From positions 19,720 through 83,719 of the forward strand of contig JAZDLN010000051.1 in the NCBI GenBank assembly GCA_043801965.1: a stretch of DNA of 64,000 bases. The letters run 5' to 3'. How positions within the stretch are numbered: the stretch's first letter is position 1; every line of letters starts with the position of its first letter. The DNA comes from Candidatus Falkowbacteria bacterium (lineage in GTDB: Bacteria > Patescibacteriota > Patescibacteriia > Patescibacteriales > UBA12075). Under the pieces are notes generated by a model. That model searched no databases. It saw nothing but the letters and a program-made list of their open reading frames with translations, and was not told where the DNA came from. The position numbers were made by a program, and so were the translations under genes. Positions 1-64,000 of the stretch are shown here, in pieces.

Positions 1-1524
1 ACAGCCGCCCGGACAGGCCATCACTTCGATATAATCGTATTTTTTTAAATTTTTCAAAACCGGTTCGACGTGGCCGATGCCGTTAACGACGGCAACCCGG
101 AGCATCTTGCCGGCCACCGCCACGGTCGCTTCTTTTACGCCTTCGCTGCCGCGCACCGCCTTATAATCCACGCGCGACCGGCAAACGCCGCTTCGCCTGT
201 CCCCGCAGGCCAGGACATGAGCGGCACGCAGGGCCGATTCCATGACCCCGCCGGAACCGCCGAAGATCGCGGCCGCTCCGGAATACTTACCCAGCGGATT
301 ATCGGCCCGGCTGGTTTTTAATTTCGACAGGTCTAAATTATTCTTTTTGAGCATAAAAGAAAATTCCCGGGTCGTCAAAACATTATCAACCGGATACAGC
401 CCTTTGATTTTCATCTCCGGACGCTTCGCTTCGTATTTTTTGGCCGTACAGGGCATAATGGAAACCACTACGATATTTTTCGGATCTAACCCCATTTTTT
501 CCGCCCAATAGGTTTTGATTATTCCCCCGCCGTGGATATGGGGGCTTCTCGCCGTGGTCAGATGCGGCAATATTTCGGGATGATATATCTCCGCGTAATT
601 AACCCATCCGGGACAACAGGAGGTAATCATCGGCATTGGCGCTTTCGCGCTCTTTTCGGACAGCCTCGAGAGCAGCTCCTCCGCTTCGATAATGGTCGTT
701 ATATCGGCGGAAAAATTCACGTCAAATACGTAATCGAAACCGAGCTGGCGGAGGCCGGCCACTATCTGCTCCGTGACTATTCGGCCGTAAGGCAAGCCGA
801 AATCTTCTCCGATCGACACGCGGATCGAAGGCGCGAATTGCGCCACCATGACCTTGCCGCTCTTGAATTTATTTTTAATGAGGCTCTCTGTCTCTTTCCA
901 CTGCGCCTGCTCCTGGGCCGCCGATACCGGACAATGAACGGCGCACTGGCCGCAGAGAATGCATTGGATATTTTTCTTTTTGGTCGGAACCACTTCCTGG
1001 TTTACGCCTTTTCCCGCCAGCTCGAGATAATTTATGTTCTGCAGGAGTGAGCAGGCGTCGACGCAATTACGGCAATCGATGCATTGCGTGCCGTCGATCT
1101 CGACGGCATTGGCGAATTTATAAGTTCGGCGGTCTTTCTTCCGGTCGCGGAAGGTAGTGATCAATAGCTGGTATTTTTGGGCAGTTTTAAGGAGCTTGCA
1201 TTCGAAACGCCAAATGCACTCGGGGCACTTTTCAATATGCTCGGCATAAATAAGTTCCAGATTCGCGTTCCTCGCCCTCCTGACGCGTCCGCTTTCGGTC
1301 AATATCTCCATGCCGTCCTCCGCTTTGGTCGAACAGGATGTTACCAGATTTTTCCGTCCGGCCACCTCCACCACGCAAACCCGGCAATTGGCTTTTATCG
1401 GCAGATCAGGATGCCCGCATAGTCCGGGGATATGGATACCCTCGGACATTGCCGCCCGCATGATGGTCGACCCTTCCTCGCAAACCACCGTTTTGCCGTT
1501 TATTTTTATCTTGATCATTTTCAT
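1..1524 (-). CDS. hydA: [FeFe] hydrogenase catalytic subunit HydA, partial (C-terminus beyond window edge). N-terminal 2Fe-2S ferredoxin-like domain, two 4Fe-4S ferredoxin motifs (CIDCRNCVDAC, CILCGQCAVHCP) and an H-cluster domain.
   Basis: Minus-strand translation from ATG at 1524 (MKMIKIKINGKTVVCEEG...) is uninterrupted to position 1. It is absent from the ORF track because no stop lies in the window. All three H-cluster signature motifs are present: TSCCPGW, MPCTAKKYE and EVMACPGGC at the truncated end. Plus-strand track ORFs 70-1558 are shadow ORFs. Confidence 0.85.
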   Translation of the reverse strand, partial: MKMIKIKINGKTVVCEEGSTIMRAAMSEGIHIPGLCGHPDLPIKANCRVCVVEVAGRKNLVTSCSTKAEDGMEILTESGRVRRARNANLELIYAEHIEKCPECIWRFECKLLKTAQKYQLLITTFRDRKKDRRTYKFANAVEIDGTQCIDCRNCVDACSLLQNINYLELAGKGVNQEVVPTKKKNIQCILCGQCAVHCPVSAAQEQAQWKETESLIKNKFKSGKVMVAQFAPSIRVSIGEDFGLPYGRIVTEQIVAGLRQLGFDYVFDVNFSADITTIIEAEELLSRLSEKSAKAPMPMITSCCPGWVNYAEIYHPEILPHLTTARSPHIHGGGIIKTYWAEKMGLDPKNIVVVSIMPCTAKKYEAKRPEMKIKGLYPVDNVLTTREFSFMLKKNNLDLSKLKTSRADNPLGKYSGAAAIFGGSGGVMESALRAAHVLACGDRRSGVCRSRVDYKAVRGSEGVKEATVAVAGKMLRVAVVNGIGHVEPVLKNLKKYDYIEVMACPGGC

Positions 1525-1530
1525 ATGTAT

Positions 1531-2301
1531 TTATAATTTGATCTTTCTCAGATCCTGATAGATCAAATGGGAATAGATCAGGGCAAAAGGCATAAAAGCG
1601 AAAGAGACGATCTGGGAAACAAAATTCCAAATGAGCACGAATATTTCATTTTTCGTGAAAGTCAAGGGAAGAACTATCAATAAAAAAAACAATGCCTGCA
1701 ATAACAATAATCGGCCCGCTACCGCCCACCAATATCCCCGGACCAATTCCCGGCTGCGCTTGATAGCGCTTACCCCCCCGACCCCCTCATAAACCAGGAA
1801 CCAAAGGGCGAAACCGTAATTGACAGCGGCGATAATACCAGGAATGATCAGTAATAAAGTCCAAAGGAAAACGAAAAACGCCGTGATAACACTAGTCGCG
1901 AAAAATTTCCAGGATATTTTTTTCGCCTCCAAAAAAGATCCTTTGACGGTCGGATGCTCCACCGCGTTTTTAACCATGACAAAAAGGCCGGCTCGGGAGA
2001 TAATCGCCATGATCACCAGAAATACCACGCTCCCCGCCCCCAAAAGAATCAGCAGATATCTTAGGAATAACAATACTATATTGCCGTTGTTCAAATAAGT
2101 CAAAACGCCGTTAAGGATAAATATTATCGCCAGGGGTAGCATCCCTAAAAGGGGCACCAATAACATACCGACAAACCGCCAAAAATTATTTTTGTATGAA
2201 ACCCATGATTCTCTTAATAGGTCCGCGACGGGGCTTATTTTTCGGTTTACCGGACCGCCGGCTTCCGCCCCGGCGAGCGTCGTTGTTTGTGATTGTGGCA
2301 T
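1531..2301 (-). CDS. Polytopic membrane protein of unknown function, between the NuoF-like gene and hydA.
   Basis: 256 aa with about 6 hydrophobic helices. Its stop TAA (1533-1531) lies 6 nt upstream of the hydA start, so the two are probably co-transcribed. Confidence 0.5.
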   Translation of the reverse strand: MPQSQTTTLAGAEAGGPVNRKISPVADLLRESWVSYKNNFWRFVGMLLVPLLGMLPLAIIFILNGVLTYLNNGNIVLLFLRYLLILLGAGSVVFLVIMAIISRAGLFVMVKNAVEHPTVKGSFLEAKKISWKFFATSVITAFFVFLWTLLLIIPGIIAAVNYGFALWFLVYEGVGGVSAIKRSRELVRGYWWAVAGRLLLLQALFFLLIVLPLTFTKNEIFVLIWNFVSQIVSFAFMPFALIYSHLIYQDLRKIKL

Positions 2302-2312
2302 GGTTTTAAAAA

Positions 2313-3407
2313 TTAGTTGGTTAATTTACGTGAAAAACAGTCGGAGATCGTTTTTCGGTCGGCTTTGGGCAGTTTCATCCTTTCGCCGACGGGGGTCATG
2401 ATCACGTTTTCCAAAAAAGAAAAAATCGCCGTCGGCGCGGAACTGCCGAGTCCGCAAAAACTCGTTTCGCTCAGGTTATTCAAAAGTTCCATGAGCATCT
2501 GCCAGTTCGTGTTCTTGTCGCCTAAAAGTTCGCGCAGGCGGAAAGTGCCTTCGCGGCAGGGCGTGCATTGTCCGCAGGATTCGGACCGGAAGAAATCCGC
2601 CCATTTTTTTATGAGCGCCATCGGGTCATGCTTGATGGCGCTATACAAGGTTATGGCCCCGCTCCCGACGGCCGGCCGTTTCAGCTGCTTTGAATTCAGC
2701 ACGACCCCGGAACCGTCGCCGCCGACTTGGACAAAAAACTCGAATCCCGGATAATTTTCCGTCTTTTTGAGGATCTTTTCGATGGTCCAGTCGGACGGAA
2801 AACGGTAAACCCCGGTCCAAAGGCAATCACCGTTAATCGTATAAAAACGCTCACCCTTATATTCCCCGGCCGCGGCCAGGCTGACGTCATAGAAGGTTTC
2901 CACGTTATTCACGAGCGTCGGATAATTCCAAAGTCCGTTCGTCGGCGGGAACGGCGGCCGCAAACGCGGTTCGACGCGTTTTCCCTCGATGCCGTTTAAC
3001 ACGGAGGTTTCTTCGCCGCCCGCGTATCCGGCCGTCTTCGGCTTATTGAATATAGTTACGGGCAAAGAGCCGATCGCTTGTTTTAATTTTTTAACCAATT
3101 TCTTGTTTTTCGAATACCGGGGGTTCAGGTAAACATATCCTTTGACGCCAGTCTTCTTCTTACCGCGCCCGCGGTCACTTAAATATTCGATAGCCAGTCT
3201 CATGCCGTCAATGAATCGTTCCGGATGATTTTCCAGTATGAACAGGTCTTTCTTTACGCCCGGTTCCCCTTCGGAAGCGTTGGCGATCACGTATTTTTCG
3301 CTTCCATGGGCCTTTTTCACGAATTCCCACTTAAGACCGGCTGGAAAACAGCCGCCACCGCGGCCGACCAAACCGGTTTTTTTAAGTTGGGTTATTATAT
3401 TGGGCAT
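2313..3407 (-). CDS. NADH-binding flavoprotein subunit, NuoF/HndC-like (51 kDa family), compact form.
   Basis: GLVGRGGGCFPAGLKWEF matches the NuoF FMN/NADH glycine-rich motif. ESCGQCTPCREG is the NuoF 4Fe-4S N3 cluster motif. It lies in the same orientation upstream of hydA. Confidence 0.8.
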   Translation of the reverse strand: MPNIITQLKKTGLVGRGGGCFPAGLKWEFVKKAHGSEKYVIANASEGEPGVKKDLFILENHPERFIDGMRLAIEYLSDRGRGKKKTGVKGYVYLNPRYSKNKKLVKKLKQAIGSLPVTIFNKPKTAGYAGGEETSVLNGIEGKRVEPRLRPPFPPTNGLWNYPTLVNNVETFYDVSLAAAGEYKGERFYTINGDCLWTGVYRFPSDWTIEKILKKTENYPGFEFFVQVGGDGSGVVLNSKQLKRPAVGSGAITLYSAIKHDPMALIKKWADFFRSESCGQCTPCREGTFRLRELLGDKNTNWQMLMELLNNLSETSFCGLGSSAPTAIFSFLENVIMTPVGERMKLPKADRKTISDCFSRKLTN

Positions 3408-3491
3408 AAAGCATTCTTAATATATTTAATAATCGAGAAACAGGATACAAAGTCATCTGTTCCTGCGTCTTTCCATCGCTTAAATTCTGAA

Positions 3492-4499
3492 TTAAACCAA
3501 TCTTTTCCTCCCCATATAATCAACCAGATCAACCATCCTGTTCGAATATCCCCATTCGTTATCGTACCAGGCGATCACTTTCACTAAATTGCCGCCGACC
3601 ACTTTCGTGAGGCCAAGGTCTATTATCGAACTGGCCGGGTTGCCGATTATATCGGTCGATACCAAGGGCGCGTCCGTAACCTCCAGAATACCTTTAAGGC
3701 GGGCGCTTCGGGCAGCTTTTTTAAAGCAGGCGTTTATTTTCTTTTCGTCAGTTTTTTTCCGGGTAACGAAAACGATATCGCAAAGCGATCCCACCGGGGT
3801 CGGAACGCGAACCGACATCCCGTCGAATTTTCCCCTTAAGGCCGGGATGGTTTCGGCCGCGGCGATAGCGGCTCCGGTCGTCGTCGGCACCATGTTTATG
3901 CCCGCGGCCCTGGCCCGCCTTAAATCCTTATGCGGGCCGTCCACTATCCGCTGGTCCGCGGTATAGGAGTGGATCGTGGTCATGATCGCTTTTTCAATTC
4001 CGAATTCCCGCCTGATAACGTCGGTCGCCGGGGCCAGGCAGTTGGTCGTACAGGAGGCGTTAGACAGGATCCGGTCGGTTTTTTTTATTTTATCTTCGTT
4101 CACTCCCATGACGATCGTTTTTATATTGCCTTTGGCGGGCGCGCTTATGATCACTTTTTTGGCGCCGGCCTTTAGGTGGAGCCCCGCTCCGTCCTTGTCC
4201 CTGAAAAAACCGGTCGATTCGATCACTACGTCCACTTCCATTTCTCTCCAAGGCAGTTCCCCCGGATCTTTGGCGGCAAAAACCGGATATTTCCTGTTAT
4301 TTACGATCAGGGCGTCTTTTTTATATCCGACTTTCCCCGCAAAACGGCCATATACCGAATCGTACGCGAGCAAATGCGCCAGAGTGGCCGTATCGGTCAG
4401 ATCGTTTATGCCGACGATTTTATGCGCCGACTTTTTACTTAAAACGGCCTTGAATACGGCCCGGCCGATTCTGCCGAAACCATTAATAGCGATATTCAT
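3492..4499 (-). CDS. gap: Glyceraldehyde-3-phosphate dehydrogenase.
   Basis: NGFGRIGR NAD-binding motif and catalytic ASCTTNCLAP motif. Start taken at MNIAINGFGRIGR (ATG 4499) rather than the track's upstream M. Confidence 0.9.
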   Translation of the reverse strand: MNIAINGFGRIGRAVFKAVLSKKSAHKIVGINDLTDTATLAHLLAYDSVYGRFAGKVGYKKDALIVNNRKYPVFAAKDPGELPWREMEVDVVIESTGFFRDKDGAGLHLKAGAKKVIISAPAKGNIKTIVMGVNEDKIKKTDRILSNASCTTNCLAPATDVIRREFGIEKAIMTTIHSYTADQRIVDGPHKDLRRARAAGINMVPTTTGAAIAAAETIPALRGKFDGMSVRVPTPVGSLCDIVFVTRKKTDEKKINACFKKAARSARLKGILEVTDAPLVSTDIIGNPASSIIDLGLTKVVGGNLVKVIAWYDNEWGYSNRMVDLVDYMGRKRLV

Positions 4500-4624
4500 A
4501 GTTTTTGTAATTTTAATTAATAATTCCAAAAAGATAAAATCTAAAAGCTAAAATATAAAAGCTAAAAGCTAAAAGCTATTAATATTATATCACAAATTAC
4601 GAAAAACAAAAAAGCCCCTTTTTT

Positions 4625-4668
4625 TAAAACTAAAAAAGGGAATGGACAAAAATCCATTCCCTGGCGGT
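4625..4668 (-). terminator. Rho-independent terminator downstream of the 4681-5706 gene.
   Basis: Minus strand reads AGGGAATGGA-loop-TCCATTCCCT followed by a T-run. Confidence 0.5.
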
Positions 4669-4680
4669 TTTTAAAAATTC

Positions 4681-5706
4681 TTAAGGCTTTTCGATAAAGC
4701 CGAGGCTCTTCAGGAAAGGCCCGATCTTTATGAAAGCATAACCCACGGAGAAGGGCGGCGGCGGAAACATAAAGGAAGCTATACCGACGATCTTGCCTTC
4801 GCCCCGCTCGTTTACGCGAAATAGCATTGAGCCGCTTGAGCCATCTACTATGACCATGTCCGTCAAAGCGAAGTTTTTCGTGTCAAAATCAAGCTTATTA
4901 AGCACAAGCTTCTCGAGATGGATATTGGCGGATACGCCCTTGTAAAGCTGCTCGATAATCATGCGGGGAGCGCCCCAGATATATATGGTTTCGCCGTACA
5001 TAAGGTCATGTTCGGTATCGTGATCGGATAAAGTCACGTAATCAAGCTGTCCGTCAAGGTGCTTTAAGCGCACGCCGGCGCTGTCGTTTTTGGGGTCGCT
5101 CCGGTAACTGTCCGGGGTCAAGTAAAATTCTTGGCTCGCGGCCAATTCCTGTCTGGCGGAGAAAAAATCGTCAAAATCCTGTTCACTGACGCAGTCCAGA
5201 AAAAATGGCCGCTGGTCCATGAACATGCGGATATCCGGATAGCGGTACGCTTTTTCTTTTACGAATCCGTCGGTCGCTTTGGCTATGGCGTTGACGGCGG
5301 AGCAATCACGGACAATGAAATATCTGGACTTTTTATGCTGCCAGACCACTTCTCCGACCATGGGCCCCAAAGGCGTCATTTGTCCGACTTGAAATGTTTT
5401 TAACGTTTCGCTGTCCAGCACGTGATGCGCGGTAAAAAGCCAATGTTCCTGGCCATAGATATATCCGCTGCCCGTAGACATGAACATGAAGCCCTTCTTT
5501 TTCCCGCCCAGATCCGCTTCGGTTTCATAATAATCGAAAACCGCGATCTTTACGCTGGCTTTCAGAAACCTTTCGGCTACATTATTGATTATTTGCGCGT
5601 CGCTTGGGGGAACAGCATCCGTCCCTCCGCAGGAGGCGCAGCTGAATATGAGAAAACAGCTGAATAATAACATCATTATGCCGCTAAAATAACGCCCGAT
5701 TTTCAT
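4681..5706 (-). CDS. Secreted, lipoprotein-like trypsin-fold serine protease-like protein.
   Basis: N-terminal signal ending in a Cys-rich lipobox-like segment (IFSCASCGG). TAHHVL (His) and GSSGSMLF (GDSGG-like Ser) motifs. Confidence 0.45.
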   Translation of the reverse strand: MKIGRYFSGIMMLLFSCFLIFSCASCGGTDAVPPSDAQIINNVAERFLKASVKIAVFDYYETEADLGGKKKGFMFMSTGSGYIYGQEHWLFTAHHVLDSETLKTFQVGQMTPLGPMVGEVVWQHKKSRYFIVRDCSAVNAIAKATDGFVKEKAYRYPDIRMFMDQRPFFLDCVSEQDFDDFFSARQELAASQEFYLTPDSYRSDPKNDSAGVRLKHLDGQLDYVTLSDHDTEHDLMYGETIYIWGAPRMIIEQLYKGVSANIHLEKLVLNKLDFDTKNFALTDMVIVDGSSGSMLFRVNERGEGKIVGIASFMFPPPPFSVGYAFIKIGPFLKSLGFIEKP

Positions 5707-5899
5707 TTAATACTCCTCTCCGGCAATTGTCAAAGAACCTGCCGCTTCGCGCCTAAATAAGCAATAAAATTTTGTTTTAAAAACGAGTATCCTGAAGCTA
5801 TTTTCATTATCGCACAATACAATAAATATGACAACTGCGCATATTTATAATGTCAAATAAAACACCCGCCGAAGCGGGTGTCGCGAATAATATATCAAT

Positions 5900-6802
5900 T
5901 TATTTATCCTTCTTGTTTTTTTTCTTGTCCCTGTTCAAATCGACCTCGATCACGGTAACGGCGCCGTTCTCTCCGGCGAACTCCACGTCGACCGATTGCT
6001 TTAAGGTGTGATGGCCGACGATCACTCCTCTTTTGCCGTCAACGTTGACTTTGGTGCCGATCGGCGGCATGCTGCCGCGGAGATGTTCATAACCGGCCTG
6101 TTCGTAGGCCAGACAGCACATAAGCCTGCCGCAGATCCCCGATATCCGGTCCGAGCCGCGGTGAGAGCACTGCTGCAATTCAGCCATCTCGCTCGTGATC
6201 GAAACCAGATTGTTAAGATGGCCGCGGCAGCAAAGTTCCTGGCCGCAATGCCCGATATCACCGGTTACCCGGGCCTCGTCGCGTATGCCTATCTGCTGCA
6301 GCCTTATCGTCCGGCCGAAATGCCTGGTCAATTCTTTGACCAATTCACGGAAATCGACCCGGCCATCGGCGATAAAGGCGAAAGTGATGCGCGAACCATC
6401 GAAAGCGAAATGCACGTCGATGAATTTCATGGGGAGATTCTGCTTATCCTTAAGATCTTTGGCGTAATCCAGAGCCTTCTTCTTTTCGGCTAAATTAGGT
6501 ACTTTTTCCATATCCCGGTCGGTGGCCACCCGCAAAACCGGTTTTATTTCCTTGCTTTCGTTTGCTTCCGCGGTCTCCTCCGGATTACCGGGAGTCTCAG
6601 TATTATCGGCGGCTATGTTCGTAACGGATTTTTTTTCCTCTTCTACGTTCGCCTCTCCTTCGACAAAACCCACCACCTCGCCGATCTCTATTCCCATATC
6701 GGTTCTGACCACGACTTTATCGCCTTCCGACAAATTCAGGTCGTTAGCGGAAAAATTATAAACCTTGTCCCAGGGAGTGAACTGTATTTGAGCTAATTTC
6801 AT
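5900..6802 (-). CDS. PSP1 C-terminal domain protein (RicT/YaaT-like).
   Basis: Cys-rich PSP1 core: IGHCGQELCCRGHL ... ICGRLMCCLAYEQ. Confidence 0.7.
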   Translation of the reverse strand: MKLAQIQFTPWDKVYNFSANDLNLSEGDKVVVRTDMGIEIGEVVGFVEGEANVEEEKKSVTNIAADNTETPGNPEETAEANESKEIKPVLRVATDRDMEKVPNLAEKKKALDYAKDLKDKQNLPMKFIDVHFAFDGSRITFAFIADGRVDFRELVKELTRHFGRTIRLQQIGIRDEARVTGDIGHCGQELCCRGHLNNLVSITSEMAELQQCSHRGSDRISGICGRLMCCLAYEQAGYEHLRGSMPPIGTKVNVDGKRGVIVGHHTLKQSVDVEFAGENGAVTVIEVDLNRDKKKNKKDK

Positions 6803-6880
6803 ATATCAAGAAACATAAAACATGAAGCATGAAACACGACATTTTTCGTGCTGCGTGTTGAGTGTTGCGTGTTATGTTTT

Positions 6881-7687
6881 TTATAAACTATACCTGACGA
6901 ATCCCGCGATCTTAACATCGCCCAAAACCTCTTCTACCTTCTTCTTGTCATCCTTGATGTACTCCTGTTTAACCAGACAGACATCCTCGTAATATTTATT
7001 GATCTTGCCTTCGAGGATCTTTTCTATGATATTCGCCGGCTTGCCTTCTTTGGCGAGCTGTTCGCGGTAAATTTCCATCTCCTTACCGACCTCCGCCGCC
7101 GGTACGTCTTCCGGCCGAAGGTATTTAGGATTCGCGGCCGCGATCTGCATGGCCATGTCATAAGCCAGATCGCCTTTTCCCGCCTCTTCCAACGACACTA
7201 AAACGCCGATCCGTCCGCCCGAATGGCTGTAAGCGGCGATAGTCCCGGCCGAAGACAGGACCGAGAACCGCTTGATGCCCATTTTCTCCCCGACGGTACC
7301 GGACAAGCCGTCCAGAACCTCTTTGACCGTTCCGCCCGTCAGCGGCAAGTTTTCCAGCTCTTCCAGGCTTTGCGGTTTCTTTTCTTTAATGACCTCTAAA
7401 ATATCATCTGATAATTTAAGAAATTTTTCGTTAAGGGCCACGAAATCGGTTTCGGCGTTCACCTCAAGGATATAGCCTTCGTTGCCGGCTTCGTTCACGC
7501 CCAATTTTATCACGCCCTCGGAGGCTTCGCGTCCGCTTCGTTTCGCCGCCTTGGCTATGCCTTTCTTGCGCAGTATATCCACCGCCTTATCTAAATCGTC
7601 ACCGGCTTCCGTCAGGGCGTTCTTGCAATCGACCATTCCGGCGCCGGTTTGCTCGCGTAATTGTTTGATTATTTCTAAGCTGCTCAT
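6881..7687 (-). CDS. tsf: Elongation factor Ts.
   Basis: N-terminal UBA-like IKQLREQTGAGMVDCKNAL and dimerisation-domain motifs. Immediately downstream of rpsB in the canonical rpsB-tsf arrangement. Confidence 0.9.
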   Translation of the reverse strand: MSSLEIIKQLREQTGAGMVDCKNALTEAGDDLDKAVDILRKKGIAKAAKRSGREASEGVIKLGVNEAGNEGYILEVNAETDFVALNEKFLKLSDDILEVIKEKKPQSLEELENLPLTGGTVKEVLDGLSGTVGEKMGIKRFSVLSSAGTIAAYSHSGGRIGVLVSLEEAGKGDLAYDMAMQIAAANPKYLRPEDVPAAEVGKEMEIYREQLAKEGKPANIIEKILEGKINKYYEDVCLVKQEYIKDDKKKVEEVLGDVKIAGFVRYSL

Positions 7688-7770
7688 ATTTTAAATTTAG
7701 GTATTAGGCGTGGCCGTCGGGGCCGGTAAAACCGGCGTTAAAACCTAACGACTTAAGCCAAAACTAATAA

Positions 7771-8469
7771 TTATTTTTTATTCGCCGCCGCTTTACCCTC
7801 GTTGATCGTGTCTTTAATGAGACCCAGAACGAGCTTGATGGTCTTCGTGGCGTCATCATTGGACGGAATCACGTAATTTATGCCGGTCGGATTAACGTTG
7901 GTGTCGCAGATAGCGATCAAGGGTATATTCTTCTTCCTGGCTTCGGTAACCGCGGTTTTCTCGTGTTTTATATCCCAGACGAAGATCGCGTCCGGCAAGC
8001 GGGAAAGTTTCGTGAGACCGCCCACCCGGAGTTCGAGCCTCTTTATCTCCCGATCGAATTCCAGCCGTTCTTTTTTCGTGTACTTGTCGAGCTTGCCGGT
8101 ACTCTTATCGTCCAGAAGATCCTTGTATTTTTTGATAAGTTTTTTGATGATCAGGAAATTGGTCAGACAGCCGCCCATCCATTTCTCCGAAATATAGGGC
8201 ATGTCGACTTCTTCGGCCATGTCTTTCAGTGGTTTTTTTACCTGCATCTTCGTGCCGACAAAAAGTATCATCTTGCCTTCGGCCGCGAATTTTTTCATGA
8301 ACTCGAGCGCGGTTTCGAGCATCTTCCGGGATTTGACGAGATCGATAACGTGCACGCCGCCATGCGCGCCGAAAATAAAAGGCTCCATTTTAGGGTGCCA
8401 TTTGCTGGTGCGATGCCCGAAATGCATGCCGGCTTTGAGCATCTGTTCGATGGTCGGTAGTTTTGTCAT
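7771..8469 (-). CDS. rpsB: 30S ribosomal protein S2.
   Basis: MLKAGMHFGHRTSKWHPKM ... VHVIDL ... LFVGTK are hallmark S2 motifs. The ATG at 8469 was verified. Confidence 0.95.
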   Translation of the reverse strand: MTKLPTIEQMLKAGMHFGHRTSKWHPKMEPFIFGAHGGVHVIDLVKSRKMLETALEFMKKFAAEGKMILFVGTKMQVKKPLKDMAEEVDMPYISEKWMGGCLTNFLIIKKLIKKYKDLLDDKSTGKLDKYTKKERLEFDREIKRLELRVGGLTKLSRLPDAIFVWDIKHEKTAVTEARKKNIPLIAICDTNVNPTGINYVIPSNDDATKTIKLVLGLIKDTINEGKAAANKK

Positions 8470-8906
8470 AAATTTCCTTTTTGCCTCTACCCCCCATATA
8501 ATGCGAATCTACGAATTATGCGGATTCTACGAACATGCGAATTGATTTTAACGCAGTTCATGTATCCGCCGATCAGCATTACAAGGAAAATTTTTAAGGG
8601 GTATGAGTGATTTTATTTAATAAATAATAGCCTTTAAGGAGGCTACAAAAAATAATTAACAATGATTATTCGCGATTTATCCGCGTAACAATTCGCGTAA
8701 AATCAGCGTTAAAATAATTCTGGCTGATTATACGCTAATCGCACTGCGGTCTTTACGCTTATTAATCATTGATATTAGTAAATATTATAACATTTCAAAA
8801 TAATTGTCAACCCTTGACTAATTATGATATTTATGCTTAAATTAAGTAATAAAATCCAAAAAATATTAATTCAATTTTGCTCGTTGACAATCAATAGGGG
8901 GGGGGC
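8470..8906. promoter_or_regulatory. AT-rich divergent intergenic region between rpsB (minus) and the plus-strand small-gene island. Contains iterated TTAT(N)CGCG-like motifs and a roughly 20 bp tandem direct repeat.
   Basis: aatgcgaatctacgaa / atgcggattctacgaa tandem copies at about 8508-8550. Several ttattcgcga / tttatccgcg / aattcgcgtaa units at 8660-8720. A G9 run sits just before the GTG start at 8907. Confidence 0.3.
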
Positions 8907-9104
8907 GTGAAAAAAAATGCCAAGTACAGTTTAAGGCGCGGGACAAGTAACGAAAATGACTGGGTTATTATTGACCAACAAGGAAAAACGGTCCTGGAAC
9001 TAAGCCGATACGATATGTGGGAAATAGAAGAAAAATTCAATAAAATTCGCGAGGAATCGCGCCGGACCCAATCCTTTGCCGGTATGCCTGGAACAAGAGC
9101 TTAA
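8907..9104 (+). CDS. Small hypothetical protein (65 aa, GTG start).
   Basis: ORF only; first gene of the plus-strand island. Confidence 0.35.
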   Translation: MKKNAKYSLRRGTSNENDWVIIDQQGKTVLELSRYDMWEIEEKFNKIREESRRTQSFAGMPGTRA

Positions 9105-9200
9105 AATAATCATTTGGTTGTTACAACGTAGAAAAACCACGAAAAATAGATGACCCGGGGGCAGGGCTCCGAAAAATATTCTGATTTAAGGAGAAAAAAG

Positions 9201-9659
9201 ATGGATTCTAAAAAAATAACTGTTTATGACCATGTTATAGAGGATCATTCCGGCGCGCATTTCCACGCCTACATGCTCAAAGCCTGCCCGGTCTGCGGCG
9301 GCAAACATCTGGACACGGTTGATATTTGTCCGGAAAAAAATCAGCCGATCACGGCAAGAGCGGCCAAACGCCTGGCCAAGGAAAAATATATTGCGGAAAA
9401 CATTCCGGATATGAAATATATGATGCGTTCTCTCGTGGCCGGCGCCATTGCGGCCTTAATTTCTATATTAACGGTGTTCTTCAGCTATGATAAATTTCAA
9501 AGCATTGATCCGGATAAGGGATTTACTATTACGGCCCTGGCGTTCATGCTGCCGCTTATACTGAGTTATGTTGTTGGCGTTCGCTTGGAAGTAAAACGGA
9601 AAAACCGCGTCCTGGCGGAATTTGAGGCAATACAAAGAGAGAGGGGAAAAATAAAGTGA
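9201..9659 (+). CDS. Hypothetical membrane protein with a CPVCGGKH zinc-ribbon-like motif and two C-terminal TM helices.
   Basis: AAGGAGAAAAAAG RBS precedes ATG 9201. The stop overlaps the next gene's GTG (GTGA). Confidence 0.45.
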   Translation: MDSKKITVYDHVIEDHSGAHFHAYMLKACPVCGGKHLDTVDICPEKNQPITARAAKRLAKEKYIAENIPDMKYMMRSLVAGAIAALISILTVFFSYDKFQSIDPDKGFTITALAFMLPLILSYVVGVRLEVKRKNRVLAEFEAIQRERGKIK

Positions 9660-9928
9660 AAAAAGAAAACGCCTGGCGCGAATTTCTGGATAAACATTAT
9701 CCATACAGAAAGATGACTCTGTTCTGGATTTTTATAATGCTACTCAGCGTCTCATCGTCCTTATGGCTGGTCCGGACACTTGAAAAATTGGTCTGGCTTA
9801 ATAACGGACTTTCTCCCCTTATCTCTCTTATCCCCTTTGCCGCGCTCTTTCTTCTCGGCATCGCCATGGAAATAAGGGTAGAAAACAAAATTCAGACAAA
9901 ATTTGAAAACCGACATGTAACAAAATAA
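9656..9928 (+). CDS. Small hypothetical membrane protein (2 TM).
   Basis: Translationally coupled (GTGA overlap) to the upstream gene. Confidence 0.4.
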   Translation: MKKENAWREFLDKHYPYRKMTLFWIFIMLLSVSSSLWLVRTLEKLVWLNNGLSPLISLIPFAALFLLGIAMEIRVENKIQTKFENRHVTK

Positions 9929-9946
9929 ACCACCGGGAGGGCCGAT

Positions 9947-10360
9947 ATGCTCGATAATCCGTTCGAAGACGAAGGTTTAACGCACCATGAACGAAAAACC
10001 AAGTTGAAAGAAATTTTTGACGAACTGCAAAGGCGCTTATCCGTCAAAGACCTCGAGGCAATCAAGGAAATGCTTACGGTTGCCGGTTTAGATGCCGCGA
10101 CCGTCAAGGGTATCGTTATCAATCCGCGAAAGATCGAACTTAGCCGGGAATTAGACTGTTTGGCCGAAGAATGGCAAAATGAACAGCTGCGTCATCCCAG
10201 AATAAGATACGCCACGCCCGACAAAATTTACGCCCTTAAGAAATCGTCCGAAAAACTCGCGTCCGAAGCCTCCCAGTCCGACCTCTGCCATCCGGAATAC
10301 ACCCGAGCGGCCAATCTGGATAAACAGATCAGTTTCGCGATACTGGATTATGAAGAGTAA
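9947..10360 (+). CDS. Hypothetical protein (137 aa, acidic, helical).
   Basis: ORF with upstream GGGAGG. No recognisable motif. Confidence 0.4.
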   Translation: MLDNPFEDEGLTHHERKTKLKEIFDELQRRLSVKDLEAIKEMLTVAGLDAATVKGIVINPRKIELSRELDCLAEEWQNEQLRHPRIRYATPDKIYALKKSSEKLASEASQSDLCHPEYTRAANLDKQISFAILDYEE

Positions 10361-10412
10361 GGAGTAAGCAAAATTTTATACAACAAACTCCCGGGAACAA
10401 TAAAGGAGAAAG

Positions 10413-10622
10413 ATGACAATAGATGAATTAACCAAAGCAACCGAAAATTCTATAAAAATGGCCAAAGAGATTTGGCTTCGTGCCGTCGGAACATCGGTTC
10501 CGGATGAAGGCGATAAAATGGCTATTGGCCAACTGGCCAGTGTCTTGCTTCAGGACCACCTTGCCCAACAGAGACAGCAACTCGATTCAAAATACAGTTT
10601 AATGGGCCAAGGCATGCCCTAA
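10413..10622 (+). CDS. Small hypothetical protein (69 aa).
   Basis: AAAGGAGAAAG RBS 7 nt before the ATG. Confidence 0.4.
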   Translation: MTIDELTKATENSIKMAKEIWLRAVGTSVPDEGDKMAIGQLASVLLQDHLAQQRQQLDSKYSLMGQGMP

Positions 10623-10690
10623 ACTAAAAAATTCTCACTAATCATTTCTAAAACCAAAAAACTCTCGCAAAAACGCGGGAGTATTTTTTT

Positions 10691-10789
10691 GCCCTCACCC
10701 CGGCTCTCCCGAAGCGTCGGGATCGCCGACCCTCTCCCGCGATTTAAATCGCGGGAGAGGGTGACGAGCGGAGCGAGTCGGGTGAGGGC
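10691..10789. repeat. GC-rich nested palindromic element, gccctcaccc ... ggtgagggc. It overlaps and encodes the 3' end of mnmA.
   Basis: Perfect palindrome ccctctcccgcgatttaaatcgcgggagaggg nested inside outer gccctcaccc / ggtgagggc arms. On the minus strand it reads ATGCCCTCACCCGACTCGCTCCGCTCGTCACCCTCTCCCGCGATTTAA, giving MPSPDSLRSSPSPAI-stop. Confidence 0.7.
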
Positions 10790-12099
10790 ATAATAACCCC
10801 GCCCCCTAAAACCTCGTCCCCGTCATAAAACACGACCGATTGCCCCGGTGTTACCGCCCGCTGCGGTTCCTTGAGTTTAACGTTATATTCCTTAACTCCG
10901 CCCTCAAGCGCCACCGGAACACCCCTCCCCCTCCCACCCCGAATGATGGGCGGGTGCCGGAGCGGAGCGGAGGCGGGAGGGGTATTGGGGAGAGGTAGAG
11001 ACGCGACTTCGCATCCCACCGCCTTATGCCGGTACCGGATCACGGCCTCGCATTTTAAAGGCATCTCCGGCTCGAATCCGGAAACCCAATTGATTTCAGA
11101 GACGATAAAATTATCGCGGAAAAGCGCCGGGTCGTTTGCGTCGGATACGACGTATAAAGTATTGGTTTTATAGTCCGTGCCCGCGACATAATAAGGCCCG
11201 GTGCCGCCAATCTCGACTCCCCGCCTCTGCCCGAGCGTATAAAGCGGCAAACCCTGATGCTGTCCGATTACTTTGCCCGCACCCTCTCGCGCCGCCGGAA
11301 CACCCCTCCCCGTCCCTCCCCTAATTAGGGGAGGGTGCTGAAGCGGAGCGGAGGCAGGAGGGGTGCTAGATGCAAGAGCCACTATCGGCCCGGGCTCCAT
11401 TTTAAGATATTTTTTCAGATACTCGTTATGCTCCAAAATCTTCCCCTCGCTGTTTAAAAAACAAACATCCTGGCTTTCGCCCGTTAAATGCGGCAATCCC
11501 GCCTCCGCCGCTATTTTCCTGATTTCATCCTTAGTGTATTCTCCGAGCGGAAACAGTATTTTTTTCAGTTGATCCTGCGTTAAAGTATATAAAAAATACG
11601 ATTGGTCTTTATTAGTATCTATACCCCTAAACAAAGCACATAATTCATTTTTCATGACATAATGCCCGGTAGAGAGATAATCCGCGCCTAATTCGTCAGC
11701 CACGCGTAAAAGCTCCCCGAATTTAATAAGCCGGTTGCACCTAACGCATGGATTTGGCGTTATCCCCTCTTGATAACTTTTTAAAAAATAATCTATTACC
11801 TCTTTCCGGAATCTGACGGTCAGATTGACCGGATAGAATCTTATGCCGAGCTTCTTAGCCACCTGCCGGGCCGCCGCCTCGCTTTTATCGTTCGGAAACC
11901 CCAGGCGCATGAATATGCCGGTTACGTCATAACCCTCTTTACGCAACAAAAAAGCCGCCGTGGAAGAATCTACCCCCCCGGACAAGGCTACAACAACACG
12001 AGATTTTTTTCCCGCACCGCCAGCTTGCCCCGCATAATCCCGAAGGGATTTGTGCGGGGACGTGGCAACTATTACTTTTTTATTTTTTGCATTTTTCAT
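10744..12099 (-). CDS. mnmA: tRNA-specific 2-thiouridylase MnmA. It carries two in-frame repeat-element insertions and an element-derived C-terminal tail.
   Basis: PP-loop SGGVDSS and motifs CVRCNRLIKF and DYLSTGHY. The 451 aa length exceeds the usual roughly 360 aa because of insertions TPPASAPLQHPPLIRGGTGRGVPAAREG and TPPASAPLRHPPIIRGGRGRGVPVALEG. Confidence 0.9.
   Translation of the reverse strand: MKNAKNKKVIVATSPHKSLRDYAGQAGGAGKKSRVVVALSGGVDSSTAAFLLRKEGYDVTGIFMRLGFPNDKSEAAARQVAKKLGIRFYPVNLTVRFRKEVIDYFLKSYQEGITPNPCVRCNRLIKFGELLRVADELGADYLSTGHYVMKNELCALFRGIDTNKDQSYFLYTLTQDQLKKILFPLGEYTKDEIRKIAAEAGLPHLTGESQDVCFLNSEGKILEHNEYLKKYLKMEPGPIVALASSTPPASAPLQHPPLIRGGTGRGVPAAREGAGKVIGQHQGLPLYTLGQRRGVEIGGTGPYYVAGTDYKTNTLYVVSDANDPALFRDNFIVSEINWVSGFEPEMPLKCEAVIRYRHKAVGCEVASLPLPNTPPASAPLRHPPIIRGGRGRGVPVALEGGVKEYNVKLKEPQRAVTPGQSVVFYDGDEVLGGGVIMPSPDSLRSSPSPAI
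10920..10984. repeat. In-frame nested-palindromic element copy (diverged) inside mnmA.
   Basis: cacccctccccctcccaccccgaatgatgggcgggtgccggagcggagcggaggcgggaggggta. Outer IR cacccctcc / ggaggggt(g/a). Confidence 0.65.
11301..11365. repeat. In-frame nested-palindromic element copy inside mnmA.
   Basis: cacccctccccgtccctcccctaattaggggagggtgctgaagcggagcggaggcaggaggggtg. Inner perfect palindrome ccctcccctaattaggggaggg. Confidence 0.75.
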
Positions 12100-12114
12100 C
12101 TTTAGTAAACTTCA

Positions 12115-12161
12115 CTCTCCCGTGAGCGACGCCAGCCGGGGGAGAGGGGCGGGGGTGAGGG
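12115..12161. repeat. GC-rich palindromic element with GGGGGTGAGGG tail, just upstream of mnmA.
   Basis: ctctcccgtgagcgacgccagccgggggagaggggcgggggtgaggg. Confidence 0.5.
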
Positions 12162-12188
12162 AAAAACAAAAAGCGCGCCAGCGCCTTC

Positions 12189-12225
12189 GTGCTAAATACT
12201 AAATACTATATGCTAAATACTTAAA
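12189..12225. repeat. TACTAAATAC direct-repeat element supplying the stop codon of the 12213-13613 gene.
   Basis: gctaaatactaaatactatatgctaaatactt. On the coding (minus) strand, repeated GTATTTAGT units place TAG in all three frames. Confidence 0.55.
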
Positions 12226-13613
12226 ACCAGTATATCCGATAAGCCGCCTTCCAGGGCGTGGAACTTAAAGTATATCAAGCTGGAAACGAATAAAATTACC
12301 AGAAAACTCTGCAGTATCACGTGCTTATGCTGGATCTCGTATCGGACAATGATGTTGACGATCAGGGCCATGATCAAAAGAGTAAGAATGGCGACAAAGA
12401 CGTAATTTACCGCCCTCGCTATACCGGAGGCGCGCATGGTCCTGGCGTCAGCCGTATTCTTGAACACCAGCGGTTCGCTCGGAATATTCTTTTCCAGGGC
12501 GCTGTTCGGGCTTGCCGGATCAGCCATCGCCAATTTTTGTCCATCCGCGGCCGGAACGGTTTCCGGCAATACCGGCGGGATAGCCGGCAATATTTCCGGT
12601 TCGCTCATGGTTTTCTCTTCAGCCGTTGGATTGGGGCTAACTTTATCTGCCGGTTTAGACTCAACGGTTTCCGTTTTCGGCGCCGGTTTTATGGCCGGTT
12701 TAACGACGGCGACTGCTGGCGCCGGCTTCTCTTCTTCTTTCTTGTTGTCATCGGCCAAAACGGCTACCGTTTCCGGCGTGGCCGGTTTAACATCGGCAGG
12801 AGAAGAAGGGGCGGGCTCGCCCGCCGGAGCTTTAGCGTAGGCGGGTCTGGTCGTACCGAAAAGCTGGACCAAAACATTGGTTTGTTTGCCGTTCATGGTA
12901 CCGGTTACCATCGCCAGTCCGACATCGGCGTAACGATCGTTTAAAATATTGTGCTTATGCGAGGGCGAGTTCATTAAAGCCCGGTGGGCCGAATCGGCGG
13001 AGGTAAAATTCATGGCTAAGTTTTCGCCCACGAACAGATATTTATATTGGCCGCGGTCGATCCAATCCCAGGGTTTTTTGCCGTCCGGCGAATGGTGCGC
13101 GAAATAACCTTTGGCGATCATGTCTTCGGCTTTCTCGTGCGCCGCGATATTGAGTACTAGGTTAGAATTAACGGTTCCCAGTCCCGCTTCCGCGCGGGCG
13201 CCATTGATCAAAGTCAGTATTTCTTCGGTCATGTTCTCGGTCATGCGTCCTTCCTCCGGGTAAACCAGGAACAAATATCCGACCAGGGATATTTTTATGA
13301 CGACCAGAAGCACAATGATCAAGGCCAGCGAATGGGCGCGGAGTATTTTCGGCTTGTGGCTGTTGCCGTCGTGGGGAATAAAATAATCATAAAATAACCG
13401 GCTCGAATCGGAGCAGTATTTACTGAACGTTTCCCGGCCGGTCCTAAGTTCGTTTATCTCCCTTTCTTCGCTCCGAAAAAAATCTTTCAGGTTTTGCCTG
13501 ATATCCTGATATTTTTTCTGTCCGTCCTGCCAAAAAAAGGCTACTAACTTATAAAGTAAATAGGCTAATATTAAATATAAAATTCCTCTTTTTTTATTGT
13601 TTTTCTGCGTCAT
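12213..13613 (-). CDS. CAP/SCP/PR1-like domain protein with a Pro/Ala-rich linker and membrane anchors.
   Basis: GENLAMNF ... HRALMNSPSHKHNILN resembles CAP-domain motifs. N- and C-terminal hydrophobic segments. Confidence 0.55.
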   Translation of the reverse strand: MTQKNNKKRGILYLILAYLLYKLVAFFWQDGQKKYQDIRQNLKDFFRSEEREINELRTGRETFSKYCSDSSRLFYDYFIPHDGNSHKPKILRAHSLALIIVLLVVIKISLVGYLFLVYPEEGRMTENMTEEILTLINGARAEAGLGTVNSNLVLNIAAHEKAEDMIAKGYFAHHSPDGKKPWDWIDRGQYKYLFVGENLAMNFTSADSAHRALMNSPSHKHNILNDRYADVGLAMVTGTMNGKQTNVLVQLFGTTRPAYAKAPAGEPAPSSPADVKPATPETVAVLADDNKKEEEKPAPAVAVVKPAIKPAPKTETVESKPADKVSPNPTAEEKTMSEPEILPAIPPVLPETVPAADGQKLAMADPASPNSALEKNIPSEPLVFKNTADARTMRASGIARAVNYVFVAILTLLIMALIVNIIVRYEIQHKHVILQSFLVILFVSSLIYFKFHALEGGLSDILVLSI

Positions 13614-13670
13614 AAATTTTATATTTTAATAATAGCATAAAAAGACTGAAACGTCAAGCAAAAATTCAAT

Positions 13671-13720
13671 GCCCTCACCCTGACCCTCTCCCTGGACTGC
13701 GGTGTCCAGGGCGAGGGAAC
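13671..13720. repeat. GC-rich palindromic element, reverse orientation.
   Basis: gccctcaccctgaccctctccctggactgcggtgtccagggcgagggaac. Confidence 0.5.
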
Positions 13721-13817
13721 TATAGTAAGATGTTGTGGAATTTTCCAATGTCAAAAATATTAAATTAGAAAGAGAGTTGAACAAAACAATGCAAAAAATC
13801 TAAACGTATAAAGTAAT

Positions 13818-13869
13818 CTCCCCTCTCCCGCGGCGCCGCAGCCGCGGGAGAGGGGCTGGGGGTGAGGGC
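13818..13869. repeat. GC-rich palindromic element.
   Basis: ctcccctctcccgcggcgccgcagccgcgggagaggggctgggggtgagggc. Confidence 0.55.
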
Positions 13870-13904
13870 AACAAAAAACAGGCGATGGTTTCGCCTGCGT
13901 GATT

Positions 13905-14330
13905 TTATTTGCCGCAGATTTCGATGATTTCCAGGACGACTTCCCCTTGACGATCCAAAGATAAATACTGTCCGAATCCTGGAACTTCTCTTTTTAAAAA
14001 CATATAAAGTTTTTCGGCGGTATTTTTTTCTTGTATACTTTTTTCTGCTTCAATAATCTCGGAAGCGATTTTTTTCGCCATTTCTATTATGGCGACTTCG
14101 ACCTTGCCCGTAATCGTAATCTCCGACGGCCTGTCAAGAAATTTTCCCATTAGGCCAATATCCAGTCTTAATCCCAAATCAGATTGCTGGCCGTTGAACT
14201 TGTAACGGACTAAACGAAAAACGTTACATCCTCCAGTTTTTTTGACCGCCCGTTCAGCCCGGAAAAACTCTATCCCCGGTAAATCCGCATGTTTTGCGTT
14301 TTCAACAATCGGAATGATTTTTTTTCTCAT
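13905..14330 (-). CDS. Hypothetical protein, weakly QueF/T-fold-like.
   Basis: Start taken at MRKKIIPIVENA (ATG 14330, overlapping the NUDIX stop). TGGCNV and AEKLYMF loosely resemble the QueF Cys and E(S/L)K(S/A)hK(L/Y)(Y/F) motifs. Speculative. Confidence 0.3.
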   Translation of the reverse strand: MRKKIIPIVENAKHADLPGIEFFRAERAVKKTGGCNVFRLVRYKFNGQQSDLGLRLDIGLMGKFLDRPSEITITGKVEVAIIEMAKKIASEIIEAEKSIQEKNTAEKLYMFLKREVPGFGQYLSLDRQGEVVLEIIEICGK

Positions 14331-14332
14331 TT

Positions 14333-14782
14333 TTACTGATTCTCCTTTTCCAAAATCCCCATTTTTTCGAACCAGTATTTCCAAACCGGTTCTAGGGTTA
14401 ATTTTTCCATTTCCTCTGGGGTATACCACCCCATAGATTTCGCTTCTTCGTCTTCTTTCCGCTCTTCGCCCTCGACTTCGCAAATGAACAGATACCAATA
14501 ATGGCATTTCACGCCGGCGCCACAATAATTCCAGGGCACCTCTTCTTCGTAAAGGTATTCAAAATCGACGACCGTAAATCCGCTTTCTTCCCTGACTTCG
14601 CGCTCCATGGCCAATTCCGGAACTTCCCCTTCGTCAACGTGTCCGGCTACTCCGGCGAACCCGAAGGGCTCTCTGGCGCGGTCGATCAATAAGTATTTTC
14701 CGTCTTTCACGATTACGGCCCCGACAGAATAATGCATCGGTCGCCCGTCGGAACTTGTCCCTGATTTTGGTTTCGGGTGCAT
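14333..14782 (-). CDS. NUDIX hydrolase.
   Basis: Nudix box GHVDEGEVPELAMEREVREESG. Confidence 0.8.
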   Translation of the reverse strand: MHPKPKSGTSSDGRPMHYSVGAVIVKDGKYLLIDRAREPFGFAGVAGHVDEGEVPELAMEREVREESGFTVVDFEYLYEEEVPWNYCGAGVKCHYWYLFICEVEGEERKEDEEAKSMGWYTPEEMEKLTLEPVWKYWFEKMGILEKENQ

Positions 14783-14861
14783 GTGAAATCCTTTCCTGAA
14801 AAAATTAATATTTAAAGATCGTATGTTTAAAAATATATAACGATTAGTCTTCCGTCCTGCT

Positions 14862-14884
14862 TAATACTAAATACTAATTTTCTA
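14862..14884. repeat. Short copy of the TACTAAATAC element at the stop of the sortase gene.
   Basis: ttaatactaaatactaattttcta overlapping stop TAG (14874-14876). Confidence 0.45.
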
Positions 14885-15539
14885 AAAGCTCCGCGATCAC
14901 GACCAGCCTCTGCGCGGTCGAGTAGATCGGCGTGCAGGTGAACATGGTCAGGGTCGGTTTTTCGGTCGGATTCATAATAGAAAGATCCGTGGGTTCCACT
15001 ACTTTTATTTCTTTGATACGGTAAAAATAATCCTTTTCTTTATATATCACGGAAACAATATCCCCGATAACCAATTTATCAAACAGGAAAAAGGTCAGAT
15101 TGTTGGGCGGCAGATATTTAAAACGATGCCCGGTAATGACGGTGTTGCCCCCTTTATCCGGGGTCGAACTTTCCGGCACGCGCCAGGAGCCGCGGGACAA
15201 GCCGTAATCGGCGGATTTAGCTTCCACGATCGGCGCGTTTACGCCGATCTTGGTGATTATTATCCGGTTCGGGGATACCGCGTACTCGGCTTCGGGTAGC
15301 TTGCTCACGATCTTGGCTGTTTTCTCTTTGACGATAACCTCGTCCTGATGGACGGCCGCCGCCTCCGTGCTCGTACCCGTAACTCCGGCCAGAGACGCCT
15401 CCCTTCTTTGCGTCATCCTGTATTTTACGGAAGGATAGAGCGGCAGGGCGAATATATAAACTATCACGAGGATAGCCAAAAATTCCATTGTTAAAACAAC
15501 CGCCTTTAAGACTTTTCCTTTTATCGCTTTTTTCTCCAT
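14874..15539 (-). CDS. Sortase family transpeptidase.
   Basis: N-terminal TM anchor, catalytic His (VITGHRF) and TLTMFTCTP (TLxTC Cys motif). Immediately downstream of a giant surface protein gene. Confidence 0.8.
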   Translation of the reverse strand: MEKKAIKGKVLKAVVLTMEFLAILVIVYIFALPLYPSVKYRMTQRREASLAGVTGTSTEAAAVHQDEVIVKEKTAKIVSKLPEAEYAVSPNRIIITKIGVNAPIVEAKSADYGLSRGSWRVPESSTPDKGGNTVITGHRFKYLPPNNLTFFLFDKLVIGDIVSVIYKEKDYFYRIKEIKVVEPTDLSIMNPTEKPTLTMFTCTPIYSTAQRLVVIAELLEN

Positions 15540-15557
15540 TTATATTGATCTAAATTA

Positions 15558-18500
15558 TTAATTTTTACCCGCGAAGCTCTTTCTTAACCGGAGAGGCCTG
15601 GTCTTTTTCAGGTTTACAACTTCGGGTATTTCTTCGTTATTGAGCGAGCGTTCCTTGATGGTCAGGATGATCGTTAAAATTACGAAAATCACGGAAAGCG
15701 CGATCAGAAGTTTCATGGCCAACCGGGCCGGAGCCAGATCGATCTTATTGCCGATCCGCCCGGAATTATCCAAAAAAGCAAAATCGTTTTCGCCGGGATA
15801 AAAGGTCTGGTCTAATTCCGTGGCGGTCTCGCCCGCGTATCCGGCGGCTAAAGCCTTTTCTGGTTGGCCGACGATATCGTCCAAAAAGCCTAAGCGGGAA
15901 ATAGCCGGGGCGACCGCGACCGGTTGCGGAACGGCAACTTCCTCACTGCTAAGACCTGCCACTGCCACGGTCTTGATCTCAAGACTGGACCGATCCCGGG
16001 CGGTTTCTGCGGTCCCGGAATTATCGGACTTAACTTCAAATTCGATCAAATATAGTCCCGGTTCGGCGGTCTTATCCGCCTCTACAGTAAAAAATACTTT
16101 CCTGAATTGTCCCGGAACCATATCTCCCAGGTTCCAATTGTTTATTATACCACCCCCATCTAAAAATGTCAATCCATCACCCAAACTTCCGCTCAGAATA
16201 ACGCCTTTAGCCGTTTTTACGCCGTTATTGGTAATAACCGCCTTGTAAGTAACCGTATCTCCGGGATTTGCGTAGTCCGCGCCGCCGGAAAGTCCGATCT
16301 CGAGCAAGGGCCTAAACCCAAACCAGTCCGGGTTCTCCACCTTGATCTTGGTCGAAGCGACCACAGCCACAAAATCATCCTTGGCCGCGTCGTATCCTTC
16401 GACGGTCACTTCGTTTGCGTAAACCCCGCTCCGGATATTGGACGTAATCTCGAGCGAGTAGCCGATACTGACCTCTTCGCGGTCGAGAACCGCGCCGAGC
16501 TCCCAAAGCTCCCGGTTAACCTCGACTTTCCCCTCTTCACCCGATAGAATATCCAGTACCAGTACGTCCTCCATGGGCGTACCGCCTGGATTCCTGATCG
16601 TGATCGTATAATTGACGACGTCGCCCGGACGGACAACATCGGCCGCGTCATTGGTTTTAACGACGACGAGAGCGGGAGATGTATTACCCATCCTGTTATC
16701 GGCGTCGGTTCGGGATGATAAAGAATTGCCCGCGCCGCCGGCGGCGGCCGCATTCCCGCCATCAACGACGACGGTCCCGCCGGCGGAATTATCACCCGGA
16801 TCGCGATCGTTTCCGAAGGATGAAATCGCGACGGTATTATCCGCGTTATGATGCCCCGCCGAAATATCGTCCCTGACCCTGACGGCATAACTTAAACTGC
16901 CCTGCGTATTGGGCGGGAGATCAGAGAGCGGCCAAGCGACAATACCGGCGCCCGCCTCGCTCCAGACGTAATTTTCGTCATAATCGTCGGACAGGGTCAC
17001 TCCGGTCGCCAGACCGTCGCCTTTGTTGCCGAACAGGAAGGTGTAATTTATATAATCCCCCCGCCTGACCGGCCCGGCCGCGTCGTTCGCTTCCGTTACC
17101 CAAAGATCAGGCAGACCGAAAGCCAGGTTGCCCTGCCAATCGCCGAAAACGTTTACCATGGAAAATTCCCAGCTATTGCCCGTAAAATTAGCGTTAATGA
17201 AATTTAAAAGGCTGTTTTGGATATTGATATCGCCGGTCGCGATACTGCCGCCGTCACTATGTAGAATCGAGTTATTGCCGGTCGAGGCGTTTATCTCAAT
17301 ATTATTGGTGGTCGAGGCCAGATTAGTATTACCGACGATCATTTGCGCGTAAGCGGAGTAAAATTCCGGATCGGATAGGATATCGTTATAGATCGTGATC
17401 CCGTATTCGTCCTCTAAGTAATCGTAACCGGCGGGAAGTCCGGTTATAAAGCCGTCCCAATTCCCGAAGATATTTACCCGCGCGAATTTCCAGGCATTGC
17501 CGGTTACGCTGTAGTTTATCAGGTTAAAAACATGCGACTCTACGACGGCCTCTCCGGTAGTGATCTCGCCTCCTCCCTCGGTCGTATTGTCGCCGGTCGA
17601 GGCGTTAATATCTATATTATTAAGAAGATCGGCCGCGTCCGTGTTGGCTAAAATAATACCGGCGGATTCGGCTTCAAGTTCCGGCGTCTGGGCGATAACC
17701 TCTGTCGTCGTCGCTGCTTCATCGGCACTGGTACTGGCGGCGTTACCGGGGCCGGGCAGGATAATATCGCCTTTAAGCTCGCCGAAAATATTAACGACCG
17801 CGAAAAACCAATCATTCCCGGCTACGTTCAGGTTGGCGATATTCACGAGGTCGTTCACGATCTCGATATCGCCGGTTTCGATCCGGCCCTCTCCGGTCGA
17901 GGTGGCGATTATATTATCGCCGGTATTGGCGTCGATAACGATATTATTATCCGTCGAAGCCGAATTATCGTTATTTATCGTCACGTAGCAATCGATAACA
18001 TCGCAGGCGCCGCTTTCTTCGACCGCTGTTTCCTCCCCGTTAAAGCCGGACAGGTCGATCGCGCCCATGACATGGTTGAAAATATTTATAAAATACTCCT
18101 TGCCGGGTCCGAAAAAATTATTATTGATGTAATTCAGGATGATATTGATAATGCCGACGTCGCCGGTCGTGATCAAAGCATCCCCGGACGATGACGCGAT
18201 AGTATTTCCGCCGCTATCACCGTTAAGCAGGACGTCGTTAGTGGTCGTGGCCGCGTTTAAGTTGTCTACCGATGTCGTGCCGCTGGCCGTATCCGGACAT
18301 TCCGCGCCGCAATCGGCTTCCAGGCCGTTCGAGTTAACGATATTTTCGGCAATAGCCTCGATAATCGCTTCGCCCGTCGCTATTGTTGAAGTGCCGGTAT
18401 TATCTTCCGTTCCGTTAATACCGGTCGTATCGGTCGCGTCGTCGACCGCTTCCGCTCCGTCGAGTTCGATAATCTCTATGTTGCCGTTGTTATCCGTCTG

Positions 18501-18746
18501 ATTTCCGTTGTCAGGATCGGCCGGGTCGTCAGCGGCCGCCGCGCTATCCTGCGCATCCGATAAACCGCCGTCGATAATATTTTGATTGATGCTCGACTCC
18601 GTCTCCGTCACTTCGGCATCGCCGGTCGCTATCTCTTCGGCCAAGACCATAATAACATTGTATGAATATAACGCCGAAAAGAACATTACTATAAATACAA
18701 TAATATTTTCTTTTATTTTTAAATTTTCATGGTATTGTCTGGACAT
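15558..18746 (-). CDS. Giant secreted, membrane-anchored repeat protein (1062 aa). It has four tandem roughly 85 aa repeats plus DUF11-like domains, and no canonical LPXTG.
   Basis: Signal peptide. Repeats contain TGDxxIxNxL.NxIN and NIFGxWxG. DUF11-type segments include VRPGDVVNYTITIRNPGG and ANPGDTVTYKAVITNNG. The C-terminus has DLAPAR followed by a TM helix and a positively charged tail. Confidence 0.65.
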   Translation of the reverse strand: MSRQYHENLKIKENIIVFIVMFFSALYSYNVIMVLAEEIATGDAEVTETESSINQNIIDGGLSDAQDSAAAADDPADPDNGNQTDNNGNIEIIELDGAEAVDDATDTTGINGTEDNTGTSTIATGEAIIEAIAENIVNSNGLEADCGAECPDTASGTTSVDNLNAATTTNDVLLNGDSGGNTIASSSGDALITTGDVGIINIILNYINNNFFGPGKEYFINIFNHVMGAIDLSGFNGEETAVEESGACDVIDCYVTINNDNSASTDNNIVIDANTGDNIIATSTGEGRIETGDIEIVNDLVNIANLNVAGNDWFFAVVNIFGELKGDIILPGPGNAASTSADEAATTTEVIAQTPELEAESAGIILANTDAADLLNNIDINASTGDNTTEGGGEITTGEAVVESHVFNLINYSVTGNAWKFARVNIFGNWDGFITGLPAGYDYLEDEYGITIYNDILSDPEFYSAYAQMIVGNTNLASTTNNIEINASTGNNSILHSDGGSIATGDINIQNSLLNFINANFTGNSWEFSMVNVFGDWQGNLAFGLPDLWVTEANDAAGPVRRGDYINYTFLFGNKGDGLATGVTLSDDYDENYVWSEAGAGIVAWPLSDLPPNTQGSLSYAVRVRDDISAGHHNADNTVAISSFGNDRDPGDNSAGGTVVVDGGNAAAAGGAGNSLSSRTDADNRMGNTSPALVVVKTNDAADVVRPGDVVNYTITIRNPGGTPMEDVLVLDILSGEEGKVEVNRELWELGAVLDREEVSIGYSLEITSNIRSGVYANEVTVEGYDAAKDDFVAVVASTKIKVENPDWFGFRPLLEIGLSGGADYANPGDTVTYKAVITNNGVKTAKGVILSGSLGDGLTFLDGGGIINNWNLGDMVPGQFRKVFFTVEADKTAEPGLYLIEFEVKSDNSGTAETARDRSSLEIKTVAVAGLSSEEVAVPQPVAVAPAISRLGFLDDIVGQPEKALAAGYAGETATELDQTFYPGENDFAFLDNSGRIGNKIDLAPARLAMKLLIALSVIFVILTIILTIKERSLNNEEIPEVVNLKKTRPLRLRKSFAGKN

Positions 18747-18828
18747 ATTTTAGTAGGTTAAAAGTAAGGCGAGAAGTAATAATTGATATTGGCATAAAAA
18801 CAAAACGCTCTCTTCAATCAAATAACCA

Positions 18829-18976
18829 CTTTTTCTGTCATCTCGACGACCCGCGGGAGGAGAGATCCATAATGCATTGCATCCGCGCTAAACGTCATTC
18901 CTGCGGACACAATGTATTATGGATCTCTCCCTCCGTCCCGAAACGTCGGGACTCCGGTCGAGATGACAGAAAAAAA
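18829..18976. repeat. MITE-like element with roughly 45 bp imperfect terminal inverted repeats (TTTTCTGTCATCTCGAC ... GTCGAGATGACAGAAAAA).
   Basis: Left arm tttttctgtcatctcgacgacccgcgggaggagagatccataatgcattg. Right arm caatgtattatggatctctccctcc...ggtcgagatgacagaaaaaaa. Related copy at 40811-40914. Confidence 0.6.
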
Positions 18977-19047
18977 TATTATTCAGAAAATTAAAACTTT
19001 AAAGCGTTTAACGGCGATGCTGGCTTACAATCGGAAATCGTCAATCC

Positions 19048-19698
19048 CTATCCCCAGAACCCCAGTATCTTTAAAATTCCCGCCTTGATAGCGCCGATGA
19101 AACCGGACCAGACAGCCGCGATTCCCCGGTTATCATCCGATCGATCGTCTTCCGCGGCGTTGCCGGCATCATCCGCGCAATCGCTTTCTTCGAGTGCGCA
19201 CAGCCCGTTCCCGGCCGGTTCTTCCGGCTCTTCCCAAAGCTCGCCCAAGACCGGCTCAGCAATACCCCTCCCCGTCCCTCCCCTAATTAGGGGAGGGTGC
19301 TGGAGCGAAGCGGAGGCGGGAGGGGTGTCTGAAATTTCCGCCTCCGCTTTATCGCTATCGGCGTTAACCCGGTTCTCTATTTTTAATTGAACGCTGTCTT
19401 CCGTTTCTTTCTCTATCTTTACATCAGTCACCTTTGTTCCGTTTATTTCGGTCTCTATCTCGATCTCTCCGCGCGTTTTCCCCTCGACAACGGCGCCGTT
19501 TTTCGCCGTATTGCCGCCGCTTGAGGCGGATGATTTTATATTATTGGTTATCTTTGCGCCCCCGGAATCGTCATAATAATAAACCTCGTCATATTCGGCC
19601 AGCAAATCATCGAGGTTAAAGGCCCGCGTCCCGGCCGGCAGAAACAGCATCGACGCTATGATAATATAATTAATTTTTTTAAAATATTTTACGGACAT
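19048..19698 (-). CDS. Secreted acidic hypothetical protein containing an in-frame palindromic-element insertion.
   Basis: Signal peptide. Internal DTPPASASLQHPPLIRGGTGRGIAEP segment encoded by the element at 19264-19327. Confidence 0.5.
   Translation of the reverse strand: MSVKYFKKINYIIIASMLFLPAGTRAFNLDDLLAEYDEVYYYDDSGGAKITNNIKSSASSGGNTAKNGAVVEGKTRGEIEIETEINGTKVTDVKIEKETEDSVQLKIENRVNADSDKAEAEISDTPPASASLQHPPLIRGGTGRGIAEPVLGELWEEPEEPAGNGLCALEESDCADDAGNAAEDDRSDDNRGIAAVWSGFIGAIKAGILKILGFWG
19264..19327. repeat. In-frame nested-palindromic element copy.
   Basis: tacccctccccgtccctcccctaattaggggagggtgctggagcgaagcggaggcgggaggggtg. Confidence 0.75.
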
Positions 19699-19766
19699 AC
19701 GATTCTGGATATGACGCGTTATAAGTTATGAACTTGTTCCAACCTGGCTACCCGATAACACCCTTT

Positions 19767-19904
19767 GTGTCATTCTGAACGGAGCCGGAGCGGAGTGAAG
19801 AATCTCTGGTTTAGCGCGCCTTACCGACAACACACCAGAACTATTTTTTCATGATGCTCGTTCTTATTCACGGGATTCTTCGGCCTAAGGCCTCAGAATG
19901 ACAC
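19767..19904. repeat. Inverted-repeat element GTGTCATTCTGA ... TCAGAATGACAC, related to the TGTCAT-terminated MITE family.
   Basis: Arms gtgtcattctgaacggagccggagcggagtgaagaatctc and gggattcttcggcctaaggcctcagaatgacac. Confidence 0.5.
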
Positions 19905-19953
19905 TTTCCAGACAATCCTGGCGCGCTTATTTACTAATTTGAACGGCGGGCGG

Positions 19954-19980
19954 GTAGAGACGAGTATGCCTCGTCTCTAC
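19954..19980. repeat. GTAGAGACG-armed palindrome.
   Basis: gtagagacgagtatgcctcgtctctac. Confidence 0.6.
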
Positions 19981-20013
19981 CGCGCCACGCCCTTTCCATT
20001 CTTCCGTTCAACC

Positions 20014-21162
20014 TTAGAATCTTATCCGATTGATAATGTGGTTCACCCTATTGACAATGCGCGTATCGCTGTTTGACGGACCAGTGGTAATAATGCCGCC
20101 CCAGCCCGCAGCGCCGCCGGCTCCGCCGGCTCCGCCGATATTATCGTCTTCCGAACCGGTTATCGATCCGCCGTTGCCGGCATCGGTTCCATCGCCGCCA
20201 TCGGCTATGTTATCGCCGGTCAGGGCGCTGGTATTGGCAGTATTGACGAGAGTGGCTGTGTCCAGGTTATTGATCACTATATTTTCCGTGCTGGAGGCCA
20301 AATCATTTTCGCAATCGCAGGGAGCTATTCTTGTCCTGTCGACATTAACTCTGTTTATGATCCTGGAAGCGGCAGTCGCGGCTCCGGTCGTGATATTGCC
20401 GCCGTCTCCGCCCGCGCCGCCCGCGCCGCCCGCGCCGCCGGTATTAGCGTCATCGGACTCGGTTACATTACCGCCGTGTCCGGCCGCGCCGCCCGCGCCG
20501 CCGTTAGCGGTATTATTACCGGTAGTAGCGAGGGTAGTAACAGTATTGGTGATAACGGCGGTTTTGGTATTCGTTACTTCTATGGACAGATCCCTTACTC
20601 CACCATTATCATCTTCATCATCCCCGTCTTCGTCCGGGCAGACCTCATCATACTCGATCGAAACCGCGTCCACGTCGTAAGCGTCCGCTGTGTCTCCGTG
20701 CAGGTCCGGATCGGTCGTATCGACCAGCCTGACGTACTGGACGCACTGGTCCACGTTAAAAGTGGTTACGCCGTCGCCTTCGCCTTCGTCATTATTGGCC
20801 TCGCCGATAAAATTAAAATTAATTCCGTCATCGCTCACGTACACATCGGCTGTTTCCAGGGGAAATGCTCCGCCGGTAATCTCGTAAGTCGCCAAGGTAA
20901 GTACGCCGGATGCTTTGACCGGGAATTCGAGGGTCAGGTCGCCGCCGAAACCTAAAGAAACGAAATCGCCGTCGTTCGGACCTAAGGCGTCAGTCGGATC
21001 GCTCCTTGAAGCGCTAACCGGATCGCCATTCTTCTGATCGCCCTGGTTGAATTCATCGACGCTGTCCGCGAAATCAAGAACAGCCGCGTCCGCGTAGAAC
21101 GTGGACATGAACGGCGATAAAGCCAACATAAGCCCTAAAACAAAAATAAATGTTTTCTTCAT
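20014..21162 (-). CDS. Secreted Gly/Asp-rich repeat protein.
   Basis: Signal peptide MKKTFIFVLGLMLALSPFMSTFYADA. Two internal copies of a GGAGGAGGAGG-containing module. No sorting signal. Confidence 0.5.
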   Translation of the reverse strand: MKKTFIFVLGLMLALSPFMSTFYADAAVLDFADSVDEFNQGDQKNGDPVSASRSDPTDALGPNDGDFVSLGFGGDLTLEFPVKASGVLTLATYEITGGAFPLETADVYVSDDGINFNFIGEANNDEGEGDGVTTFNVDQCVQYVRLVDTTDPDLHGDTADAYDVDAVSIEYDEVCPDEDGDDEDDNGGVRDLSIEVTNTKTAVITNTVTTLATTGNNTANGGAGGAAGHGGNVTESDDANTGGAGGAGGAGGDGGNITTGAATAASRIINRVNVDRTRIAPCDCENDLASSTENIVINNLDTATLVNTANTSALTGDNIADGGDGTDAGNGGSITGSEDDNIGGAGGAGGAAGWGGIITTGPSNSDTRIVNRVNHIINRIRF

Positions 21163-21242
21163 AAGATTTTCCGTTAAGTTATTATTTACTCAAAGGATTC
21201 AAATAAAGAACATCGACCTTTATCGCTTTTTATTCTTTGATC

Positions 21243-21282
21243 CTTTGGGCGGATGAGGACGAACGTCCCTATCCGCCCAAAG
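21243..21282. repeat. Nested palindrome ctttgggcggat-gaggacgaacgtccct-atccgcccaaag.
   Basis: 12 bp perfect outer arms around an inner palindrome ggacgaacgtcc. Confidence 0.45.
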
Positions 21283-21324
21283 AAAGGAAGGCTTTTTCTT
21301 CCTTCTTCGGATTTTTTACAAACA

Positions 21325-23931
21325 TTAAACAGCCTGCGTTTTGCGCCCTAAATATAAACCTATGGTCCCGAGCGATATCATGATCGCGGAGAGCGCGATT
21401 AACTCGTCAAAACCGAACCCGGTTTCCGGTAAAGTCGTACGCACCTCCAGATCAGCCGTGGTCCTTACCGGTTCATGGTTATCCGCCCGCGCTTCCGCCC
21501 GATTGACGTAAACGCCCGTGGCCGCGCTTCGGTCGATATTTGCCGAAATGATGATTTCCCGGCTCGCTCCGGGAGCCAGATCGCCGAGCATGAACGTTTT
21601 AGAGCTCGTGCCGTTATCGACAAAAGAAAGTCCGGAGGGCAGGGTATCGGTCATGACCGCGTTAAAAGCCGTTAAATTCCCCGTGTTCCTGACCGTAACC
21701 GTGAATTTAATATTCTTGTCCCCGGGTCTGGCGAAAACACGGTCGATCTTCTTGGTTATGGAAAGTATCGGTTCACCCTCTTCCCCCCTGACGCAAGTAT
21801 CACTCGATAAAGTATTTACGGAAATTTCCGGCCCGAAGATAATACTCGAATTATTGACGGATACCGGTCGGACGTAATAAGTTTTCCCGATATCAAGACC
21901 GATGATCGATTCTTCGTGGCCGGTAACTTCTTCGCTGTCCTGCGTGGTCGAAAACGCGTAACCGAAATTAGGAGCCGTGCTCGTGCCGATATCAGAGTGG
22001 GAAACCGTATCGTAAATAAGGCGTGAAGCGGCCGGTTTTGACGTTAACCAGGAAAATATCAGGAAGTCACAGCCGGAATTTACATTTTGAAAATTCTTTA
22101 TTTCGAATATTGGTATCCCGCCGCCGCCATTGCCGCCTCCGTTGCCGCCGCCTCCGCCATTGCTCGCGGGCTGTTTATAATTTACGAAATCAACGGTTTT
22201 GTCTTCGCTTTTATGTTCCTTTTTATCTGTTTTTATGTTGACGATCGCCATGCCGTCAGCGGGATCGACGTAACTCCAGCCGGAAGGAAGAGTCTCGGTA
22301 ATAGTGTAATCGCCTTCCGGCAGTCCGCCGAAAACGGTACAACCGTTTACCGTTGATTGGGTGGTCGTGGCCACAGTCCCGCCCGAGAGCGTGAACTGCC
22401 AGACGGCCGTGGTTGTGGCGCGATCGCCGGTCGTCGAAGCCGAGCCGTCCGCGTCTTCGTATTTGCATACCTTGATCGACCCCTCCGGTTCCCGGAAGTT
22501 TACGAACTTTACGGTTTTGTCTTCGCATTCTTCAAGGTTCACGGTTATCTTGCCATCGGCCGGATCGACGAAACTCCAGCCGAAAAGAAGAGTTTCGGTA
22601 ATAGTATAATTTCCGGCCGGAAGCTCATCGAAGGTGGCACAGCCGTCAATGGTCGATATTGCGGTCGTGGCCGTGCCGTCATGGATAATATATTCCCAGA
22701 TACTGTCGGATAATATCCGGTCGTCAGTGGTCGAGGCCAGTCCGTCTTTATCTTCGTATTTGCATACTTTGATCGAGCCGGTTTTATCGCCGCCGCCTCC
22801 GCCGCCGTTGCCTCCGCCGCCTCCGCCGCCATTACCCTCCTCTTTATAATTAACGAAATTGACGGTTTTATTTTCGCCTTTTAAGAGTTTCGCGGCCATA
22901 ATTCCGTTAGCGGGTTCGACGTAACTCCAGCCGGAAAGAAGAGTTTCGGTAATAGTATAATCCCCGGCAGTAAGCCCATCGAAAGTGGCGCAGCCATCCA
23001 CGGTAGATCTTACGGTCGTGGCCGTATCGCCGTTAAGGGTATATTCCCAGACGTTATCGGCAAGCGTCCGGTCGTCCGTAGTCGAGGCCGAGCCGTCCGC
23101 GTCTTTGTATTTGCAGACTTTGATCGAACCTTTCGGCGCCGGAGGAACAGGTTCTTCCTTGTGATTCACGAAAGCGATGAACTTATTCTCCGCGTTACCG
23201 AGATTAACCGTCCGTATGCCGTTATCGGGAACAAGAAAAGACCAACCGGAGAGCAGGGTTTCCGTAACAGTATAATTGCCCGCTTCCAGTCCGGTAAAAG
23301 CGGTACAGCCGTTTTCGGTCGTCTGTATTTTATCCGCGCCTCCGGAAAGGGTGTATTCCCAGATCGAATCGGAAAGGACGCGGTCGTAAGTGGATAAAGC
23401 GATCCCGTCCGCGTCTTCATATTTGCAGACAGTGATAGATGAAGAGATCGTCTCGGCCTGACGATTACCGAAATGCAGACTGCTTATGTTCTGTCCGGCC
23501 TGCAGATTAACCACGTGTTTCGTGGGGTCGTCCTGGTTCGGGTAAACTATATTATTCGGAAAAGTCTCTGTCCAGCCGGGTTTCTGGGTTTCGGCCACGA
23601 TATAATTACCGGCCGCGAGGTTATCGAAAATATAGCAGCCGAAATCGTTGGTTACGGTCGTAGTGGAAACATCCCCGCTTAAAACGATCTCCCAGCCGGG
23701 GAGGATATCCGCGGTACTGGTGCCGGTTTCATCCCAGAAACCGTCGCCGTCAGCGTCATTCCATTTACAGCCGGAAATCGAGCCTAATGGCGGCTCCGCG
23801 GCTTTCGCTTCCTCCGGAACGGCAAAAAACACGCCTACGAAAGACATGTTGAAGATAAGTACGCTTAAAAGGAAAACATTGAAGAATCTCCGGATTCTTC
23901 TGGTTTTTTTACTGAGGCTTGGGATCTGCAT
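21325..23931 (-). CDS. Cell-wall-anchored (LPETG) pilin/adhesin-like protein with four Cna-B/prealbumin-like repeats, poly-Gly linkers and a C-terminal DUF11 domain.
   Basis: Repeats SIKVCKYEDADG ... GDYTITETLLSGWSY. The C-terminus ends LPETGFGFDELIALSAIMISLGTIGLYLGRKTQAV (motif, TM, basic tail). Confidence 0.75.
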   Translation of the reverse strand: MQIPSLSKKTRRIRRFFNVFLLSVLIFNMSFVGVFFAVPEEAKAAEPPLGSISGCKWNDADGDGFWDETGTSTADILPGWEIVLSGDVSTTTVTNDFGCYIFDNLAAGNYIVAETQKPGWTETFPNNIVYPNQDDPTKHVVNLQAGQNISSLHFGNRQAETISSSITVCKYEDADGIALSTYDRVLSDSIWEYTLSGGADKIQTTENGCTAFTGLEAGNYTVTETLLSGWSFLVPDNGIRTVNLGNAENKFIAFVNHKEEPVPPAPKGSIKVCKYKDADGSASTTDDRTLADNVWEYTLNGDTATTVRSTVDGCATFDGLTAGDYTITETLLSGWSYVEPANGIMAAKLLKGENKTVNFVNYKEEGNGGGGGGGNGGGGGGDKTGSIKVCKYEDKDGLASTTDDRILSDSIWEYIIHDGTATTAISTIDGCATFDELPAGNYTITETLLFGWSFVDPADGKITVNLEECEDKTVKFVNFREPEGSIKVCKYEDADGSASTTGDRATTTAVWQFTLSGGTVATTTQSTVNGCTVFGGLPEGDYTITETLPSGWSYVDPADGMAIVNIKTDKKEHKSEDKTVDFVNYKQPASNGGGGGNGGGNGGGGIPIFEIKNFQNVNSGCDFLIFSWLTSKPAASRLIYDTVSHSDIGTSTAPNFGYAFSTTQDSEEVTGHEESIIGLDIGKTYYVRPVSVNNSSIIFGPEISVNTLSSDTCVRGEEGEPILSITKKIDRVFARPGDKNIKFTVTVRNTGNLTAFNAVMTDTLPSGLSFVDNGTSSKTFMLGDLAPGASREIIISANIDRSAATGVYVNRAEARADNHEPVRTTADLEVRTTLPETGFGFDELIALSAIMISLGTIGLYLGRKTQAV

Positions 23932-24060
23932 AGGTTTGATTGTAAATAAATAATAACTGAGTTATTATTCCGTTAGTTTATAATTATGAAATATTAATAA
24001 TTGAATTATAGTTTCGACTGATTAAATTATTGTTATTATTTAGTTAAATCAGTATTAAAG

Positions 24061-24161
24061 CCATCCCCTCCAGGGCGCGATGTCCGGGGAGGTTGGACTA
24101 AAATGTTCAATATCTCCCTTCTCCCTGCCAATAGGCAGGGAGAAGGGTTGGGGATGAGGGC
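24061..24161. repeat. Two adjacent GC-rich palindromic elements; the second has a GGGGATGAGGGC tail.
   Basis: tctcccttctccctgccaataggcagggagaagggttggggatgagggc. Confidence 0.5.
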
Positions 24162-24258
24162 GATGGCCAACAAAAAAACAGCCGAATTATCAGCTGTCAT
24201 ATTTTTTTAACAAAATACCGTCAATGCTTTTATTTGGAAGTCTCCTCCAACGCATTCT

Positions 24259-24651
24259 TTACGCGGAGTTGTAATGTTCAATCCGCCCATTCAAGTCGTC
24301 TAAAAGAGCTTTTAAATACTGATACGGCTCTTCATGCGCGGGAAAAGACTGAACGATCGCCTTGATCTCATTTCTGGTATCGGCGATAAATTTCAAATTA
24401 AAATAAAAATTGCTCGTTATAAGCGCTTGGCAAAGCACCTCGATGCCGAAATTTATGCGCGCGCATGCCAACATTCTCTCTATCCCTTCGGTCGTTGGCC
24501 CGCCCACGCTCTCTAAGTACTCTTTAACGAGTTTTTTTATCTGTTCAACCGCCGCCATGTGTGGCAAATAGGTTAAACTCCACTTATCCTCGTTATTCCC
24601 GCAAATTACGTAACCACCCATCTTGCGCCTCCTATCGATTGTTGTGACCAC
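24259..24651 (-). CDS. Hypothetical protein (130 aa).
   Basis: ORF only. Confidence 0.35.
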   Translation of the reverse strand: MVTTIDRRRKMGGYVICGNNEDKWSLTYLPHMAAVEQIKKLVKEYLESVGGPTTEGIERMLACARINFGIEVLCQALITSNFYFNLKFIADTRNEIKAIVQSFPAHEEPYQYLKALLDDLNGRIEHYNSA

Positions 24652-24919
24652 AATGATCTTTAAAAAAGTGCTATCCTCGCGCGGACGGGAATTCCGGCTC
24701 GAAGAAAAGCCCGAATTTCCGCCCTCCGTAAAAATAGCATCCTTTAATATATTTTCAAGTGAAAATTATCCTATTTATCTTTCGGCATATAATCCGCGTT
24801 TTGCGCTTCTATCATCTCTCCGCGGATCCGGCGCAGATTTATACGCGGATTTAACGCTGATATGTGTTCTTGTTATGCGCTTGCCCCGCATGAGCGAAGC
24901 GATTTTGCGGGATTATGCG

Positions 24920-27900
24920 TTACGCGTTATACGCCTTGCGCTTTAAGAGCGCGCTCGCTCCAGTAAGTCCTCCGACCATCATAATGAGAGCCATAAACTC
25001 GAAGACGCTCCATCCTGTTTCGGCCAATACTTCTATTTCCCTAACCTCCAGGTCTGCCATGGCCTCGAGCTGTTTATGGTTATCGGATCTTATCGTGGCG
25101 GTATTGACGTATATTTTTTCCGCGGCATCGTCTATGACGTTCGCTAAATAAGTGATTTCCCCCGTTTCGCCGGGCAGAAGGTCTCCGATGGCCCATTCCC
25201 GGGTGGTCGAAGCGGTATCGGCGTAAACGATCCCCTCGGGAAGAATATCCTTGATTATGACGTTAAAAGCGGTTAAATTCCCCGTATTGGCGTAATTGAT
25301 CACGTACTTGAAATTCTTATCCCCCGGATTGTAGAATGATTTCTCGTCCGGAATGACTTTCGTGATCGAAAGTATCGGGTCCCCTTCTTCGCCTTTGACC
25401 TCGACGCAGGCGTCGGTCTTGTATTTGACGGTTTTCTCGGCTTTATCCGATCCTTCTTCGGCCTTGGCCGTAAAGGAATATTCGGTATAAGGCTTTAAGC
25501 CGCCGATCGTGGTCGAATGCAGGGTGCTTTCCGTGGTCGTGTCGGTCGAGGTGGCGTCTTTGATATCGTCGGAATCGAGGCCGTAAACGACCCAGCTGGT
25601 CACGGTCTTGTTAGTGCGCCATTCTATTTTGGCCGTATTTTCGTCAATGCACTTAGCTTCAATTTCCATGATATCGAGGAAAACATGGCCTCCGCCGCCG
25701 CCTCCGCCGCCTGGCGTAGTGCAGTCGTTCTTACAGCTGTCATTATTATTGCTATTAGCGTCATCGCACTGTTCTCCCCTGTTCGTCTGGACGATGCCGT
25801 CGCCGCAATAAGGACCGCCGCCGCCCTCAGTCGTGCAGGTGGCGGAGCAGCCGTCGCCGGAAACGTTATTGCCATCATCGCATTGCTCTCCAGGGGTGTT
25901 TCCCGATATACCATCGCCGCACTTGGGCAAAGTGCAATCGTTATGGCAGCCGTCGGCATTATCGGTGTTTCCGTCGTCGCATTCTTCGTCCAAGACGTTA
26001 ACTGTGCCGTCGCCGCAACGTGGTTCCGGGGTCTGATAATTAAGGAAAATAAGCGGTTCAAGGCTTACCGCGCCGACCGTAACCTGATGCGCGCCGCCGT
26101 AAGGATAGGAGTTTACCCAGTTTCCGCCCACAAGCGGCATTTCGGCAACCGTGTAGTCGCCATAAACCAGGCCGTCTAAAGTAACACAGGCTGTTTCGCC
26201 GTTAGTGGCCGCGTCTACATTCGTTAAATCCGGCTTAGTAACCAGGAAATTCCAGGTTAAGGGCGTATCGGTCGCGTGCTCGTAAATTCCGAGCAGGCCG
26301 TTATCGTAATATTTGCAGATGGTTAATGATCCGGTTTCGATCGCGCAATTAGCGTCACAGCCATCGCCATCGATGCTATTATGATCGTCGCATTGTTCGC
26401 CGGTATCGATGTTGCCATCGCCGCAGTAGGGTACGTTTTCCAAGACGCAATCAGCGCTACAGGTTTGGTGCGGCCCGACGCCGGTCAAGCCGTCACATTG
26501 CTCCCAGCTTTGGTTTATAAGGCCGTCTCCGCAAATAGGTCCGTCGTCCTCGTTTTGGCAGTTAGCGTCGCAACCGTCGCCATCAATGTTGTTATGATCG
26601 TCGCATTGTTCGCCGGAATCTATGTTGCCGTCGCCACAATAGGGCACGTAATTCGTTTCGCAGTTATTGTCGCAGGTGTAATGTTCTGGAACGCCTGCAT
26701 TGGTCGGATCGTTAAAATCGCAGATCTCGGTGCCGTTTTTTATGCCATCGCCACAATAAGGGATATAGGTCAAATCGCAGCTTAAATTACAAATATTATG
26801 CTCTGGAACGCCGGCATTGGTCGGATCGTTAAAATCGCAGATCTCGGTGCCGTTTTGAACACCATCGCCGCAGAAAGGACCGGTTAAGGTTATTTCGCTG
26901 CAGATACCGGAGCAATAGGTGCAGTTTCCGCCGTAAGCCGGGACACACTGCCGGCCGTTATTTACGCCGTCGTCACAAACTTCGCCGTTATCCGGATTGC
27001 CGTCGCCGCAATAAGGCACGTATGTCGTTTCGCAGTTATTGTTGCAGGTGTAATGTTCCGGAACGCCGGCATGCGTCGGATCGTTAAAATCGCAGATCTC
27101 GGTGCCGTTTTGAACGCCATCGCCACAGAAAGGACCGGTCAGGGTCATCGGTTGGCAAATATTTGAACAATAAGTACAGCTTCCCCCATAAGCCGGGACG
27201 CATTGTACTCCGTTTTGTCCGTTATCGTCGCAAATTTCGTCGGTATCGGTAATACCGTCGCCGCATTCAGGCTCCGTGCAGTTATTGCGGCAATCGTCAT
27301 TATCGATGTCATTGCCGTCGTCGCATTCTTCGCTTACCTGATTGACGGTTCCGTCTCCGCAGACCGGAGGCGCGCAGAAAACTTCAGTGGTTTCTTCTTC
27401 GCAAAGAGCGGCCGGCAATTCGTTGGCGGTTACGCAAGCCTTATTTAAAAGAGTCGATCCGCAGGCCGTATCGGTTTTAACTGAAGTTAAAATCTCTATG
27501 ACCCTCGTTTCACCCGGATGCAAAACGTCATAAACCCATTCGTTGTTGCCGCTGGTCGGAACAGGGTTTGAACTCGTAAAAACGGTCTGACTGCTATAAT
27601 ATTCCTTAAGTATGACACCGCTCCCCGTACAATCGGCCGTACCGATGTTTTCCAGGGTCAGGACGTACGATAAATTTCCCCCCGGAGATACCGGATCCGG
27701 ATTGTCTGTTTTAGTAAGCTTTAATTTACACTCCGGGCCGCCGCAAAAAGTCAGATGGCTGATATCGTAAGCTCCCTTAACAACCGTTCCGGATGTTCCT
27801 CCTGGGAATTCCGTATAATTAGTAGCCGCCTTCCTTAAAACTTTAGCTACCGCCGGATTTGAGGTCCAGCTGGCGGAGGCGGTGTTTCCGGTAACAGCGG

Positions 27901-28522
27901 TGGTATAATCAGAATTGTGCTTGCTTATATCTTCGTTCCAGTCGCCGCTCCACTCCCATTTAGCAACCGTAAAATAGTCGTCGCCTAATTTTTCCTTGCA
28001 TTCGTCGCCGTCTTTTTTGTTCGTAAAAGTACAAAAAACATTTTCTTTATCATCAAGGTCGATTACGACTTTTCGATTAGGGATATCGATAACCGCTTCC
28101 GCGTCTCCGGTACAAACAATATTAGTCAGCGTCCATCCCGCCCTGGCCTCTTCGGTAATGGTGTATTTTCGATCTCCGGTAACATAAGCGTTTTTCGTGC
28201 CGCCATCGGTTAAAATAAAACTTCCCAGACCGCCAATAAAATTAAAAGAGGTTTTTCCAGATCCGGATTCTGACGGATTGGTTACTTTCTTGATAGTAAT
28301 ATTCCCGTGACACGCCAAGGCCTCTCCGGGCGCGACCATAAAAATACCTCCTAAAGCCATGCCGAAAGACATATTAAGCACAAGGAGGCTCATGGAAAAA
28401 ACGTTGATCGCTTTGTAAATTTTGCCCTTTCTGGTGTTTAAAAAATTGGGCGCGTAATGAAACGCGTAATTAGGAGCTATCTGCCGGGATGATAGCAGAT
28501 TAGGAGAGTATGAGTCATGCAT
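24920..28522 (-). CDS. Giant cell-wall-anchored (LAETG) adhesin with about 12 Myxococcus-type cysteine-rich repeats, a fibronectin-III-like domain and a DUF11 domain.
   Basis: Repeats CGDG..N..EQCDDGN...GDGC...C match the Myxococcus cysteine-rich repeat pattern. The C-terminus ends LAETGWSVFEFMALIMMVGGLTGASALLKRKAYNA. Confidence 0.75.
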   Translation of the reverse strand: MHDSYSPNLLSSRQIAPNYAFHYAPNFLNTRKGKIYKAINVFSMSLLVLNMSFGMALGGIFMVAPGEALACHGNITIKKVTNPSESGSGKTSFNFIGGLGSFILTDGGTKNAYVTGDRKYTITEEARAGWTLTNIVCTGDAEAVIDIPNRKVVIDLDDKENVFCTFTNKKDGDECKEKLGDDYFTVAKWEWSGDWNEDISKHNSDYTTAVTGNTASASWTSNPAVAKVLRKAATNYTEFPGGTSGTVVKGAYDISHLTFCGGPECKLKLTKTDNPDPVSPGGNLSYVLTLENIGTADCTGSGVILKEYYSSQTVFTSSNPVPTSGNNEWVYDVLHPGETRVIEILTSVKTDTACGSTLLNKACVTANELPAALCEEETTEVFCAPPVCGDGTVNQVSEECDDGNDIDNDDCRNNCTEPECGDGITDTDEICDDNGQNGVQCVPAYGGSCTYCSNICQPMTLTGPFCGDGVQNGTEICDFNDPTHAGVPEHYTCNNNCETTYVPYCGDGNPDNGEVCDDGVNNGRQCVPAYGGNCTYCSGICSEITLTGPFCGDGVQNGTEICDFNDPTNAGVPEHNICNLSCDLTYIPYCGDGIKNGTEICDFNDPTNAGVPEHYTCDNNCETNYVPYCGDGNIDSGEQCDDHNNIDGDGCDANCQNEDDGPICGDGLINQSWEQCDGLTGVGPHQTCSADCVLENVPYCGDGNIDTGEQCDDHNSIDGDGCDANCAIETGSLTICKYYDNGLLGIYEHATDTPLTWNFLVTKPDLTNVDAATNGETACVTLDGLVYGDYTVAEMPLVGGNWVNSYPYGGAHQVTVGAVSLEPLIFLNYQTPEPRCGDGTVNVLDEECDDGNTDNADGCHNDCTLPKCGDGISGNTPGEQCDDGNNVSGDGCSATCTTEGGGGPYCGDGIVQTNRGEQCDDANSNNNDSCKNDCTTPGGGGGGGGHVFLDIMEIEAKCIDENTAKIEWRTNKTVTSWVVYGLDSDDIKDATSTDTTTESTLHSTTIGGLKPYTEYSFTAKAEEGSDKAEKTVKYKTDACVEVKGEEGDPILSITKVIPDEKSFYNPGDKNFKYVINYANTGNLTAFNVIIKDILPEGIVYADTASTTREWAIGDLLPGETGEITYLANVIDDAAEKIYVNTATIRSDNHKQLEAMADLEVREIEVLAETGWSVFEFMALIMMVGGLTGASALLKRKAYNA

Positions 28523-28685
28523 AAAAAACGTCAGGCATATAATTTAAATAAAAATTATGCCTGGATGAATATTTAATTAGAATGATTATCTACCTTAGCA
28601 TAATTTTCTCTATTTTGTCAATAGTAAAATTAAAAAATATTAATATTTGATATTATTCTAACATTAAATAAATTAATAACATAAA

Positions 28686-28730
28686 AAAAACAGGCTATTT
28701 TTTAGCCTGTCATGTTTTTTTGGGGAAACG
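28686..28730. terminator. Bidirectional rho-independent terminator.
   Basis: acaggcta-ttttt-tagcctgt flanked by an A-run and a T-run. Confidence 0.55.
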
Positions 28731-28772
28731 GTTAATAAGAATTAAGTTCGAATTTTTTGGATAATATTTTTT

Positions 28773-28940
28773 TATTTTGTTGATATGGCAAGCATGCATA
28801 TGCCCACCGTCAGAAGGAAATAACCCAAGTCTTCGAATTTTTTCAGTTTAGGCCATACGCCTATGCCGAATCCCGGCAGAATGAACGATATTCCTATCCA
28901 ATGACACAGACCGAGTTGTTTAAAAAACAAAAGGCCCATA
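28773..28940 (-). CDS. Unlisted small membrane protein (55 aa), MGLLFFKQLGLCHWIGISFILPGFGIGVWPKLKKFEDLGYFLLTVGICMLAISTK.
   Basis: Hand translation of the minus strand. AAGGAGGG is 3 nt upstream of the ATG. Two hydrophobic helices. Followed by the terminator at 28686-28730. Coordinates approximate (+/-2). Confidence 0.4.
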
Positions 28941-29076
28941 TACCCTCCTTCTTATATTTTTTATGTAAAGCCACAGCTTATATTTACTTATACGCTTAAA
29001 AAAGGATTTTGTTACACTAAATATTTTTTTTCTCGCCGAATTTCCCACAAAAAAACCCTCTGTGGAGACGCCCACG

Positions 29077-29104
29077 GTAGAGACGAGGCATGCCTCGTCT
29101 CTAC
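29077..29104. repeat. GTAGAGACG-armed perfect 28 bp palindrome.
   Basis: gtagagacgaggcatgcctcgtctctac. Confidence 0.65.
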
Positions 29105-29137
29105 GGGGGGTATTTAGGTGTTTGGTTTCCGCCCGCC

Positions 29138-29165
29138 GTAGAGACGCGATTAATCGCGTCTCTAC
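29138..29165. repeat. GTAGAGACG-armed perfect 28 bp palindrome with a different centre.
   Basis: gtagagacgcgattaatcgcgtctctac. Confidence 0.65.
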
Positions 29166-29207
29166 GCCGCGACATCTCCGAAAATAAAAAACCATGTTAG
29201 CTAGTCC

Positions 29208-29267
29208 TTCCCCCCTCCCGGCGGGGATGCCTGCCTGCCGGCAGGCAGGGACAGGAGGGGGTCAGAA
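29208..29267. repeat. GC-rich nested palindromic element.
   Basis: ccttcccccctcccggcggggatgcctgcctgccggcaggcagggacaggagggggtcag. Confidence 0.5.
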
Positions 29268-29276
29268 GTCCGGCAA

Positions 29277-29316
29277 CAAAAAAAACACCTCCGGAAATCC
29301 CGGAGGTGTTTTTAAA
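29277..29316 (-). terminator. Rho-independent terminator of the 29329-33417 gene (bidirectional hairpin).
   Basis: cacctccgg-aaat-cccggaggtg with flanking A-run and T-run. Confidence 0.6.
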
Positions 29317-29328
29317 TATCTGAACTAT

Positions 29329-32300
29329 TTAAGCTTTTACCACTCCGAATTTAAGGACCTTGGCTATCCCAAATAAACCGAGAACGGACAGGACAAGGAT
29401 TAAAAGTTCGCTCTCGTCAAAACCGGTTTCAGCCAGGACTTTAACGTTCTCGACCGTCAGATCGGCCGTTGCGCTCGCGTCAGCGGCGCTATTATCGGCT
29501 TTAACCGTGGCGGTATTGGCGTAAACCTTGGCCGCGGCGGTTTTATCGATATTTACGGTATAGCTTACTTCTTTCTTTCCGCCTTGGGCGATATCGCCTA
29601 ATTCCCAGGTGCGGGTCAGGCCTTCCGCGTCAGAAAACATGAGGCCAGCTTCCATAGTATCGGATAATACCACGTTTTTTGCGTCAACGTTATCCGTATT
29701 AGTAACGGTTATGGTATATTTTACGCCGGTATCGCCCGGATTGGCTTTAACCCGGTCAACGGTCTTTGTAAGCGAGAGGGTTACGCTCTCTTCGCCCAAA
29801 ACGGACACTGAGATCGGTTCCGGGTTCTCTACGGGCGCTGATCCGGCTTCTCCGGTCTTGTATTCTACCTGCTTGCCGTAGATTTCCGGCGAAGCCGAAG
29901 ACATAGGCCGGAAATAATAGGTCGTGTTCGGGGTAAGACCGGTTATGGTTACCGAGTGGCCGGTTACGTGCTCTTCGTCAAGTTCGGTTGACCACTGGTA
30001 GCCGTAATTCGGGGCCGATTCGCCGGAAACGTCGGGGTGGCTCACCGTATCGTAGATAACGCGCGAAGTGCCGGCTTTGTTGGTCAGCCAAGTGATAGTA
30101 ATAAAATCGCCGCTTAAATTTCCGGCCCGTTCGTTATAGATGGTAAGCTCAGAGGGCAACCAGCCGCTTCCGCCCTGATTATATTCACAGCTCTGGTCGT
30201 CGTTAGTAGCGCCGGAATTATAGTTAGTAGCCGAAGAGTCCATACAGCCGTAAACCGGTTCAAAATGATTCAGGAGATACACTTCTCGGAAATTCGGATA
30301 TTGTTCCCCATCACCGATGGTCACTTCATGCGCTTTCTGAGGATATGTTTGCGTCCAACCGGCCTGTGCATCTTCGGTAATGGTATAGGTGCCGTAAGGT
30401 ACGGTAAAGTCAACACAACCGTGATTCCGGCTGTCATCGCCCTCGGTCGCACCGCTGTCGTTATGTCCGTTGTCGCCGGCAATATTCATGGTCCAACCGC
30501 CGAGAGGGTGTAGTATTCTCTGCGCGGTCGCAAGAACCGGTTTGACTATAAGATCCCGTAATTTCGCCAATACAGAATCGGCCTGCGTGTATTCCGGATA
30601 ATCCGGCTCGCCGTTATTATCGGTATCCTCGTATTTGCAGACCCGGATCGTGCCGGTCGGTTCGTCTCCTTCGTCTTCTTTATTGCCGAAATAATAAGTA
30701 ATATCGCCGTTAACAGTCACGTCTTCACAAACGACCATCAAGGGCACCTCCCCGCCGTTGGTCCAGTCAAAGGGCGTATTTCCCGGGTCGGTATTGGTCC
30801 ATCCGTCCTGCGTATATTCGCAGACCGTATATTCGCCGTAAGGCAGATTACTGAAAGTGAATTTGCCTTCGGAATCGGTAATGGTTTCCGGACCCTCATA
30901 CTGGTAATGATCGCCGCTGATAAATACTTTCCAACCCGGAATATAGGGTTCTTCCCCGTGTTCGCCGTTTTCATCTACATCGTTATATTTATAAATCGTG
31001 ATGGAACCGGTCGGGTCTTCCGGGGTGGTATAGTGATTCAGGAAGTAAACGATTGGGGCGGAATTATCTCCGTCCACCGTCACTGTCGCCGAACCATCCT
31101 CTTCTAAAACCGCATTACCGTCAACTCCGGTCTGTTCCCAATTATCTATATCCTCTTCCTCGGAAATATTATAAGTCCCGTAATCAACTTCGTTAATAGT
31201 GACACAACCGGTTTCGCCCGCCTGATAAGTCGTATCGTTCATGTAAAAATGCCAAAGCGGGTCGGTGACAGCCGGTTCATTCTCGTTCAATGCCCCGTTG
31301 CCGTCCAGATCGCTGTATTTGCAGATCGTGATAGAGCCAATCGGTTCGGCTGGGCATTCGGTTAATTCTACTTTAACATCATCAAGCAAGGTTCCGTAAG
31401 AATCCGGCGTTCCCAGATCTGTAAATGCAAGATCAGCGGAATCGCTGTCGGCGGTCATGGTATATTCATATAAAGTCCAGGCGGTATCGGTATTACCGGA
31501 ACCGTCGGCGCTGACCGTTTCGTCAATCGTTCCGAACTTAACACCCAGGCTGTTGTTACTCGAATCAGTATCCGGCCGTGGCGAGAATTTAAAAGTAAGT
31601 TTATAGACCGCTCCGGGAACAGTGGTAACGCTTTGAGAAATAACCACTGAGGCCGCTTCATTGCCCTCAACTGGATAATCTGTATCAAGCTCGGCCCATT
31701 GACTGCCTTCGCCCGCGGTCCATTCCAGAGAGACGGTTTGTAGTTCTAAATTAGCCGGTTCCGGCGCGCCTTCTTCGGGCGCGACCCAGGAAACGTCCCA
31801 GCCTAAACCGTCGGTACCGGACGGATAAATCTGCCACTTGCCGTCATGCTCGTTAACGGTCGGATTTTCAAAGCCGCCGTTCATTATCTTAACAAAACCG
31901 GTTTCGCAGGCCGGTTCGTCCGCTACGCAAGCGCAGCTAACGCAGGTTTCTCCGGTACCGCAAGCGGAACCGTCGCAATCCTCGCCCTCTTCAATGATTT
32001 GATTGCCGCAGACCGGATCGCTAGCGTCGCAAACGTCGCCCTTGCCGTCTTTGTCAGCATCCGCCTGGTTGGCATTTGATGTTAGTGGACAATTATCGCA
32101 AACGTTGCCGATGCCATCGCCATCCGAATCAGCCTGGTTGGCATTGGAGCTATTCGGGCAATTATCGCAGGCATCGCCCACGCCGTCCTGATCGCTGTCT
32201 TCCTGGCCGGAGTTGGCGGCCCATGGGCAGTTATCGCAGTCATCCGGAACGCCGTCGGCATCCATATCCTGCGCATCGTCTGTGCCAGGACACATATCGC

Positions 32301-33417
32301 AGGCATTGCCGGCGCCGTCCTTATCGGCATCCGCCTGATCCGGATTAGCCGTGCTAGGGCAATTATCCTCGTTATCGCAGAAACCGTCGTCATCACTATC
32401 CGTACAAGAGCAAGTTAAATCTGATCCATCGCAATCCTGATCTATGCTGTCGCCGCAAATTTCAGAGGCGGCAGGATTAATATTGCTGTTATCATCATTG
32501 CAGTCAATACCGCTGGTGGTTTCCGCGTATCCTTTCGGAATGCTGCTGCCATAGCAGATAGAAATCTTCCCGTCCGAACCGGCCGTATCGGCATCGTAAT
32601 AATAACCGTCGTTATCGCCGTCATACCAATAGCTATCCACTTGCCATGAATCAGGGTTAGAGTCGTTGCAGTCAACTGGCCCGCATTGTCCGCCCTCTAC
32701 CGAATAACCATCTTGGTCGTTATCGGTGCACGCCAATGCAATACTTACCCCATCAACGCGAAAGTATTCAGAGCTAGGATTATCGTCATTTGTATCATCG
32801 TCGCATTTGTTATCCCAATTAGTAAACGAACAACCTGAGTTATTTTTATACCGAAGTGTAAATTTCTGATTATCAACATATTCCGATGGAAGATTAACTG
32901 CTTGTAACGCGCTCCAACCCTCATCATTGTTATTGTTATTATCATCTAGTTCGTGCGAAGCTACTTCGTGCCAACCATCACCAGCGGTACAGGAATCCCC
33001 CTGGTGCACATAAACTTTTCCGTATTCGTTGTTTTCAGCATCAGCATCACCACGCCAATAGTACTTTAAAACTAAACCGGAATAACCCCTTGCGTCAATT
33101 TTTGCGCAAATCCATTCATTATCACCAATTTTTGCGAAACGTCCGCCATCTGGGCTAGCGCCATCTGGTTCACTGCCCGGCTTTTTGGCAACCGTATATC
33201 CGTTTGATTCATCCCAATTATCAATATTATTATCATCGTTTCCCGCTCCGAATCCATCTGACCACGGCAACCCAGCCGCCTCTACTCCGGTCCCAACAAA
33301 AAACACGCCCATAAGTGACATGTTGAAGATTAATACTGATAAGCTAAAGACGCTTAAAAGTTTATAGCCGCTCTTCCTGAGGCGCTCCAGGCGATAATGC
33401 CCGATGTTTTTGTGCAT
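29329..33417 (-). CDS. Giant cell-wall-anchored (LAETG) adhesin with thrombospondin type-3 Ca-binding repeats, three prealbumin-like repeats, an FN3-like domain and a DUF11 domain.
   Basis: DSDQDGVGDACDNCP / DADKDGKGDVCD TSP3-type repeats. Repeats GSITICKY ... GTYNISEEE ... W. The C-terminus ends LAETGFDESELLILVLSVLGLFGIAKVLKFGVVKA. Confidence 0.75.
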   Translation of the reverse strand: MHKNIGHYRLERLRKSGYKLLSVFSLSVLIFNMSLMGVFFVGTGVEAAGLPWSDGFGAGNDDNNIDNWDESNGYTVAKKPGSEPDGASPDGGRFAKIGDNEWICAKIDARGYSGLVLKYYWRGDADAENNEYGKVYVHQGDSCTAGDGWHEVASHELDDNNNNNDEGWSALQAVNLPSEYVDNQKFTLRYKNNSGCSFTNWDNKCDDDTNDDNPSSEYFRVDGVSIALACTDNDQDGYSVEGGQCGPVDCNDSNPDSWQVDSYWYDGDNDGYYYDADTAGSDGKISICYGSSIPKGYAETTSGIDCNDDNSNINPAASEICGDSIDQDCDGSDLTCSCTDSDDDGFCDNEDNCPSTANPDQADADKDGAGNACDMCPGTDDAQDMDADGVPDDCDNCPWAANSGQEDSDQDGVGDACDNCPNSSNANQADSDGDGIGNVCDNCPLTSNANQADADKDGKGDVCDASDPVCGNQIIEEGEDCDGSACGTGETCVSCACVADEPACETGFVKIMNGGFENPTVNEHDGKWQIYPSGTDGLGWDVSWVAPEEGAPEPANLELQTVSLEWTAGEGSQWAELDTDYPVEGNEAASVVISQSVTTVPGAVYKLTFKFSPRPDTDSSNNSLGVKFGTIDETVSADGSGNTDTAWTLYEYTMTADSDSADLAFTDLGTPDSYGTLLDDVKVELTECPAEPIGSITICKYSDLDGNGALNENEPAVTDPLWHFYMNDTTYQAGETGCVTINEVDYGTYNISEEEDIDNWEQTGVDGNAVLEEDGSATVTVDGDNSAPIVYFLNHYTTPEDPTGSITIYKYNDVDENGEHGEEPYIPGWKVFISGDHYQYEGPETITDSEGKFTFSNLPYGEYTVCEYTQDGWTNTDPGNTPFDWTNGGEVPLMVVCEDVTVNGDITYYFGNKEDEGDEPTGTIRVCKYEDTDNNGEPDYPEYTQADSVLAKLRDLIVKPVLATAQRILHPLGGWTMNIAGDNGHNDSGATEGDDSRNHGCVDFTVPYGTYTITEDAQAGWTQTYPQKAHEVTIGDGEQYPNFREVYLLNHFEPVYGCMDSSATNYNSGATNDDQSCEYNQGGSGWLPSELTIYNERAGNLSGDFITITWLTNKAGTSRVIYDTVSHPDVSGESAPNYGYQWSTELDEEHVTGHSVTITGLTPNTTYYFRPMSSASPEIYGKQVEYKTGEAGSAPVENPEPISVSVLGEESVTLSLTKTVDRVKANPGDTGVKYTITVTNTDNVDAKNVVLSDTMEAGLMFSDAEGLTRTWELGDIAQGGKKEVSYTVNIDKTAAAKVYANTATVKADNSAADASATADLTVENVKVLAETGFDESELLILVLSVLGLFGIAKVLKFGVVKA

Positions 33418-33576
33418 ATTTTTCTACATCCCGTCCCGAAATTCATAAAAATATGAACTATGGACGAAAATTATTTATAAATATTTAACGAATAAATAAA
33501 AAATAGCCCCCTTTATTTCAACCAAGGCTTAACCCTATTATTGCATATTTTTAAAAATCAAGCAATATTTTCCAAC

Positions 33577-35163
33577 CTAATTCGCGGCTCTTTTCCGAAG
33601 TATCGCCGCCGAACCCGCCAGGACGAGCATTACGCCCAATAGTACGATAAATTCAACATTATCAAAGCCGGTTTCGGGCAGTTTAACTGGCGCTGGCGCT
33701 TCGCCGCCCATGGGCGCTCCAATCGCGCTTCCTTTGACTTCGATAGCCAGGGTAGCCATGACCGGATTATGATTAGAAGCGTAGGCCACGGCCGTATTAG
33801 CGTAAATTCCAGGTAAGGCCACCGCGCCCACGTCCACCAGGTATTTTATAATCTTGACCTCTCCGGGTAAAATATCGCCCAGGCTCCAGGTCCGGACCGG
33901 CTCGCCCGTATCGGCGTGCACAAGGCCGCCGTAAAGAGTATCGGCTAAAGTAACGGCATAAGCGGTTAAATTGCCTTGGTTGGCGACCGTAATCGTATAT
34001 TCGATACTGCCGCCGCCGATATTGGCCGTAGCCCGGTCCGCGGTTTTTTCTATGACCAGTTCCGGATTCCCGGCTTCTCCTAAAACCATGGTTTCTTCCG
34101 TAGCAACCGGCAGAGTTTCCGGGATCTTTACCGGGGCGACCGGATTAATTTCTCCGACGACAATATCGGCCGTAGCCGTGACCGGAGAATGATTCACGGC
34201 AAAGGCCTGGGCCACGTTAGTATAGATCCCGGGCGTGGCCGAAGTCGCGATATCGACAAGATAGGTAATATTTTTGATCGTTCCCGGCTCAATGTCACCC
34301 AGAAACCATTCCTTCGACGTGTCTTCCGTGCCGTCGAAAACGAGCCCCGCGGGCAGATTATCAACCACGTTCACGCCGTAAGCGGCTAAATTACCGTTAT
34401 TCGCGACCACGATCTTAAATATTTTCTCGCTGATCAGATCCGAGTTGTTGGCGTTCTGGTTTAAAATTACCTTCCCGATCGATAAATTAGGCGCGCCCGT
34501 CTCGCCCAAAACCACGGTCTCGGTGTCGCCGCCTAAAGGCGCTAACGCCGGCGTCGATGTGCCCGGTTCAAGACTGCAGGAAATCGTACAATGGTACCCC
34601 GCCTGCACGCCAAGGTCGCCGTCACAGGCCTCGAAATACTCCGTAATGCCGTTGCCGCAATAAAAAGACCCTTCGTCGAATATTCCTTCATAGTTAGCGA
34701 AATCAACTTCTACCGCTTCTCCCGCTCTAAGGCCGATATTATAATCCACGCCCTTAGGCATGGTCTGCGTCCAACCCTCTTTTTTTATCTCTTTTAGGCG
34801 ATATTTTCCCTCTGATAAGCCGGAAAAGGAGAAACAGCCGTTATTATCCGTAGTCGTGGCCGCGTAAACCGAACAAATATCATTGATGTTGAACGCGAAC
34901 TCCCCTGTTTCGCTGATATTGCCGCAATTCTCTAAAACGATCTCCCAGCCAGGCAATTTTTCCCAGGTTTTTTCGGCTTTGCCGGTCCCGCTTATATCGC
35001 GATAATTACAGCCGGCAACAGAGCTTAAGACCGGGAGGGAACTCGTGGCTTCGGTACTGGTCGCTTCGGCGGATACGGGTTTAACGCCCAGAAAAAAAAC
35101 GCCGGAGGTTAGAAGAAATAAAATTATCAGGCTGAATCTAATACTGTTGGCCGTTTTAAACAT
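33577..35163 (-). CDS. Cell-wall-anchored (LPETG) protein with three DUF11 domains.
   Basis: Signal peptide. DUF11 repeats (NGNLAAYGVNVVDNLPAGLVF ...). The C-terminus ends KLPETGFDNVEFIVLLGVMLVLAGSAAILRKRAAN. Confidence 0.75.
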   Translation of the reverse strand: MFKTANSIRFSLIILFLLTSGVFFLGVKPVSAEATSTEATSSLPVLSSVAGCNYRDISGTGKAEKTWEKLPGWEIVLENCGNISETGEFAFNINDICSVYAATTTDNNGCFSFSGLSEGKYRLKEIKKEGWTQTMPKGVDYNIGLRAGEAVEVDFANYEGIFDEGSFYCGNGITEYFEACDGDLGVQAGYHCTISCSLEPGTSTPALAPLGGDTETVVLGETGAPNLSIGKVILNQNANNSDLISEKIFKIVVANNGNLAAYGVNVVDNLPAGLVFDGTEDTSKEWFLGDIEPGTIKNITYLVDIATSATPGIYTNVAQAFAVNHSPVTATADIVVGEINPVAPVKIPETLPVATEETMVLGEAGNPELVIEKTADRATANIGGGSIEYTITVANQGNLTAYAVTLADTLYGGLVHADTGEPVRTWSLGDILPGEVKIIKYLVDVGAVALPGIYANTAVAYASNHNPVMATLAIEVKGSAIGAPMGGEAPAPVKLPETGFDNVEFIVLLGVMLVLAGSAAILRKRAAN

Positions 35164-35397
35164 AAAATAATAAGGCTTATTTTGAATAAAAAAAACCCGC
35201 GTAGCATTTAAGGCGGCAAGGCGCGGTTCTTATCTGAAAGATTTTTTTGATATAAGCTAAAATGCTCATAAAAATAAATTGGTTTTCCTTGTTTGATTAA
35301 AATCACATTAACACAGTCGAAAAAATAAGTCAATACCTGAAAATACAAGAAAAGCCCATTTGAGCTATTCGCGGTCATGAACCTAAATTACTTTGCG

Positions 35398-35430
35398 ACA
35401 AAAAAACGCTTGAGAGATCAAGCGTTTTTA
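35398..35430 (-). terminator. Rho-independent terminator after the 35454-37898 gene.
   Basis: acgcttga-gaga-tcaagcgt followed by a T-run on the minus strand. Confidence 0.55.
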
Positions 35431-35453
35431 AGTTATTTTAAGAGAAAATATTA

Positions 35454-37898
35454 TTATTTCAGTATATCCGCGAATTGCTCCCTGACCACATCGGCCGTTT
35501 TTTGATCTAAGATATCCATAAGAGCGGATAATTGCGCCCGGCACTTATCTAATTCCCCTAATTTGCGGTACATGACGGCTAAACTATAGCTGGCATTGGC
35601 ATGACCCGGGCTGACGGACAAAATATTCAGGAATAAGGCTTCGGCGATATTAAGATCTTCGTTTCGTCCCACTACGTTGCCTGTTAGCTGATCCGGTTTG
35701 ACGCTTAATTCTTCGCCCTCATCCCCTTCTTCGTCGACCGTAAATTCGCTTTCAGTGATCTCCTTGGTAGCCGTCTGGTTAAGATTAAGCTGCGCGACGC
35801 CGCGATTGAAGAATAACCGCCCCAATTCGAACCGATAATCAATATTATTACCGGCAATCAGGCTGGCTCTTTTTAATTGTTCGATCGCGTCATCGATATT
35901 GCCGAGCTTTTCCGAGGCTATGGCCTTGCCGTAATAAGCCGAAGCCAAATCTCCTTTTTTCTCGATTGCCCGGTCATAGAATTTCACGGCCTCGCCGACG
36001 TAATATCCCTGCTCGGTCTTGTCGGTTTCGGCGTTTGCCCGAGCCATGTTTATCAAAGCCGTCCGTAAATACGGCACCGGATTGCTCGGATCGAGCTCCA
36101 TGACTTTTTTATAAAGATTTTCAGCCCACTCCAAGGCTCCCCGGGTATAAAACGAAGCATTTTCATAGATAAGAGCTAAAGATTCGTTGTTCATGGCTTT
36201 ATTCCCTGAAATCTCAACGGCCTTTTTCCCGTTCTCGATCGCTAAGCTTAGGTTAGCGCCCACTTCCGCCTGCCCCCCTCCGGCCATAGCTATCTGATTG
36301 GCCTTGGACATATAATTATTGGCCAAACCCAGATAATAACTGTCTTGATATGGCGCCAGGGAGATAGCTCTTTGTAATTTAATAATTTTACTGTCCACGA
36401 CCTGGTCTTCGATCGCTTTTTTAGCGTAAATATCGCCCATGTACATCTTAAGTCCCATGGTGAACAGAACGACTACGCCAGCGCTCACGCACAAAAATAT
36501 CGCGGCTAAAGCCAGAGCATACTTGGCCGAAGACCGGAAAGAAAGCTTAAGCGTTTTGAATTTTTCGGGATACATTATTATGGCGACCGATACGGCAAAA
36601 ATGGCCATTATGACGTTTACCAGGATTATCGAACCGTTTTGGGCGAATAAGAGGGCGAAAAGAATAATAGAGATCAGACTGGCGAATAGCGCCAGGAGAA
36701 TGGGATTAACGCTCTTTTCCTCGGTTTTTATTAGCGTCAGGAAGGTGATGGAAAGAGCGATTAAGACCACGATGCCGACGGCCACCGTGCCTAACGCCCC
36801 GACCGAGGCCAGAAGTTCGAATACGATGCCGCTGGCGTTGTCGAAGCGCATGTTCCACAACGGCGAACCGTTAAAGCTCAGGTCGCGGAAACGGGAAAAA
36901 TTATAATAGAACGTCGAGGGACCGGAGCCGAATATCGGATTTTCCATCACGCTGTTCCTGGAAATCTCCCAGGAAGCTCCCCGTGACAGGCTGACTTCAG
37001 CCGGCAAATTCAGAGTGGCGATGTTAAAATTTCCCAATACCAGCAAAATGATCAAAGCCAGGAAAACGAACAAGGGTATCAAGAGATTATTATTCGTAAT
37101 TTTTATGATCTTTGAGAGGAAGAACATTAATACGATCACAATGCTCACTATGGCCACGGGCCAGAAAGTGAATCCGTTGAGCAGGGCTAATATAGCCAGA
37201 TCCAGGGCGACAATTATGCCTGACAGGAGTTTTAAAATATAAACCGTCGCTTTTCGGGCCTGGGGCATTAATTCCCGCGTTTGGGCCGCCGCGATAAGTA
37301 AGATCGGCAGTATTATCACCAGATACATGGTCAGCTCGGAAAGCGAACCCAGCGGATTAAAGCCCTGGGCATGGGTAAAAGAGGCTGGCCAGACGTATAT
37401 TTTAATAAGCTGCAGGAATGAAAACAGCGTTAAAACCGTACCGGAGGCGAAAGCGGACCAGAATACGGTTTTTACCCGCTCCTTGGTAAGATTGTTAATA
37501 ACCAGATAATAAAACAAAATAAAAATGACCAGGGCCAGGAGGCTTTTGCTGGAGCCGCCGTAAGAACCGATCAGGCTGTCTTTACTGATTATCGACAATA
37601 TCGTAGAAACCGCGAAAACAACCAGGGTAGCCAACAACGGCAGATCCAGAGGCGTCCTTTTAAGGGATAATTCGCCCAATATAGCGCCCTTGGTTACCCA
37701 AGCCACAACGCCCAGAAGCACCAGGAAATAGAACAAAAGCAGCTTCTCAAAACCCATGCCCTGGGCTACCAACCCGGTAAAAAACAAAGGGCAAAGGAAA
37801 AAAACCAGGCAAATCGCTCCCATGATTATAATATCCAACCCCTTGGTCGAAGTGTGCTTGCCAGCCTTGACTTGATTATTTTGTTTTAATTCTTCCAT
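35454..37898 (-). CDS. O-antigen ligase (Wzy_C)-like polytopic membrane protein with a C-terminal TPR repeat domain.
   Basis: At least 12 TM helices in the N-terminal 450 aa. TPR-like repeats in the C-terminal 350 aa (LGLANNYMSKANQ ... YYGKAIASEKLGNIDDAI). Confidence 0.55.
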   Translation of the reverse strand: MEELKQNNQVKAGKHTSTKGLDIIIMGAICLVFFLCPLFFTGLVAQGMGFEKLLLFYFLVLLGVVAWVTKGAILGELSLKRTPLDLPLLATLVVFAVSTILSIISKDSLIGSYGGSSKSLLALVIFILFYYLVINNLTKERVKTVFWSAFASGTVLTLFSFLQLIKIYVWPASFTHAQGFNPLGSLSELTMYLVIILPILLIAAAQTRELMPQARKATVYILKLLSGIIVALDLAILALLNGFTFWPVAIVSIVIVLMFFLSKIIKITNNNLLIPLFVFLALIILLVLGNFNIATLNLPAEVSLSRGASWEISRNSVMENPIFGSGPSTFYYNFSRFRDLSFNGSPLWNMRFDNASGIVFELLASVGALGTVAVGIVVLIALSITFLTLIKTEEKSVNPILLALFASLISIILFALLFAQNGSIILVNVIMAIFAVSVAIIMYPEKFKTLKLSFRSSAKYALALAAIFLCVSAGVVVLFTMGLKMYMGDIYAKKAIEDQVVDSKIIKLQRAISLAPYQDSYYLGLANNYMSKANQIAMAGGGQAEVGANLSLAIENGKKAVEISGNKAMNNESLALIYENASFYTRGALEWAENLYKKVMELDPSNPVPYLRTALINMARANAETDKTEQGYYVGEAVKFYDRAIEKKGDLASAYYGKAIASEKLGNIDDAIEQLKRASLIAGNNIDYRFELGRLFFNRGVAQLNLNQTATKEITESEFTVDEEGDEGEELSVKPDQLTGNVVGRNEDLNIAEALFLNILSVSPGHANASYSLAVMYRKLGELDKCRAQLSALMDILDQKTADVVREQFADILK

Positions 37899-38068
37899 AT
37901 TTTTTACCTAAAGATAAAAAACCGCCAAAAGAGGCTTTATTGCCCCTTAAAAAATTCCGGTCATTTATCCACAATTAATATATAAACTTCTATTATTTTA
38001 TCAGAAATAAAAGACCATGTCTAATAAAATCGGGAAATAATGCAAGGCGCGATAAATAGAAAATTATT

Positions 38069-39214
38069 TTAATCCAGTATTTCGAGATAGCCTTTGGCCG
38101 TATTTTCCCACGAAAATCGCTGTTGGCTCTTACCGCTCTTTGTCGCCGGAAAAGAAGCCGGGTGGCCGCTCTTTAAAACCACGGAAATAGCGCCCGCTAT
38201 TTCCGCGATATTGCCGGAATCGACAAGCAAGGCCTCTTGGCCGACTACTTCCGGCAGGCTTGAATTAGATCCGGCTATGACCGGCACGCCACAGGCGGCC
38301 GCTTCCAGGGGCGGAAACCCGAAGCCCTCGTAAAACGAAGGGTAAACGAACAGGGCGGCTAGATTATAAATATAAACTTTATCTTCTTCATCCACGTAAC
38401 CGATGAATTTTATGTCTTGGCGGTATTTTGATTCCCGCCATTCCCGAAAAATATCTTCCGATTTCCAGCCTTTGGCACCGGCGATAACTAATTTCATGTC
38501 CTTCGAGCCGCCATTGGCGTCCCGAAAGATGCCGTAAGCCCGGATCAGACCGGGCACGTTCTTGCGCGGCTCAAGATTGCCTACGTACAATATATAATTC
38601 CGCGGTAAGGCGTATTTTTTCCGCGCGGCCTCGAATTCTTCCCGTTTTTCCGTCCGGTCAAGCGGCTGATAACGGCGGCTGATACCCGGATAGATAACCC
38701 TTATCCGGGCCTCGTCGATGCCGCAAAGTTCGATTATGTCGCGCTTAGTGTTTTCACTGACCGCCGCGATCATGTCGAATCCTTTAAGCATCTTTTTGAC
38801 GTTAAGGGCGCGATGCCAGATATTCTTGCGCAAGGAAAAAAACTCGGGATAACGCAGGAAAGACAGGTCATGGACGGTTATGATCTTCCGGCAACGGTCG
38901 GATAGGGACAGAAAATTAATATGGGGAGAGATAAACCGATCCACTCCGAGCAGACGGTCGATCTTCGGTCGGCCCAGGGTTTTCTGCATAAAATAATTGA
39001 ATATCTTGTTCGGATGGCGGGTGCGGACGACCCTCGCGTTATCGGCGTTGAATTCGGGGATTCTGGAGCTTATGTCGCGGCCGGAATTATAAAACAGCCG
39101 GTATTCCCGGCTTCGATCGACCTCTAATATCTTCCGGACGAGATTATAAGTATAGCCGGACACGCCGCTCCAGTTTTCGTCCATCAATGTTCGGATGTCG
39201 ATGCCTATTTTCAT
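38069..39214 (-). CDS. Glycosyltransferase family 4.
   Basis: EGFGFPPLEAAACGVPVIAGSNSSLPEVVG retaining-GT C-terminal motif. Start at MKIGIDIRTL (ATG 39214). Confidence 0.8.
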   Translation of the reverse strand: MKIGIDIRTLMDENWSGVSGYTYNLVRKILEVDRSREYRLFYNSGRDISSRIPEFNADNARVVRTRHPNKIFNYFMQKTLGRPKIDRLLGVDRFISPHINFLSLSDRCRKIITVHDLSFLRYPEFFSLRKNIWHRALNVKKMLKGFDMIAAVSENTKRDIIELCGIDEARIRVIYPGISRRYQPLDRTEKREEFEAARKKYALPRNYILYVGNLEPRKNVPGLIRAYGIFRDANGGSKDMKLVIAGAKGWKSEDIFREWRESKYRQDIKFIGYVDEEDKVYIYNLAALFVYPSFYEGFGFPPLEAAACGVPVIAGSNSSLPEVVGQEALLVDSGNIAEIAGAISVVLKSGHPASFPATKSGKSQQRFSWENTAKGYLEILD

Positions 39215-39355
39215 GAATAGATTTCCACAAATCAACAAATCTGCTACAAATTTATAAATACAGAATCCCGCTTTTATTGGATTTGTAAATTTGTATATGA
39301 TTCGTAAATTCGCGGGTTTTAAAGATTAATCATCGCCACGGACCCATTCTCATAA

Positions 39356-40519
39356 TTAAAATGCCTGTTTCCCTTCAACTGAGTTTCTGAACTTCCCGTA
39401 CTCTTCCTCGATAAATTTCACGATCTCGTCCTTAAACCTTTCCTTTGAAAATTTAAGGGCGTGCCCCCTGATCGCGCCCGGGTCATACCTGGCCGCGTCG
39501 AATTTTTTTACCGCCCCGACGATGGCCGTCGCGGTCTGCTCGTCGAAAAACTCTCCGGTCATTCCCTCTATGACGGTCTCCGTGGCGCCGCTCTTCCTGA
39601 AAGCCAGCACCGGCCGTCCGGAGGCCTGCGCCTCCACGACCGTGATGCCGAAATCTTCGTCCTGGGGATGGATAAACGCCTGAGAGAGCGCGTAAAGCTC
39701 CGCCCGTTTTTCGTCGTCCACGCGCCCCAGGAACTCTATATTTCCGGCGGCGCCGGCGATCTTTTTAAGCCTGGGCATATCCGGACCGTCGCCGAAAACC
39801 TTTAGCTTTAAACCGAGATCTTTAAAGGCCTCGATCACGATATCGATCCTTTTATACGGGTTCAGGCGGCAACCGGCCAAAAAATATTTTTCTTCGGCTT
39901 CGCGTTCGGCAATATAAAATTTATCAAGTTCTACCGGCGGGTAGATCAGGGTCGAATTCTGACGGTAGTATTTGCTTATACGGCTCCGGACGGTTTTGGA
40001 GTTGGCGATATACCGGTCAACCCGGTCGGCCGCTGTCCGGTCCCAGACCCGGACATAATTCAAAACCAGCGAGATCAGTTTTTTAAAATATTTATTGTAT
40101 TTAAGTTCGCTGATATACTTGTGCGTGTAATCCCAAAGATAACGGGTTGGAGTATGGCAATAGCAGACATGAAGCGTATCTAATGGCGTGATCACGCCCT
40201 TGGCGAAAGAGCTTGAGTCCGACAAAACAAGATCATAAGAACTTAAATCGAAAAATTCTATGGCCATGGGCATGAAGGGCATGTACCATTGGTAATGCCT
40301 GACGCCGCCCGGAAGCTTCTGGATGATAGAGGTATATATTTTCTTGCCGGCATAATATTTTTTCGCGTTCTTCTCTTCGTAAAGCAGGGTGTAGATCGGC
40401 GCTTCCGGAAAAATTTCCGTAAAAACGCGTAAAACCGCTTCCGCTCCCCCGTCCTGGGCCAGGTGGTCGTGGACAAGGGCCACTTTTAGTTTTAAGTTAT
40501 TACCTTGATTATTTTCCAT
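39356..40519 (-). CDS. Glycosyltransferase family 4.
   Basis: EDFGITVVEAQASGRPVLAFRKSGATETV motif. Confidence 0.8.
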   Translation of the reverse strand: MENNQGNNLKLKVALVHDHLAQDGGAEAVLRVFTEIFPEAPIYTLLYEEKNAKKYYAGKKIYTSIIQKLPGGVRHYQWYMPFMPMAIEFFDLSSYDLVLSDSSSFAKGVITPLDTLHVCYCHTPTRYLWDYTHKYISELKYNKYFKKLISLVLNYVRVWDRTAADRVDRYIANSKTVRSRISKYYRQNSTLIYPPVELDKFYIAEREAEEKYFLAGCRLNPYKRIDIVIEAFKDLGLKLKVFGDGPDMPRLKKIAGAAGNIEFLGRVDDEKRAELYALSQAFIHPQDEDFGITVVEAQASGRPVLAFRKSGATETVIEGMTGEFFDEQTATAIVGAVKKFDAARYDPGAIRGHALKFSKERFKDEIVKFIEEEYGKFRNSVEGKQAF

Positions 40520-40810
40520 ATTTATGATAGATTTTTTTTATCTACAAAATTTATTATTCGTTTGTTCTTTGTAAACTCGAAAAAAATGGTGGAGGCTTAT
40601 ATGAGATTTTTAGCACTGTATATCAGGCAAATTTTTTGCCAACATGACTGGGATAAAGATGAGGCCAATATCGCTACAACATTTTGCGATGAAATATCTT
40701 CAACCAACACATCCGTGTCCCTGCTGTGCAAAAAATGCGGCTGGCACCGATCCTTTAAAAAATATAAATTTTAAATCCATGACACCGCGGCCAAAAAATC
40801 CGTGGTTTTT

Positions 40811-40914
40811 ATTTTTTTGTCATCTCGAGCGCCAGCGAGAGATCTATAATGCGTCATGGGTGCCGCCTGTTTCGTATTATAGATTTCTCCCTTCAGTCGA
40901 AATGACAAAAAACA
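40811..40914. repeat. MITE-like element, second copy of the TTTTGTCATCTCGA-terminated family.
   Basis: tttttttgtcatctcgagcgccagcgagagatctataatgcg ... cgtattatagatttctcccttcagtcgaaatgacaaaaaac. Confidence 0.6.
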
Positions 40915-40949
40915 ATGTGTTATTATATTTAATCGGCAATCAAAAATCC

Positions 40950-42395
40950 CTAAACGGCCTTCCGTCCCCGGATTATCGCCAACGGAGTCCTGAATAAAAT
41001 AGCCAGATCAATGAGCAGGGACCAGTTCTCGATATAATAGGTGTCAAGTTTTACCTCTTCTTCGAACGAGAGATCGCTCCGGCCCGAGATCTGGGCCAGG
41101 CCGGTTATGCCGGGTTTAATTGTCATAACCTTCTTGTGGCGAGCCTCATATTGCGTTACCTCCCGCGGCTGATGCGGACGCGGACCGACCAGGCTCATAT
41201 TGCCCCAAAAAACATTGAAGAACTGGGGTAATTCGTCTATGCTCCATCGGCGGATAAACCGCCCCAGGCGCGTAACGCGCGGATCATTGGCGATCTTATA
41301 GACCGGTCCTTCTTTGGTATTCTGTTCGCGGATCAACTCCTTTTCGTAATCTTCCGCCGCGCCGCTGGCGTATTCCGCGCCCGTACAGTACTGGATGAGC
41401 ATGGAACGGAATTTAAGCAGTTTGAATTTTCGGCCTGCTTGGCCGACTCTTTCGTTCATATAGAAGACCGGCCCCCGGGAATCAAGCTTTACCGCCAGCG
41501 CCGCTAAAAGAAACAAAGGACTGATTATGACAATAAGGATAACCGACCCGATAATATCGAAGATCCGCTTGATTATCCGTCCCCAGCCGTCCAGGGGCGT
41601 TTTCTTGACCTCGACGATCGGGATGCCCGCTATTTCAGTAACTTCCGTCTTCAGAACTTTGGCGCCTAAAAGATCGGCGGCATATTTAAAGGTTAGGTGA
41701 TATTCATCGGCGAAATCGTAAAGCCTTAAGGTCTCCGCCTTGCTTAAATTAGGGTCGCTCTGGATAAGCTCGTCCACATCTTTCGCCTTCAGGTATTCGA
41801 TCAATTCGTCCCGCGCCTCAAGATCGAAGCTCCTGAGCCTTTTTACGACCTCAAAACCGGAATCGCGGTTAACGGAAAATTCGTGGATAAGATTTTCCGT
41901 GGTTTTGCTGTTCCCCACCAAAACCACCTTGTGCACGCCGATACCGCTCCGGAATAAAGCGCGCTGGAGTAGCCGGACAAGGCTGCGGGCGAAACTTATA
42001 TAAATTATCGCCAATATCAAGCCGGCCAAAACTATAAAACGGGAGTCGAATAACTCCCGTCTGATGAAAATAAGCACTACAACCAGCATAAAGCCGGTAG
42101 AGCAGGCCAGGACCACGCGATAGAGCTCTTTTACGAGCTTTCTGGCGCTTCTGATATTATAAAGCCCCGCCAAGGCGAAGATTATAAGCCACAACGCCGC
42201 TACGATCGATACCGCCTTAAGATAACCGTAAAAATCAAGATTAAATATGACCGGACGGTATGTCTGGAAAAATTCGGCGTAACGTATGTAGTAAGCCGAG
42301 ATCCCCGCTAAAATTATGGCGGCGAAATCCAGGGGTACCAATAGAAACGAAAAAAATAATTCAGAACGTTTCATAATAACGAAGACGGCAGACAA
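40950..42395 (-). CDS. Polyprenyl-phosphate sugar phosphotransferase, WbaP/bacterial sugar transferase family.
   Basis: N-terminal TM bundle. C-terminal domain [22 protein letters not shown] ... DSRGPVFY ... [21 protein letters not shown]. Confidence 0.85.
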
Positions 42396-42465
42396 CAGAC
42401 GACGGAATGAATAATAAAATTTACATTCTATTTTCTGTTCACTGCTTTCTAAAATCCAATAATAT

Positions 42466-42876
42466 CAGGACGGGTTATAAGCCGGATTCTGTTCCCGTCG
42501 AATGACGGGAGATGGCCATTTATCTTGGCTTATCGTTGCCGATAAGCTCGTGCGAACCACTTTTCCCACGTGGAAGCGAAGCTTCTTTACGTGGTTTGTT
42601 CTTGCTCCAGGCAGGGTTTACCGCGAACACGCCGTTACCGGCGGTCGAAGCTTGTAGCCTTTTGACTCGAGATCAAAAAACACCAAGCGACTTTTCACTT
42701 TTCCCCCGAGGAAAGCAAAGCTTTCTTTTCGGGGTAGTATTGTCTCTGTGGCACTTTCCCTGGGGTTACCCCCGGTCGTCGTTAGCGACTGCCATGACAT
42801 CGGCATAAAACCGAAGGGAGTCCGGACTTTCCTCTCAAAGTCCTTGAGGAGTTTGAGCGGCCATCGGCCCATCCTG
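42466..42876 (-). ncRNA. rnpB: RNase P RNA (bacterial type A).
   Basis: Minus strand contains GAGGAAAGTCCGGACTCC (P4 5' strand), GTGCCACAGAGACAA, GGTAAACCCTGCCTGGAGCAAGAACAAA and ACAGAATCCGGCTTATAACC (P4 3' strand). P1 pairs CAGGATGGG with CCCGTCCTG. Track ORFs 42512-42808(+) and 42618-42935(-) are spurious. Ends approximate. Confidence 0.85.
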
Positions 42877-42879
42877 ATA

Positions 42880-42960
42880 TTATCGGAATTTAAAGTTCTA
42901 AAATTTATACTACCATTTATAATATAAAAAGTCAATCAAAAATATTATTAGAACTGGCGT
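42880..42960 (-). promoter_or_regulatory. Candidate rnpB promoter.
   Basis: Minus strand reads TTGACT, about 18 nt, then TAGTAT/TATAAAT, roughly 25 nt upstream of the mature 5' end. Confidence 0.3.
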
Positions 42961-43030
42961 GATGCAAATAAATTTTTTATTTAAATATTAGCAAAATATT
43001 AATATAATTTTAAGTTAACTATTAAAATAC

Positions 43031-43059
43031 TTGACAATATAAAAAATATATGCTATATT
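43031..43059 (+). promoter_or_regulatory. Near-consensus sigma70-type promoter: TTGACA, 17 nt, TATATT.
   Basis: ttgaca at 43031-36, 17 nt spacer, tatatt at 43054-59. Confidence 0.45.
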
Positions 43060-43065
43060 AATAAA

Positions 43066-43203
43066 TTAGCGGTGGCGATCGGCCGGTCTTCCGGCCGGTT
43101 GCCACCGATATATACAAGTACAGCCAGTTTTATATAATAAAACAACAATCCGCCTAAAAACGGCCAAAAAAACCACTCTGATCTATAAAGGGTGGTTTTT
43201 TGG
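43066..43203 (+). ncRNA. Candidate small RNA or structured leader of roughly 140 nt, bounded by the promoter and a terminator.
   Basis: Starts with a 16 bp GC-rich hairpin ggtggcgatcggccgg-tcttc-ccggccggttgccacc. Its two G-U wobbles are only valid in the plus-sense RNA. It ends at terminator aaaaaaaccactct...agggtggttttttt. Confidence 0.3.
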
Positions 43204-43213
43204 TTTTGTCGCG

Positions 43214-43257
43214 GTTTCCCCCTCTCCGGAATCGGAGAGGGGGCAAGGGGGTGAGGC
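43214..43257. repeat. GC-rich palindromic element with GGGGGTGAGGC tail.
   Basis: gtttccccctctccggaatcggagagggggcaagggggtgaggc. Confidence 0.5.
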
Positions 43258-43262
43258 AGGAC

Positions 43263-43291
43263 TTGACAAATCAATGAAAATTTGTTAAAGT
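43263..43291 (+). promoter_or_regulatory. Candidate promoter of the paralog operon: TTGACA, 17 nt, TAAAGT.
   Basis: ttgacaaatcaatgaaaatttgttaaagt. Confidence 0.35.
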
Positions 43292-43411
43292 CAAAATAAT
43301 TTTCGCTCCTTGAAAATCAATTTTTACGGTGTCTGCCTGAATTAGCGGCGCTATGTCCGGGATGGGCCCGGATGTAAAACCGTTTGACGGCGGATGCAAA
43401 GGAGAAAAAAC

Positions 43412-44326
43412 ATGGAAAAGAAACCAATCACGACGGATCAGTTGGGCGAAATCATTGAACAGTCTAAAAAGAAAAATGGTCAACGGATCCATCGGGATAA
43501 CCTGCAGGCTTTTTTGCGTAATCCCAGGCTGGTTGATACTAAACCCTATAGATCAGGCGCTTATTCTATCGCGGTTAATTATGATAAAAATATTGAAGAG
43601 ATGATAGACGACGGTCGTTACAAGCGCGTATATCGTAGTTCTATAAACTTTAGCTCTGATAATTTAAAACATCACCAAAAAAAAGGTAAAGGTATTACCA
43701 GCGTTGAAATTATTTGCCCGAACGAGGTGATTAGTAGCGATGACTTCTTGGGCCGCTTAAAGAAAGACGGCCTGCGCCCGGCATCCATCCAGGAATTTTT
43801 GTCTTTCCTGAATACCCATCCTGAAATTCCGACAGGTTTATCTGTTGTTTGTCTTGATTCTTTTAAAAACTTGGGGGATCATCTTGTTTTCTGTGTTAGG
43901 TCCAGTCACTCCGAAAGAACCCTTACGGCTACATTTTATGACACAAAATGGGATAAAGACACTAATTTCCTCGTTGTCCGTGAATCGGTCCAAGCACCGC
44001 AACCGCTCAAAACCTTTCTCCTCTTTGAGGAAATCCATGATCCTACCGTACCCGGCCCAGATTCCAGAAAAATACTGGCCACGATCCAGGCTACGGACGA
44101 AAAAGCTGCCGCCGCTCATCTTGGGGGCGAATATATAAGATTCCTCGGCCCCCTGGATAATGGACCCAGTATATTATTGCCCAGGAAACTTTTCAAACCA
44201 TGCGGGAAATACAGGACGCGTGATATGATGGAATTTAGACAAAACGGACTTAATATTCGCATAGATGCCAGATGTGCAGAGCACTATATTCGCATAGAGG
44301 AAGTTCCAAATATTATCGCGTCATAA
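43412..44326 (+). CDS. Hypothetical protein (305 aa). Its C-terminal roughly 110 aa are homologous to the three downstream small paralogs.
   Basis: AAAGGAG RBS 7 nt before ATG 43412. C-terminal LKTFLLFEEIHDP...ILATIQATDEKAAAAHLGGEYIRFLGPLD...LPRKLFKP aligns to the paralog core. Confidence 0.5.
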   Translation: MEKKPITTDQLGEIIEQSKKKNGQRIHRDNLQAFLRNPRLVDTKPYRSGAYSIAVNYDKNIEEMIDDGRYKRVYRSSINFSSDNLKHHQKKGKGITSVEIICPNEVISSDDFLGRLKKDGLRPASIQEFLSFLNTHPEIPTGLSVVCLDSFKNLGDHLVFCVRSSHSERTLTATFYDTKWDKDTNFLVVRESVQAPQPLKTFLLFEEIHDPTVPGPDSRKILATIQATDEKAAAAHLGGEYIRFLGPLDNGPSILLPRKLFKPCGKYRTRDMMEFRQNGLNIRIDARCAEHYIRIEEVPNIIAS

Positions 44327-44340
44327 GAAGGAGAAAAAAT

Positions 44341-44640
44341 ATGGCTACTCTGCAAACTTTCCTGCTTTTTAGCCACTCCCTCTTTGGTCCGGAATACGAG
44401 GAGAGGCACGATATACTGGTGGACGCGCCGGACGAAGAAAGCGTCGCCCGGTATTTCGGCGGCCGTTATTGTCCGGACAGAAGAGCGATAGAGTTGCCGA
44501 AAGAATCTTTTAAACGCGTGCGCGTGCTCGGCAACCGGTATAGATGCTACCAAAAAAATAATCTTTGCATCTGGTCGACGATCGATCCGGACAGGTTTGT
44601 CCCGATCCGGAAAGCCGAAAAACTTATTATTACGGAGTAA
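44341..44640 (+). CDS. Small paralog A (99 aa) of an unrecognised family.
   Basis: AAGGAG RBS. LQTFLLFSHSLFGPEYEERHDILVDAPDEESVARYFGGRYCPDRRAIELPKESFKR...DRFVPIRKAEKLIITE. Confidence 0.55.
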   Translation: MATLQTFLLFSHSLFGPEYEERHDILVDAPDEESVARYFGGRYCPDRRAIELPKESFKRVRVLGNRYRCYQKNNLCIWSTIDPDRFVPIRKAEKLIITE

Positions 44641-44656
44641 CCCCGAGGAGTAAAAA

Positions 44657-44983
44657 ATGATAGACACGGTCTTGGCAACAAAAGCAAAAAAATTAAAAAC
44701 CTTCATTCTCCTGGGAGACGACCCCTTAGGTCCGTGGGAATGCGCCCGGGGGAGATACTGCGTGCTCGTTGAAGCCGAAAACGAAGAAGCGGTCGCGAAA
44801 TATCTGGGCGGCCGGTACTCGAAAAGCTTATCGGCGATTTTCCTTCCCAAAGCTCTCTTTAAGCCGTTCCTCCCCGGCGTCTTAAAGTTCGAGAAAGATC
44901 GCTTTTGCGCTTATCTTAAAAGCAGTTTTGTCGAACGGGGCATTCGAATACAGGTGCCGGAAAAAATCAGGATAAAAGCTTGA
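44657..44983 (+). CDS. Small paralog B (108 aa).
   Basis: GAGGAG RBS. LKTFILLGDDPLGPWE...YCVLVEAENEEAVAKYLGGRYSKSLSAIFLPKALFKP. Confidence 0.55.
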   Translation: MIDTVLATKAKKLKTFILLGDDPLGPWECARGRYCVLVEAENEEAVAKYLGGRYSKSLSAIFLPKALFKPFLPGVLKFEKDRFCAYLKSSFVERGIRIQVPEKIRIKA

Positions 44984-45008
44984 TCATAACCCATTAATCG
45001 GAGGGCAC

Positions 45009-45338
45009 ATGAAAGAAGCCGCTAAAACCCTGACCACTTTCATTCTCTCCGGCCACGATCCTTTCGGGCCGGAGTATGAAGACGGCTGGTCCGGATCGGA
45101 CTGGGGCAAAATTCTTGTTGACGCCTCTGACGAAGAAAGCGTGGCCAGATATTTCGGCGGCCGGTATTGCCCCGAAATACAGGCCATAGAATTGCCCAAA
45201 AAGTTATTTAAACGGACAACTCACAATGGCCGGAGATGCCGAAAATTTGTAAAAGACAGTTTGATTGTCTTTATGACCGGCGACACCGACAGGTTTCGCC
45301 CGATCCGAAAAGCGGATAAACTAATTATCAGAGATTAA
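45009..45338 (+). CDS. Small paralog C (109 aa).
   Basis: GGAGGG RBS. LTTFILSGHDPFGPEYEDG...ILVDASDEESVARYFGGRYCPEIQAIELPKKLFKR...DRFRPIRKADKLIIRD. Confidence 0.55.
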   Translation: MKEAAKTLTTFILSGHDPFGPEYEDGWSGSDWGKILVDASDEESVARYFGGRYCPEIQAIELPKKLFKRTTHNGRRCRKFVKDSLIVFMTGDTDRFRPIRKADKLIIRD

Positions 45339-45343
45339 AACTC

Positions 45344-45369
45344 AACGGCTGAAAAATCAGCCGTTTTTT
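45344..45369 (+). terminator. Rho-independent terminator of the paralog operon.
   Basis: aacggctga-aaaa-tcagccg followed by tttttt. Confidence 0.6.
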
Positions 45370-45370
45370 A

Positions 45371-45414
45371 TTTTGTCATTCTGGAGAGAAGCTGCAGCGA
45401 AGCGATAGAATCCC
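45371..45414. repeat. Solo arm resembling the TGTCATTCTGA MITE terminus.
   Basis: ttttgtcattctggagagaagctgcagcgaagcgatagaatccc, compare the left arm at 19767. Confidence 0.35.
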
Positions 45415-45472
45415 GTTTTGACTGGTTAATGGCCAATAATCGTATATTACCAGCGAACTCAATACCCCGCCG

Positions 45473-45676
45473 CCCGGGGGTAAACCCCCAGGGCTACCAT
45501 TTCGGTTTTTTAAGCCCGCTAAAGCGGGCTATTAATTAAAGCGTCTTGATAAAAATCAAACTTTTGTTGTTCCTAACTTTAGTCACAAGCAGATATGAAC
45601 CCTAACGGGACGTTTTAGTTAATAGCGCCCTTTAGGGTGCTTTTTATTTTGTTAGCCCTGGGGGTTTACCCCCGGG
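45473..45676. repeat. Roughly 200 bp unit flanked by a perfect 22 bp inverted repeat (cccgggggtaaacccccagggc / gccctgggggtttacccccggg), with internal hairpins.
   Basis: Copies at 45473-45494 and 45655-45676. Internal hairpins agcccgc-taa-agcgggct and gcgccct-tt-agggtgc. Confidence 0.45.
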
Positions 45677-45677
45677 G

Positions 45678-46499
45678 CTAACCATGCTTCCTCCTTAGAT
45701 AATCAACCACCCCTAAAGTCGAACGATTCCCCTTCTCCGGCGGGAACCAGGTCTGGCCCGAGAGAAGCGGATGCCCTTCGTGCTTATAGAAGATCTTTTT
45801 CTCCTCCCGCTCCCACATGGCGAAAACCTTATCCGCTTTCCGCATGTCTATCTTCTGCTCGTAATCAAGTAAAGCCCTGTTCAAATACAAAAATCCCTTC
45901 GGGAACTTCTTGCTTATCCGAAGCGTCAACTCCCAATCCTCCCAGAATTTAATATTCTCGTCCCAGCCGCCCAGCTTCATTATCTCTTTGCGCTTATGGC
46001 ACATCGAACTAGTGTCGATCATGATCCGCCGGTGCCATAACCGCTTCAGATCGAAATACCGATCCGCGTTGGTGTATTCGTCCCGTACCCTTTTTTCCTC
46101 CCCGTTCTCATCGACTAAAGTCAAGCGGTAATTCTTCTTGCAGAAAACGAGGACCCTGTCCTTGTCTCCCGCGAACGCTTTACCCATAAGTTCTAAAAAC
46201 TCCGGATACCAGGCGTTGTCGGAGTCGAGGTAGGCGATAAGCTCACCCTTGGCCTGCTTCAGGCCGTAATTCCGGACCGCGGCCGGTCCGATATTTTTCT
46301 TTAATTTAAAATACCGGATCCGCGGGTCGGTAAATTGCCGCGCTAATTTCTCCGTCGCGTCGCGGGAGGCGTCGTCTATGATCAATAATTCAAAAAACGG
46401 ATAAGTCTGCGCCAAGACCGACTGGATCGCGCGCCACAATATATAGCAGCGGTCACGCGTGGCGGTAATGACCGAGAATTTCGGTTTATAATTTTTCAT
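45678..46499 (-). CDS. Glycosyltransferase family 2.
   Basis: FSVITATRDRCYILWRAIQSVLAQTYPFFELLIIDDASRDAT ... AYLDSDNAW (DXD-type motifs). Confidence 0.8.
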   Translation of the reverse strand: MKNYKPKFSVITATRDRCYILWRAIQSVLAQTYPFFELLIIDDASRDATEKLARQFTDPRIRYFKLKKNIGPAAVRNYGLKQAKGELIAYLDSDNAWYPEFLELMGKAFAGDKDRVLVFCKKNYRLTLVDENGEEKRVRDEYTNADRYFDLKRLWHRRIMIDTSSMCHKRKEIMKLGGWDENIKFWEDWELTLRISKKFPKGFLYLNRALLDYEQKIDMRKADKVFAMWEREEKKIFYKHEGHPLLSGQTWFPPEKGNRSTLGVVDYLRRKHG

Positions 46500-46602
46500 G
46501 GTTTTTTGCTTGAAATTATGATTTAATATTCTTTTCTCGCTTTACATATTATATCACGACTGTTTTAAAACAAAAAACCGCCTTAAAGACGGTTTACGGT
46601 TT

Positions 46603-47331
46603 TTAGATACAGGCCGAAACATATTCCCAGATGATGGGCAGGGCATCGCCCAGTCTCGCGGCCGCGGAGAAATTTTTATCTTTAAACAGGCAGACGGCGC
46701 TTAAAAGGCCGACCAGTGATCCGTCCGGCGTTATAACGACGCCGCCCGAATCGCCCACGGCCGCATCAATGTTCATATTAAAATGACCGTAATACTGCGT
46801 TGATGTATATTTTTGGCAGCGGATTATCGATTCCCCTTTGACTGAATATTCGTTCACGACCGTATGGCAGACCGTATTAAAAATACTGCCGGTAAAATTA
46901 CCTTCTTTGCGCACCAGTCGCTCTCCGCGCCTGCCTAAATATATTATCGGCTGGCTGAGTTTTTTTTCAGGTGGAACGTAAAATTTAAAACAGTTGCACT
47001 CATCGCCGGATAATGGAATTTTACACAAAGCAAGATCGTGGTCGGGGTCGCGGACGCATATTCGCGCGCGCGACGACGTTCTGCCGTCGGACATCCTAAG
47101 TTTCATTATACCGGGCGGGTAAATCAAGCAGTGGTCGCAGGTCAGAAAATAACCGTCCTGGGTCAGAAGCAGGCCGTTTCCCAGGTGGCTGCCGTCGGGA
47201 TAAAGTATTTCGATAACGGCGTTGGCGATATAATTTTCGGAGAATTCAGCGGTGGATTTCTGGAAATATCCGATGTTACGCAAAAAACATGAGAGCGACC
47301 GGGGTCTTGCCGTCTGCGGGTAAACGAGCAT
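46603..47331 (-). CDS. Trypsin-like (S1 family) serine peptidase.
   Basis: His motif LTCDHCL and Ser motif AVGDSGGVVITPDGSLVGLL. Confidence 0.7.
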   Translation of the reverse strand: MLVYPQTARPRSLSCFLRNIGYFQKSTAEFSENYIANAVIEILYPDGSHLGNGLLLTQDGYFLTCDHCLIYPPGIMKLRMSDGRTSSRARICVRDPDHDLALCKIPLSGDECNCFKFYVPPEKKLSQPIIYLGRRGERLVRKEGNFTGSIFNTVCHTVVNEYSVKGESIIRCQKYTSTQYYGHFNMNIDAAVGDSGGVVITPDGSLVGLLSAVCLFKDKNFSAAARLGDALPIIWEYVSACI

Positions 47332-47433
47332 TCCATTTTCTCCTTAATTTTAAAAGTTCAGATATTTTAACCTATTATATTTTACCACATGATAATTAAT
47401 AAAAAAAGGGGTCATTATGATCCCCTGTTTCTT

Positions 47434-47814
47434 TTATTTGCTCAAATAACAAGACTCTTCACTCACCTCGTAAAATACCCGATAACCCCGGTATATACGC
47501 GGATATTTATCCGTATCATTAAAGTCGTAAGGATAAGAATCCTTAAGCGCGACCCAGATGCAGTAATCAGACAAGTTCTCGCCTTTTACGAGGGTAAATT
47601 CCGCTTTTTTCCGCATCTCACTCAAGGTGGACTCGCCGCAACCGATGACCAGGGGAACCCTGAATATAAAATCCTTATACTCCGTTAGTACTTTTCTAAA
47701 TTGCTGAATTTCTTTTATTCGCCTCTTAGTACGCTTTATACCAACAAGTGACGCTATTATCCCTATGGTCACAATCACTAATATCCAGACCAAAGCAGTA
47801 TCCGCAGCGTTCAT
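47434..47814 (-). CDS. Hypothetical protein with an N-terminal TM anchor.
   Basis: ORF plus hydrophobic N-terminus VWILVIVTIGIIASLVGI. Confidence 0.4.
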   Translation of the reverse strand: MNAADTALVWILVIVTIGIIASLVGIKRTKRRIKEIQQFRKVLTEYKDFIFRVPLVIGCGESTLSEMRKKAEFTLVKGENLSDYCIWVALKDSYPYDFNDTDKYPRIYRGYRVFYEVSEESCYLSK

Positions 47815-47856
47815 CGCTCCCTCCTTTTTTTTCTTTTGATTAAAAAAGGACCAAAA

Positions 47857-49020
47857 TTATAATAAACCTGATTTTATAGAATAACGAATTTTTTCCATCA
47901 TGTCAAGATAAAATTCCAAATTATTAAGCGTCGCGAGACGCTGTCCCAACGGCTCCCGGATCTTGAATAAATAATGCAGATAGGCTTTAGATAAATTCCT
48001 GAGCTCTGGTAATTTACTCTCCGCGTTAATAGGCGTAAAATCTTCCGCGAACTTTGAGTTGGTAATATTATCAGTTTTATAAAAATTATTGGATATTGGA
48101 CATTGCCTGCCCGGCAAGGCAGGGATATTGGATATTCCACGTTTTTTCCGCCAGGAAAAAATGCGGCCGTGCCTTCCTTCCCGCGTCGGTATCACGCAAT
48201 CGAACATATCGACTCCCCGCCTGACCGCTTCGACGATATTTTCCGGATAGCCGACGCCCATAAGATACCGGGGCTTGTCCTTCGGTATCTCCGGCACGAG
48301 ATAATCCAGTACTGCGTACATCTCGGCGGCCGATTCCCCGACCGAGAGGCCGCCGATATTATAGCCGTCGAATCCGATTCGAGCGAGATCGGAGAGGCTT
48401 TTTAATCTTAACGCCTTATCCAATCCCCCCTGGATAACAGAGTGGAGCAACGGCTTTTCCCCTTTTAATTTATCGTGATATTTTTTCGTTTTTCGCGCCC
48501 AGGCAGTGGTCAGCTCCACTGATTGTTCGATATATTTCCGTTCCGCCGGCAGAGCCACGCATTCGTCCAGGCAAACCGCGATATCGACGCCTAAGTCCGC
48601 CTGGATCTTAAGCGACTTTTCCGGCGTTAAATAGTATTCCCGGCCGTCGACGTAAGACTTAAAACGCACCCCGTCAGCTGTAAGTTTTACCAGGTTTTCG
48701 CCCGATCTTTTTTTCGTACCGGCCAAAGAGAAAACCTGAAAACCGCCCGAATCCGTAAGTATAGGCCTATCCCAATCCATGAATTTATGAAGCCCGCCCG
48801 CTTTTTTAACGAGCTTCTCGCCGGGCCTGAGCATCAAGTGATAAGTATTGGATAGGAGAATCTGGGCGCTCAAACGCCGCATCTCTTCGGTCGCCACCTG
48901 CTTGACCGACGCCTGTGTAGCGACCGGCATGAAAAATGGAGTCTTTATTTCCCCATGTGCTGTTTTAAGTACTCCTAAGCGCGCTTGAGATTTTCCGTAT
49001 TTTTTTAAAATTTTAAACAT
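47857..49020 (-). CDS. tgt: Queuine tRNA-ribosyltransferase.
   Basis: TAHGEIKTPFFMPVATQASVK ... TDSGGFQVFSL ... zinc-site CxCxxC-type region. Typical TGT length. Confidence 0.9.
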   Translation of the reverse strand: MFKILKKYGKSQARLGVLKTAHGEIKTPFFMPVATQASVKQVATEEMRRLSAQILLSNTYHLMLRPGEKLVKKAGGLHKFMDWDRPILTDSGGFQVFSLAGTKKRSGENLVKLTADGVRFKSYVDGREYYLTPEKSLKIQADLGVDIAVCLDECVALPAERKYIEQSVELTTAWARKTKKYHDKLKGEKPLLHSVIQGGLDKALRLKSLSDLARIGFDGYNIGGLSVGESAAEMYAVLDYLVPEIPKDKPRYLMGVGYPENIVEAVRRGVDMFDCVIPTREGRHGRIFSWRKKRGISNIPALPGRQCPISNNFYKTDNITNSKFAEDFTPINAESKLPELRNLSKAYLHYLFKIREPLGQRLATLNNLEFYLDMMEKIRYSIKSGLL

Positions 49021-49031
49021 AAAACGTTAAA

Positions 49032-49060
49032 GTAGAGACGTAGCAATGCTACGTCTCTAT
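49032..49060. repeat. GTAGAGACG-armed palindrome.
   Basis: gtagagacgtagcaatgctacgtctctat. Confidence 0.6.
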
Positions 49061-49087
49061 GTATCGGGTATATTTCAATAAAATTTA

Positions 49088-51208
49088 TCATTCCACTACC
49101 CCCGCCCCCCTCGCGATATCGTCGTCCTCGAGCTTGGTGGTTTTGGCCGGAGTGGTAAAATCCAGCTCCGCTTCCGTTTCGCTGTCCCTGGCCTTAACGT
49201 TAGTACCGGGCAGGAGTACCATGATAGTATTCTTATCCTCCTCTCGCGGCGTGATTTTAAGGCTCCATTCGGCGCTCGAATCATAAACCGTAACGGGCAG
49301 GCGCCCGATATCCCAAACCACTTCATGGGTACCTTCCAAATACTTAACGGCGCCGGCGGTTGATCTTTCTTTGCCGTCCCAGCTTACGTAACTCGGGAGT
49401 TTGACCGATATCCTAAGATCCGAAAGTTCATGCAGGTTATTGTTGAGCTTCCAATAAACTTTATAGCTCGTGGTTTCCCCGGTTTTAGGCGGATGCGGCC
49501 CGGTGCCGACGGGAATATTGTCTTCGTTAAAATACCGCGCCGACTCCTCGAGTTTAAGATCGCTGTTTATCCTTATAAGAACCGTGTTGCTGCGATTATC
49601 GCTGTCTTCGGACTTCTCGGCCCCTTCTTCGATCTCCCCGACGCTGAATTGCGCGTAACTTTCCGCCTGGTATTTTTTACCCGGATCTATCGCGCCGACG
49701 TTAAGGATATCTATGGAAAAATCGATCGTGCCCTCGGCGTGCTTGGCGATCGCCTCCAGGGCGGGTATTTCTTCCTTGCTCCAGGTGATTGTGTTCCCCT
49801 TTTCTTTCCCCTTGTTTTCGTCTTTTAAGCTCGCCCAATCGAGGAAATCGCTGTCCAATACGGCCATGATCACGACGTCTTTCATGTCGGTCTCGCCGCT
49901 GTTCTTGTAGACGATCGAATAGTTCAGGGTTTGGCCGAAATCAGCCCCCTGGTTATCCCGGGCCCCGTTCACTATCATGGTCAGATTAAGATCGCTCTTC
50001 ATCACCTCGAAATTAAGCTTTGTCTCGTGGAATTTTATGTAACGTCCGGAAACTGAACCGGCGGTGGCGGTAGCGGTGGCGTTATCGACGATATTTTTTT
50101 CGAAGTAAACGACGATATCCTGCTTATCGGATTTTTTTTCAGTGAACTTTATCCTGATCGGCAATATTTTTTCTTCCGTTCCGAGGCCCTCGATCTCCCA
50201 GACCCCCGGTCTTATCATCTTGGCCGCCGCCAACTTTCCCTTATCCTCTTCCTTCGGAGCCGGAACGCCGATCTCGATATTTTCCTGCGGCTCGACCGTT
50301 AGGCGGAAATTGCCGATATAATTCTTTTCGTTCGGATTAAGCCTGATCGTGACCTCGTCCTCCTGCCCGATAAGGGCGCTCGCGATATAATCATAATCGA
50401 TCTCGATACCGATATCGTTTATCATGGTCGACGACGTGGTTTCTTTCCTGAATTCGGAGGAAAAATTTTCCGGCGAATACGTCAAGTCGGCGGTTATTAT
50501 CCCCCGGTCGTTCTCGAGCCCGACCATCATGCCCTTGATCTTTATCTTGCCCGTCTCCCGCGCTCCGACCGCTCCTATGTTCCACGATCCGATCTTATCG
50601 TTCTTTGCGTTGCCGCTTTCCGGATAGCTGTCCAGAAAGATGAAATTATCCGGAAATTTAGCTTCTATCCGGACGTTCCTGATATTGATATTGCTCGAGT
50701 TCTTATAATGGATCGAATAAAAAAATTCTTCTCCGACCGCCACTTCGCTTTTGCCTTCGATAGAAAATTCGACCGCGGTCGCGTCCGAACCGCCTCCTAA
50801 ATAAAAATACCGGTAAGCCCCGTAAGCCGCGCCGGCTATTCCTCCGGTCATAAAAATAAATAAAAAAAGCCAAAAAAAGAAGCCGCGGCGCTTCTTGATG
50901 TCCATTTTTTTAACGTCGATCATCTTGCCGTTATTATCTTCGTAAATTTCGTGCAGGCTCTCATCGATTTCCTCCTCCATTTCCCGGCTGATACCCTCTT
51001 CTCCGCCCTGGTCCCTTAAGGAGATCACTCCGTCCTGGCCGTAAGAATCACGGCTTCCGTACGCGGACTCTTCGACTAATTCCTCGAAACTCTCGACTTC
51101 CTCGTCGGTGGGCATCGGCCGCCGGATAAACTCCGCCAGCCCGGATTTTTTAGAATTTTTTATGACAATACTTTCGTCTAGATTGCTTTTGCTCCTGGGT
51201 TTTGCCAT
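49088..51208 (-). CDS. Type-II membrane-anchored protein with an acidic cytoplasmic N-terminus and extracellular DUF11-like beta-repeat domains.
   Basis: Single TM FFFWLFLFIFMTGGIAGAAYGAY. Repeated N.S..T..NV.I.A segments typical of conserved-repeat (DUF11) domains. Confidence 0.45.
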   Translation of the reverse strand: MAKPRSKSNLDESIVIKNSKKSGLAEFIRRPMPTDEEVESFEELVEESAYGSRDSYGQDGVISLRDQGGEEGISREMEEEIDESLHEIYEDNNGKMIDVKKMDIKKRRGFFFWLFLFIFMTGGIAGAAYGAYRYFYLGGGSDATAVEFSIEGKSEVAVGEEFFYSIHYKNSSNINIRNVRIEAKFPDNFIFLDSYPESGNAKNDKIGSWNIGAVGARETGKIKIKGMMVGLENDRGIITADLTYSPENFSSEFRKETTSSTMINDIGIEIDYDYIASALIGQEDEVTIRLNPNEKNYIGNFRLTVEPQENIEIGVPAPKEEDKGKLAAAKMIRPGVWEIEGLGTEEKILPIRIKFTEKKSDKQDIVVYFEKNIVDNATATATAGSVSGRYIKFHETKLNFEVMKSDLNLTMIVNGARDNQGADFGQTLNYSIVYKNSGETDMKDVVIMAVLDSDFLDWASLKDENKGKEKGNTITWSKEEIPALEAIAKHAEGTIDFSIDILNVGAIDPGKKYQAESYAQFSVGEIEEGAEKSEDSDNRSNTVLIRINSDLKLEESARYFNEDNIPVGTGPHPPKTGETTSYKVYWKLNNNLHELSDLRISVKLPSYVSWDGKERSTAGAVKYLEGTHEVVWDIGRLPVTVYDSSAEWSLKITPREEDKNTIMVLLPGTNVKARDSETEAELDFTTPAKTTKLEDDDIARGAGVVE

Positions 51209-51245
51209 AGCTATATCGCTTAGGAATGTTAAAAATTTATTCTAA

Positions 51246-51776
51246 TCATAACCTGAAATCCGTCTCGTGCCTGGTATTCTTTATGATCTCGTCCGCCTTG
51301 ATCTTCGCTTCCTGCTCCAGAAAAAATTTATTGACACCGGGTACGAGCGAGAGCCATTTTCTGATAAGGTCGATGATCTTTTTTACCTTTACTTTTCCCC
51401 GGCCGATAAGCTCGTTTATTTTAGCGGCCGTTTCTTCGCCCACCAGCTTGAATTCCTTTTGTTTCTCCGGCGTCATCCCCGCGAAAATATCCCCCAGATC
51501 TTTTTCCAGAATAACCTCTATCTTTTTCTGGCGCGCTTTAAACGCCGGTGTCGCGCCTCCGTACGGACCCGCGCCTAATTGTCCTTCCCCCTCCCGGGTT
51601 TTAGCCACCATTTCCGCTATTTCCTGACGACGCTGGCTATCGGCGCCGCTTTCGGTTTCGGGCGTCGGTAAGGTTTCGATCTTTTTCTCTTCTTTTTTTT
51701 CGCTTATTTCCGCGCCGCCCCGGATTCGATCTTTAAAACCTTCGATTTTTCCGATTAAGCTGTTGTCTTCCGCCAT
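51246..51776 (-). CDS. Hypothetical protein (176 aa, charged, helical).
   Basis: ORF only. Confidence 0.35.
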   Translation of the reverse strand: MAEDNSLIGKIEGFKDRIRGGAEISEKKEEKKIETLPTPETESGADSQRRQEIAEMVAKTREGEGQLGAGPYGGATPAFKARQKKIEVILEKDLGDIFAGMTPEKQKEFKLVGEETAAKINELIGRGKVKVKKIIDLIRKWLSLVPGVNKFFLEQEAKIKADEIIKNTRHETDFRL

Positions 51777-51941
51777 ATTTTATCTTTTTCTATCAAAAAT
51801 TCGATAGTTAATGCTTAAATATCCGCTTTTATCCCTAAAAATTATTATACCATATTTTCTAAAAAAATAAAACCCGCCATATTTTAAGATTACCCTAAAC
51901 CGTGTTATAATATAAACATAATAATTATCTAATAAATTAAT

Positions 51942-52880
51942 ATGCCAAAAACCGATAACATAAACGAGATCGAGGTCGCGGACCAGGACGGCAAAAAAAT
52001 ATCCTGGATCAATATCCGTAACGCCGGTAAAACCGAGCTGGATTGGCTCCGCAAAAAATTCGATTTTAAATTGTCGCATCTGTCGGCCTCGTCCGTCAAA
52101 GCCCTAACCCAAAGATCGATAATCGAAAAAACCGAAAATTATATTTTTATGATCCTGCATTTTCCGGTTTTCGCCGGCGATAAGGTGGTTACGGAAGAAA
52201 TAGACTTCTTCGTGGGCAAAGATTATCTGGTTACTTTACACAATAACAAAATCAAGCCTTTAAACGAATTATTCGGTTTTTATAAAAAAGAAAACGCCCC
52301 TAAAGACGGCGGCGTTATCGGTCTTCTGTGCCATATCCTGGAAAAACTGTCCGATATCCCCTTCGCGCTTTTGGACAAGAACGGTTCGGCGATAAACGAA
52401 TTGGAAGACATGATCTTCGACCACAAATCAAGAATGGCCGCTTCCCGCGTTTTGTCGTTAAGGCTTGGCATAATTAACGCTTGCGAGGCCCTGCAAAACC
52501 ATCAGCGCATAATAGATGTTCTTACTGAATACGCGGCCGAATTCCTTCCCGGCAATAAGGCGCGGGAATTGACCAGAAAGATACATAGGGACGCGAAGAC
52601 CATCTGGCTTAATCTCGAAAACCAAAGGGAGATCGTCGAAGTGCTTAACAGCACGAACGAATCGTTCATGAACTATCAAATCTCGAATATAATGAAAACC
52701 CTGACCATCTTCTCCGTGATCGTTTTTCCCTTAACCCTCTTAGCCGCCATATTCGGCATGAATACGGTTAACGGCATGCCGTTTATGGAAACAAAAAACG
52801 GCTTTTGGTCGATTATCGGTATAATGCTCTGCGGCAGTTTATTTATGGTGTTTTACTTCAAGGGAAAGAAGTGGCTGTAG
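51942..52880 (+). CDS. corA: Magnesium/cobalt transporter CorA.
   Basis: Two C-terminal TM helices with the GMN signature (AAIFGMNTVNGMP). Confidence 0.85.
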   Translation: MPKTDNINEIEVADQDGKKISWINIRNAGKTELDWLRKKFDFKLSHLSASSVKALTQRSIIEKTENYIFMILHFPVFAGDKVVTEEIDFFVGKDYLVTLHNNKIKPLNELFGFYKKENAPKDGGVIGLLCHILEKLSDIPFALLDKNGSAINELEDMIFDHKSRMAASRVLSLRLGIINACEALQNHQRIIDVLTEYAAEFLPGNKARELTRKIHRDAKTIWLNLENQREIVEVLNSTNESFMNYQISNIMKTLTIFSVIVFPLTLLAAIFGMNTVNGMPFMETKNGFWSIIGIMLCGSLFMVFYFKGKKWL

Positions 52881-52935
52881 TGATTTCATATTTGATTAAC
52901 GTTGACCTTCGAAAATGAATGGAAAAATTAAAAAA

Positions 52936-52966
52936 AACGAGCGGGAAAAATCCGCTCTTTTTTGTT
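52936..52966 (+). terminator. Rho-independent terminator after corA.
   Basis: acgagcggg-aaaaat-cccgctc followed by ttttttg. Confidence 0.55.
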
Positions 52967-52993
52967 GCGCGACTGCACGAAGCTGGGTTCTCC

Positions 52994-53023
52994 GCTTAAT
53001 ACTAAATACTATATACTAAATAC
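52994..53023. repeat. TACTAAATAC direct-repeat element supplying the stop codon of dus.
   Basis: cttaatactaaatactatatactaaatactt, near-identical to 12189-12225. Confidence 0.55.
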
Positions 53024-54071
53024 TTTTCAAATACTCCCCAAACACACCCTCAATCTCCTTAAACGTATTAACGCGCACCAATTCTCTTCTTAACTCTTTC
53101 GCCCCGGATAGCCCGGCCGCGTAAGCGCAAAGCTGGCCGCGCATCTCTACTATCCCCCGCCCGCCTTTAAGGCCCTCGGCAAGCCGGGCGTGTTCTAAGG
53201 CGATTTTAAATACCGCCCGGGGAGAGCGCGCAAGGCTCTGTCCGGTGCGCACGGCCTTGAATATCCACGGCCGCCCCAAAGCGCCGCGCGCGATCCCGAC
53301 TCCGTCGGCTCCGGTTTCGGCTAATAATTCCTCAACACAACTTTTGACGTCAGCTCCCCTCGCCCGCGGCGCCGCGACACCCCTCCCCGTCCCTCCCCTA
53401 ATTAGGGGAGGGTGGCGAAGCGGAGCGGAGCTGGGAGGGGTAACGGTAACGCCAACCCCTCCATTCGCCAGAATCACGCCCCCGAAATGATCGCGGGCTT
53501 TTTTTATTATTCCTGTGTCGATCGTCCCGGCAAAACCCTGCTTTAGGGTCCGGCCGTGGATCATGATAGCGGAAATATTCAAGTCTTTAATAAATTCCAA
53601 AAAATCGATCAAACCGGTTCTGTTGACCCTGGTCCGGGTTTTGATCGAAACCGGCAAATTCGTGTTATCGATCGTGCTTTCGATTATCTTCCGCGCCAGC
53701 GGCATATTATCCATAAGTACCGCTCCCGCGCCCTGTTTGGCGACTTTCTTTACCGGACAGCCGAAGTTAATATCGATCCCGTCCGGACCGATCTTATCCG
53801 AAATTAGGCGCGCGGCCGCCGCGAAGTGATCCGGTTTCGCACCGAAAAGCTGGACTACGTACGGACGTTCTACCGGATCGAACTTAAGCATCCCTAAAGT
53901 TTTAACCGGATCATAAACCAGGGCAGTCGCGCTGGCCATCTCGGAATAAACGACGTCCGCGCCGAATTTTTTGCAAATCCGGCGCATGGCGCTGTCCGTA
54001 TAGCCCGCCATCGGCGCCAGGGCGTAGATCGGCCGTCCCCGTTTTTTTAATTTTTCCCAAAAATTACGCAT
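53016..54071 (-). CDS. dus: tRNA-dihydrouridine synthase with an in-frame repeat-element insertion.
   Basis: LAPMAGYTDSAMRRI ... DINFGCP ... GADGVGIARGALGRPWIF. Insertion TPPSSAPLRHPPLIRGGTGRGVAAPRARG splits the conserved ANGG / ADV...TGADGV region. Confidence 0.85.
   Translation of the reverse strand: MRNFWEKLKKRGRPIYALAPMAGYTDSAMRRICKKFGADVVYSEMASATALVYDPVKTLGMLKFDPVERPYVVQLFGAKPDHFAAAARLISDKIGPDGIDINFGCPVKKVAKQGAGAVLMDNMPLARKIIESTIDNTNLPVSIKTRTRVNRTGLIDFLEFIKDLNISAIMIHGRTLKQGFAGTIDTGIIKKARDHFGGVILANGGVGVTVTPPSSAPLRHPPLIRGGTGRGVAAPRARGADVKSCVEELLAETGADGVGIARGALGRPWIFKAVRTGQSLARSPRAVFKIALEHARLAEGLKGGRGIVEMRGQLCAYAAGLSGAKELRRELVRVNTFKEIEGVFGEYLKSI
53388..53441. repeat. In-frame nested-palindromic element copy inside dus.
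   Basis: cacccctccccgtccctcccctaattaggggagggtggcgaagcggagcggagctgggaggggt. Confidence 0.75.
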
Positions 54072-54178
54072 AGTCTCAATTTAGCATGTTTGACAAAAAT
54101 TACAAGTCATGCTAACGTATTCTAATTATTAGTGGGTCTTTTAAAATTTTTTTAACCATAGTACGGGGAGGTTAAACA

Positions 54179-54784
54179 ATGAAAGCATTAAAAGTTCTGC
54201 TTTACGGATCCTGGATTGTGCTCTCACTAGCCGCCTGCTATTTACTGGCCACAAAATGGATGTTAAACAATGAGGGTTCCTATCGGATTAAGGAAAAAAT
54301 ATCCTATTTTACCGATCACCGTGAAGTTATATTAATGCCTGAATTTCCCTCGCCCGCCGGGCATAAATCGGAAATTTTCCTGGACGAAGCAAACTACGCG
54401 GATATAAAAAAATACGATCTGGCATTTTACAAAAAAAATTATGTGACTGACATATTATTCGATGATGACGAGCTCCAGATCAAATTCGCGAAATATGTTT
54501 ACAGGGAAAATCCCGGTTTTTACCAATGTTTTAATTTCGTTAAAACCATAAAACCGGTCGACCCTCCCGTTAAACTCAGTTTCTGGCGAGACTACAGGGT
54601 AAAAATATTGGCCGTTTCGATTAATGGAGATATTAGTGTCGAATTTATCCCCGAATTCAACAACTGGATCGGATTACTGGTAGTCGCGATAGTTTTCGTG
54701 ATCATGATCATGGGGTTTTACTTGATTGATGAAAAAATCGGTGGTAACCAAAAAAAGAAAGGAACAAAATGTGGAGAAATCTAA
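54179..54784 (+). CDS. Hypothetical membrane protein with N- and C-terminal TM helices.
   Basis: ORF with hydrophobic termini. Confidence 0.4.
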   Translation: MKALKVLLYGSWIVLSLAACYLLATKWMLNNEGSYRIKEKISYFTDHREVILMPEFPSPAGHKSEIFLDEANYADIKKYDLAFYKKNYVTDILFDDDELQIKFAKYVYRENPGFYQCFNFVKTIKPVDPPVKLSFWRDYRVKILAVSINGDISVEFIPEFNNWIGLLVVAIVFVIMIMGFYLIDEKIGGNQKKKGTKCGEI

Positions 54785-54794
54785 GATCGGGCCA

Positions 54795-55205
54795 ATGCAA
54801 ATTATGCGGTTAGCTACGGTAATTCTGCTGTTATTCGGAGTCTTTTATTTTATAGGCTTTAAAGCGCGACAAGAGCCCTTTGGCTCGCACGATCTAATGC
54901 CGGGCGCTTACGCCGGAATAACGATCATGGGAATTCCCGAGGAAATAGCGGACTTGTCGCCGGCCATACCCCACGGGGTAGCCGTTATGACCGTGTCTCA
55001 TGGCTATCCAGCCGAAGAAAAAGGGATAATTCCGGGAGATATCATAACCTCTCTGGACGGAAATGCGCTTAAAAATATGCTCCAGTTCTTTGAAATTATG
55101 CACGGCAAAAAACCGGCAGACGAATTAAGCGTCGGTATTCTGCGCGGCACGGAAAAACTTTCCTTCGATCTTATATTGGCCGCGGACAGGCCAGAATCAA
55201 ACTAA
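54795..55205 (+). CDS. Membrane-anchored PDZ-domain protein.
   Basis: N-terminal TM. PDZ-like GIIPGDIITSLDGNALKN ... ELSVGILRG. Start taken at MQIMRL (ATG 54795). Confidence 0.5.
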   Translation: MQIMRLATVILLLFGVFYFIGFKARQEPFGSHDLMPGAYAGITIMGIPEEIADLSPAIPHGVAVMTVSHGYPAEEKGIIPGDIITSLDGNALKNMLQFFEIMHGKKPADELSVGILRGTEKLSFDLILAADRPESN

Positions 55206-55288
55206 TCATAAAAACCGCAAAGCACCCAAACGGGTGCTTTTTAATATATTCGGAAATTTAAAGAATATTTCTATAAGCTAAAAGCTAG

Positions 55289-56674
55289 CTACTTTTTAAA
55301 AACCCTCTGTCCGTCCGGCGTATCTTCGACCGTATAGCCTGATTTTTCAATCTCATCGCGCAGACGGTCGGATTCGGCCCAATTTTTTTCTTTTCTGGCT
55401 TCTCGCCTTTCTGTTCTTAATTTTTCTACCTCTGTCGGCATGATTTCTTCCAAGATTTCAGTTATATTAAAACCGAAAACTTCATCGAATTTATTGAATG
55501 TCTTTAATTTATCTTCATTGGCGAGTTGATCGGATTTCAACATTTCCTGAGTTACCGCAAGAGCTTTCGGTAAATTTAAATCATCATTAATGGATTCTCT
55601 GAAAAACTTTTCCGCCCCCTCTATAACGGCACCCTCGCTAACTCCCAGTCCCCTTACCTGATTATATAAATGCTCTAACCCATTTTTGGCGTTAAGCATT
55701 ATTTCTTCGCTATATTCCATCGGTTTGCGGTAATGGGTCTGTAGGCAGGCGAAACGATAAACTAAGGGGTCGATCCCCTTCTTTAAAAAAGCATTATCGA
55801 GAGTCAAAAAATTATCCGCGCTCTTGGCCATCTTCTTGCCCCCGGCGATATTCAAAAACGCGCCGTGCATCCAAAAATTAAAAAACTTTTTCCCCGTGGC
55901 CGCTTCCGATTGCGCAATCTCGTTCGTGTGATGCACATTGATGTGATCGATGCCGCCGCAATGGATATCAAGTTTATCTCCCAGTAAAGCCGCGCTCATG
56001 GCCGAGCATTCGATGTGCCAGCCGGGAAAACCGACGCCCCAGGGAGAATCCCATTCCATCTGGCGTTTGGCGTCATTCGGAGAGAATTTCCAGAGAGCGA
56101 AATCCGTCGGATTTCTCTTCTCGTCGTTTTTTTCCACTCTGGCGCCCTCCTTTAAGGTTTCAAGGTCAAGATGCGATAATTTATTGTAATCGGGGAATTT
56201 AGCCGTATCGAAATAAATCCCGTCGCTTGTCTTATAGGTAAACCCCCTTGATTCAAGAATTTTAATGAGATCGATCTGTTGAATTATGTATTCGGTCGCT
56301 TTAGGCATCTCGCCGGGCATGATAATATTCAGGCGCTTAAGATCTTCCAGGAAAGCCTTAGTATAAAATTCCGCGATCTCCCAAACGCTTTTCCCTTCCC
56401 GTCGCGCGCCTTTTTCAAGTTTATCCTCGCCCATGTCCATGTCGCCCGTCAGATGCCCGACGTCGGTAATATTCATGACATGGCTGACCTTATAACCGTT
56501 ATACGTCAAAACCCGCTTCAGGATATCTTCGAAAATATAAGCCCGCAGATTGCCGATATGCGCGTAATTGTAAACCGTCGGACCGCAGGTATAAAGACCG
56601 ATCTCGCCCGGTTTTATTGGCATGAACTTCTCTTTTTTGCGCGTGAGCGTATTGTATAAAAAAATTTCCTCCAT
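55289..56674 (-). CDS. cysS: Cysteinyl-tRNA synthetase.
   Basis: HIGH motif (YNYAHIGN), KMAKS (KMSKS variant) and zinc-binding Cys/His positions. Confidence 0.95.
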
Positions 56675-56675
56675 A

Positions 56676-56963
56676 TTAAACTTTGGTCTTTATGTCAACG
56701 CCGCTGAAACCGTAGAGACCGTGGATTGTTTCGCAGGCGGTGGCATAGGCTTTTTGCCCGTTATCGGCCAGCTGACCGGTACTGCGCCACTCCTCATCCC
56801 CCTCTTTTTTCACTTCGACCAGGCCGGTTTTGGAATTCCACTGGGTTTCAAAAAAAATCTCCTTACCCCGGATCATCGCCTTTATTTTCTCCAAAGGCCA
56901 TTTATTCCCGTTTTCGGATTGGTTTTTCCTTATGGCGCTCATAAGTTCGCCGTATTCTTTCAT
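56676..56963 (-). CDS. Hypothetical protein (95 aa), translationally coupled to cysS.
   Basis: The stop is adjacent to and overlaps the cysS start. Confidence 0.4.
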
Positions 56964-57040
56964 ATTTTTTACTTAATAAATTAAGTGAATATTTAAATTT
57001 TACCCTAAGCCGGGTTTTTTTGCAATTATTTTCAGGCAAC

Positions 57041-57934
57041 CTAATCAAAAAGGCTGGTACTCAGGTATTTTTCCCCCCGGTCCGGAAATATAGTAACGAT
57101 ATTGCCGGCTTTGATATCGCCGGCTATTTTCAGGGCCGCGACCATGGCCGCCCCGGATGACATGCCGACGAATATTCCTTCTTCCCGGACTATCCGGCGC
57201 GACATAACGTAAGCCTCCTCCGTGTCTATCATGATGATCTCGTCCAGTTTCGACCGGTCGTAGATCGCCGGCACGATCGCCTCTTCCATGTTCTTGAGCC
57301 CCTGGATATAGTGGCCCTTGACCGGTTCGGCGCTCACTATCTTTACGTCCGGCTTGTATTTCCTGAGATACGCGGCTACGCCCATAAGCGTGCCGGACGT
57401 GCCGATAGAGCTCACGAAGTAATCGATTTCGCCGCCGGTCTGCTTCCAGATCTCCTGAGCCGTGGTTTCGTAGTGCGCTATCCGGTTATACTCATTGGAA
57501 AATTGATCGGGCCGGAAATATTTGTCGGGGAATTTTGCCGTGAGCTCTTTGCATTTAAGGATCGCTCCGTCCGTACCTTTATCTCCGGGGGTTAAGGTCA
57601 CTTTAGCGCCGAAAGCGGCGATCATCTTCCGGCGTTCGACCGAAACCGCCTCGCTCATGACTATTTCCGCCTTATATCCCTTGACCGCCCCGATCATAGC
57701 GAGGGCGATACCGGTATTCCCGGAAGTAGCCTCGATGATCGTCTTGTCCGAAGTTAATTTGCCTTCGGCTTCCGCTTGTTCGATCATTTTAAGAGCGATC
57801 CGGTCTTTGATGCTTCCTCCCGGATTAACCCCCTCCACTTTGGCGTAAATATTAACGGCCGGACGGGGATTTATTTTGCTTATTTTGACCATGGGCGTAT
57901 GGCCGATGGTTTGAAGAATATTTTTGCAGATCAT
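57041..57934 (-). CDS. cysK: Cysteine synthase (O-acetylserine sulfhydrylase).
   Basis: PLP lysine motif GGSIKDRIAL and TSGNTGIALAMIGAVKGYK. Confidence 0.9.
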   Translation of the reverse strand: MICKNILQTIGHTPMVKISKINPRPAVNIYAKVEGVNPGGSIKDRIALKMIEQAEAEGKLTSDKTIIEATSGNTGIALAMIGAVKGYKAEIVMSEAVSVERRKMIAAFGAKVTLTPGDKGTDGAILKCKELTAKFPDKYFRPDQFSNEYNRIAHYETTAQEIWKQTGGEIDYFVSSIGTSGTLMGVAAYLRKYKPDVKIVSAEPVKGHYIQGLKNMEEAIVPAIYDRSKLDEIIMIDTEEAYVMSRRIVREEGIFVGMSSGAAMVAALKIAGDIKAGNIVTIFPDRGEKYLSTSLFD

Positions 57935-58001
57935 ATTAATATATTTATGGAATTAACCGTTAAATAAAACGGCCCCAGATTTTACCCGGGGCTTAAAAGG
58001 T

Positions 58002-58223
58002 TCATTCATCGTCTTCGTCCTTGCGCGCAGGCGGAGGAACATATTTCGGGTAAGTCCTGGCGAACCAAGACTCGAAGTCGGAGGTGCCGTTGCCTTCTCC
58101 CAGTTTTAAGATTATTTTTGGCAGTTTTTCCGCACTTCTCGGCTTATGCCGATTATTGCCGCGTCGTTGATGCGTTTGGGTTTGTGCTTCCACTAAATCA
58201 ACCCTTTCGATGAGTAAATACAA
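58002..58223 (-). CDS. Hypothetical small protein (73 aa).
   Basis: ORF followed by a gcccc/ggggc hairpin at about 57968-57992. Weak. Confidence 0.25.
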   Translation of the reverse strand: MYLLIERVDLVEAQTQTHQRRGNNRHKPRSAEKLPKIILKLGEGNGTSDFESWFARTYPKYVPPPARKDEDDE

Positions 58224-58410
58224 ACCGCTAATCCGGCAATTTCACGGTTAGCGGGACCTTGGCCAGAATTCCACACAAAAAGTACTATAATCACAACATA
58301 ACACAAAAAAAAGAAAATGTCAAGCATTTTCCATTTTTTATGCTATTTTACATAATATAGTAATCACAAAAATCAGTCAAACTTAACCAATATAAAACAA
58401 AAAATCCTTA

Positions 58411-59706
58411 TTATTTTAACCATTCTTCCTCCTGTCTTACGAGCAGTGTCGAGGCGCGCAAAGGATCAGCCACGATCTCTTTAACGATCTTTTCCATCCT
58501 CATGCCCTGAGAACCCTTGACCAGAATAAGGTCGTTTTCCCGGATCCGATCCTGCATAAAACGGCCGACTTCGGAAGAATCCCCGAAACTGAAAATACGG
58601 TCTTCTCCCATCCCCTCCTCTTTGGCGCCATGGGCTATGTGCCGGGCACGCTCTCCGACCGTAAACAGCCAGTCGAAACCAGCCCGGGCCGCGTATCGGC
58701 CGACATCCTTGTGGCCCTCTTCGCTGTAAGCGCCAAGTTCGAGCATATCACCTAAAACAACGAATTTAACCGCGCCCTCTTTCACCGGTATCCGCTTTAA
58801 AGCCCCAAGCGCCGCGATGGCGGATTTTGGTTCGGAGTTATAAGTATCGTCTATGATGGTCGTGTTTTTTATGCCCGGGATAAGGCGCATCCGGCCTTTG
58901 GGCGAATCGAATTTCCGCAAAGCCTCCGATATTTCAATCTGATTCATGCCGAAGCTTAAACCGACGGCCGCGGCCGCCAGCGCGGCATAGACGGAATTGA
59001 TGCCTAAAACTCCGGGCAGGAGGACGGGGGTGTGCGAACCCTTATAGCCCATCTTAAAATTGATCCCCTTTATGTTGGCGGCGACAGCCTCTCCCGAATA
59101 ACTATAGTTGATCTCCTGGGCGCGGATATCGGATCTTTCTTCCAGCCCGAAAGTAATGACCCGGGCGCGGCTTTCCGCCGCGATGCGCCGACAATCCTCG
59201 TTATCGTAATTAATGATCGACCATCCCGAGGCCGGAATATTCCTGATGAGCTTGGCTTTCTCCTGGATCAGCTTGTTCCTGGAACCGAAATTTTCCGCGT
59301 GCACCGTGCCGATCATGGTCAGGATGCCCACCTTGGGCGCGGCTATGTTCAAAAGATAATCCATGTCTCCCGGATGATCAATGCCCATCTCTAATACCAG
59401 GATCCGGGGATAATCATCGTCCTTCCACAGGAAAAGCTTAAATCCCAGCCAGAATATCCGGATCCATCCGAAAATATTCTTCCCGGGAGATGCCGCTCCA
59501 ATTACGGTCAGGGGCAGGCCGAATTCGTTATTGTAATTTTTAAGGCAGGAAGCTACCCGGAATTTACCTTTAAGAACGGCGTAAACCGCGTCCCGGGCGC
59601 TCGTTTTTCCGACGCTTCCGGTGATGCCGACGATCTCAGGTTTCTGCTTGGCTATAACCAATTTGGCCAATATTTTAAGTTTTAACTGGATGATCTTCTT
59701 TAGCAT
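58411..59706 (-). CDS. murF: UDP-N-acetylmuramoyl-tripeptide--D-alanyl-D-alanine ligase.
   Basis: Mur ligase P-loop GITGSVGKTS. Central and C-terminal Mur ligase domains. Position after ftsI in the dcw order. Confidence 0.85.
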   Translation of the reverse strand: MLKKIIQLKLKILAKLVIAKQKPEIVGITGSVGKTSARDAVYAVLKGKFRVASCLKNYNNEFGLPLTVIGAASPGKNIFGWIRIFWLGFKLFLWKDDDYPRILVLEMGIDHPGDMDYLLNIAAPKVGILTMIGTVHAENFGSRNKLIQEKAKLIRNIPASGWSIINYDNEDCRRIAAESRARVITFGLEERSDIRAQEINYSYSGEAVAANIKGINFKMGYKGSHTPVLLPGVLGINSVYAALAAAAVGLSFGMNQIEISEALRKFDSPKGRMRLIPGIKNTTIIDDTYNSEPKSAIAALGALKRIPVKEGAVKFVVLGDMLELGAYSEEGHKDVGRYAARAGFDWLFTVGERARHIAHGAKEEGMGEDRIFSFGDSSEVGRFMQDRIRENDLILVKGSQGMRMEKIVKEIVADPLRASTLLVRQEEEWLK

Positions 59707-59777
59707 ATTTTATTTATGACTCCTTGGGCTTTGTGATAAATATATTAGCATAATAATCTAAAAGCTGAAAGCTGTTT

Positions 59778-61706
59778 TTACCTTTCTTTCGGTACCTGAT
59801 AATAATTCAAGATAAATTCGGCGATTTCGGAAAAGAGGGGCGCCGTCGAAGAATCCGCCCAGGCCACGTCTTTGGGGTCGTTTAATTTTACCAGCATGAC
59901 GAATTTCGGGTCGTCGGCCGGCGCGAAGCCGATGAAAGTATGGATCGTCCGGCCCGCCTCATAGCCCTTGGTCCCGCTGCCGGCCACCTGCGCCGTGCCG
60001 GTCTTGCCGCCGACGTAATAGCCTTTTACGGCCGCTCGCGTGGAATGGCCCTCTTCGACCACCCTGACCATCATGCCGGATAAAAGCAACGAGGTCCTTT
60101 CGGAAATAACCCTTCTTACCGGCTGCGGCTGGGTCTTTATCCTTTCCCCGGCCGAGGTCACTATTTCGTTCACCACGTAAGGTTTCATCAATATGCCGCC
60201 GTTAACGACCGCCGCGTAAGCGGTTATGGTCTGGAGAGGAGTGACCGTTATTCCCTGGCCGAAAGTGGCGGTCGCGACTTCCACCGGCCTGATGACGTCG
60301 CGCTCCAGGTTAACGATATTGCCGCCTCCTTCGCCCGGCAGCTCGATTCCGGTTTTTTGCCCGAAACCGAATTTTTTGACGTAATCCGCGAAAACCTCCG
60401 GGCCGGTTCTCTGCATAACGTGGATCGAGCCGGTATTTAAGGAAAGTTCCAGAACGGTAATCATGTCGACCGTGCCGTGGCCGCCGAAAGTATCGAAGTC
60501 GGAATTTTTAATCGGTTTTGACCAGCCGGGTATCTTTATCGAACCCTTGTCGTTATAGGTACTTTCCGGCGTGACTTTACCCTGGTCTATTCCGGCCGAC
60601 ATCGTAAAAATCTTAAAGATCGAACCGGGTTCGTATTGATCGAACACGGCGGGATTATTATAAATACCGATATTGTCAACCTTTCCGTAATTATTGGGGT
60701 CATAATCCGGCCAGGAACACATCGCGATGATAGCGCCGGTTTTCGGCTCCATAACTATGACGGTTCCGCCGTCGGCGCCGTGCCGAAGGGCGGCGGCGTT
60801 AAGTTTTTGGCAGGCGTTGAACTGGATCGAGCGATTGATCGTCAAGATCAAATCGCTGCCGTTTTTAGGTTCGTTGAATTCCCGGTCATTCACGATGATC
60901 AGGCTGCCGTTACCCGATCTTTCCGCCTTGATCGATCCCGGGGCGCCGGTCAATTCCTCGTTGAAAAAATTCTCGAGACCGTATCGTCCGATTTTTCCGG
61001 AATCGTCGAAACCCACGAAACCGAGCAGATGGGAACCGATCGAAAATTCCGGATAATAACGGTAAGACTCCATTATGTAATCTATACCCAAGCCGTGAAG
61101 CTCTTCGATATAAGGGTCGAGCGTTTCTTTTTCGACCTTTGAGCGAATCGGTTCGTAGGGATCGTTTTCTTTTGATAATTTATCCAGATAAGCGCCAATT
61201 ACTGATTTTTTTCTGATCTCCAATTCCAGTTCCCTTTTGATCACCCTGAACTCTTCCCGGTTTTTAATATCGGCGGCCGCTATGCCGAGGCCATCGGAGG
61301 AGGTTGCCGAAAAATAAGGGTCTTTCTTAAGCATCTCGTCGACCTCATCCTCTACGTTTTTCCGGTCGAATATTTCATATAAACGATCGGCCGCCTCCGC
61401 GGGACTCTTAACGTCTTTAGGTATGGCGTAAACCAGGGCGAAATCCTTATTCGTGGCCACCGGGTAAAAATCCTTCCCGTCCGGGACCGGGCTGTTCTGG
61501 ATATAGATTTCCCCGCGCGACGGCTGCAGCTTATTATATACCTGATGCTGGTCGGAAGCCAAGGCGACGTAAAGATCGTTCTTCGAAACCTGAAGTCCAT
61601 ACAGACGCAGCAGGATCGATCCGGCCAATAAAAAAATAACCGTCATGACCAGATTAAGACGATTACTGTTGTCGCTTTTTTTTCGGTTGTATTTGCTGGA
61701 AATCAT
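59778..61706 (-). CDS. ftsI: Class B penicillin-binding protein / peptidoglycan D,D-transpeptidase.
   Basis: N-terminal TM. SxxK (SIFK), SxN (SLN) and KTG (KTGTA) active-site motifs. Confidence 0.85.
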   Translation of the reverse strand: MISSKYNRKKSDNSNRLNLVMTVIFLLAGSILLRLYGLQVSKNDLYVALASDQHQVYNKLQPSRGEIYIQNSPVPDGKDFYPVATNKDFALVYAIPKDVKSPAEAADRLYEIFDRKNVEDEVDEMLKKDPYFSATSSDGLGIAAADIKNREEFRVIKRELELEIRKKSVIGAYLDKLSKENDPYEPIRSKVEKETLDPYIEELHGLGIDYIMESYRYYPEFSIGSHLLGFVGFDDSGKIGRYGLENFFNEELTGAPGSIKAERSGNGSLIIVNDREFNEPKNGSDLILTINRSIQFNACQKLNAAALRHGADGGTVIVMEPKTGAIIAMCSWPDYDPNNYGKVDNIGIYNNPAVFDQYEPGSIFKIFTMSAGIDQGKVTPESTYNDKGSIKIPGWSKPIKNSDFDTFGGHGTVDMITVLELSLNTGSIHVMQRTGPEVFADYVKKFGFGQKTGIELPGEGGGNIVNLERDVIRPVEVATATFGQGITVTPLQTITAYAAVVNGGILMKPYVVNEIVTSAGERIKTQPQPVRRVISERTSLLLSGMMVRVVEEGHSTRAAVKGYYVGGKTGTAQVAGSGTKGYEAGRTIHTFIGFAPADDPKFVMLVKLNDPKDVAWADSSTAPLFSEIAEFILNYYQVPKER

Positions 61707-61778
61707 AGCAAGGGTTTTCGTTTTTCTTAATGATTACACCCCTTGCGCCCGTTTCGGTCCGTGGTGTAAATATCGATA

Positions 61779-62138
61779 TTATTTTCTGGCTACCGCTTCG
61801 CTTATGACGGTAATATATTCGATCGTCCCGGCTTTGACAAGATTCATGCTTAAAGCCCGCTTTTGTATGTTCTCGTATGATTCTAATTCCGTTACCTTGT
61901 TGGTAATCAGCTTATTATTATTTTGCAGTTCCTCGGATTTAAGCCTTAGCTCCCGCAGGACGAATCCCTTGATGGACAGATCGTTTACGCTCGCCACAAA
62001 ATAAATACCGTTGATTATTATAACAATAAACAAAAACTTATTCAAAATTCCCAGATAAGACCTTTCGGCTTTTTTTCCCGGAAAAATTTTAGCGTTAAAA
62101 TTATAATTTTTATTTTTGTTTTTATCTTTTATTATCAT
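61779..62138 (-). CDS. ftsL: Cell division protein FtsL-like (bitopic, coiled coil).
   Basis: Single TM followed by a coiled-coil-like segment. Conserved position between rsmH and ftsI. Confidence 0.5.
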   Translation of the reverse strand: MIIKDKNKNKNYNFNAKIFPGKKAERSYLGILNKFLFIVIIINGIYFVASVNDLSIKGFVLRELRLKSEELQNNNKLITNKVTELESYENIQKRALSMNLVKAGTIEYITVISEAVARK

Positions 62139-62227
62139 AGTATCCGCTTGTAGAATAATCCGGATATTTGACTAAAAATCAAGCTGTCGCGTTTAAATTG
62201 ATGGCTGGAGGATTCTTATATTTTTCG

Positions 62228-63214
62228 TCATATTTTCTCCGCTACCCTCATCTTGGCACTTCTGGCCCTGGGATTAGCGGAGACCTCTTCGGCCGTCGGT
62301 AAAACCGTTTTTTTCGTAATTATCTTTAAAACCGCCTTATGGCCGCATTGGCAGACTGGTAACTGTGCCGGACAGACGCAATCCCGGCTTTCGGTTTTAA
62401 AAAAATTTTTAACTATCCTGTCTTCAAGGCTGTGGTAGGAAACGACCGCTATCCGGCCTCCCCCTTTTAAGATCCGGGCCGCTTGCGGTAAGGCTTTCTC
62501 CAAATTACCAAGCTCATCGTTGGTGGCGATCCTTAACGCCTGAAAAGCGCGGGTGGCGAAATGGATCTTTTTGTTATGCCTGTAGGCCCCCGGTACGGAT
62601 CCGCCGATTATATTCACGAGTTCTCCGGTATTTTTTATCTCTCCCTCTTTTCTCGCCGAAACAATGGCTCGCGCTATTCTTCCCGCGAATCTTTCTTCCC
62701 CGTATTCCCGCAATATTCTCGCCAATTCCGAAGCGGGATAACGATTAACAATATACTCCGTCGTCGGTTTTTCGTTTTCCGTTTTCTGGCCGAAGGCCAT
62801 GTCTAGCGGAGCATCCAGTTGAAAAGAGAATCCCCGGCTCCGGTCTTCGAGTTGAGCTGATGATAGACCCAGATCAAATACAATGCCGGAAAAAACAGGT
62901 ACCTCCGGAATCTCGGAATCCGCCTGAGCGGCAATCTCGGCTGACTCGCCCGATGCCATGATTTTATGTAAGTCTTTAAAATTTCCATGTATGATCTTTA
63001 TGTTTTTATTTTTTTCAAATTTTTCGCGTGCATTCTCGATCGCGAGACTATCCAGATCAAAGGCTGTTACTTCTCCGCGCTCGCCCACGCGCTCGGCCAA
63101 CGCGGCCGTATATCCTCCCCCGCCCAGGGTGCAATCCATGAATTTTTCTCCGGGCTTCGGATCAAGATACTCCAATACCTCCTCCAACATTACCGGCACG
63201 TGAATATATTTCAT
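62228..63214 (-). CDS. rsmH: 16S rRNA (cytosine1402-N4)-methyltransferase.
   Basis: HVPVMLEEVLEYL ... DCTLGGGGYT SAM-binding motif. Start taken at MKYIHVPV (ATG 63214). Confidence 0.9.
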   Translation of the reverse strand: MKYIHVPVMLEEVLEYLDPKPGEKFMDCTLGGGGYTAALAERVGERGEVTAFDLDSLAIENAREKFEKNKNIKIIHGNFKDLHKIMASGESAEIAAQADSEIPEVPVFSGIVFDLGLSSAQLEDRSRGFSFQLDAPLDMAFGQKTENEKPTTEYIVNRYPASELARILREYGEERFAGRIARAIVSARKEGEIKNTGELVNIIGGSVPGAYRHNKKIHFATRAFQALRIATNDELGNLEKALPQAARILKGGGRIAVVSYHSLEDRIVKNFFKTESRDCVCPAQLPVCQCGHKAVLKIITKKTVLPTAEEVSANPRARSAKMRVAEKI

Positions 63215-63509
63215 ACGACATGGGGCACTAAGCATGAAGCACTTACGGGTCGCGCGTCGCGTGTCGCCTGTTTCATGTTTCGTGCGCTAAAGCACTAAAG
63301 CGCGCGTTCGGGCAAAAATAATACTCCGCAACTCTTCCGTGTCCACCAGCGGCGCTTTGATGATCCGCACTTTCACGGTCTTGGGCTGCAGAGCGACTTT
63401 TGTTTCGCACTTGATTTTTTTCGTCATATTTTTATTTTTGTTTTTCCGCCGGAGGCGGGTGTTTTTGTTTTACGAAACTCGATATTCTTCATTTGTCGTT
63501 TAAAATTTG

Positions 63510-63941
63510 TCAGATCCCCAGATCTCCCAGCGCCTCAGCGATTTCCCCGGAATCTTTTTCCGTGCCCTGCTTGTATTTATCCCAGGCTTCCTCTTCCCAG
63601 ATTTCCAGCCGGTCGAACAATCCGGCGATCACGGTTTTTTTATTTAAAACCGCGAATTCCCTAAGGTATTCAGGCAGGTTTATCCGGCCCTGATTATCGA
63701 GATCGACGTCCATGGCCCCGGCCAGCATCAAACGGGAAAACGCCCGGGCCTTGGACTGGCTGATCGGCAGATCGGCGAGCTTGCGGGCGATTTTTTCCCA
63801 CTGCTCGTGGGTATATAAAAAGAGGCACCGATCCAGGCCACGGGTCACGACCGCCCCACCCTTTAGTTTGTCCCTGAATTTTACCGGAATCGCCAGCCTT
63901 CCCTTGTCGTCTAAATTATGCTTATATTCTCCGATAAACAT
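63510..63941 (-). CDS. mraZ: Transcriptional regulator MraZ.
   Basis: MFIGEYKHNLDDKGRLAIPVKFR, with duplicated SpoVT/AbrB-like halves. Start taken at MFIGEY (ATG 63941). The track start is a GTG extension. Confidence 0.85.
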   Translation of the reverse strand: MFIGEYKHNLDDKGRLAIPVKFRDKLKGGAVVTRGLDRCLFLYTHEQWEKIARKLADLPISQSKARAFSRLMLAGAMDVDLDNQGRINLPEYLREFAVLNKKTVIAGLFDRLEIWEEEAWDKYKQGTEKDSGEIAEALGDLGI

Positions 63942-64000
63942 ATCGCGGCGGATTAATAAAAAATATAACAAGATGTTTTTTAGCACCTGCTATATTCTTC

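What the first reader, a model, noticed from the sequence alone, without database searches (positions are those of the whole stretch)
10691..12161. mnmA is a repeat hotspot: two internal in-frame elements, GC-palindromes on both flanks, and the last 14 codons plus stop of MnmA encoded by a palindromic element
- The element at 10691-10789 (gccctcaccc...ccctctcccgcgatttaaatcgcgggagaggg...ggtgagggc) overlaps the gene's 3' end.
- After the canonical MnmA C-terminal LGGGVIM, the protein continues PSPDSLRSSPSPAI and stops at the TAA inside the palindrome's TTTAAA centre.
- So a repeat insertion appears to have replaced or extended the native C-terminus, as RPEs do.
- A further copy of the same family (12115-12161) sits just upstream of the start.
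- One 1.4 kb gene therefore carries four elements from two families.
Basis: seen in the sequence. Interest (0 to 1): 0.6.

Follow-up and report, generated by a model that had tools for sequence, protein, structure and literature searches.

The report
Palindromic repeats colonising a CPR mnmA gene
In a Candidatus Falkowbacteria (CPR/Patescibacteria) genome, the tRNA-modification gene mnmA carries five short GC-rich palindromic repeat elements, three read in-frame as loops and one that supplies the last 14 codons and the stop; the behaviour matches the Rickettsia palindromic elements, and I found no earlier description of it in this bacterial group.

Summary

- **The gene.** mnmA (12099..10744, minus strand, 451 aa) is identical to an NCBI Candidatus Falkowbacteria MnmA.
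- **The C-terminal tail.** A 99-nt nested palindrome (10691-10789) begins at the last base of the codon after LGGGVI. It supplies PSPDSLRSSPSPAI and the TAA at its symmetry axis.
- **Orthologs lack the tail.** The two closest orthologs (77% and 70% identity) end GGIIS and GGIIGIDD and have no such element there. Of 117 orthologs, 85 have 1-2 residues after GGGxI; the window's 15 is the longest.
- **Internal elements.** The two internal elements belong to a 64-nt family (centre CCCTCCCCTAATTAGGGGAGGG) that also sits in-frame in dus and a 216-aa ORF. In relatives it sits in secA, ligA, lgt and hydrogenase genes.
- **Filled and empty sites.** These exist for dus and for four mnmA sites.
There is a fifth, N-terminal hairpin insertion (11985-12062). 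The flank element and the internal family also share modules, so they form one superfamily.
- **Structure.** AlphaFold and PDB alignments place every element-derived segment outside the folded core.

The mobilisation mechanism is unknown: no clear target duplication and no transposase in the window. Verdict: supported; a new member of a known kind (RPE-like); moderately interesting.

The parts
10744..12099 (-). mnmA coding sequence (451 aa, stop included): tRNA 2-thiouridine(34) synthase carrying three in-frame element-derived segments and an element-derived tail.
   Evidence: ORF listing. Pfam tRNA_Me_trans HUP, PRC-barrel and C-terminal barrel domains. 100% identical to an NCBI Candidatus Falkowbacteria MnmA.
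10691..10789 (.). Element B1: a 99-nt nested palindrome. It has outer arms GCCCTCACCC/GGGTGAGGGC, two side modules, and a central perfect 34-nt palindrome (10729-10762) with an ATTTAAAT centre.
   Evidence: RNA fold -76.4 kcal/mol, z = -10.2. Absent at the 3' end of L001 and L042. One side module is 25/26 identical to a module of a PPLIRGG-type element in L028.
10744..10788 (-). Element-encoded tail of MnmA: 14 codons (PSPDSLRSSPSPAI, 10788..10747) plus the stop TAA (10746..10744) at the palindrome axis.
   Evidence: Tail-length distribution in 117 orthologs. pLDDT below 50 for residues 445-451.
10661..10682 (.). Native bidirectional terminator-like hairpin (ACTCCCGCGTTTTTGCGAGAGT with T/A tracts), shared with the convergent gene. 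It is conserved in L042. B1 sits between it and the mnmA body.
   Evidence: (sixth fold).
10896..11004 (-). Element A2 (core 10920-10983 plus GC-rich flanks), translated in-frame as ASLPLPNTPPASAPLRHPPIIRGGRGRGVPVALEGG. It is the older copy: it is shared with L001, and the window copy has a decayed centre.
   Evidence: Gap between PDB-aligned blocks 358 and 406. pLDDT 37-55 for residues 371-400.
11275..11376 (-). Element A1 (core 11301-11364, centre CCCTCCCCTAATTAGGGGAGGG), translated in-frame as ...SSTPPASAPLQHPPLIRGGTGRGVPAAREGAG. L001 and L042 carry a different short palindrome at this site.
   Evidence: Gap between PDB blocks 241 and 275. pLDDT 44-67 for residues 241-270.
11985..12062 (-). 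N element: a 78-nt in-frame insertion (hairpin CCCCGCACAAATCCC-TTCG-GGGATTATGCGGGG at 12028-12059, then GCAAGCTGGCGG, then a second copy of the KKxxVVVA codons). It encodes TSPHKSLRDYAGQAGGAGKKSRVVVA.
   Evidence: Absent in L001. A single copy in the window, 0 expected. Near-identical DNA in five distant mnmA orthologs.
12104..12161 (-). Element B2: a half-element (CCCTCACCC + CCCCTCTCCC..GGGAGAG hairpin + AAGTTTACT) lying between the upstream gene's terminator T-tract and the mnmA start codon. It makes up most of the mnmA 5' leader.
   Evidence: 58-nt insertion relative to L001. 83% identical over 69 nt to 13812-13878. Weak fold, z = +0.4.
13671..13869 (.). B4 (13671-13717, + orientation) and B3 (13820-13869, - orientation): two B-type units in inverted orientation, flanking about 100 nt of AT-rich DNA upstream of the CAP-domain gene. 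This pair completes the local cluster.
   Evidence: Weak whole-length hairpin hits.
19263..19326 (-). Third copy of the A family, in-frame (TPPASASLQHPPLIRGGTGRGI) in a 216-aa hypothetical ORF.
53378..53441 (-). Fourth copy of the A family, in-frame (TPPSSAPLRHPPLIRGGTGRGV) in dus (tRNA-dihydrouridine synthase).
   Evidence: Filled and empty orthologous sites.

Best explanation
mnmA and its flanks have been colonised by short, GC-rich, nested-palindromic repeat elements of one modular superfamily.

**Architecture (shown).** Each element has a C-rich outer arm and an optional ~18-26-nt module. Then come a C-rich inner arm, an AT-rich 6-8-nt palindromic centre and a G-rich inner arm, followed by a G-rich outer arm.

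**Spread (shown).** Copies are dispersed in this genome and in other Patescibacteria, in both coding and non-coding DNA.

**Survival in genes (shown, cause inferred).**
- Inside genes, copies are seen only in a stop-free phase. The TAATTA centre puts TAA or TAG in the other two phases.
- Where an empty site allows measurement, the length is a multiple of three.
- They sit at positions outside the protein's folded core. Selection is the inferred cause of this pattern.
- There they are translated as extra loops. Translation itself is inferred.

**The 3' end (inferred).** One element (B1) lies between the ORF body and the conserved terminator, and the native stop has been lost. The ribosome therefore reads 14 element codons and stops at the TAA in the element's ATTTAAAT centre, in the one phase of B1 that carries that central stop.

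**Mobilisation (not shown).** How the elements move is unknown. No unambiguous target-site duplication and no transposase were found. Possible routes are hairpin or single-strand transposition of the IS200/IS605-RAYT type, or copy-in by recombination.
For: **Anatomy and significance.**

**Tail absent in relatives.**
- The tail and B1 are absent in the closest orthologs.
- All 116 other orthologs lack the tail sequence, and 85 of the 117 have only 1-2 residues after GGGxI.

**Dispersal and mobility.**
- A-family copies lie in mnmA (two copies), dus and a hypothetical ORF. Identity between copies is 82-94% over 66-83 nt, although the host genes are unrelated.
- dus shows a clean empty site in L126 against 57-nt (L127) and 63-nt (window) inserts.
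- B2, the N element and A1 are absent in L001, while A2 is shared.
- The same core lies in 40 loci of the species-representative genomes. In Falkowbacteria and other Patescibacteria many copies sit inside long ORFs, in both orientations and always in the PPLIRGG phase.
- Host genes there include secA, ligA, lgt, an FeFe hydrogenase, a MiaB-like enzyme and FemAB.

**Phase constraint.** Only one phase of A1 is open. B1 has its central stop in exactly the phase that mnmA uses.

**Structural tolerance.**
- The AlphaFold2 core has pLDDT above 90. Low confidence is confined to 1-32, 242-275, 368-404 and 437-451.
- The PDB MnmA alignment breaks at the same places.

**Modularity.** The B1 module GGCTCTCCCGAAGCGTCGGGATCGCC is 25/26 identical to the module of a TAATTA-centred element in L028.

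**Same site, different element.** L042 has a different palindrome immediately upstream of the same conserved terminator.
Against: - No RNA or protein data: translation of the inserts and of the tail is inferred only from open frames.
- Removing B1 in silico does not recreate a nearby stop, so the exact event cannot be reconstructed.
- No clear target-site duplication was seen at the dus, B2 or A sites.
- No transposase was found among 34 window ORFs scanned, so 'mobile element' rests on distribution alone.
- Only 64 kb of the genome was available, with four A copies, so orientation and frame statistics within this genome are weak.
- No second credible case of an ORF ending inside such an element was found.
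Confidence: 0.8

Rival explanations
1. The palindromes are mainly functional RNA or DNA structures kept in place by selection, such as terminators, mRNA stabilisers, RNase III sites or regulatory hairpins. They would not be selfish mobile DNA, and the coding overlap at the mnmA 3' end would be a by-product of a 3'-end structure.
For: - B-type units sit directly next to terminator T/A tracts.
- B1 is extraordinarily stable.
- The N hairpin is 90% conserved at the DNA level across lineages whose adjacent mnmA DNA is about 60% identical.
- A different element occupies the same pre-terminator position in L042.
Against: - Near-identical copies lie inside unrelated coding regions.
- Close relatives differ in presence or absence of copies.
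- On the mnmA strand, B1 is followed by A7, not a U-tract, and the native terminator is retained 8 nt downstream.
- No Rfam family matches.
- Variation in the N hairpin breaks pairs rather than compensating for them.
Confidence: 0.12
2. The element-derived segments are not part of the mature protein. They would be removed from the mRNA or the polypeptide (intron-like or intein-like), or skipped by the ribosome as the GC-rich byp elements of yeast mitochondria are.
For: No direct evidence. The only support is that strong hairpins inside coding RNA would be awkward to translate.
Against: - Every in-gene copy is in a stop-free phase. Measured inserts are 57, 63 and 78 nt, all multiples of three. 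An excised or bypassed element would not need either property.
- No intron or ribozyme family matches.
- At 19-37 aa, the inserts are far too small for inteins.
- Orthologous copies keep their peptide sequence across species. L020/L023 and L002/L026 show this.
Confidence: 0.04
3. The extended C-terminus and the inserts are assembly, binning or annotation artefacts at GC-rich palindromes.
For: The source is a metagenome-assembled genome, and palindromes can cause chimeric assemblies.
Against: - A2 and the dus copy recur at the same positions in an independent assembly, Logan SRR22388213 (L001 and L127).
- The element family is present in many MAGs from different studies.
- The NCBI protein is the same 451 aa.
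- The reading frame is continuous across all inserts.
Confidence: 0.02

Closest known systems
Rickettsia palindromic elements (RPEs; Ogata et al. 2000, as cited in PMC1166351 and PMC3184786)
   Same: - Both are short dispersed palindromic repeats that invade coding and non-coding DNA.
- In-gene copies are in-frame, add a peptide segment to otherwise conserved housekeeping proteins, and persist in orthologs.
- No associated transposase is known.
- R. felis has 728 RPEs, 85 of them inside ORFs (PMC1166351).
   Different: - A different phylum (Patescibacteria/CPR rather than Alphaproteobacteria).
- The CPR elements are shorter: a 64-nt core and 99 nt for B1, against about 105-146 nt.
- They are strongly GC-rich, with nested arms and an AT-rich centre that contains stop codons.
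- They have a modular build.
- Sequence homology to RPE families was not tested.
MITE-like and other small bacterial repeats fused to ORF ends (BRE of Bordetella, BOX/RUP/SPRITE of pneumococcus, enterobacterial repeats; review PMC3184786, section 15)
   Same: [quoted passage not shown] B1 does the latter. The CPR elements have terminal inverted arms, a small size, no transposase and a stable RNA fold.
   Different: No target-site duplication could be shown and no partner IS was identified. The density in essential genes (secA, ligA, mnmA, dus) is closer to the RPE situation than to typical MITEs.
REP elements mobilised by RAYT / IS200-IS605-type Y1 transposases (PMC3733652)
   Same: Both are GC-rich hairpin repeats with no target duplication, often sitting next to terminators. 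A separate family in this window (GTAGAGACG...CGTCTCTAC at 19953-19981 and 29077-29166) has the GTAG-type end.
   Different: The A and B elements do not start with GTAG or CGTC. They are larger and nested, and they occur inside genes. No RAYT or TnpA gene is in the window.
Coding palindromes and GC clusters of organelle genomes (Nematomorpha mitochondria, PMC6649704; yeast mitochondrial GC clusters and byp elements, from my own knowledge)
   Same: Palindromic DNA lies within protein-coding genes, and both arms are translated. Because the A-family axis falls on a codon boundary, both orientations give PPLIRGG.
   Different: Those are organellar, often much longer or translationally bypassed. 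Here the stop-free phase and multiple-of-three lengths argue for ordinary translation.

Membership tests
RPE-like in-frame palindromic repeats (kind, not the Rickettsia families themselves) | Dispersed multi-copy short palindromic repeat. | tested here: met
   Four A copies in 64 kb, and 40 loci in other genomes. Chance expectation is 0.
RPE-like in-frame palindromic repeats (kind, not the Rickettsia families themselves) | Copies lie inside conserved protein genes, in-frame, without disrupting the ORF. | tested here: met
   mnmA (two copies), dus and a hypothetical ORF. Elsewhere: secA, ligA, lgt, hydrogenase. Measured inserts are 57, 63 and 78 nt.
RPE-like in-frame palindromic repeats (kind, not the Rickettsia families themselves) | Orthologs without the insert exist (filled and empty sites). 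| tested here: met
   dus in L126 against L127 and the window. mnmA in L001 and L042 against the window. Protein alignments.
RPE-like in-frame palindromic repeats (kind, not the Rickettsia families themselves) | Inserts lie at structurally permissive, surface positions. | tested here: met
   AlphaFold2 low-pLDDT segments coincide with the inserts. The PDB alignment breaks at the same places. This is a model, not an experimental structure.
Rickettsia RPE families proper | Sequence homology to RPE consensus sequences. | not testable with these tools
   No RPE library was available. Rfam gave no match. Composition and host phylum differ, so membership is not claimed.
MITE | Terminal inverted repeats. 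| tested here: met
   B1 has GCCCTCACCC/GGGTGAGGGC. The A family has ACCCCTCCC/GGGAGGGGT.
MITE | Target-site duplication flanking the element. | tested here: inconclusive
   None is recognisable at the dus empty and filled sites or at B2, but flank divergence of about 20% limits resolution. The N element is flanked by an unusually long duplication of about 24-27 nt.
MITE | A cognate transposase or IS with the same ends in the genome. | tested here: not met
   No transposase domain in 34 window ORFs. Only 64 kb was examined, so absence from the whole genome is not shown.
REP/RAYT | A GTAG or CGTC tetranucleotide at the element's 5' end. | tested here: not met
   A and B start ACCCCTCC and GCCCTCACCC. 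A different family in the window (GTAGAGACG...) does carry it.
Intrinsic (Rho-independent) terminator | A GC-rich hairpin followed directly by a U-tract on the transcribed strand. | tested here: not met
   On the mnmA strand B1 is followed by AAAAAAA. The scan did not call B1, but it did call the hairpin at 10661-10682.
MnmA (tRNA 2-thiouridine(34) synthase) | PP-loop SGGxDS motif plus the three MnmA domains. | tested here: met
   Pfam PF03054, PF20259 and PF20258. Invariant S40 G41 G42 D44 S45. PDB MnmA hits at E about 1e-68.

The most novel reading that the evidence does not exclude
The A/B elements would be an undescribed, CPR-wide superfamily of modular nested palindromes whose symmetry makes them readable when inserted in genes. 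The axis falls on a codon boundary, so some variants (the short forms and the 19-kb and dus copies) give the same stop-free PPLIRGG phase in either orientation; copy A1 itself has a stop in the reverse orientation.

In addition, the N-terminal hairpin of mnmA would be a site-specific homing element. It targets the codons just upstream of the PP-loop motif and creates a 24-40-nt target duplication. No characterised bacterial transposition mechanism that I know of produces that.
Probability: 0.3. Interest if true: 0.7.

Novelty: new member of a known kind. Interest (0 to 1): 0.55.

Why it matters
CPR/Patescibacteria have tiny genomes that are usually described as streamlined. Here, selfish palindromic DNA sits inside essential genes (mnmA, dus, and in relatives secA, ligA, lgt). 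That shows repeat invasion of coding sequence is not peculiar to Rickettsia, and it helps explain why orthologous protein lengths vary so much in this group (MnmA runs from 339 to 505 aa).

It has three practical consequences:
- **Annotation.** Some protein ends and 'hypothetical' ORFs are repeat-derived.
- **Homology and structure prediction.** The inserted segments are modelled with low confidence.
- **Markers.** The elements give presence/absence markers for population genomics.

The mnmA 3' end is a concrete case of a repeat supplying a new C-terminus and stop codon to a conserved enzyme.

Tried and rejected
1. **N peptide in other protein families.**
   - A 51-aa query gave one fragment only.
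   - The exhaustive HMMER search with the 32-aa N-terminus returned only a eukaryotic repeat protein, a false positive.
   - Site-specificity of the N element therefore remains untested beyond the 125 loci then held.
2. **Viral-contig scans** for the N and B1 cores found nothing.
3. **More of the source contig.** Exact look-ups of window-end genes and of P0001 and P0003 were not on record.
4. **B-type units elsewhere.** A regex for them (CCCTCACCC..CCCTCTCCC..GGGAGAGGG) in 19 other Patescibacteria loci found none.
5. **A second ORF ending at an element.** The 139-aa ORF in L028 looks like Arg-rich nonsense and was rejected as a gene.
6. **Known RNA families.** Only chance-level microRNA and sRNA hits.
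7. **Transposases.** None in 34 window ORFs.
8. **The metagenome scan for mnmA relatives** gave only one close relative (L042); the rest were 42% identical or less.
9. **Literature.** No description of such elements in CPR was found. That library is not exhaustive.
10. **Native stop codon.** Deleting B1 in silico did not reconstruct it, under several boundary choices.
Full report
**1. The gene and the organism**

The longest ORF in the region is 12099..10744 on the minus strand (451 aa).
- It has the three MnmA Pfam domains and the invariant PP-loop motif SGGVDS.
- It matches solved MnmA structures at E about 1e-68.
- It is 100% identical over its full length to an NCBI protein named MnmA from a Candidatus Falkowbacteria MAG, on a 106-kb contig.

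The window is therefore from a CPR/Patescibacteria genome. Most genes are on the minus strand and are housekeeping genes: rpsB, tsf, gap, tgt, cysS, dus and glycosyltransferases.

**2. Checking the observation**

Element B1:
- It spans exactly 10691-10789. GCCCTCACCC occurs at 10691-10700 (+) and 10780-10789 (-), giving 4 matches in the window against 0.04 expected.
- These arms enclose a perfect 34-nt palindrome at 10729-10762.
- On the gene strand the sequence reads GGG GTT ATT ATG | CCC TCA CCC GAC TCG CTC CGC TCG TCA CCC TCT CCC GCG ATT TAA. The last base of the Met codon, the 14 codons PSPDSLRSSPSPAI and the stop all lie in the element. The TAA (10746-10744) straddles the symmetry axis.
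- As RNA the element folds into a three-way structure of -76.4 kcal/mol. Shuffles give -39.3 +/- 3.6, z = -10.2.

The internal elements:
- Their cores are 11301-11364 and 10920-10983. They are 86% identical over 83 nt.
- Further copies lie at 19263-19326 and 53378-53441.
- The centre CCCTCCCCTAATTAGGGGAGGG occurs exactly three times, with none expected.

The upstream element at 12104-12161 is also real. It is related to 13812-13878 at 83% over 69 nt.

**3.

- **A fifth element.** Aligning the window with its closest relative shows a 78-nt in-frame insertion at 11985-12062 that encodes TSPHKSLRDYAGQAGGAGKKSRVVVA. Its core is a hairpin with a UUCG loop at 12028-12059. The relative is L001, a 2-kb contig from an independent assembly with 77% protein identity and the same upstream CAP-domain gene.
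- **One superfamily, not two families.**
  - Read on the plus strand, B1 is GCCCTCACCC-[CGGCTCTCCCGAAGCGTCGGGATCGCCG]-inner palindrome-[GACGAGCGGAGCGAGTC]-GGGTGAGGGC.
  - The first bracketed module is 25/26 identical to the module of a TAATTA-centred element in Falkowbacteria RIFOXYA2_FULL_47_19 (L028).
  - The second module resembles the GCTGAAGCGGAGCGGAGGC module of the internal family.

All these elements share one plan: a C-rich outer arm, an optional module and a C-rich inner arm, then an AT-rich palindromic centre (TAATTA, ATTTAAAT, or AAGCTT in L042) and the matching G-rich arms.

**4. Is the C-terminus element-derived?**

- P0002/L001 ends GGIIS-TAA. P0003/L042 (70% identity) ends GGIIGIDD-TGA.
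- Among 117 orthologs, 85 have only 1-2 residues after the GGGxI motif. The window's 15 is the longest, and none shares the tail sequence.
- More distant orthologs inspected at the DNA level also stop within a few codons, with no palindrome overlapping the stop.
- In L042 the intergenic region holds a different A-like palindrome (centre CCCCTCCCCAAGCTTGGGGAGGGG). It lies immediately upstream of the same conserved hairpin, ACTCCCGCGTTTTCGCGAGAG plus T-tract, that follows B1 in the window.

The slot between the mnmA stop and the shared bidirectional terminator is therefore occupied repeatedly by different elements. In the window lineage the ORF has become fused to the occupant.

Deleting B1 in silico does not recreate a nearby stop. 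The native stop was lost, either during insertion or by a later deletion. This step is inferred and cannot be reconstructed from the data.

On the mnmA strand B1 is followed by A7, not a U-tract, and the terminator scan does not call it. I do not regard it as the terminator.

**5. Evidence that the elements are dispersed, mobile-type DNA**

- All four A copies in the window lie inside ORFs, in the same phase. The peptide is TPP(A/S)SA(P/S)L(Q/R)HPP(L/I)IRGG(T/R)GRG.
- The host genes are unrelated, yet the copies are 82-94% identical over 66-83 nt.
- For dus there is a clean empty site in a RIFOXY-type Falkowbacteria contig (L126). It faces a 57-nt insert in L127 and a 63-nt insert in the window, which has an extra GTTACC duplication. 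Most Dus orthologs lack any insert there, and some carry other inserts in the same loop.
- Relative to L001, the window has gained B2, the N element and A1. A2 is shared and its centre has decayed in the window. L001 in turn has two insertions after GHYV that the window lacks, one of them a 30-nt palindrome.
- A scan of one genome per species for the 20-nt centre found 40 loci. About 10 are in Falkowbacteria RIFOXYC2_FULL_47_12 and 4 in RIFOXYA2_FULL_47_19. Others are in further Patescibacteria and a few in MAGs labelled Gammaproteobacteria.
- Many copies sit inside long ORFs, in both orientations and always in the PPLIRGG phase.
- Hosts include secA, NAD-dependent DNA ligase, lgt, an FeFe hydrogenase, a MiaB-like enzyme, FemAB and radical-SAM proteins.
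- Orthologous copies persist between species (L020/L023 and L002/L026).

**6. Why the copies are tolerated**

- Six-frame translation shows that only one phase of copy A1 is open. The TAATTA centre places TAA or TAG in the other two phases.
- The palindrome axis falls on a codon boundary, so both orientations encode PPLIRGG.
- B1 has one fully open phase and one phase that stays open until a TGA in the outer arm at its far end. mnmA enters in the third phase, which carries the central TAA.
- The AlphaFold2 model was built from a 117-sequence alignment (mean pLDDT 84, pTM 0.83). Its core has pLDDT above 90. Low confidence is confined to residues 1-32, 242-275, 368-404 and 437-451, which are exactly the N, A1, A2 and tail segments.
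- The alignment to solved MnmA structures breaks into blocks 31-241, 275-358 and 406-436.
- CPR MnmA orthologs range from 339 to 505 aa (median 365), with different inserts at the same few loops.

The 'hotspot' therefore probably reflects permissive sites plus a high element load. A targeted mechanism is not needed to explain it.

**7. The N element is unexplained**

- Its 44-nt core is 90% identical on average (minimum 84%) between the window, L042 and four orthologs with only about 50% protein identity. The first 180 nt after the PP-loop codons average 60%.
- It always follows GCN-ATG-TCC. It is always followed by a lineage-specific second copy of the preceding ~8 codons (KKxxVxVAMS ... KKxRxxVAMSGG).
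- One ortholog has two tandem copies. L042 has a third, upstream pseudo-start copy. L001 has neither the element nor the duplication.
- Variation in the hairpin breaks pairs rather than compensating for them.
- Either it is a site-specific element that creates a long target duplication, or it is an old insertion under strong selection at the nucleotide level. Attempts to learn whether it occurs in other genes failed.

**8. Mechanism and limits**

- No transposase domain occurs in 34 window ORFs.
- No clear target duplication is visible at the A or B sites.
- No Rfam family matches.
- B-type ends abut terminator T/A tracts in three of four cases.
- A hairpin-based or single-strand mechanism, or recombinational copying, are possibilities only.
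- Translation of the inserts is inferred from phase, from lengths of 57, 63 and 78 nt, and from conservation. It has not been observed.

**9. Comparison with known systems and novelty**

- The behaviour matches Rickettsia palindromic elements, which invade coding and non-coding regions. R. felis has 728 RPEs, 85 of them in ORFs (PMC1166351).
- It also matches the small repeats reviewed by Delihas, which fuse in-frame inside genes or extend their 3' ends (PMC3184786, section 15).
- The differences are the phylum, the GC-rich nested and modular build, and the stop-bearing AT centre.
- I found no description of such elements in CPR/Patescibacteria, but that library is not exhaustive.

I classify the finding as a new member of a known kind. 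The N element is a possible new variant.

**10. Verdict**

- Interest is 0.55.

Noticed in passing
window 11985-12062 (hairpin 12028-12059); L042 2881-3110; L122-L125: An N-terminal hairpin insertion in mnmA (SPHKSLRDSAGQAGG). It is about 90% conserved at the DNA level in orthologs with only about 50% protein identity. It always sits after GCN-ATG-TCC and is flanked by a lineage-specific duplication of about 24-27 nt of the preceding codons. One ortholog has it in tandem, and L042 has three copies of the N-terminal segment.
   Followed up: partly
window 19953-19981, 29071-29110, 29134-29169: A separate palindrome family, (G)GTAGAGACG...CGTCTCTAC(C), with a GTAG-type end like REP elements. Two copies lie in an intergenic element cluster at 28920-29290, where the 91-aa ORF is probably spurious. 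The family also occurs next to A- and B-type elements in L028.
   Followed up: no
window 29230-29249: A perfect 20-nt palindrome, CCTGCCTGCCGGCAGGCAGG, nested in CCCCCTCCC...GGGAGGGGG arms. Related peptide signatures (ADRQ, AGRQ) appear as inserts in other CPR MnmA orthologs in alignment A1.
   Followed up: no
window 18821-18983 and 40813-40912: Two copies of another inverted-repeat element. The outer arms are TTTTTTGTCATCTCGA(C) and its complement. The inner arms are GGGAGGAGAGATCCATAATGC and its complement. It looks MITE-like, at about 100-165 nt.
   Followed up: no
window 13671-13869: Two B-type units in inverted orientation enclose about 100 nt of AT-rich DNA with a promoter-like site, upstream of the CAP-domain gene. 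This may be a composite MITE-like unit of about 199 nt.
   Followed up: partly
window 42462-42876 (-): Bacterial RNase P RNA (class A, 206.7 bits) spans 415 nt for a 367-position model. The overlapping 105-aa ORF at 42618-42935 is therefore spurious. A GC palindrome (43218-43243) lies just upstream.
   Followed up: no
L003, L008, L012, L025 (MAG binchicken_co129_838), L031, L041: MAGs labelled Gammaproteobacteria carry the same PPLIRGG-centred element with the GAGCGCAGCGAAGGC module, including in-frame copies in secA (1002 aa) and a MiaB-like gene (487 aa). This means either cross-phylum spread or mislabelled bins.
   Followed up: partly
L001 1100-1190: The closest relative's mnmA has two insertions after GHYV that the window lacks. 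One is a 30-nt palindrome, GAAGCTAAGCTTC...GAAGCTTAGCT. Other CPR orthologs carry large unrelated inserts at this same site.
   Followed up: partly
window 53016-54071 and alignment A4: The Dus loop after ANGGV carries different inserts in different lineages (P0126, P0133). P0125 keeps GC-rich flanking codons but lacks the 57-63-nt core, which suggests nested insertions.
   Followed up: partly
window 15558-18746, 21325-23931, 24920-28522, 29329-33417: Four very large minus-strand ORFs (868-1362 aa) have internal tandem repeats of about 300-350 nt and GC-rich Gly/Ala-type runs. They are probably surface proteins and lie next to a sortase gene (14874-15539).
   Followed up: no
whole window: Nearly all genes are on the minus strand and cumulative GC skew falls monotonically. 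ARAGORN found no tRNA gene in the 64 kb.
   Followed up: no

What the first reader, a model, noticed from the sequence alone, without database searches (positions are those of the whole stretch)
10920..53441. A roughly 65 bp nested-palindromic element is inserted in frame into four genes (mnmA twice, dus, a secreted protein), resembling Rickettsia palindromic elements
- Copies at 10920-10984, 11301-11365, 19264-19327 and 53388-53441 share the structure CACCCCTCCCCGTCCCTCCCCTAATTAGGGGAGGGTG(C/G)...GGAGGGGTG.
- The structure is an outer inverted repeat around a perfect inner palindrome, CCCTCCCCTAATTAGGGGAGGG.
- All four copies lie inside coding sequence, in the same orientation and in the same reading frame relative to their host genes.
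- Each adds a similar Pro/Gly/Arg-rich peptide of roughly 27 aa, TPPASAPLQHPPLIRGGTGRGV..., and none interrupts the ORF.
- Two hosts are conserved tRNA-modification enzymes (MnmA, Dus). The extra segments sit where orthologs have contiguous sequence: between ANGG and ADV...TGADGV in Dus, and near the C-terminal beta-domain in MnmA.
- In-frame palindromic repeat insertion into housekeeping proteins is the hallmark of Rickettsia palindromic elements. I have not seen it described for a CPR-like genome; this is an inference.
Basis: partly seen in the sequence, partly recalled or inferred. Interest (0 to 1): 0.85.

Follow-up and report, generated by a model that had tools for sequence, protein, structure and literature searches.

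The report
In-frame palindromic repeats in Falkowbacteria genes
A 63-base nested-palindrome repeat has copied itself into surface loops of essential enzymes (MnmA, Dus) and a secreted protein of an ultra-small (CPR/Patescibacteria) bacterium without breaking the reading frame, much as Rickettsia palindromic elements do, and it belongs to a widespread, apparently undescribed repeat family.

Summary
Four 63-nt copies, 53-60 of 63 bases identical, lie in phase 0 inside three minus-strand genes: mnmA (twice), dus and a secreted-like protein. I found a fifth, larger relative that supplies the last 15 codons and the stop codon of mnmA.

- **Insertions:** A syntenic relative lacks exactly these 63 nt in dus. 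One MnmA ortholog lacks one copy and another lacks both. PDB alignments and AlphaFold models place every insert in a disordered loop between conserved secondary-structure elements.
- **Frame and orientation:** The shared frame is forced, because the inner palindrome CCCTCCCCTAATTAGGGGAGGG has stops in two of three frames on both strands, leaving only PPLIRGG. The shared orientation is not a family trait (14 same, 14 opposite).
- **Family:** Scans found 59 distinct copies, mainly in Falkowbacteria and other Patescibacteria assemblies. About half are intergenic. The rest sit in SecA, LigA, MiaB, UvrC, FeFe-hydrogenase and other genes.
- **Architecture:** ACCCCTCCC, an optional variable hairpin, the inner palindrome, then GGGAGGGGT.
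- **Relation to RPEs:** It behaves like Rickettsia palindromic elements but shares no detectable sequence similarity with them, and I found no prior description.
- **New lead:** All 8 DUF559 (Vsr-like nuclease) genes in the fetched DNA carry such a palindrome just upstream, against 5% of all genes.

The mobilisation mechanism remains inferred.

The parts
11302..11364 (-). Copy in mnmA (mid): 63-nt element ACCCCTCCT-GCCTCCGCTCCGCTTCAGCA-CCCTCCCCTAATTAGGGGAGGG-ACG-GGGAGGGGT. It codes MnmA aa 246-266, TPPASAPLQHPPLIRGGTGRG.
   Evidence: (CM 79.4 bits). It is absent from ortholog L025, which carries a different short palindrome at that site. It lies in a gap against E. coli MnmA 236/238. pLDDT is below 50 over parts of the insert (250-256, 263-270), with block means of 44-47.
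10921..10983 (-). Copy in mnmA (C-terminal beta-hairpin), older, with a decayed inner palindrome. It codes aa 373-393, TPPASAPLRHPPIIRGGRGRG.
   Evidence: (65.7 bits). It is shared with L025/P0002, where the palindrome differs from the canonical 22-mer at one base, and is absent from P0003. It lies in a gap against 2DER 336/343. pLDDT is below 50 for residues 377-399.
19264..19326 (-). Copy in a 216-aa protein with a hydrophobic N-terminus (secreted-like). It codes aa 125-145, TPPASASLQHPPLIRGGTGRG.
   Evidence: (81.2 bits).
53379..53441 (-). Copy in dus. It codes aa 211-231, TPPSSAPLRHPPLIRGGTGRG.
   Evidence: (80.6 bits). The syntenic relative L026/L027 has a 63-nt gap exactly here, and L028 has the copy. 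It lies in a gap against Dus structures 1VHN and 6EI9. It is the only low-confidence stretch of the Dus model, residues 210-239.
10692..10788 (-). Fifth, larger relative: CCCTCACCC, module, a 34-nt perfect palindrome ACCCTCTCCCGCGATTTAAATCGCGGGAGAGGGT, a hairpin module, then GGGTGAGGG. It supplies the last 15 MnmA codons (MPSPDSLRSSPSPAI) and the TAA stop.
   Evidence: I6; 30.9 bits, E 2.5e-4. L025 MnmA ends without this tail.
10744..12099 (-). Host gene mnmA (tRNA 2-thiouridine synthase), 451 aa.
19048..19698 (-). Host gene, a 216-aa secreted-like protein of unknown function.
53016..54071 (-). Host gene dus (tRNA-dihydrouridine synthase), 351 aa.

Best explanation
The four segments are copies of a short, non-coding, nested-palindrome repeat that spreads as DNA through Falkowbacteria and related Patescibacteria genomes. 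It works like a MITE, REPIN or RPE.

**Structure.** One element consists of:
- a 9-10-nt C-rich terminal arm (ACCCCTCCC);
- an optional variable module closed by GCC...GGC;
- a 22-nt inner palindrome (CCCTCCCCTAATTAGGGGAGGG);
- the complementary G-rich arm (GGGAGGGGT).
As a single strand it folds into a closing stem around one or two hairpins.

**Why copies survive inside genes.**
- The C and G arms cannot encode stop codons.
- The AT loop is open in exactly one frame on either strand.
- The length is a multiple of three.
- The product is a Pro/Gly/Arg-rich flexible peptide.
Insertions that land in that phase within a surface loop are therefore tolerated. Insertions elsewhere are presumably purged.

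**Shown here:** repeat identity, presence/absence at orthologous sites, both orientations, genic and intergenic copies, loop location, and the frame constraint.

**Inferred:** the copying mechanism. The best candidate is a structure-specific nuclease acting on the folded element. The DUF559 (Vsr-like) genes, which always carry such a palindrome at their 5' end, are the only recurrent neighbour.
For: **Repeat, not chance**
- The 22-mer and the 24-nt right part occur 3 and 4 times, with 0 expected in shuffles.
- Copies share 53-60 of 63 bases, including synonymous positions.

**Insertion polymorphism**
- L026/L027 is syntenic and about 80% identical in nucleotides. It lacks 63 nt in dus, whereas L028 has them.
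- P0002/L025 has the mnmA C copy but not the mid copy, and P0003 lacks both.
- A homolog of the L012 host protein in L005 lacks that insert.

**Dispersal**
- Scans returned 24 genome loci and 49 metagenome loci, giving 59 distinct copies.
- About half lie in long ORFs: SecA, LigA, two MiaB-like genes at different positions, UvrC, FeFe-hydrogenase, FemAB, radical-SAM and methyltransferase genes. The rest are intergenic.
- Orientation relative to local genes is 14 same and 14 opposite.

**Frame constraint**
- In every copy the only open frame across the inner palindrome, on either strand, reads PPLIRGG.

**Structural tolerance**
- The inserts coincide with alignment gaps against solved MnmA and Dus structures.
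- They coincide with the low-pLDDT coil segments between conserved strands or helices.

**Folding**
- Folding z-scores range from -3.2 to -6.8.
- In the seed alignment 93% of cells pair and 8 pairs change on both sides; 0 of 500 shuffles reach this.

**DUF559 lead**
- DUF559 is the only recurrent non-orthologous neighbour apart from ABC ATPases and NYN-domain genes, both common families.
- All 8 DUF559 genes have a C/G hairpin within 80 nt upstream, against 23 of 428 genes overall; binomial p about 7e-11, or about 2.5e-8 without the two ascertained cases.
- The L040 gene is bracketed by inverted copies whose outer arms ACCTCACCC and GGGTGAGGT pair. Deleting the interior gives a sequence like the solo copy in the same contig.
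Against: - No target-site duplication or clear target motif could be read at the one empty/filled pair. The alignment at about 80% identity is ambiguous.
- No transposase (IS or RAYT) was seen next to copies, so mobility is inferred from distribution only.
- Only 2 of 8 DUF559 genes have an element on both sides. DUF559 paralogs within one genome are diverged, and DUF559 has no known biochemistry; the closest PDB entry is 3HRL, of unknown function.
- The upstream palindrome could instead be a regulatory or terminator-associated feature.
- Translation of the inserts is not shown, as no transcript or peptide data were available.
- Compensatory changes in stems could come from template-switch repair within quasi-palindromes rather than from selection.
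- Only 64 kb of this genome was available, so the genome-wide copy number is unknown.
Confidence: 0.8

Rival explanations
1. The segments are ancestral or convergently selected peptide motifs. On this view a functional Pro/Gly/Arg linker or binding motif PPLIRGG is selected at the protein level, and the DNA palindrome is incidental.
For: About 40 of 117 Patescibacteria MnmA orthologs carry inserts at the same two loops, many of the P-L-x-[KR]-G-G type, so these sites tolerate or attract such peptides.
Against: - Copies are identical at synonymous positions.
- The same DNA occurs in intergenic regions and in both orientations, giving different flanking peptides.
- Close orthologs lack the segments.
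- The inserts are predicted to be disordered.
- DNA of other orthologs' inserts is also palindromic.
Confidence: 0.04
2. It is a structured RNA element, either a cis-acting mRNA hairpin for stability, pausing or translation control, or a small RNA. On this view the RNA fold is what is selected, and the genic copies are secondary.
For: - Predicted folds are very stable, with z-scores down to -6.8.
- Stems show changes on both sides.
- Related intergenic palindromes sit directly after terminator T-runs.
- The G-rich half also fits a G-quadruplex motif (sequence).
Against: - Copies occur equally in both orientations relative to transcription, so no single RNA strand is preserved.
- They sit in unrelated coding regions.
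- No Rfam family matches above noise.
- A DNA palindrome predicts the same statistics.
Confidence: 0.08
3. It is a REP/REPIN-type element mobilised by a RAYT (IS200/IS605-like Y1 transposase), or a classical MITE of an unseen IS. DUF559 would then be only a bystander that lands in the same intergenic spots.
For: - Imperfect nested palindromes with a conserved mismatch in the outer stem resemble REPINs.
- A GTAG-containing REP-like doublet exists in the window at 29077-29169.
- DUF559 genes are frequent, about 1 per 50 kb of the fetched DNA, so proximity is easy.
Against: - The family has no 5' GTAG.
- Half of the copies are intragenic.
- No transposase-like ORF recurred within 2.5 kb of 59 copies, although no HMM scan for RAYT was run.
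- DUF559 adjacency is far above the baseline.
Confidence: 0.08

Closest known systems
Rickettsia palindromic elements (RPE; Ogata et al. 2000 and 2002, as summarised in PMC10969869)
   Same: - Dispersed palindromic repeats, roughly half inserted in frame in unrelated housekeeping genes.
- They encode a conserved peptide and sit where the fold tolerates them.
- Both occur in small genomes.
- No known transposase.
   Different: - No detectable sequence similarity: the peptide matched no NCBIfam family.
- 48-97 nt against about 100-150 bp.
- GC-rich C-arm/G-arm nested palindrome with an optional variable hairpin.
- Open in one frame in both orientations.
- A different phylum (Patescibacteria).
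- A candidate nuclease partner (DUF559).
REP/REPIN elements with RAYT transposases (Gammaproteobacteria)
   Same: - Short imperfect palindromes, often nested or doublets, in many copies.
- A gene (here DUF559) flanked by inverted copies in some loci.
   Different: - REPs are extragenic and carry a 5' GTAG, and the partner is a Y1 HUH transposase.
- Here there is no GTAG, half the copies are in genes, and the recurrent partner is a PD-(D/E)XK/Vsr-like DUF559 protein.
Bacterial MITEs that occur intragenically (ERIC, Correia, BOX, QMITE1; review PMC10969869)
   Same: - Terminal inverted repeats, small size and no transposase.
- Occasional in-frame fusion with host ORFs.
   Different: - No target-site duplication was detected.
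- Much shorter.
- In-frame survival is the rule rather than the exception, because of the built-in stop-free frame.
Coding palindromes in Nematomorpha mitochondrial genes (PMC6649704)
   Same: Stable inverted repeats coexist with functional coding sequence.
   Different: In Nematomorpha both arms encode conserved parts of the protein and are not dispersed repeats. Here the palindrome is an added, dispensable, repeated insert.

Membership tests
Rickettsia palindromic elements (RPE-1 to RPE-10) | Sequence or peptide similarity to an RPE family | tested here: not met
   The peptides matched no NCBIfam family at E<=1. To my own knowledge NCBIfam includes TIGRFAM RPE domain models. The consensus bears no resemblance to the AT-rich RPEs. 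No direct DNA comparison with RPE sequences was possible.
Rickettsia palindromic elements (RPE-1 to RPE-10) | Palindromic repeat inserted in frame in unrelated protein genes, also found intergenically | tested here: met
Rickettsia palindromic elements (RPE-1 to RPE-10) | Insertions compatible with the protein fold (surface loops) | tested here: met
   The inserts fall in gaps against solved structures and in low-pLDDT coil between conserved elements.
Rickettsia palindromic elements (RPE-1 to RPE-10) | Host lineage Rickettsia/Rickettsiales, length about 100-150 bp | tested here: not met
   The window is a Candidatus Falkowbacteria MAG. The core is 63 nt.
MITE | Terminal inverted repeats, small size, no transposase gene, multiple copies | tested here: met
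   Termini are ACCCCTCCC and GGGAGGGGT. There are 59 distinct copies.
MITE | Target-site duplication | tested here: inconclusive
   The single empty/filled pair (dus) shows no clear duplication. The flanks of the four copies share none.
MITE | A cognate autonomous element with the same termini | tested here: inconclusive
   No IS was found. The L040 DUF559 gene is bracketed by ACCTCACCC...GGGTGAGGT with inverted inner palindromes, but this holds for only 2 of 8 genes.
REP/REPIN-RAYT | Conserved 5' GTAG and extragenic location | tested here: not met
   The family consensus has no GTAG. About half of the copies are intragenic.
REP/REPIN-RAYT | RAYT (Y1 transposase) gene flanked by the repeats | not tested
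   No recurrent transposase-like neighbour appeared in all-vs-all clustering of ORFs within 2.5 kb. No RAYT profile was run and no complete genome was available.
Known Rfam RNA family | Match at the gathering threshold | tested here: not met
   Only RNase P reached threshold in the window. Around the elements there was only sub-threshold noise.

The most novel reading that the evidence does not exclude
The nested C-arm/G-arm palindromes may be the non-autonomous form of a previously unrecognised mobile element of Patescibacteria. Its active gene would be a small DUF559 (Vsr-like PD-(D/E)XK) nuclease acting on the folded palindrome. Repeated in-frame insertion and decay of these elements would then be a major source of the lineage-specific P-L-x-[KR]-G-G loop insertions seen across CPR housekeeping proteins.
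Probability: 0.25. Interest if true: 0.85.

Novelty: new variant of a known kind. Interest (0 to 1): 0.65.

Why it matters
- **A second case in a distant phylum.** RPE-type selfish DNA inside protein genes has long looked like a Rickettsia peculiarity. Here the same behaviour appears in Patescibacteria, with a simple sequence rule that explains how copies survive: C and G arms without stop codons, plus a loop open in one frame on both strands.
- **A possible source of CPR protein insertions.** About 40 of 117 Patescibacteria MnmA orthologs carry extra residues at the same two loops, many of a similar type. This suggests such palindromes help create the unexplained insertions in CPR proteins. 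That matters for annotation, for structure prediction and for thinking about how new loops arise.
- **A testable role for DUF559.** The association gives a concrete hypothesis for a large domain family of unknown function.
- **Practical use.** These copies can serve as markers of strain-level insertion polymorphism in groundwater metagenomes.

Tried and rejected
- **Peptide census failed.** A peptide-level search of the 5.8-billion-protein database failed twice: the first query was too short, and a tandem query found 37 word candidates, none scoring.
- **Viral contigs.** No copy of the 22-mer.
- **Extending the window.** Four look-ups of window proteins found no record. P0003 DNA was not on record either.
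- **Target-site duplication.** The search was inconclusive.
- **Strand bias.** The idea of a strand or orientation bias, as expected for single-strand-DNA transposons, was rejected: 14 copies match the local gene direction and 14 oppose it.
- **DUF559 unit boundaries.** L001 and L018 are not syntenic downstream of the shared host gene, so the comparison was not possible.
- **Neighbouring genes.** ABC ATPase and NYN-domain neighbours were dismissed as common families.
- **Other readings.** I considered inteins or mini-introns and rejected them on size and on the stop-free, multiple-of-three design. Assembly chimera was rejected because L025 and L028, from an independent run, carry the same insertions.
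Full report
**1. Observation**

Reading the stated coordinates shows four closely related segments. On the minus strand, which is the sense strand of all host genes, each reads ACCCCTCCC-GCCTCCGCTCCGCTCCGGCA-CCCTCCCCTAATTAGGGGAGGG-ACG-GGGAGGGGT.

- The 22-nt inner palindrome occurs exactly three times. A 24-nt stretch of the right part occurs four times with at most 3 mismatches. Both had 0 matches in 100 dinucleotide-preserving shuffles.
- Refined boundaries from a covariance model are 10921-10983, 11302-11364, 19264-19326 and 53379-53441, scoring 65.7-81.2 bits.
- Pairwise identity is 53-60 of 63 bases. Every copy starts in codon phase 0 and encodes T-P-P-A/S-S-A-P/S-L-R/Q-H-P-P-L/I-I-R-G-G-T/R-G-R-G.
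- The hosts are three genes, not four: mnmA (10744-12099, minus; two copies), a 216-aa protein with a hydrophobic N-terminus (19048-19698, minus), and dus (53016-54071, minus).
- The window comes from a Candidatus Falkowbacteria MAG, because its MnmA and Dus are 100% identical to NCBI entries of that name on a 106-kb contig.

**2. They are insertions**

*MnmA*
- The closest ortholog, P0002 (77% identity), has the C-terminal copy but not the middle one. P0003 (70%) lacks both.
- At the DNA level, L025 (encoding P0002) keeps the C copy with its palindrome one base from the canonical 22-mer, whereas the window's copy has decayed at five positions. At the middle site L025 carries a different, shorter palindrome, CCCCCCTCCAAGAGGGGGG.

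*Dus*
- P0122 (79%) has the element. P0123 (75-79%, Falkowbacteria RIFOXYB2_FULL_47_14) lacks it.
- Its locus L026/L027 is syntenic with window 43-64 kb, running MraZ-RsmH-FtsI-MurF...Dus-CorA...Tgt.
- The nucleotide alignment shows a clean 63-nt gap at exactly the element.

*Structure*
- Against solved structures, the inserts fall in alignment gaps: E. coli MnmA 2DER residues 236/238 and 336/343, and Dus 1VHN 187/200 and 6EI9 222/231.
- The MnmA model has mean pLDDT 84. The insert-bearing loops 242-275 and 368-404 are modelled as coil between strands 237-241/276-281 and 361-367/405-414. pLDDT is below 50 for residues 250-256, 263-270 and 377-399.
- The Dus model has mean pLDDT 90.8. Its only low-confidence stretch is residues 210-239, between strand 199-203 and helix 242-253.
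- L025 and L028 come from an independent sequencing run and carry the same insertions, so assembly chimerism is excluded.

**3. Why the frame is shared**

In CCCTCCCCTAATTAGGGGAGGG, two of the three frames read TAG or TAA. Because the sequence is a perfect palindrome, the same holds on the other strand. In every one of 28 copies first examined, the only open reading across the palindrome, on either strand, was PPLIRGG.

- The C-rich and G-rich arms cannot form stop codons. They translate to Pro/Ser/Thr/Leu/His and Gly/Arg/Glu/Val.
- The shared frame is therefore a filter imposed by the element's sequence, not four coincidences.
- The shared orientation in the window is not a family trait. Over 28 oriented copies with a clear local gene direction, 14 agree and 14 oppose. 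Compact copies occur in genes in both orientations.

**4. The family**

Exact-match scans for the 22-mer returned 24 loci from species-representative genomes and 49 from metagenome contigs, and none from viral contigs.

- *Sources.* Genome hits are mostly Falkowbacteria RIFOXYC2_FULL_47_12 (8 loci) and RIFOXYA2_FULL_47_19 (4 loci), plus other Patescibacteria. Some MAGs are titled Gammaproteobacteria and one Bacteroidales. I could not check those labels.
- *Count.* After removing duplicates there are 59 distinct copies.
- *Termini.* All begin ACC(C/T)C and end G(G/A)GGT.
- *Compact forms.* Forms of 48-54 nt have only arms plus the inner palindrome. The outer stem carries a conserved T-T (or, on the other strand, A-A) mismatch.
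- *Longer forms.* These carry, on one side, a module closed by GCC...GGC. Its apical part is a hairpin of varying sequence, for example CCCGC/GCGGG, TCCGCC/GGCGGA or TCCCGA/TCGGGA.
- *Location.* About half of the copies lie in long ORFs. Pfam confirms the hosts as SecA, NAD-dependent DNA ligase, two MiaB-like enzymes (different positions), UvrC, FeFe-hydrogenase large subunit, FemAB, an Elp3-like radical-SAM protein, an FGE-sulfatase-like protein and a methyltransferase. The rest are intergenic.
- *Folding.* Single-strand folding gives a closing stem around the inner hairpin, plus the module hairpin where present, with z-scores of -3.2 to -6.8.
- *Covariation.* On an 18-sequence seed, 93% of cells pair and 8 of 21 pairs show changes on both sides; 0 of 500 shuffles reach this. 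Part of this rests on a MAFFT alignment of variable modules. It cannot distinguish selection on structure from template-switch repair within quasi-palindromes.
- *Known families.* No Rfam family matches. The peptide matches no NCBIfam family.

**5. More of the same in the window**

- The covariance model found a fifth relative at 10692-10788 (minus): CCCTCACCC, module, a 34-nt perfect palindrome with TTTAAA at its centre, a hairpin module, then GGGTGAGGG. It provides the last 15 codons and the stop codon of mnmA. The L025 ortholog ends without this tail.
- The MnmA N-terminus contains an unrelated 32-nt hairpin coding SPHKSLRDYAGQ. That peptide recurs in many Patescibacteria MnmA proteins, twice in one of them.
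- mnmA therefore carries four palindromic inserts.
- Related nested palindromes sit in intergenic DNA, typically just after a terminator T-run reading TTTTTTGTTG.

**6. Generality**

- Among 117 Patescibacteria MnmA orthologs, about 40 carry extra residues at the same middle loop, and many at the C-terminal hairpin. These often read P-L-x-[KR]-G-G, for example PPLIKGRELKGG, PLLIRRGEE and APLVKGGRG.
- DNA fetched for two of them shows C-run/G-run hairpins. In L079 the inserts are clear members of this family: ACCCCACCCCAA-CCCTCCCCTTATCAAGGGGAGGG-AATTAAA-GGGAGGGGT, plus a decayed ACCTCACCCCC...GGGGAGAGGT copy.
- The PLLIRRG variant corresponds to CCCTCTCCTAATTAGGAGAGGG, which differs from the window's palindrome by paired changes on both arms.

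**7. How it spreads (inferred)**

- No target-site duplication or transposase was found.
- I clustered all ORFs within 2.5 kb of copies. The only recurrent, non-orthologous neighbour other than ABC ATPases and NYN-domain genes was a small protein of about 120 aa. Pfam identifies it as DUF559 (PF04480, 100-119 bits), a Vsr-like PD-(D/E)XK fold. Its closest solved structure is 3HRL, of unknown function.
- All eight DUF559 genes in the fetched DNA have a C/G-rich hairpin within 80 nt upstream of the start codon, against 23 of 428 genes overall (binomial p about 7e-11). These include one in a locus fetched for an unrelated reason (L079) and several far from the copy that brought the locus in. Two cases were ascertained through the element itself; without them p is about 2.5e-8.
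- In L040 the gene is bracketed as follows: ACCTCACCC, module, inner palindrome, 17 nt, the gene, the inner palindrome with inverted loop, then GGTTAGGGGGTGAGGT. The outermost arms pair with each other. Removing the interior gives something very like a solo copy 2 kb away.
- This is the pattern expected of an autonomous element and its miniature derivatives. However, it holds for only 2 of 8 genes, and the paralogs are diverged. The palindrome could equally be a regulatory feature or a preferred landing site.
- I give this sub-hypothesis about 0.25-0.3.

**8. Comparison with known systems**

- Functionally this is the RPE phenomenon (PMC10969869, summarising Ogata et al. 2000 and 2002): palindromic repeats, about half inserted in frame in unrelated housekeeping genes, at positions compatible with the fold.
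- It is not a member of the RPE families. It shows no detectable sequence similarity to them, is half the length or less, is GC-rich rather than AT-rich, and comes from a different phylum.
- It differs from REP/REPIN elements by lacking GTAG and by being frequently intragenic.
- It differs from classical MITEs by having no detectable target-site duplication.
- Full-text searches for palindromic elements or MITEs in the Candidate Phyla Radiation/Patescibacteria, and for DUF559 together with palindromes or repeats, found no description.

**9. Verdict**

- It is a new variant of a known kind.
- Interest is moderate to high. The phenomenon appears pervasive in CPR proteins, and it yields a testable nuclease hypothesis.

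Noticed in passing
window 12028-12059 (-): A separate 32-nt hairpin, CCCCGCACAAATCCC-TTCG-GGGATTATGCGGGG, encodes SPHKSLRDYAGQ in the N-terminal extension of MnmA. The same peptide occurs in about 10 of 117 Patescibacteria MnmA orthologs and twice in P0114. This suggests another in-frame palindromic element family.
   Followed up: partly
window 10692-10788 (-): A 97-nt double-module relative of the element overlaps the 3' end of mnmA. Its 34-nt perfect palindrome has TTTAAA at the centre, which provides the gene's TAA stop and a 15-aa C-terminal tail absent from the L025 ortholog.
   Followed up: yes
window 13821-13868, 13672-13717, 24110-24166, 29205-29261, 43218-43253, 12113-12148: Intergenic nested C-arm/G-arm palindromes with other inner palindromes, such as CCCCTCTCCCGCGGC...GCCGCGGGAGAGGGG and CCTGCCTGCCGGCAGGCAGG. 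Most begin a few bases after a terminator hairpin and a T-run reading TTTTTTGTTG.
   Followed up: partly
window 29077-29169: Two adjacent palindromes carrying GTAGAGACG...CGTCTCTAC, which look like a REP/REPIN-type doublet with the GTAG signature. They are a different family from the finding.
   Followed up: no
window 12191-12222, 14859-14890, 52994-53025: A repeated AT-rich motif, GCT(A/T)AATACTAAATACTATAT(G/A)CTAAATACTT, lies at gene boundaries (repeat family D16). It may be a promoter or another regulatory signal.
   Followed up: no
L004 1402-1752, L007 6510-6863, L011 1135-1509, L018 2488-2859, L040 8595-8936, L067 280-503, L073 13094-13264, L079 60-431: Small DUF559 (PF04480) genes are frequent in these genomes, at about 1 per 50 kb of fetched DNA. 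Every one has a C/G-rich palindrome within 80 nt upstream. L040 and L067 also have one just downstream, and L067 is a degraded gene.
   Followed up: partly
L022 3611-3686 and L074 3015-3090: A full family member (GACCCCACCCCAA, the 22-mer, a long module, then GGAGGGGTC) lies next to an ABC ATPase gene on a 578-kb contig titled Bacteroidales. This is either spread outside Patescibacteria or a mislabelled MAG.
   Followed up: no
window dus aa 206-245; P0123, P0124, P0131, P0150 in alignment A4: Apart from the 63-nt element, this Dus clade already carries an older insert of about 15 aa at the same loop (GVGVA-GLVAPEDKRDN in the empty-site relative). Other orthologs have different inserts there, so the loop is a repeatedly used insertion site.
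   Followed up: partly
window 20014-33417: Several very large minus-strand ORFs (868-1362 aa) have internal tandem repeats of about 300-350 nt and Gly/Ala-rich runs (repeat families D1-D10). They are probably surface proteins.
   Followed up: no

Follow-up and report, generated by a model that had tools for sequence, protein, structure and literature searches.

Three unrelated genes in a stretch of 64,000 nucleotides of a Candidatus Falkowbacteria genome, here called the window, end on the minus strand in almost the same short sequence, and the question raised by this locus is what kind of element can lie over the stop codons of a CAP-domain gene, a sortase gene and a dus gene alike. The initial annotation regarded the sequence as a source of stop codons in every frame, either mobile as a cassette or conserved as a motif of the 3' untranslated region (3'UTR). 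The analysis favours another answer, namely that the element is probably a family of heptanucleotide simple sequence repeats (SSRs) located in UTR spacers, altered by slippage and at times copied from site to site via short homology.

Heptamer arrays over three stop codons

The near-identical elements described in the initial annotation are present over the stops of the CAP-domain, sortase and Dus genes, at the following positions:

12190..12224, minus strand: copy 1, a (TAGTATT)n heptamer array of about 5 units, 35 nt (tgctaaatactaaatactatatgctaaatacttaa)
12213..13613, minus strand: host ORF of copy 1, Pfam CAP, with its TAG stop at 12213-12215
14860..14878, minus strand: copy 2, a remnant or short array of 2 units, 19 nt (cttaatactaaatactaat)
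14874..15539, minus strand: host ORF of copy 2, Pfam Sortase, with its TAG stop at 14874-14876
52995..53025, minus strand: copy 3, an array of about 4 units, 31 nt (cttaatactaaatactatatactaaatactt)
53016..54071, minus strand: host ORF of copy 3, Pfam Dus, with its TAG stop at 53016-53018

All three copies share one strand and each overlies the stop of a minus-strand ORF; they consist of spacer or 3'UTR DNA and overlap coding sequence by at most 12 nt. The heptanucleotide unit reads TACTAAA on the plus strand and TAGTATT on the coding strand of the host genes. On the coding strand, copy 1 is AAGTATT TAGCATA TAGTATT TAGTATT TAGCA, copy 2 is AAT TAGTATT TAGTATT AAGC and copy 3 is AAGTATT TAGTATA TAGTATT TAGTATT AAGC. 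As had been proposed, the first TAG of the element is the actual stop of the gene at all three copies. The unit itself was misread as a 9-mer recurring at odd spacings; TRF instead returned a tandem repeat of period 7 at 12192-12221 (4.3 copies), 14863-14877 (2.1 copies) and 52998-53024 (3.9 copies). Given that each unit holds one TAG and that 7 is not a multiple of 3, TAG falls in several frames. The claim that stops occur in all three frames is correct for copies 1 and 3, where this happens within 21 nt and where the regular expression (TAG N4)x2 + TAG matches the minus strand (12192-12215 and 53002-53018), and incorrect for copy 2, which has two TAGs covering two frames.

De novo repeat grouping of the window placed copies 1-3 in one family (D15). 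Aligned over 33 positions, copies 1 and 3 show 2 differences and have the TATA variant unit and the order of units in common, while copies 2 and 3 share 18 identical nt that include a non-periodic end (TATTAAGC, AAGC on the coding strand). The likeness of copies 1 and 3 and the non-periodic end of copies 2 and 3 fit copying between loci better than independent slippage.

Chance recurrence of an AT-rich, low-complexity sequence would be compatible with the behaviour of shorter words. A 10-mer with at most one mismatch is only modestly enriched in the window and weakly non-random (10 matches vs 3.75 expected, a count of 10 being attained in 2 of 100 shuffles), the TACTAAA 7-mer occurs near its expected frequency when the arrays are left out, and copy 2, with its two units, is by itself too short to count as longer than chance. 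However, the 18-mer GCTTAATACTAAATACTA, with at most two mismatches, occurs at 3 sites in the 64-kb window against 0.00 expected over 100 shuffles; furthermore, all copies lie at stops on the same strand, and an orthologous array is kept in a sister species. The 18-mer count refutes chance, which retains virtually no likelihood, and bears out the first impression that the recurrence goes beyond it.

The window holds three TAGTATT and three AGCTTTT sites, together with CGATTKN-type and other arrays. The sites of the second family, (AGCTTTT)n, are:

55271..55291, minus strand: array that abuts the CysS stop (TAG CTAGCTT TTAGCTT ATAG), the stop TAG being at 55289-55291
59758..59773, minus strand: array of 2 units (AGCTTTC AGCTTTT AG), 4 nt past the TAA stop of the PBP gene 59778..61706
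4529..4578, minus strand: array of 7 degenerate units with which the GAPDH 5'UTR begins

Just upstream of the GAPDH array is an extended -10 box (TGaTATAAT, 4584-4592, minus strand). In two more window genes the TAG stop is followed by CGATTKN-type units, and inverted heptamer arrays occur at 6810-6873. Across all intergenic DNA of the window, autocorrelation shows a small bump at lag 7 (0.305, vs 0.288 at lag 6 and 0.298 at lag 8).

For the arrays themselves the fold gave no significant RNA structure (z = 0.02 and -0.48), with weak A-U pairing alone; no GC-rich hairpin with a U tract was found inside the element in the fold, and an Rfam search returned no family at the arrays. Separate terminator-like hairpins are located 1-38 nt further 3' of the arrays:

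12169..12188, minus strand: intrinsic-terminator-like hairpin with a T tract, directly 3' of copy 1 (GAAGGCGCTGGCGCGCTTTT TGTTTTTCCC), also present in the MFE fold
52939..52957, no strand assigned: hairpin resembling a bidirectional terminator, located where the CorA and Dus genes converge and 38 nt 3' of copy 3, conserved in the relative L120
55219..55240, minus strand: terminator-like hairpin 3' of the CysS array, also present in the fold

These hairpins place the arrays of copy 1, copy 3 and CysS between the stop codon and the terminator. Because the predicted hairpin follows so closely, the arrays of copy 1 and CysS would form the first 20-35 nt of the 3'UTR. Terminator-like hairpins beside arrays were few in the broad sample of other genomes (4/50, 11/85 and 5/84) and were clear in this window only.

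Turnover of the arrays among sister Falkowbacteria

Dus and the CAP protein of the window match proteins of a Candidatus Falkowbacteria MAG at 100% identity. The window was compared with Falkowbacteria RIFOXYB2_FULL_47_14 and related metagenome contigs; the relatives used include L120 and L124. In the CAP ortholog (90% amino-acid identity) the TAGTATT array stands at the same place, with the same TAG stop, no indel and no change in the number of units. Nevertheless, 9 of 37 nt of the array differ between the two (24%), whereas the flanks, including the terminator, are about 90% identical; the last residues before the stop are VLSM in the relative and VLSI in the window. Two sortase relatives (92% and 79% identity) have no array; the spacer measures 32 nt in a relative against 91 nt in the window, and the protein tails read AELIEDTKQN or AELIEDED in the relatives against AELLEN in the window. 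The array is likewise absent from the Dus relatives L120 and L124 (79% and 75%), in which the C-terminus is GEYLHRL against GEYLKSI in the window, at equal length. The native Dus codons GAG TAT TTR (Glu-Tyr-Leu) already hold AGTATTT, and the Dus locus of L124 carries a single TAGTATT 17 nt past the stop.

Comparable differences are found at the AGCTTTT sites. The C-terminus of CysS (FKK) is identical in the window and the relatives; in L120 the gene ends in TAA without an array, and in L124 it ends in TAG with an array 8 nt downstream, where TTTTAGCTTATAG is common with the window. The PBP gene in L120 has GCTTTTAGCTTTTAG at 4113-4127, 5 nt past its stop. In the GAPDH 5'UTR, 8 perfect units in the relative stand against 7 degenerate units in the window, which is a difference of exactly one 7-nt indel. 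Between sister species, arrays were gained, lost, mutated and changed by whole units, and such turnover, with rapid substitution and changes in unit number alongside gain and loss, is typical of a simple sequence repeat.

The first suggestion was a mobile stop cassette, here taken as a discrete copy-and-paste unit of about 33 nt (AAGTATTTAG[Y]ATATAGTATTTAGTATT[W]AGC) that would be inserted at the 3' ends of genes together with stops of its own. The near identity of copies 1 and 3, variant units included, speaks for it, as does the fact that copy 1 resembles copy 3 far more than it resembles its own ortholog; so do the 18 identical nt of copies 2 and 3 with their non-periodic end, and the absence of copies 2 and 3 from sister species, which makes them recent gains. 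However, the copies are of unequal length (35, 19 and 31 nt), have no inverted termini on direct reading of their sequences, and leave neither a clean empty-site junction nor a target duplication at the sortase and Dus loci, where the whole spacers differ from those of the relatives. Related arrays change by 7-nt units, the same unit forms arrays in more than 230 unrelated loci, and the flanks of such arrays in other genomes have nothing in common among the matches listed. Alternating TAGTATA and TAGTATT units, among the matches listed, also arise independently in unrelated taxa such as Atribacterota, and thus the variant pattern shared by the copies may be convergent. There is no known enzyme that would be a candidate for the process, and a mobile cassette is considered quite unlikely.

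The second early suggestion, a conserved motif of the 3'UTR, was right about location, given that the arrays lie over stops at the start of 3'UTRs and are orientation-specific across taxa, and was not borne out as to conservation: two of the three sites have no array in sister species, and at the site that is shared the array has changed more rapidly than the sequence around it. The comparison of C-termini with orthologs that had been recommended was also carried out, and it showed that the last 1-4 residues of variable tails had been replaced, with no important truncation.

Orientation of heptamer arrays at gene boundaries

The distribution of the repeat was studied in two scans of mostly unrelated taxa, which also supplied the arrays for the statistics on position. 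The first, of one genome per species with the query CTAAATACTANATNCTAAATAC, gave at least 119 loci, and the source MAG was absent from the matches listed. An independent scan of metagenomes with TAGTATTTAGTATTWAGCR gave at least 120 loci, none of them from the source lineage among the matches listed. Over both scans, the TAGTATT/TACTAAA unit was found in more than 230 loci of many phyla, in arrays of 2 to about 20 units. The genome matches listed came from Bacteroidota, Patescibacteria, Cyanobacteria, Gammaproteobacteria, Planctomycetota, Atribacterota, Firmicutes and two methanogen MAGs; their arrays had 3 to about 20 units and often occurred beside other heptamer arrays or as inverted pairs. 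In the listed genome-scan loci together with the window, about 0.89 Mb in all, period 7 accounts for 401 tandem arrays, compared with 55 for period 6 and 79 for period 8. The arrays lie predominantly outside coding sequence, with only 2 array-ORF pairings in which one of 161 arrays lay inside an ORF (other genomes, among the matches listed).

For scoring position relative to genes, ORFs of 90 aa or more stood in for genes, with exact stop positions, at loci chosen for carrying the repeat. Among the matches listed, arrays downstream of a stop lay within 10 nt of it in 32 of 61 cases in the genome sample (median 9 nt) and 19 of 35 in the metagenome sample when the TTTAGTA strand was the sense strand, compared with 7 of 68 (median 86.5 nt) and 4 of 33 when TACTAAA was sense. 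The dependence of stop proximity on orientation is significant in both samples for the matches listed (Fisher test, p = 2.6e-7 in genomes and p = 3e-4 in metagenomes). Upstream of starts the preference is reversed: again among the matches listed, arrays lay within 10 nt of the start in 26 of 67 genome and 13 of 41 metagenome cases with TACTAAA as sense, against 1 of 35 and 1 of 39 with TTTAGTA as sense. The rule also holds with ORFs of at least 150 aa. In 16 of the stop-proximal arrays listed, window copies included, a TAG of the array is the stop of the gene. The G-bearing strand is therefore sense at stops and the opposite strand at starts, reproducibly in two samples and across phyla, and these statistics make the window copies typical of the TAGTATT repeat.

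The polarity extends to other heptamers. For heptamer arrays built from other units and lying no more than 10 nt from a stop, the sense strand had more G than C in 39 and the reverse in 10 (p = 4e-5; listed loci), and for those not overlapping the stop the counts were 19 vs 2 (listed loci). Period-8 arrays near stops were evenly divided, at 6 vs 6, in a small sample, each control period class comprising 4 to 16 stop-proximal arrays. Past tRNA genes, the arrays lying within 15 nt had G in the sense strand in 3 of 3 cases, and the one array 6 nt before a tRNA gene had C in the sense strand.

Several candidate causes of the orientation rule were rejected. The G strand coincides with the majority gene strand in 61 of 139 cases and with the G-rich strand of the locus in 81 of 149, and replication orientation was dismissed on these counts. 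Background composition of 3' trailers was dismissed on the base frequencies of array-free trailers (A.33, C.17, G.19, T.31). As to the origin of the arrays, seeding by the native stop was rejected on inspection by eye, because stops outside arrays keep no constant phase to the array TAGs. Loading sites for Rho, where RNA has C>G, were set aside by reasoning, since Cyanobacteria, which are not known to have Rho, also carry heptamer arrays. Neither A/T skew nor purine skew gave a significant orientation rule (A/T skew 19 vs 26), and no polar decay of units was seen at one end of the arrays (0.344 vs 0.340).

A function in translation was considered in the form of a selected fail-safe terminator, whereby the array is kept to stop read-through or frameshifted ribosomes in every frame. 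The TAGs of copies 1 and 3 in three frames within 21 nt suit this idea, and among other heptamer arrays located 1-10 nt past a stop, 76% have a stop triplet in the sense unit, compared with 52% of those more than 40 nt away (p = 0.02), which makes the stop triplet a partial correlate of the orientation rule; evidence of selection for stops in all frames is weak. However, TACTAAA holds stops (TAA, TAG) in all frames on both strands, and yet one orientation alone hugs stops, for which reason a need for in-frame stops was rejected as the cause. The same polarity follows tRNA genes, which are not translated; copy 2 covers two frames; arrays are dispensable in sister species; and bacteria showed no selection for extra stop codons 3' of their genes in a wide-ranging study (PMC6764699). 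Taken with these observations, a selected fail-safe stop is highly improbable.

A function at the RNA level was considered as well. Here the array would act in the 3'UTR as a UAG-N4 platform for a putative oligomeric RNA-binding protein, or as a cluster of endoribonuclease sites, and would control processing or decay of the mRNA 3' end. The UAG triplets of copies 1 and 3 are exactly 4 nt apart, and proteins such as HutP and TRAP provide the model for a putative multivalent binder. The HutP site of the hut operon of Bacillus subtilis has the form UAG-N4-UAG-N4-UAG, with two sets of three UAGs, requires hutP, and is located in a terminator/antiterminator of the 5' leader. Copies 1 and 3 resemble it in having at least three UAGs spaced by 4 nt (copy 2 has two), whereas the window arrays are located 3' of the coding sequence and have no alternative structure in the fold. 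With regard to endoribonucleases, the GU↓AUU of the TAGTATT unit fits the RNase E-type motif RN↓WUU. In two samples independent of each other (matches listed), placement follows the transcript strand, which is in keeping with a role in RNA, and the same polarity past tRNA genes (3/3) fits RNA processing better than translation. However, this polarity is common to unrelated heptamers without UAG (the 39 vs 10 above), and thus a sequence-specific binder is not its general cause, while A/T skew, a requirement of RN↓WUU sites, fails to predict orientation (19 vs 26). Orthologous arrays diverge faster than their flanks, orthologous 3'UTRs with intact terminators can be without arrays, and the number of units spans 2 to about 20. 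An RNA-level element is accordingly rated as unlikely.

The strength of the orientation rule indicates that array placement is not neutral; pure slippage does not predict such a rule. A more far-reaching proposal would make heptamer arrays, TAGTATT included, polar elements anchored to gene or transcript boundaries, where a conserved, strand-specific process builds or selects 7-nt repeats that are copied from locus to locus, as copies 1-3 suggest. The G-bearing strand would have its 5' end at the 3' end of a gene and the C-bearing strand would lead into a start codon, in different phyla, with unrelated units and apparently also at tRNA genes. This proposal is doubtful; if true, it would point to templated synthesis or repair that runs in one direction at transcription-unit edges, or to a general function at RNA 3' or 5' ends.

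Known heptanucleotide repeats and the place of the TAGTATT family

The TAGTATT repeat belongs to the known dispersed heptanucleotide repeats, namely the LSSRs of Mrazek, STRR, TAACTGA and GGGAATC. A literature search for the TACTAAA repeat string returned no relevant paper. The STRR sequences of Mazel et al. (1990) are said to be tandem heptanucleotides amplified through intergenic DNA, as the window arrays are, and reportedly have other units, occur in another phylum and usually form longer arrays than those in the window. For heterocystous cyanobacteria, three tandem heptanucleotides of the STRR type in Calothrix PCC 7601 are mentioned in a later citation (cited in PMC4692102). Heptamers are the commonest class of long SSRs in bacteria and have been ascribed to polymerase slippage, according to later accounts of a survey (Mrazek, Guo & Shah 2007, via PMC4692102, PMC4679880). 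Those accounts describe tandem 7-nt units, mostly intergenic, whose number varies between relatives, as in the window arrays; they differ from the present case in that they mention neither Patescibacteria nor TAGTATT and report neither stop overlap nor an orientation rule.

The GGGAATC repeats of Xanthomonas and the GGGGA(C/T)T repeats of Nostoc are the nearest in polarity (Rehm et al. 2015, PMC4692102). Like TAGTATT, GGGAATC is a dispersed single heptamer, about 90% intergenic, with about 4 units and with length and presence that vary between sister species; furthermore, the distance to the ORF on the 5' side of the G-strand is 28 nt against 160 nt to the downstream ORF, which is the same polarity as here (PMC4692102). 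By contrast, the GGGAATC and GGGGA(C/T)T units are G-rich and capable of forming G-quadruplexes, which TAGTATT cannot, and no stop overlap is described for them (PMC4692102). The TAACTGA direct repeats of marine Beggiatoaceae, Cyanobacteria and Bacteroidetes (MacGregor 2015, PMC4679880) share with TAGTATT the presence of 2-6 copies at many loci, a patchy spread across phyla and a mixture with other heptamers in some genomes. In one orientation they too give stops in all frames, and they may overlap the end of a coding sequence by up to 18 nt; however, they are mostly a few nt upstream of starts, whereas the TAGTATT arrays of the window are at stops (PMC4679880). Start-proximal TACTAAA also occurs in other genomes, among the matches listed. 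Nostoc heptamers have been described near starts and promoters (bioRxiv 10.1101/2022.06.06.494920).

In Geobacter metallireducens, elements of four or five tandem heptanucleotides include GGACCGG with 49 copies and MTYCTGA at 15/16 sites (PMC2700814). With about 4-5 units they match copies 1 and 3 in size, and a regulatory role has been proposed for them, not shown; unlike the window arrays they are GC-rich and occur also inside genes, and no relation to stop codons is reported for them (PMC2700814). The phase-variable 7-bp repeats upstream of hmw1A and hmw2A in Haemophilus influenzae are, like the window arrays, heptanucleotide SSRs in an untranslated region whose unit number shifts by slippage; they lie between promoter and start and tune expression, whereas the TAGTATT copies lie 3' of genes (PMC8262952, PMC12721329). 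The GAPDH (AGCTTTT)7 array is the only one in the window that resembles the hmw layout and the only one that might influence expression. At the TAGTATT copies a change in unit number shifts neither the reading frame nor the spacing of a promoter, as it would in phase variation: the first TAG of each array is the stop, and thus unit changes downstream of it cannot alter the protein.

For the TAGTATT family as a set of SSRs, slipped-strand mispairing would account for the origin of the arrays and for changes in their length. Spread to new sites could proceed by short-homology copying, for example from the AGTATTT that is present in the Dus codons for Glu-Tyr-Leu, and some copying between loci is possible, judging by the 2 differences in 33 aligned positions between the Dus and CAP copies. 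An array would end translation in any frame, such that a lost spacer or converted last codons may be tolerated, and it could take over the last 1-4 residues and the native stop with the protein not being lengthened. We infer that the arrays are mostly near-neutral 3'UTR filler with no dedicated stop function, and that their orientation and position are probably filtered by a constraint tied to gene or transcript boundaries.

As first stated, the finding is ordinary: heptanucleotide simple repeats are a class known since 1990 and surveyed in 2007, and stops in all frames follow from arithmetic. What is new is the documentation of such repeats in a genome of the Patescibacteria (CPR), where they show that an array can take over the last codons and the stop of a gene without harm, together with an orientation rule that is reproducible across phyla and had been hinted at by only one earlier paper, for one Xanthomonas unit. 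For genome annotation, C-terminal residues derived from the repeat (such as a final SI before the stop) and array-driven differences in stops between close strains are to be expected. The polarity at gene ends argues against purely neutral slippage, and it offers a testable clue to the preference for 7-nt units and to the role of long SSRs in bacteria.

Heptamer arrays at gene boundaries of the window

Single TACTAAA units precede two minus-strand start codons in the same orientation as the arrays that hug start codons in other genomes, and on a rough estimate only ~0.03-0.15 such start-proximal cases would be expected by chance.

12101-12107, minus-strand sense: single TACTAAA unit, 1 nt 5' of the MnmA ATG
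18749-18755, minus-strand sense: single TACTAAA unit, 3 nt 5' of the ATG of a gene for a 1062-aa surface protein

At gene ends, the stop codons of 54 ORF proxies in the window were TAA in 35 cases, TAG in 12 and TGA in seven, with four of the 12 TAG stops supplied by or abutting heptamer arrays of the TAGTATT (TACTAAA on the opposite strand) and AGCTTTT families. Arrays of a third unit directly follow two further TAG stops, and in a relative the MnmA stop is overlapped by GATTGAC x2.6.

3' of the stop of 19048..19698, minus strand: GGATTGA CGATTTC CGATTGT
3' of the stop of 40950..42395, minus strand: GGATTTT TGATTGC CGATTAA

The AGCTTTT family also occurs upstream of the GAPDH gene, where an extended -10 box directly precedes the array, so that the GAPDH mRNA would start with the repeat. 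The array of a relative is longer by one unit than the seven units of the window, and it is conceivable that unit number influences GAPDH expression.

4584-4592, minus strand: extended -10 promoter box TGaTATAAT
4529-4578, directly after the box: (AGCTTTT)7 array

Another spacer holds two inverted arrays, with AACACGC-type units first on the coding strand and ATGTTTC-type units after, which could form an imperfect hairpin rich in G-U. The spacers of relatives repeat this inverted design with ACAAGAA and TTGTATC arrays.

6810-6873: two inverted heptamer arrays between genes 6881..7687 and 5900..6802

Nearly all long ORFs of the window are encoded by the minus strand, and the plus strand has a negative GC skew along its whole length; the window probably falls inside one replichore.

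42462-42876, minus strand: bacterial RNase P RNA class A (206.7 bits)

Arrays in other genomes

In Sphingobacterium rRNA-operon spacers (L040 and L057), TAGTATT-type arrays lie 3-15 nt past the 3' ends of tRNA-Ile or tRNA-Ala, with the G-bearing strand as sense. The gene-end polarity of heptamer arrays thus extends beyond protein genes, in three cases only. Elsewhere, the TACTAAA array forms part of a longer multicopy element whose flanks are conserved, both in one Clostridia MAG (L068, L109, L113 and L114) and in Pleurocapsa (L047 and L115), an example layout being ...ggatttTctcctccactaacc-[array]-gaattctgatttgtcgc...gcgacaaatcagaat. In some lineages the array may move as part of a larger repeat.

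A GC-rich palindromic element within genes

The window also carries a dispersed, GC-rich element of ~96 nt with the palindrome core CCCTCCCCTAATTAGGGGAGGG.

10888-10983; 11269-11364; 19231-19326; 53346-53441: element copies
12120-12165; 13820-13855: related pieces

The element is read in frame: MnmA holds two copies, and Dus and ORF 19048..19698 hold one each, all inside the coding sequence, where it contributes the peptide ...TPP(A/S)SAPL(R/Q)HPP(L/I)IRGG(T/R)GRGV... to its host proteins. Among Dus orthologs, it is present in one of 79% identity and missing from one of 75% identity. It brings to mind the Rickettsia palindromic elements and looks like selfish DNA tolerated within genes.
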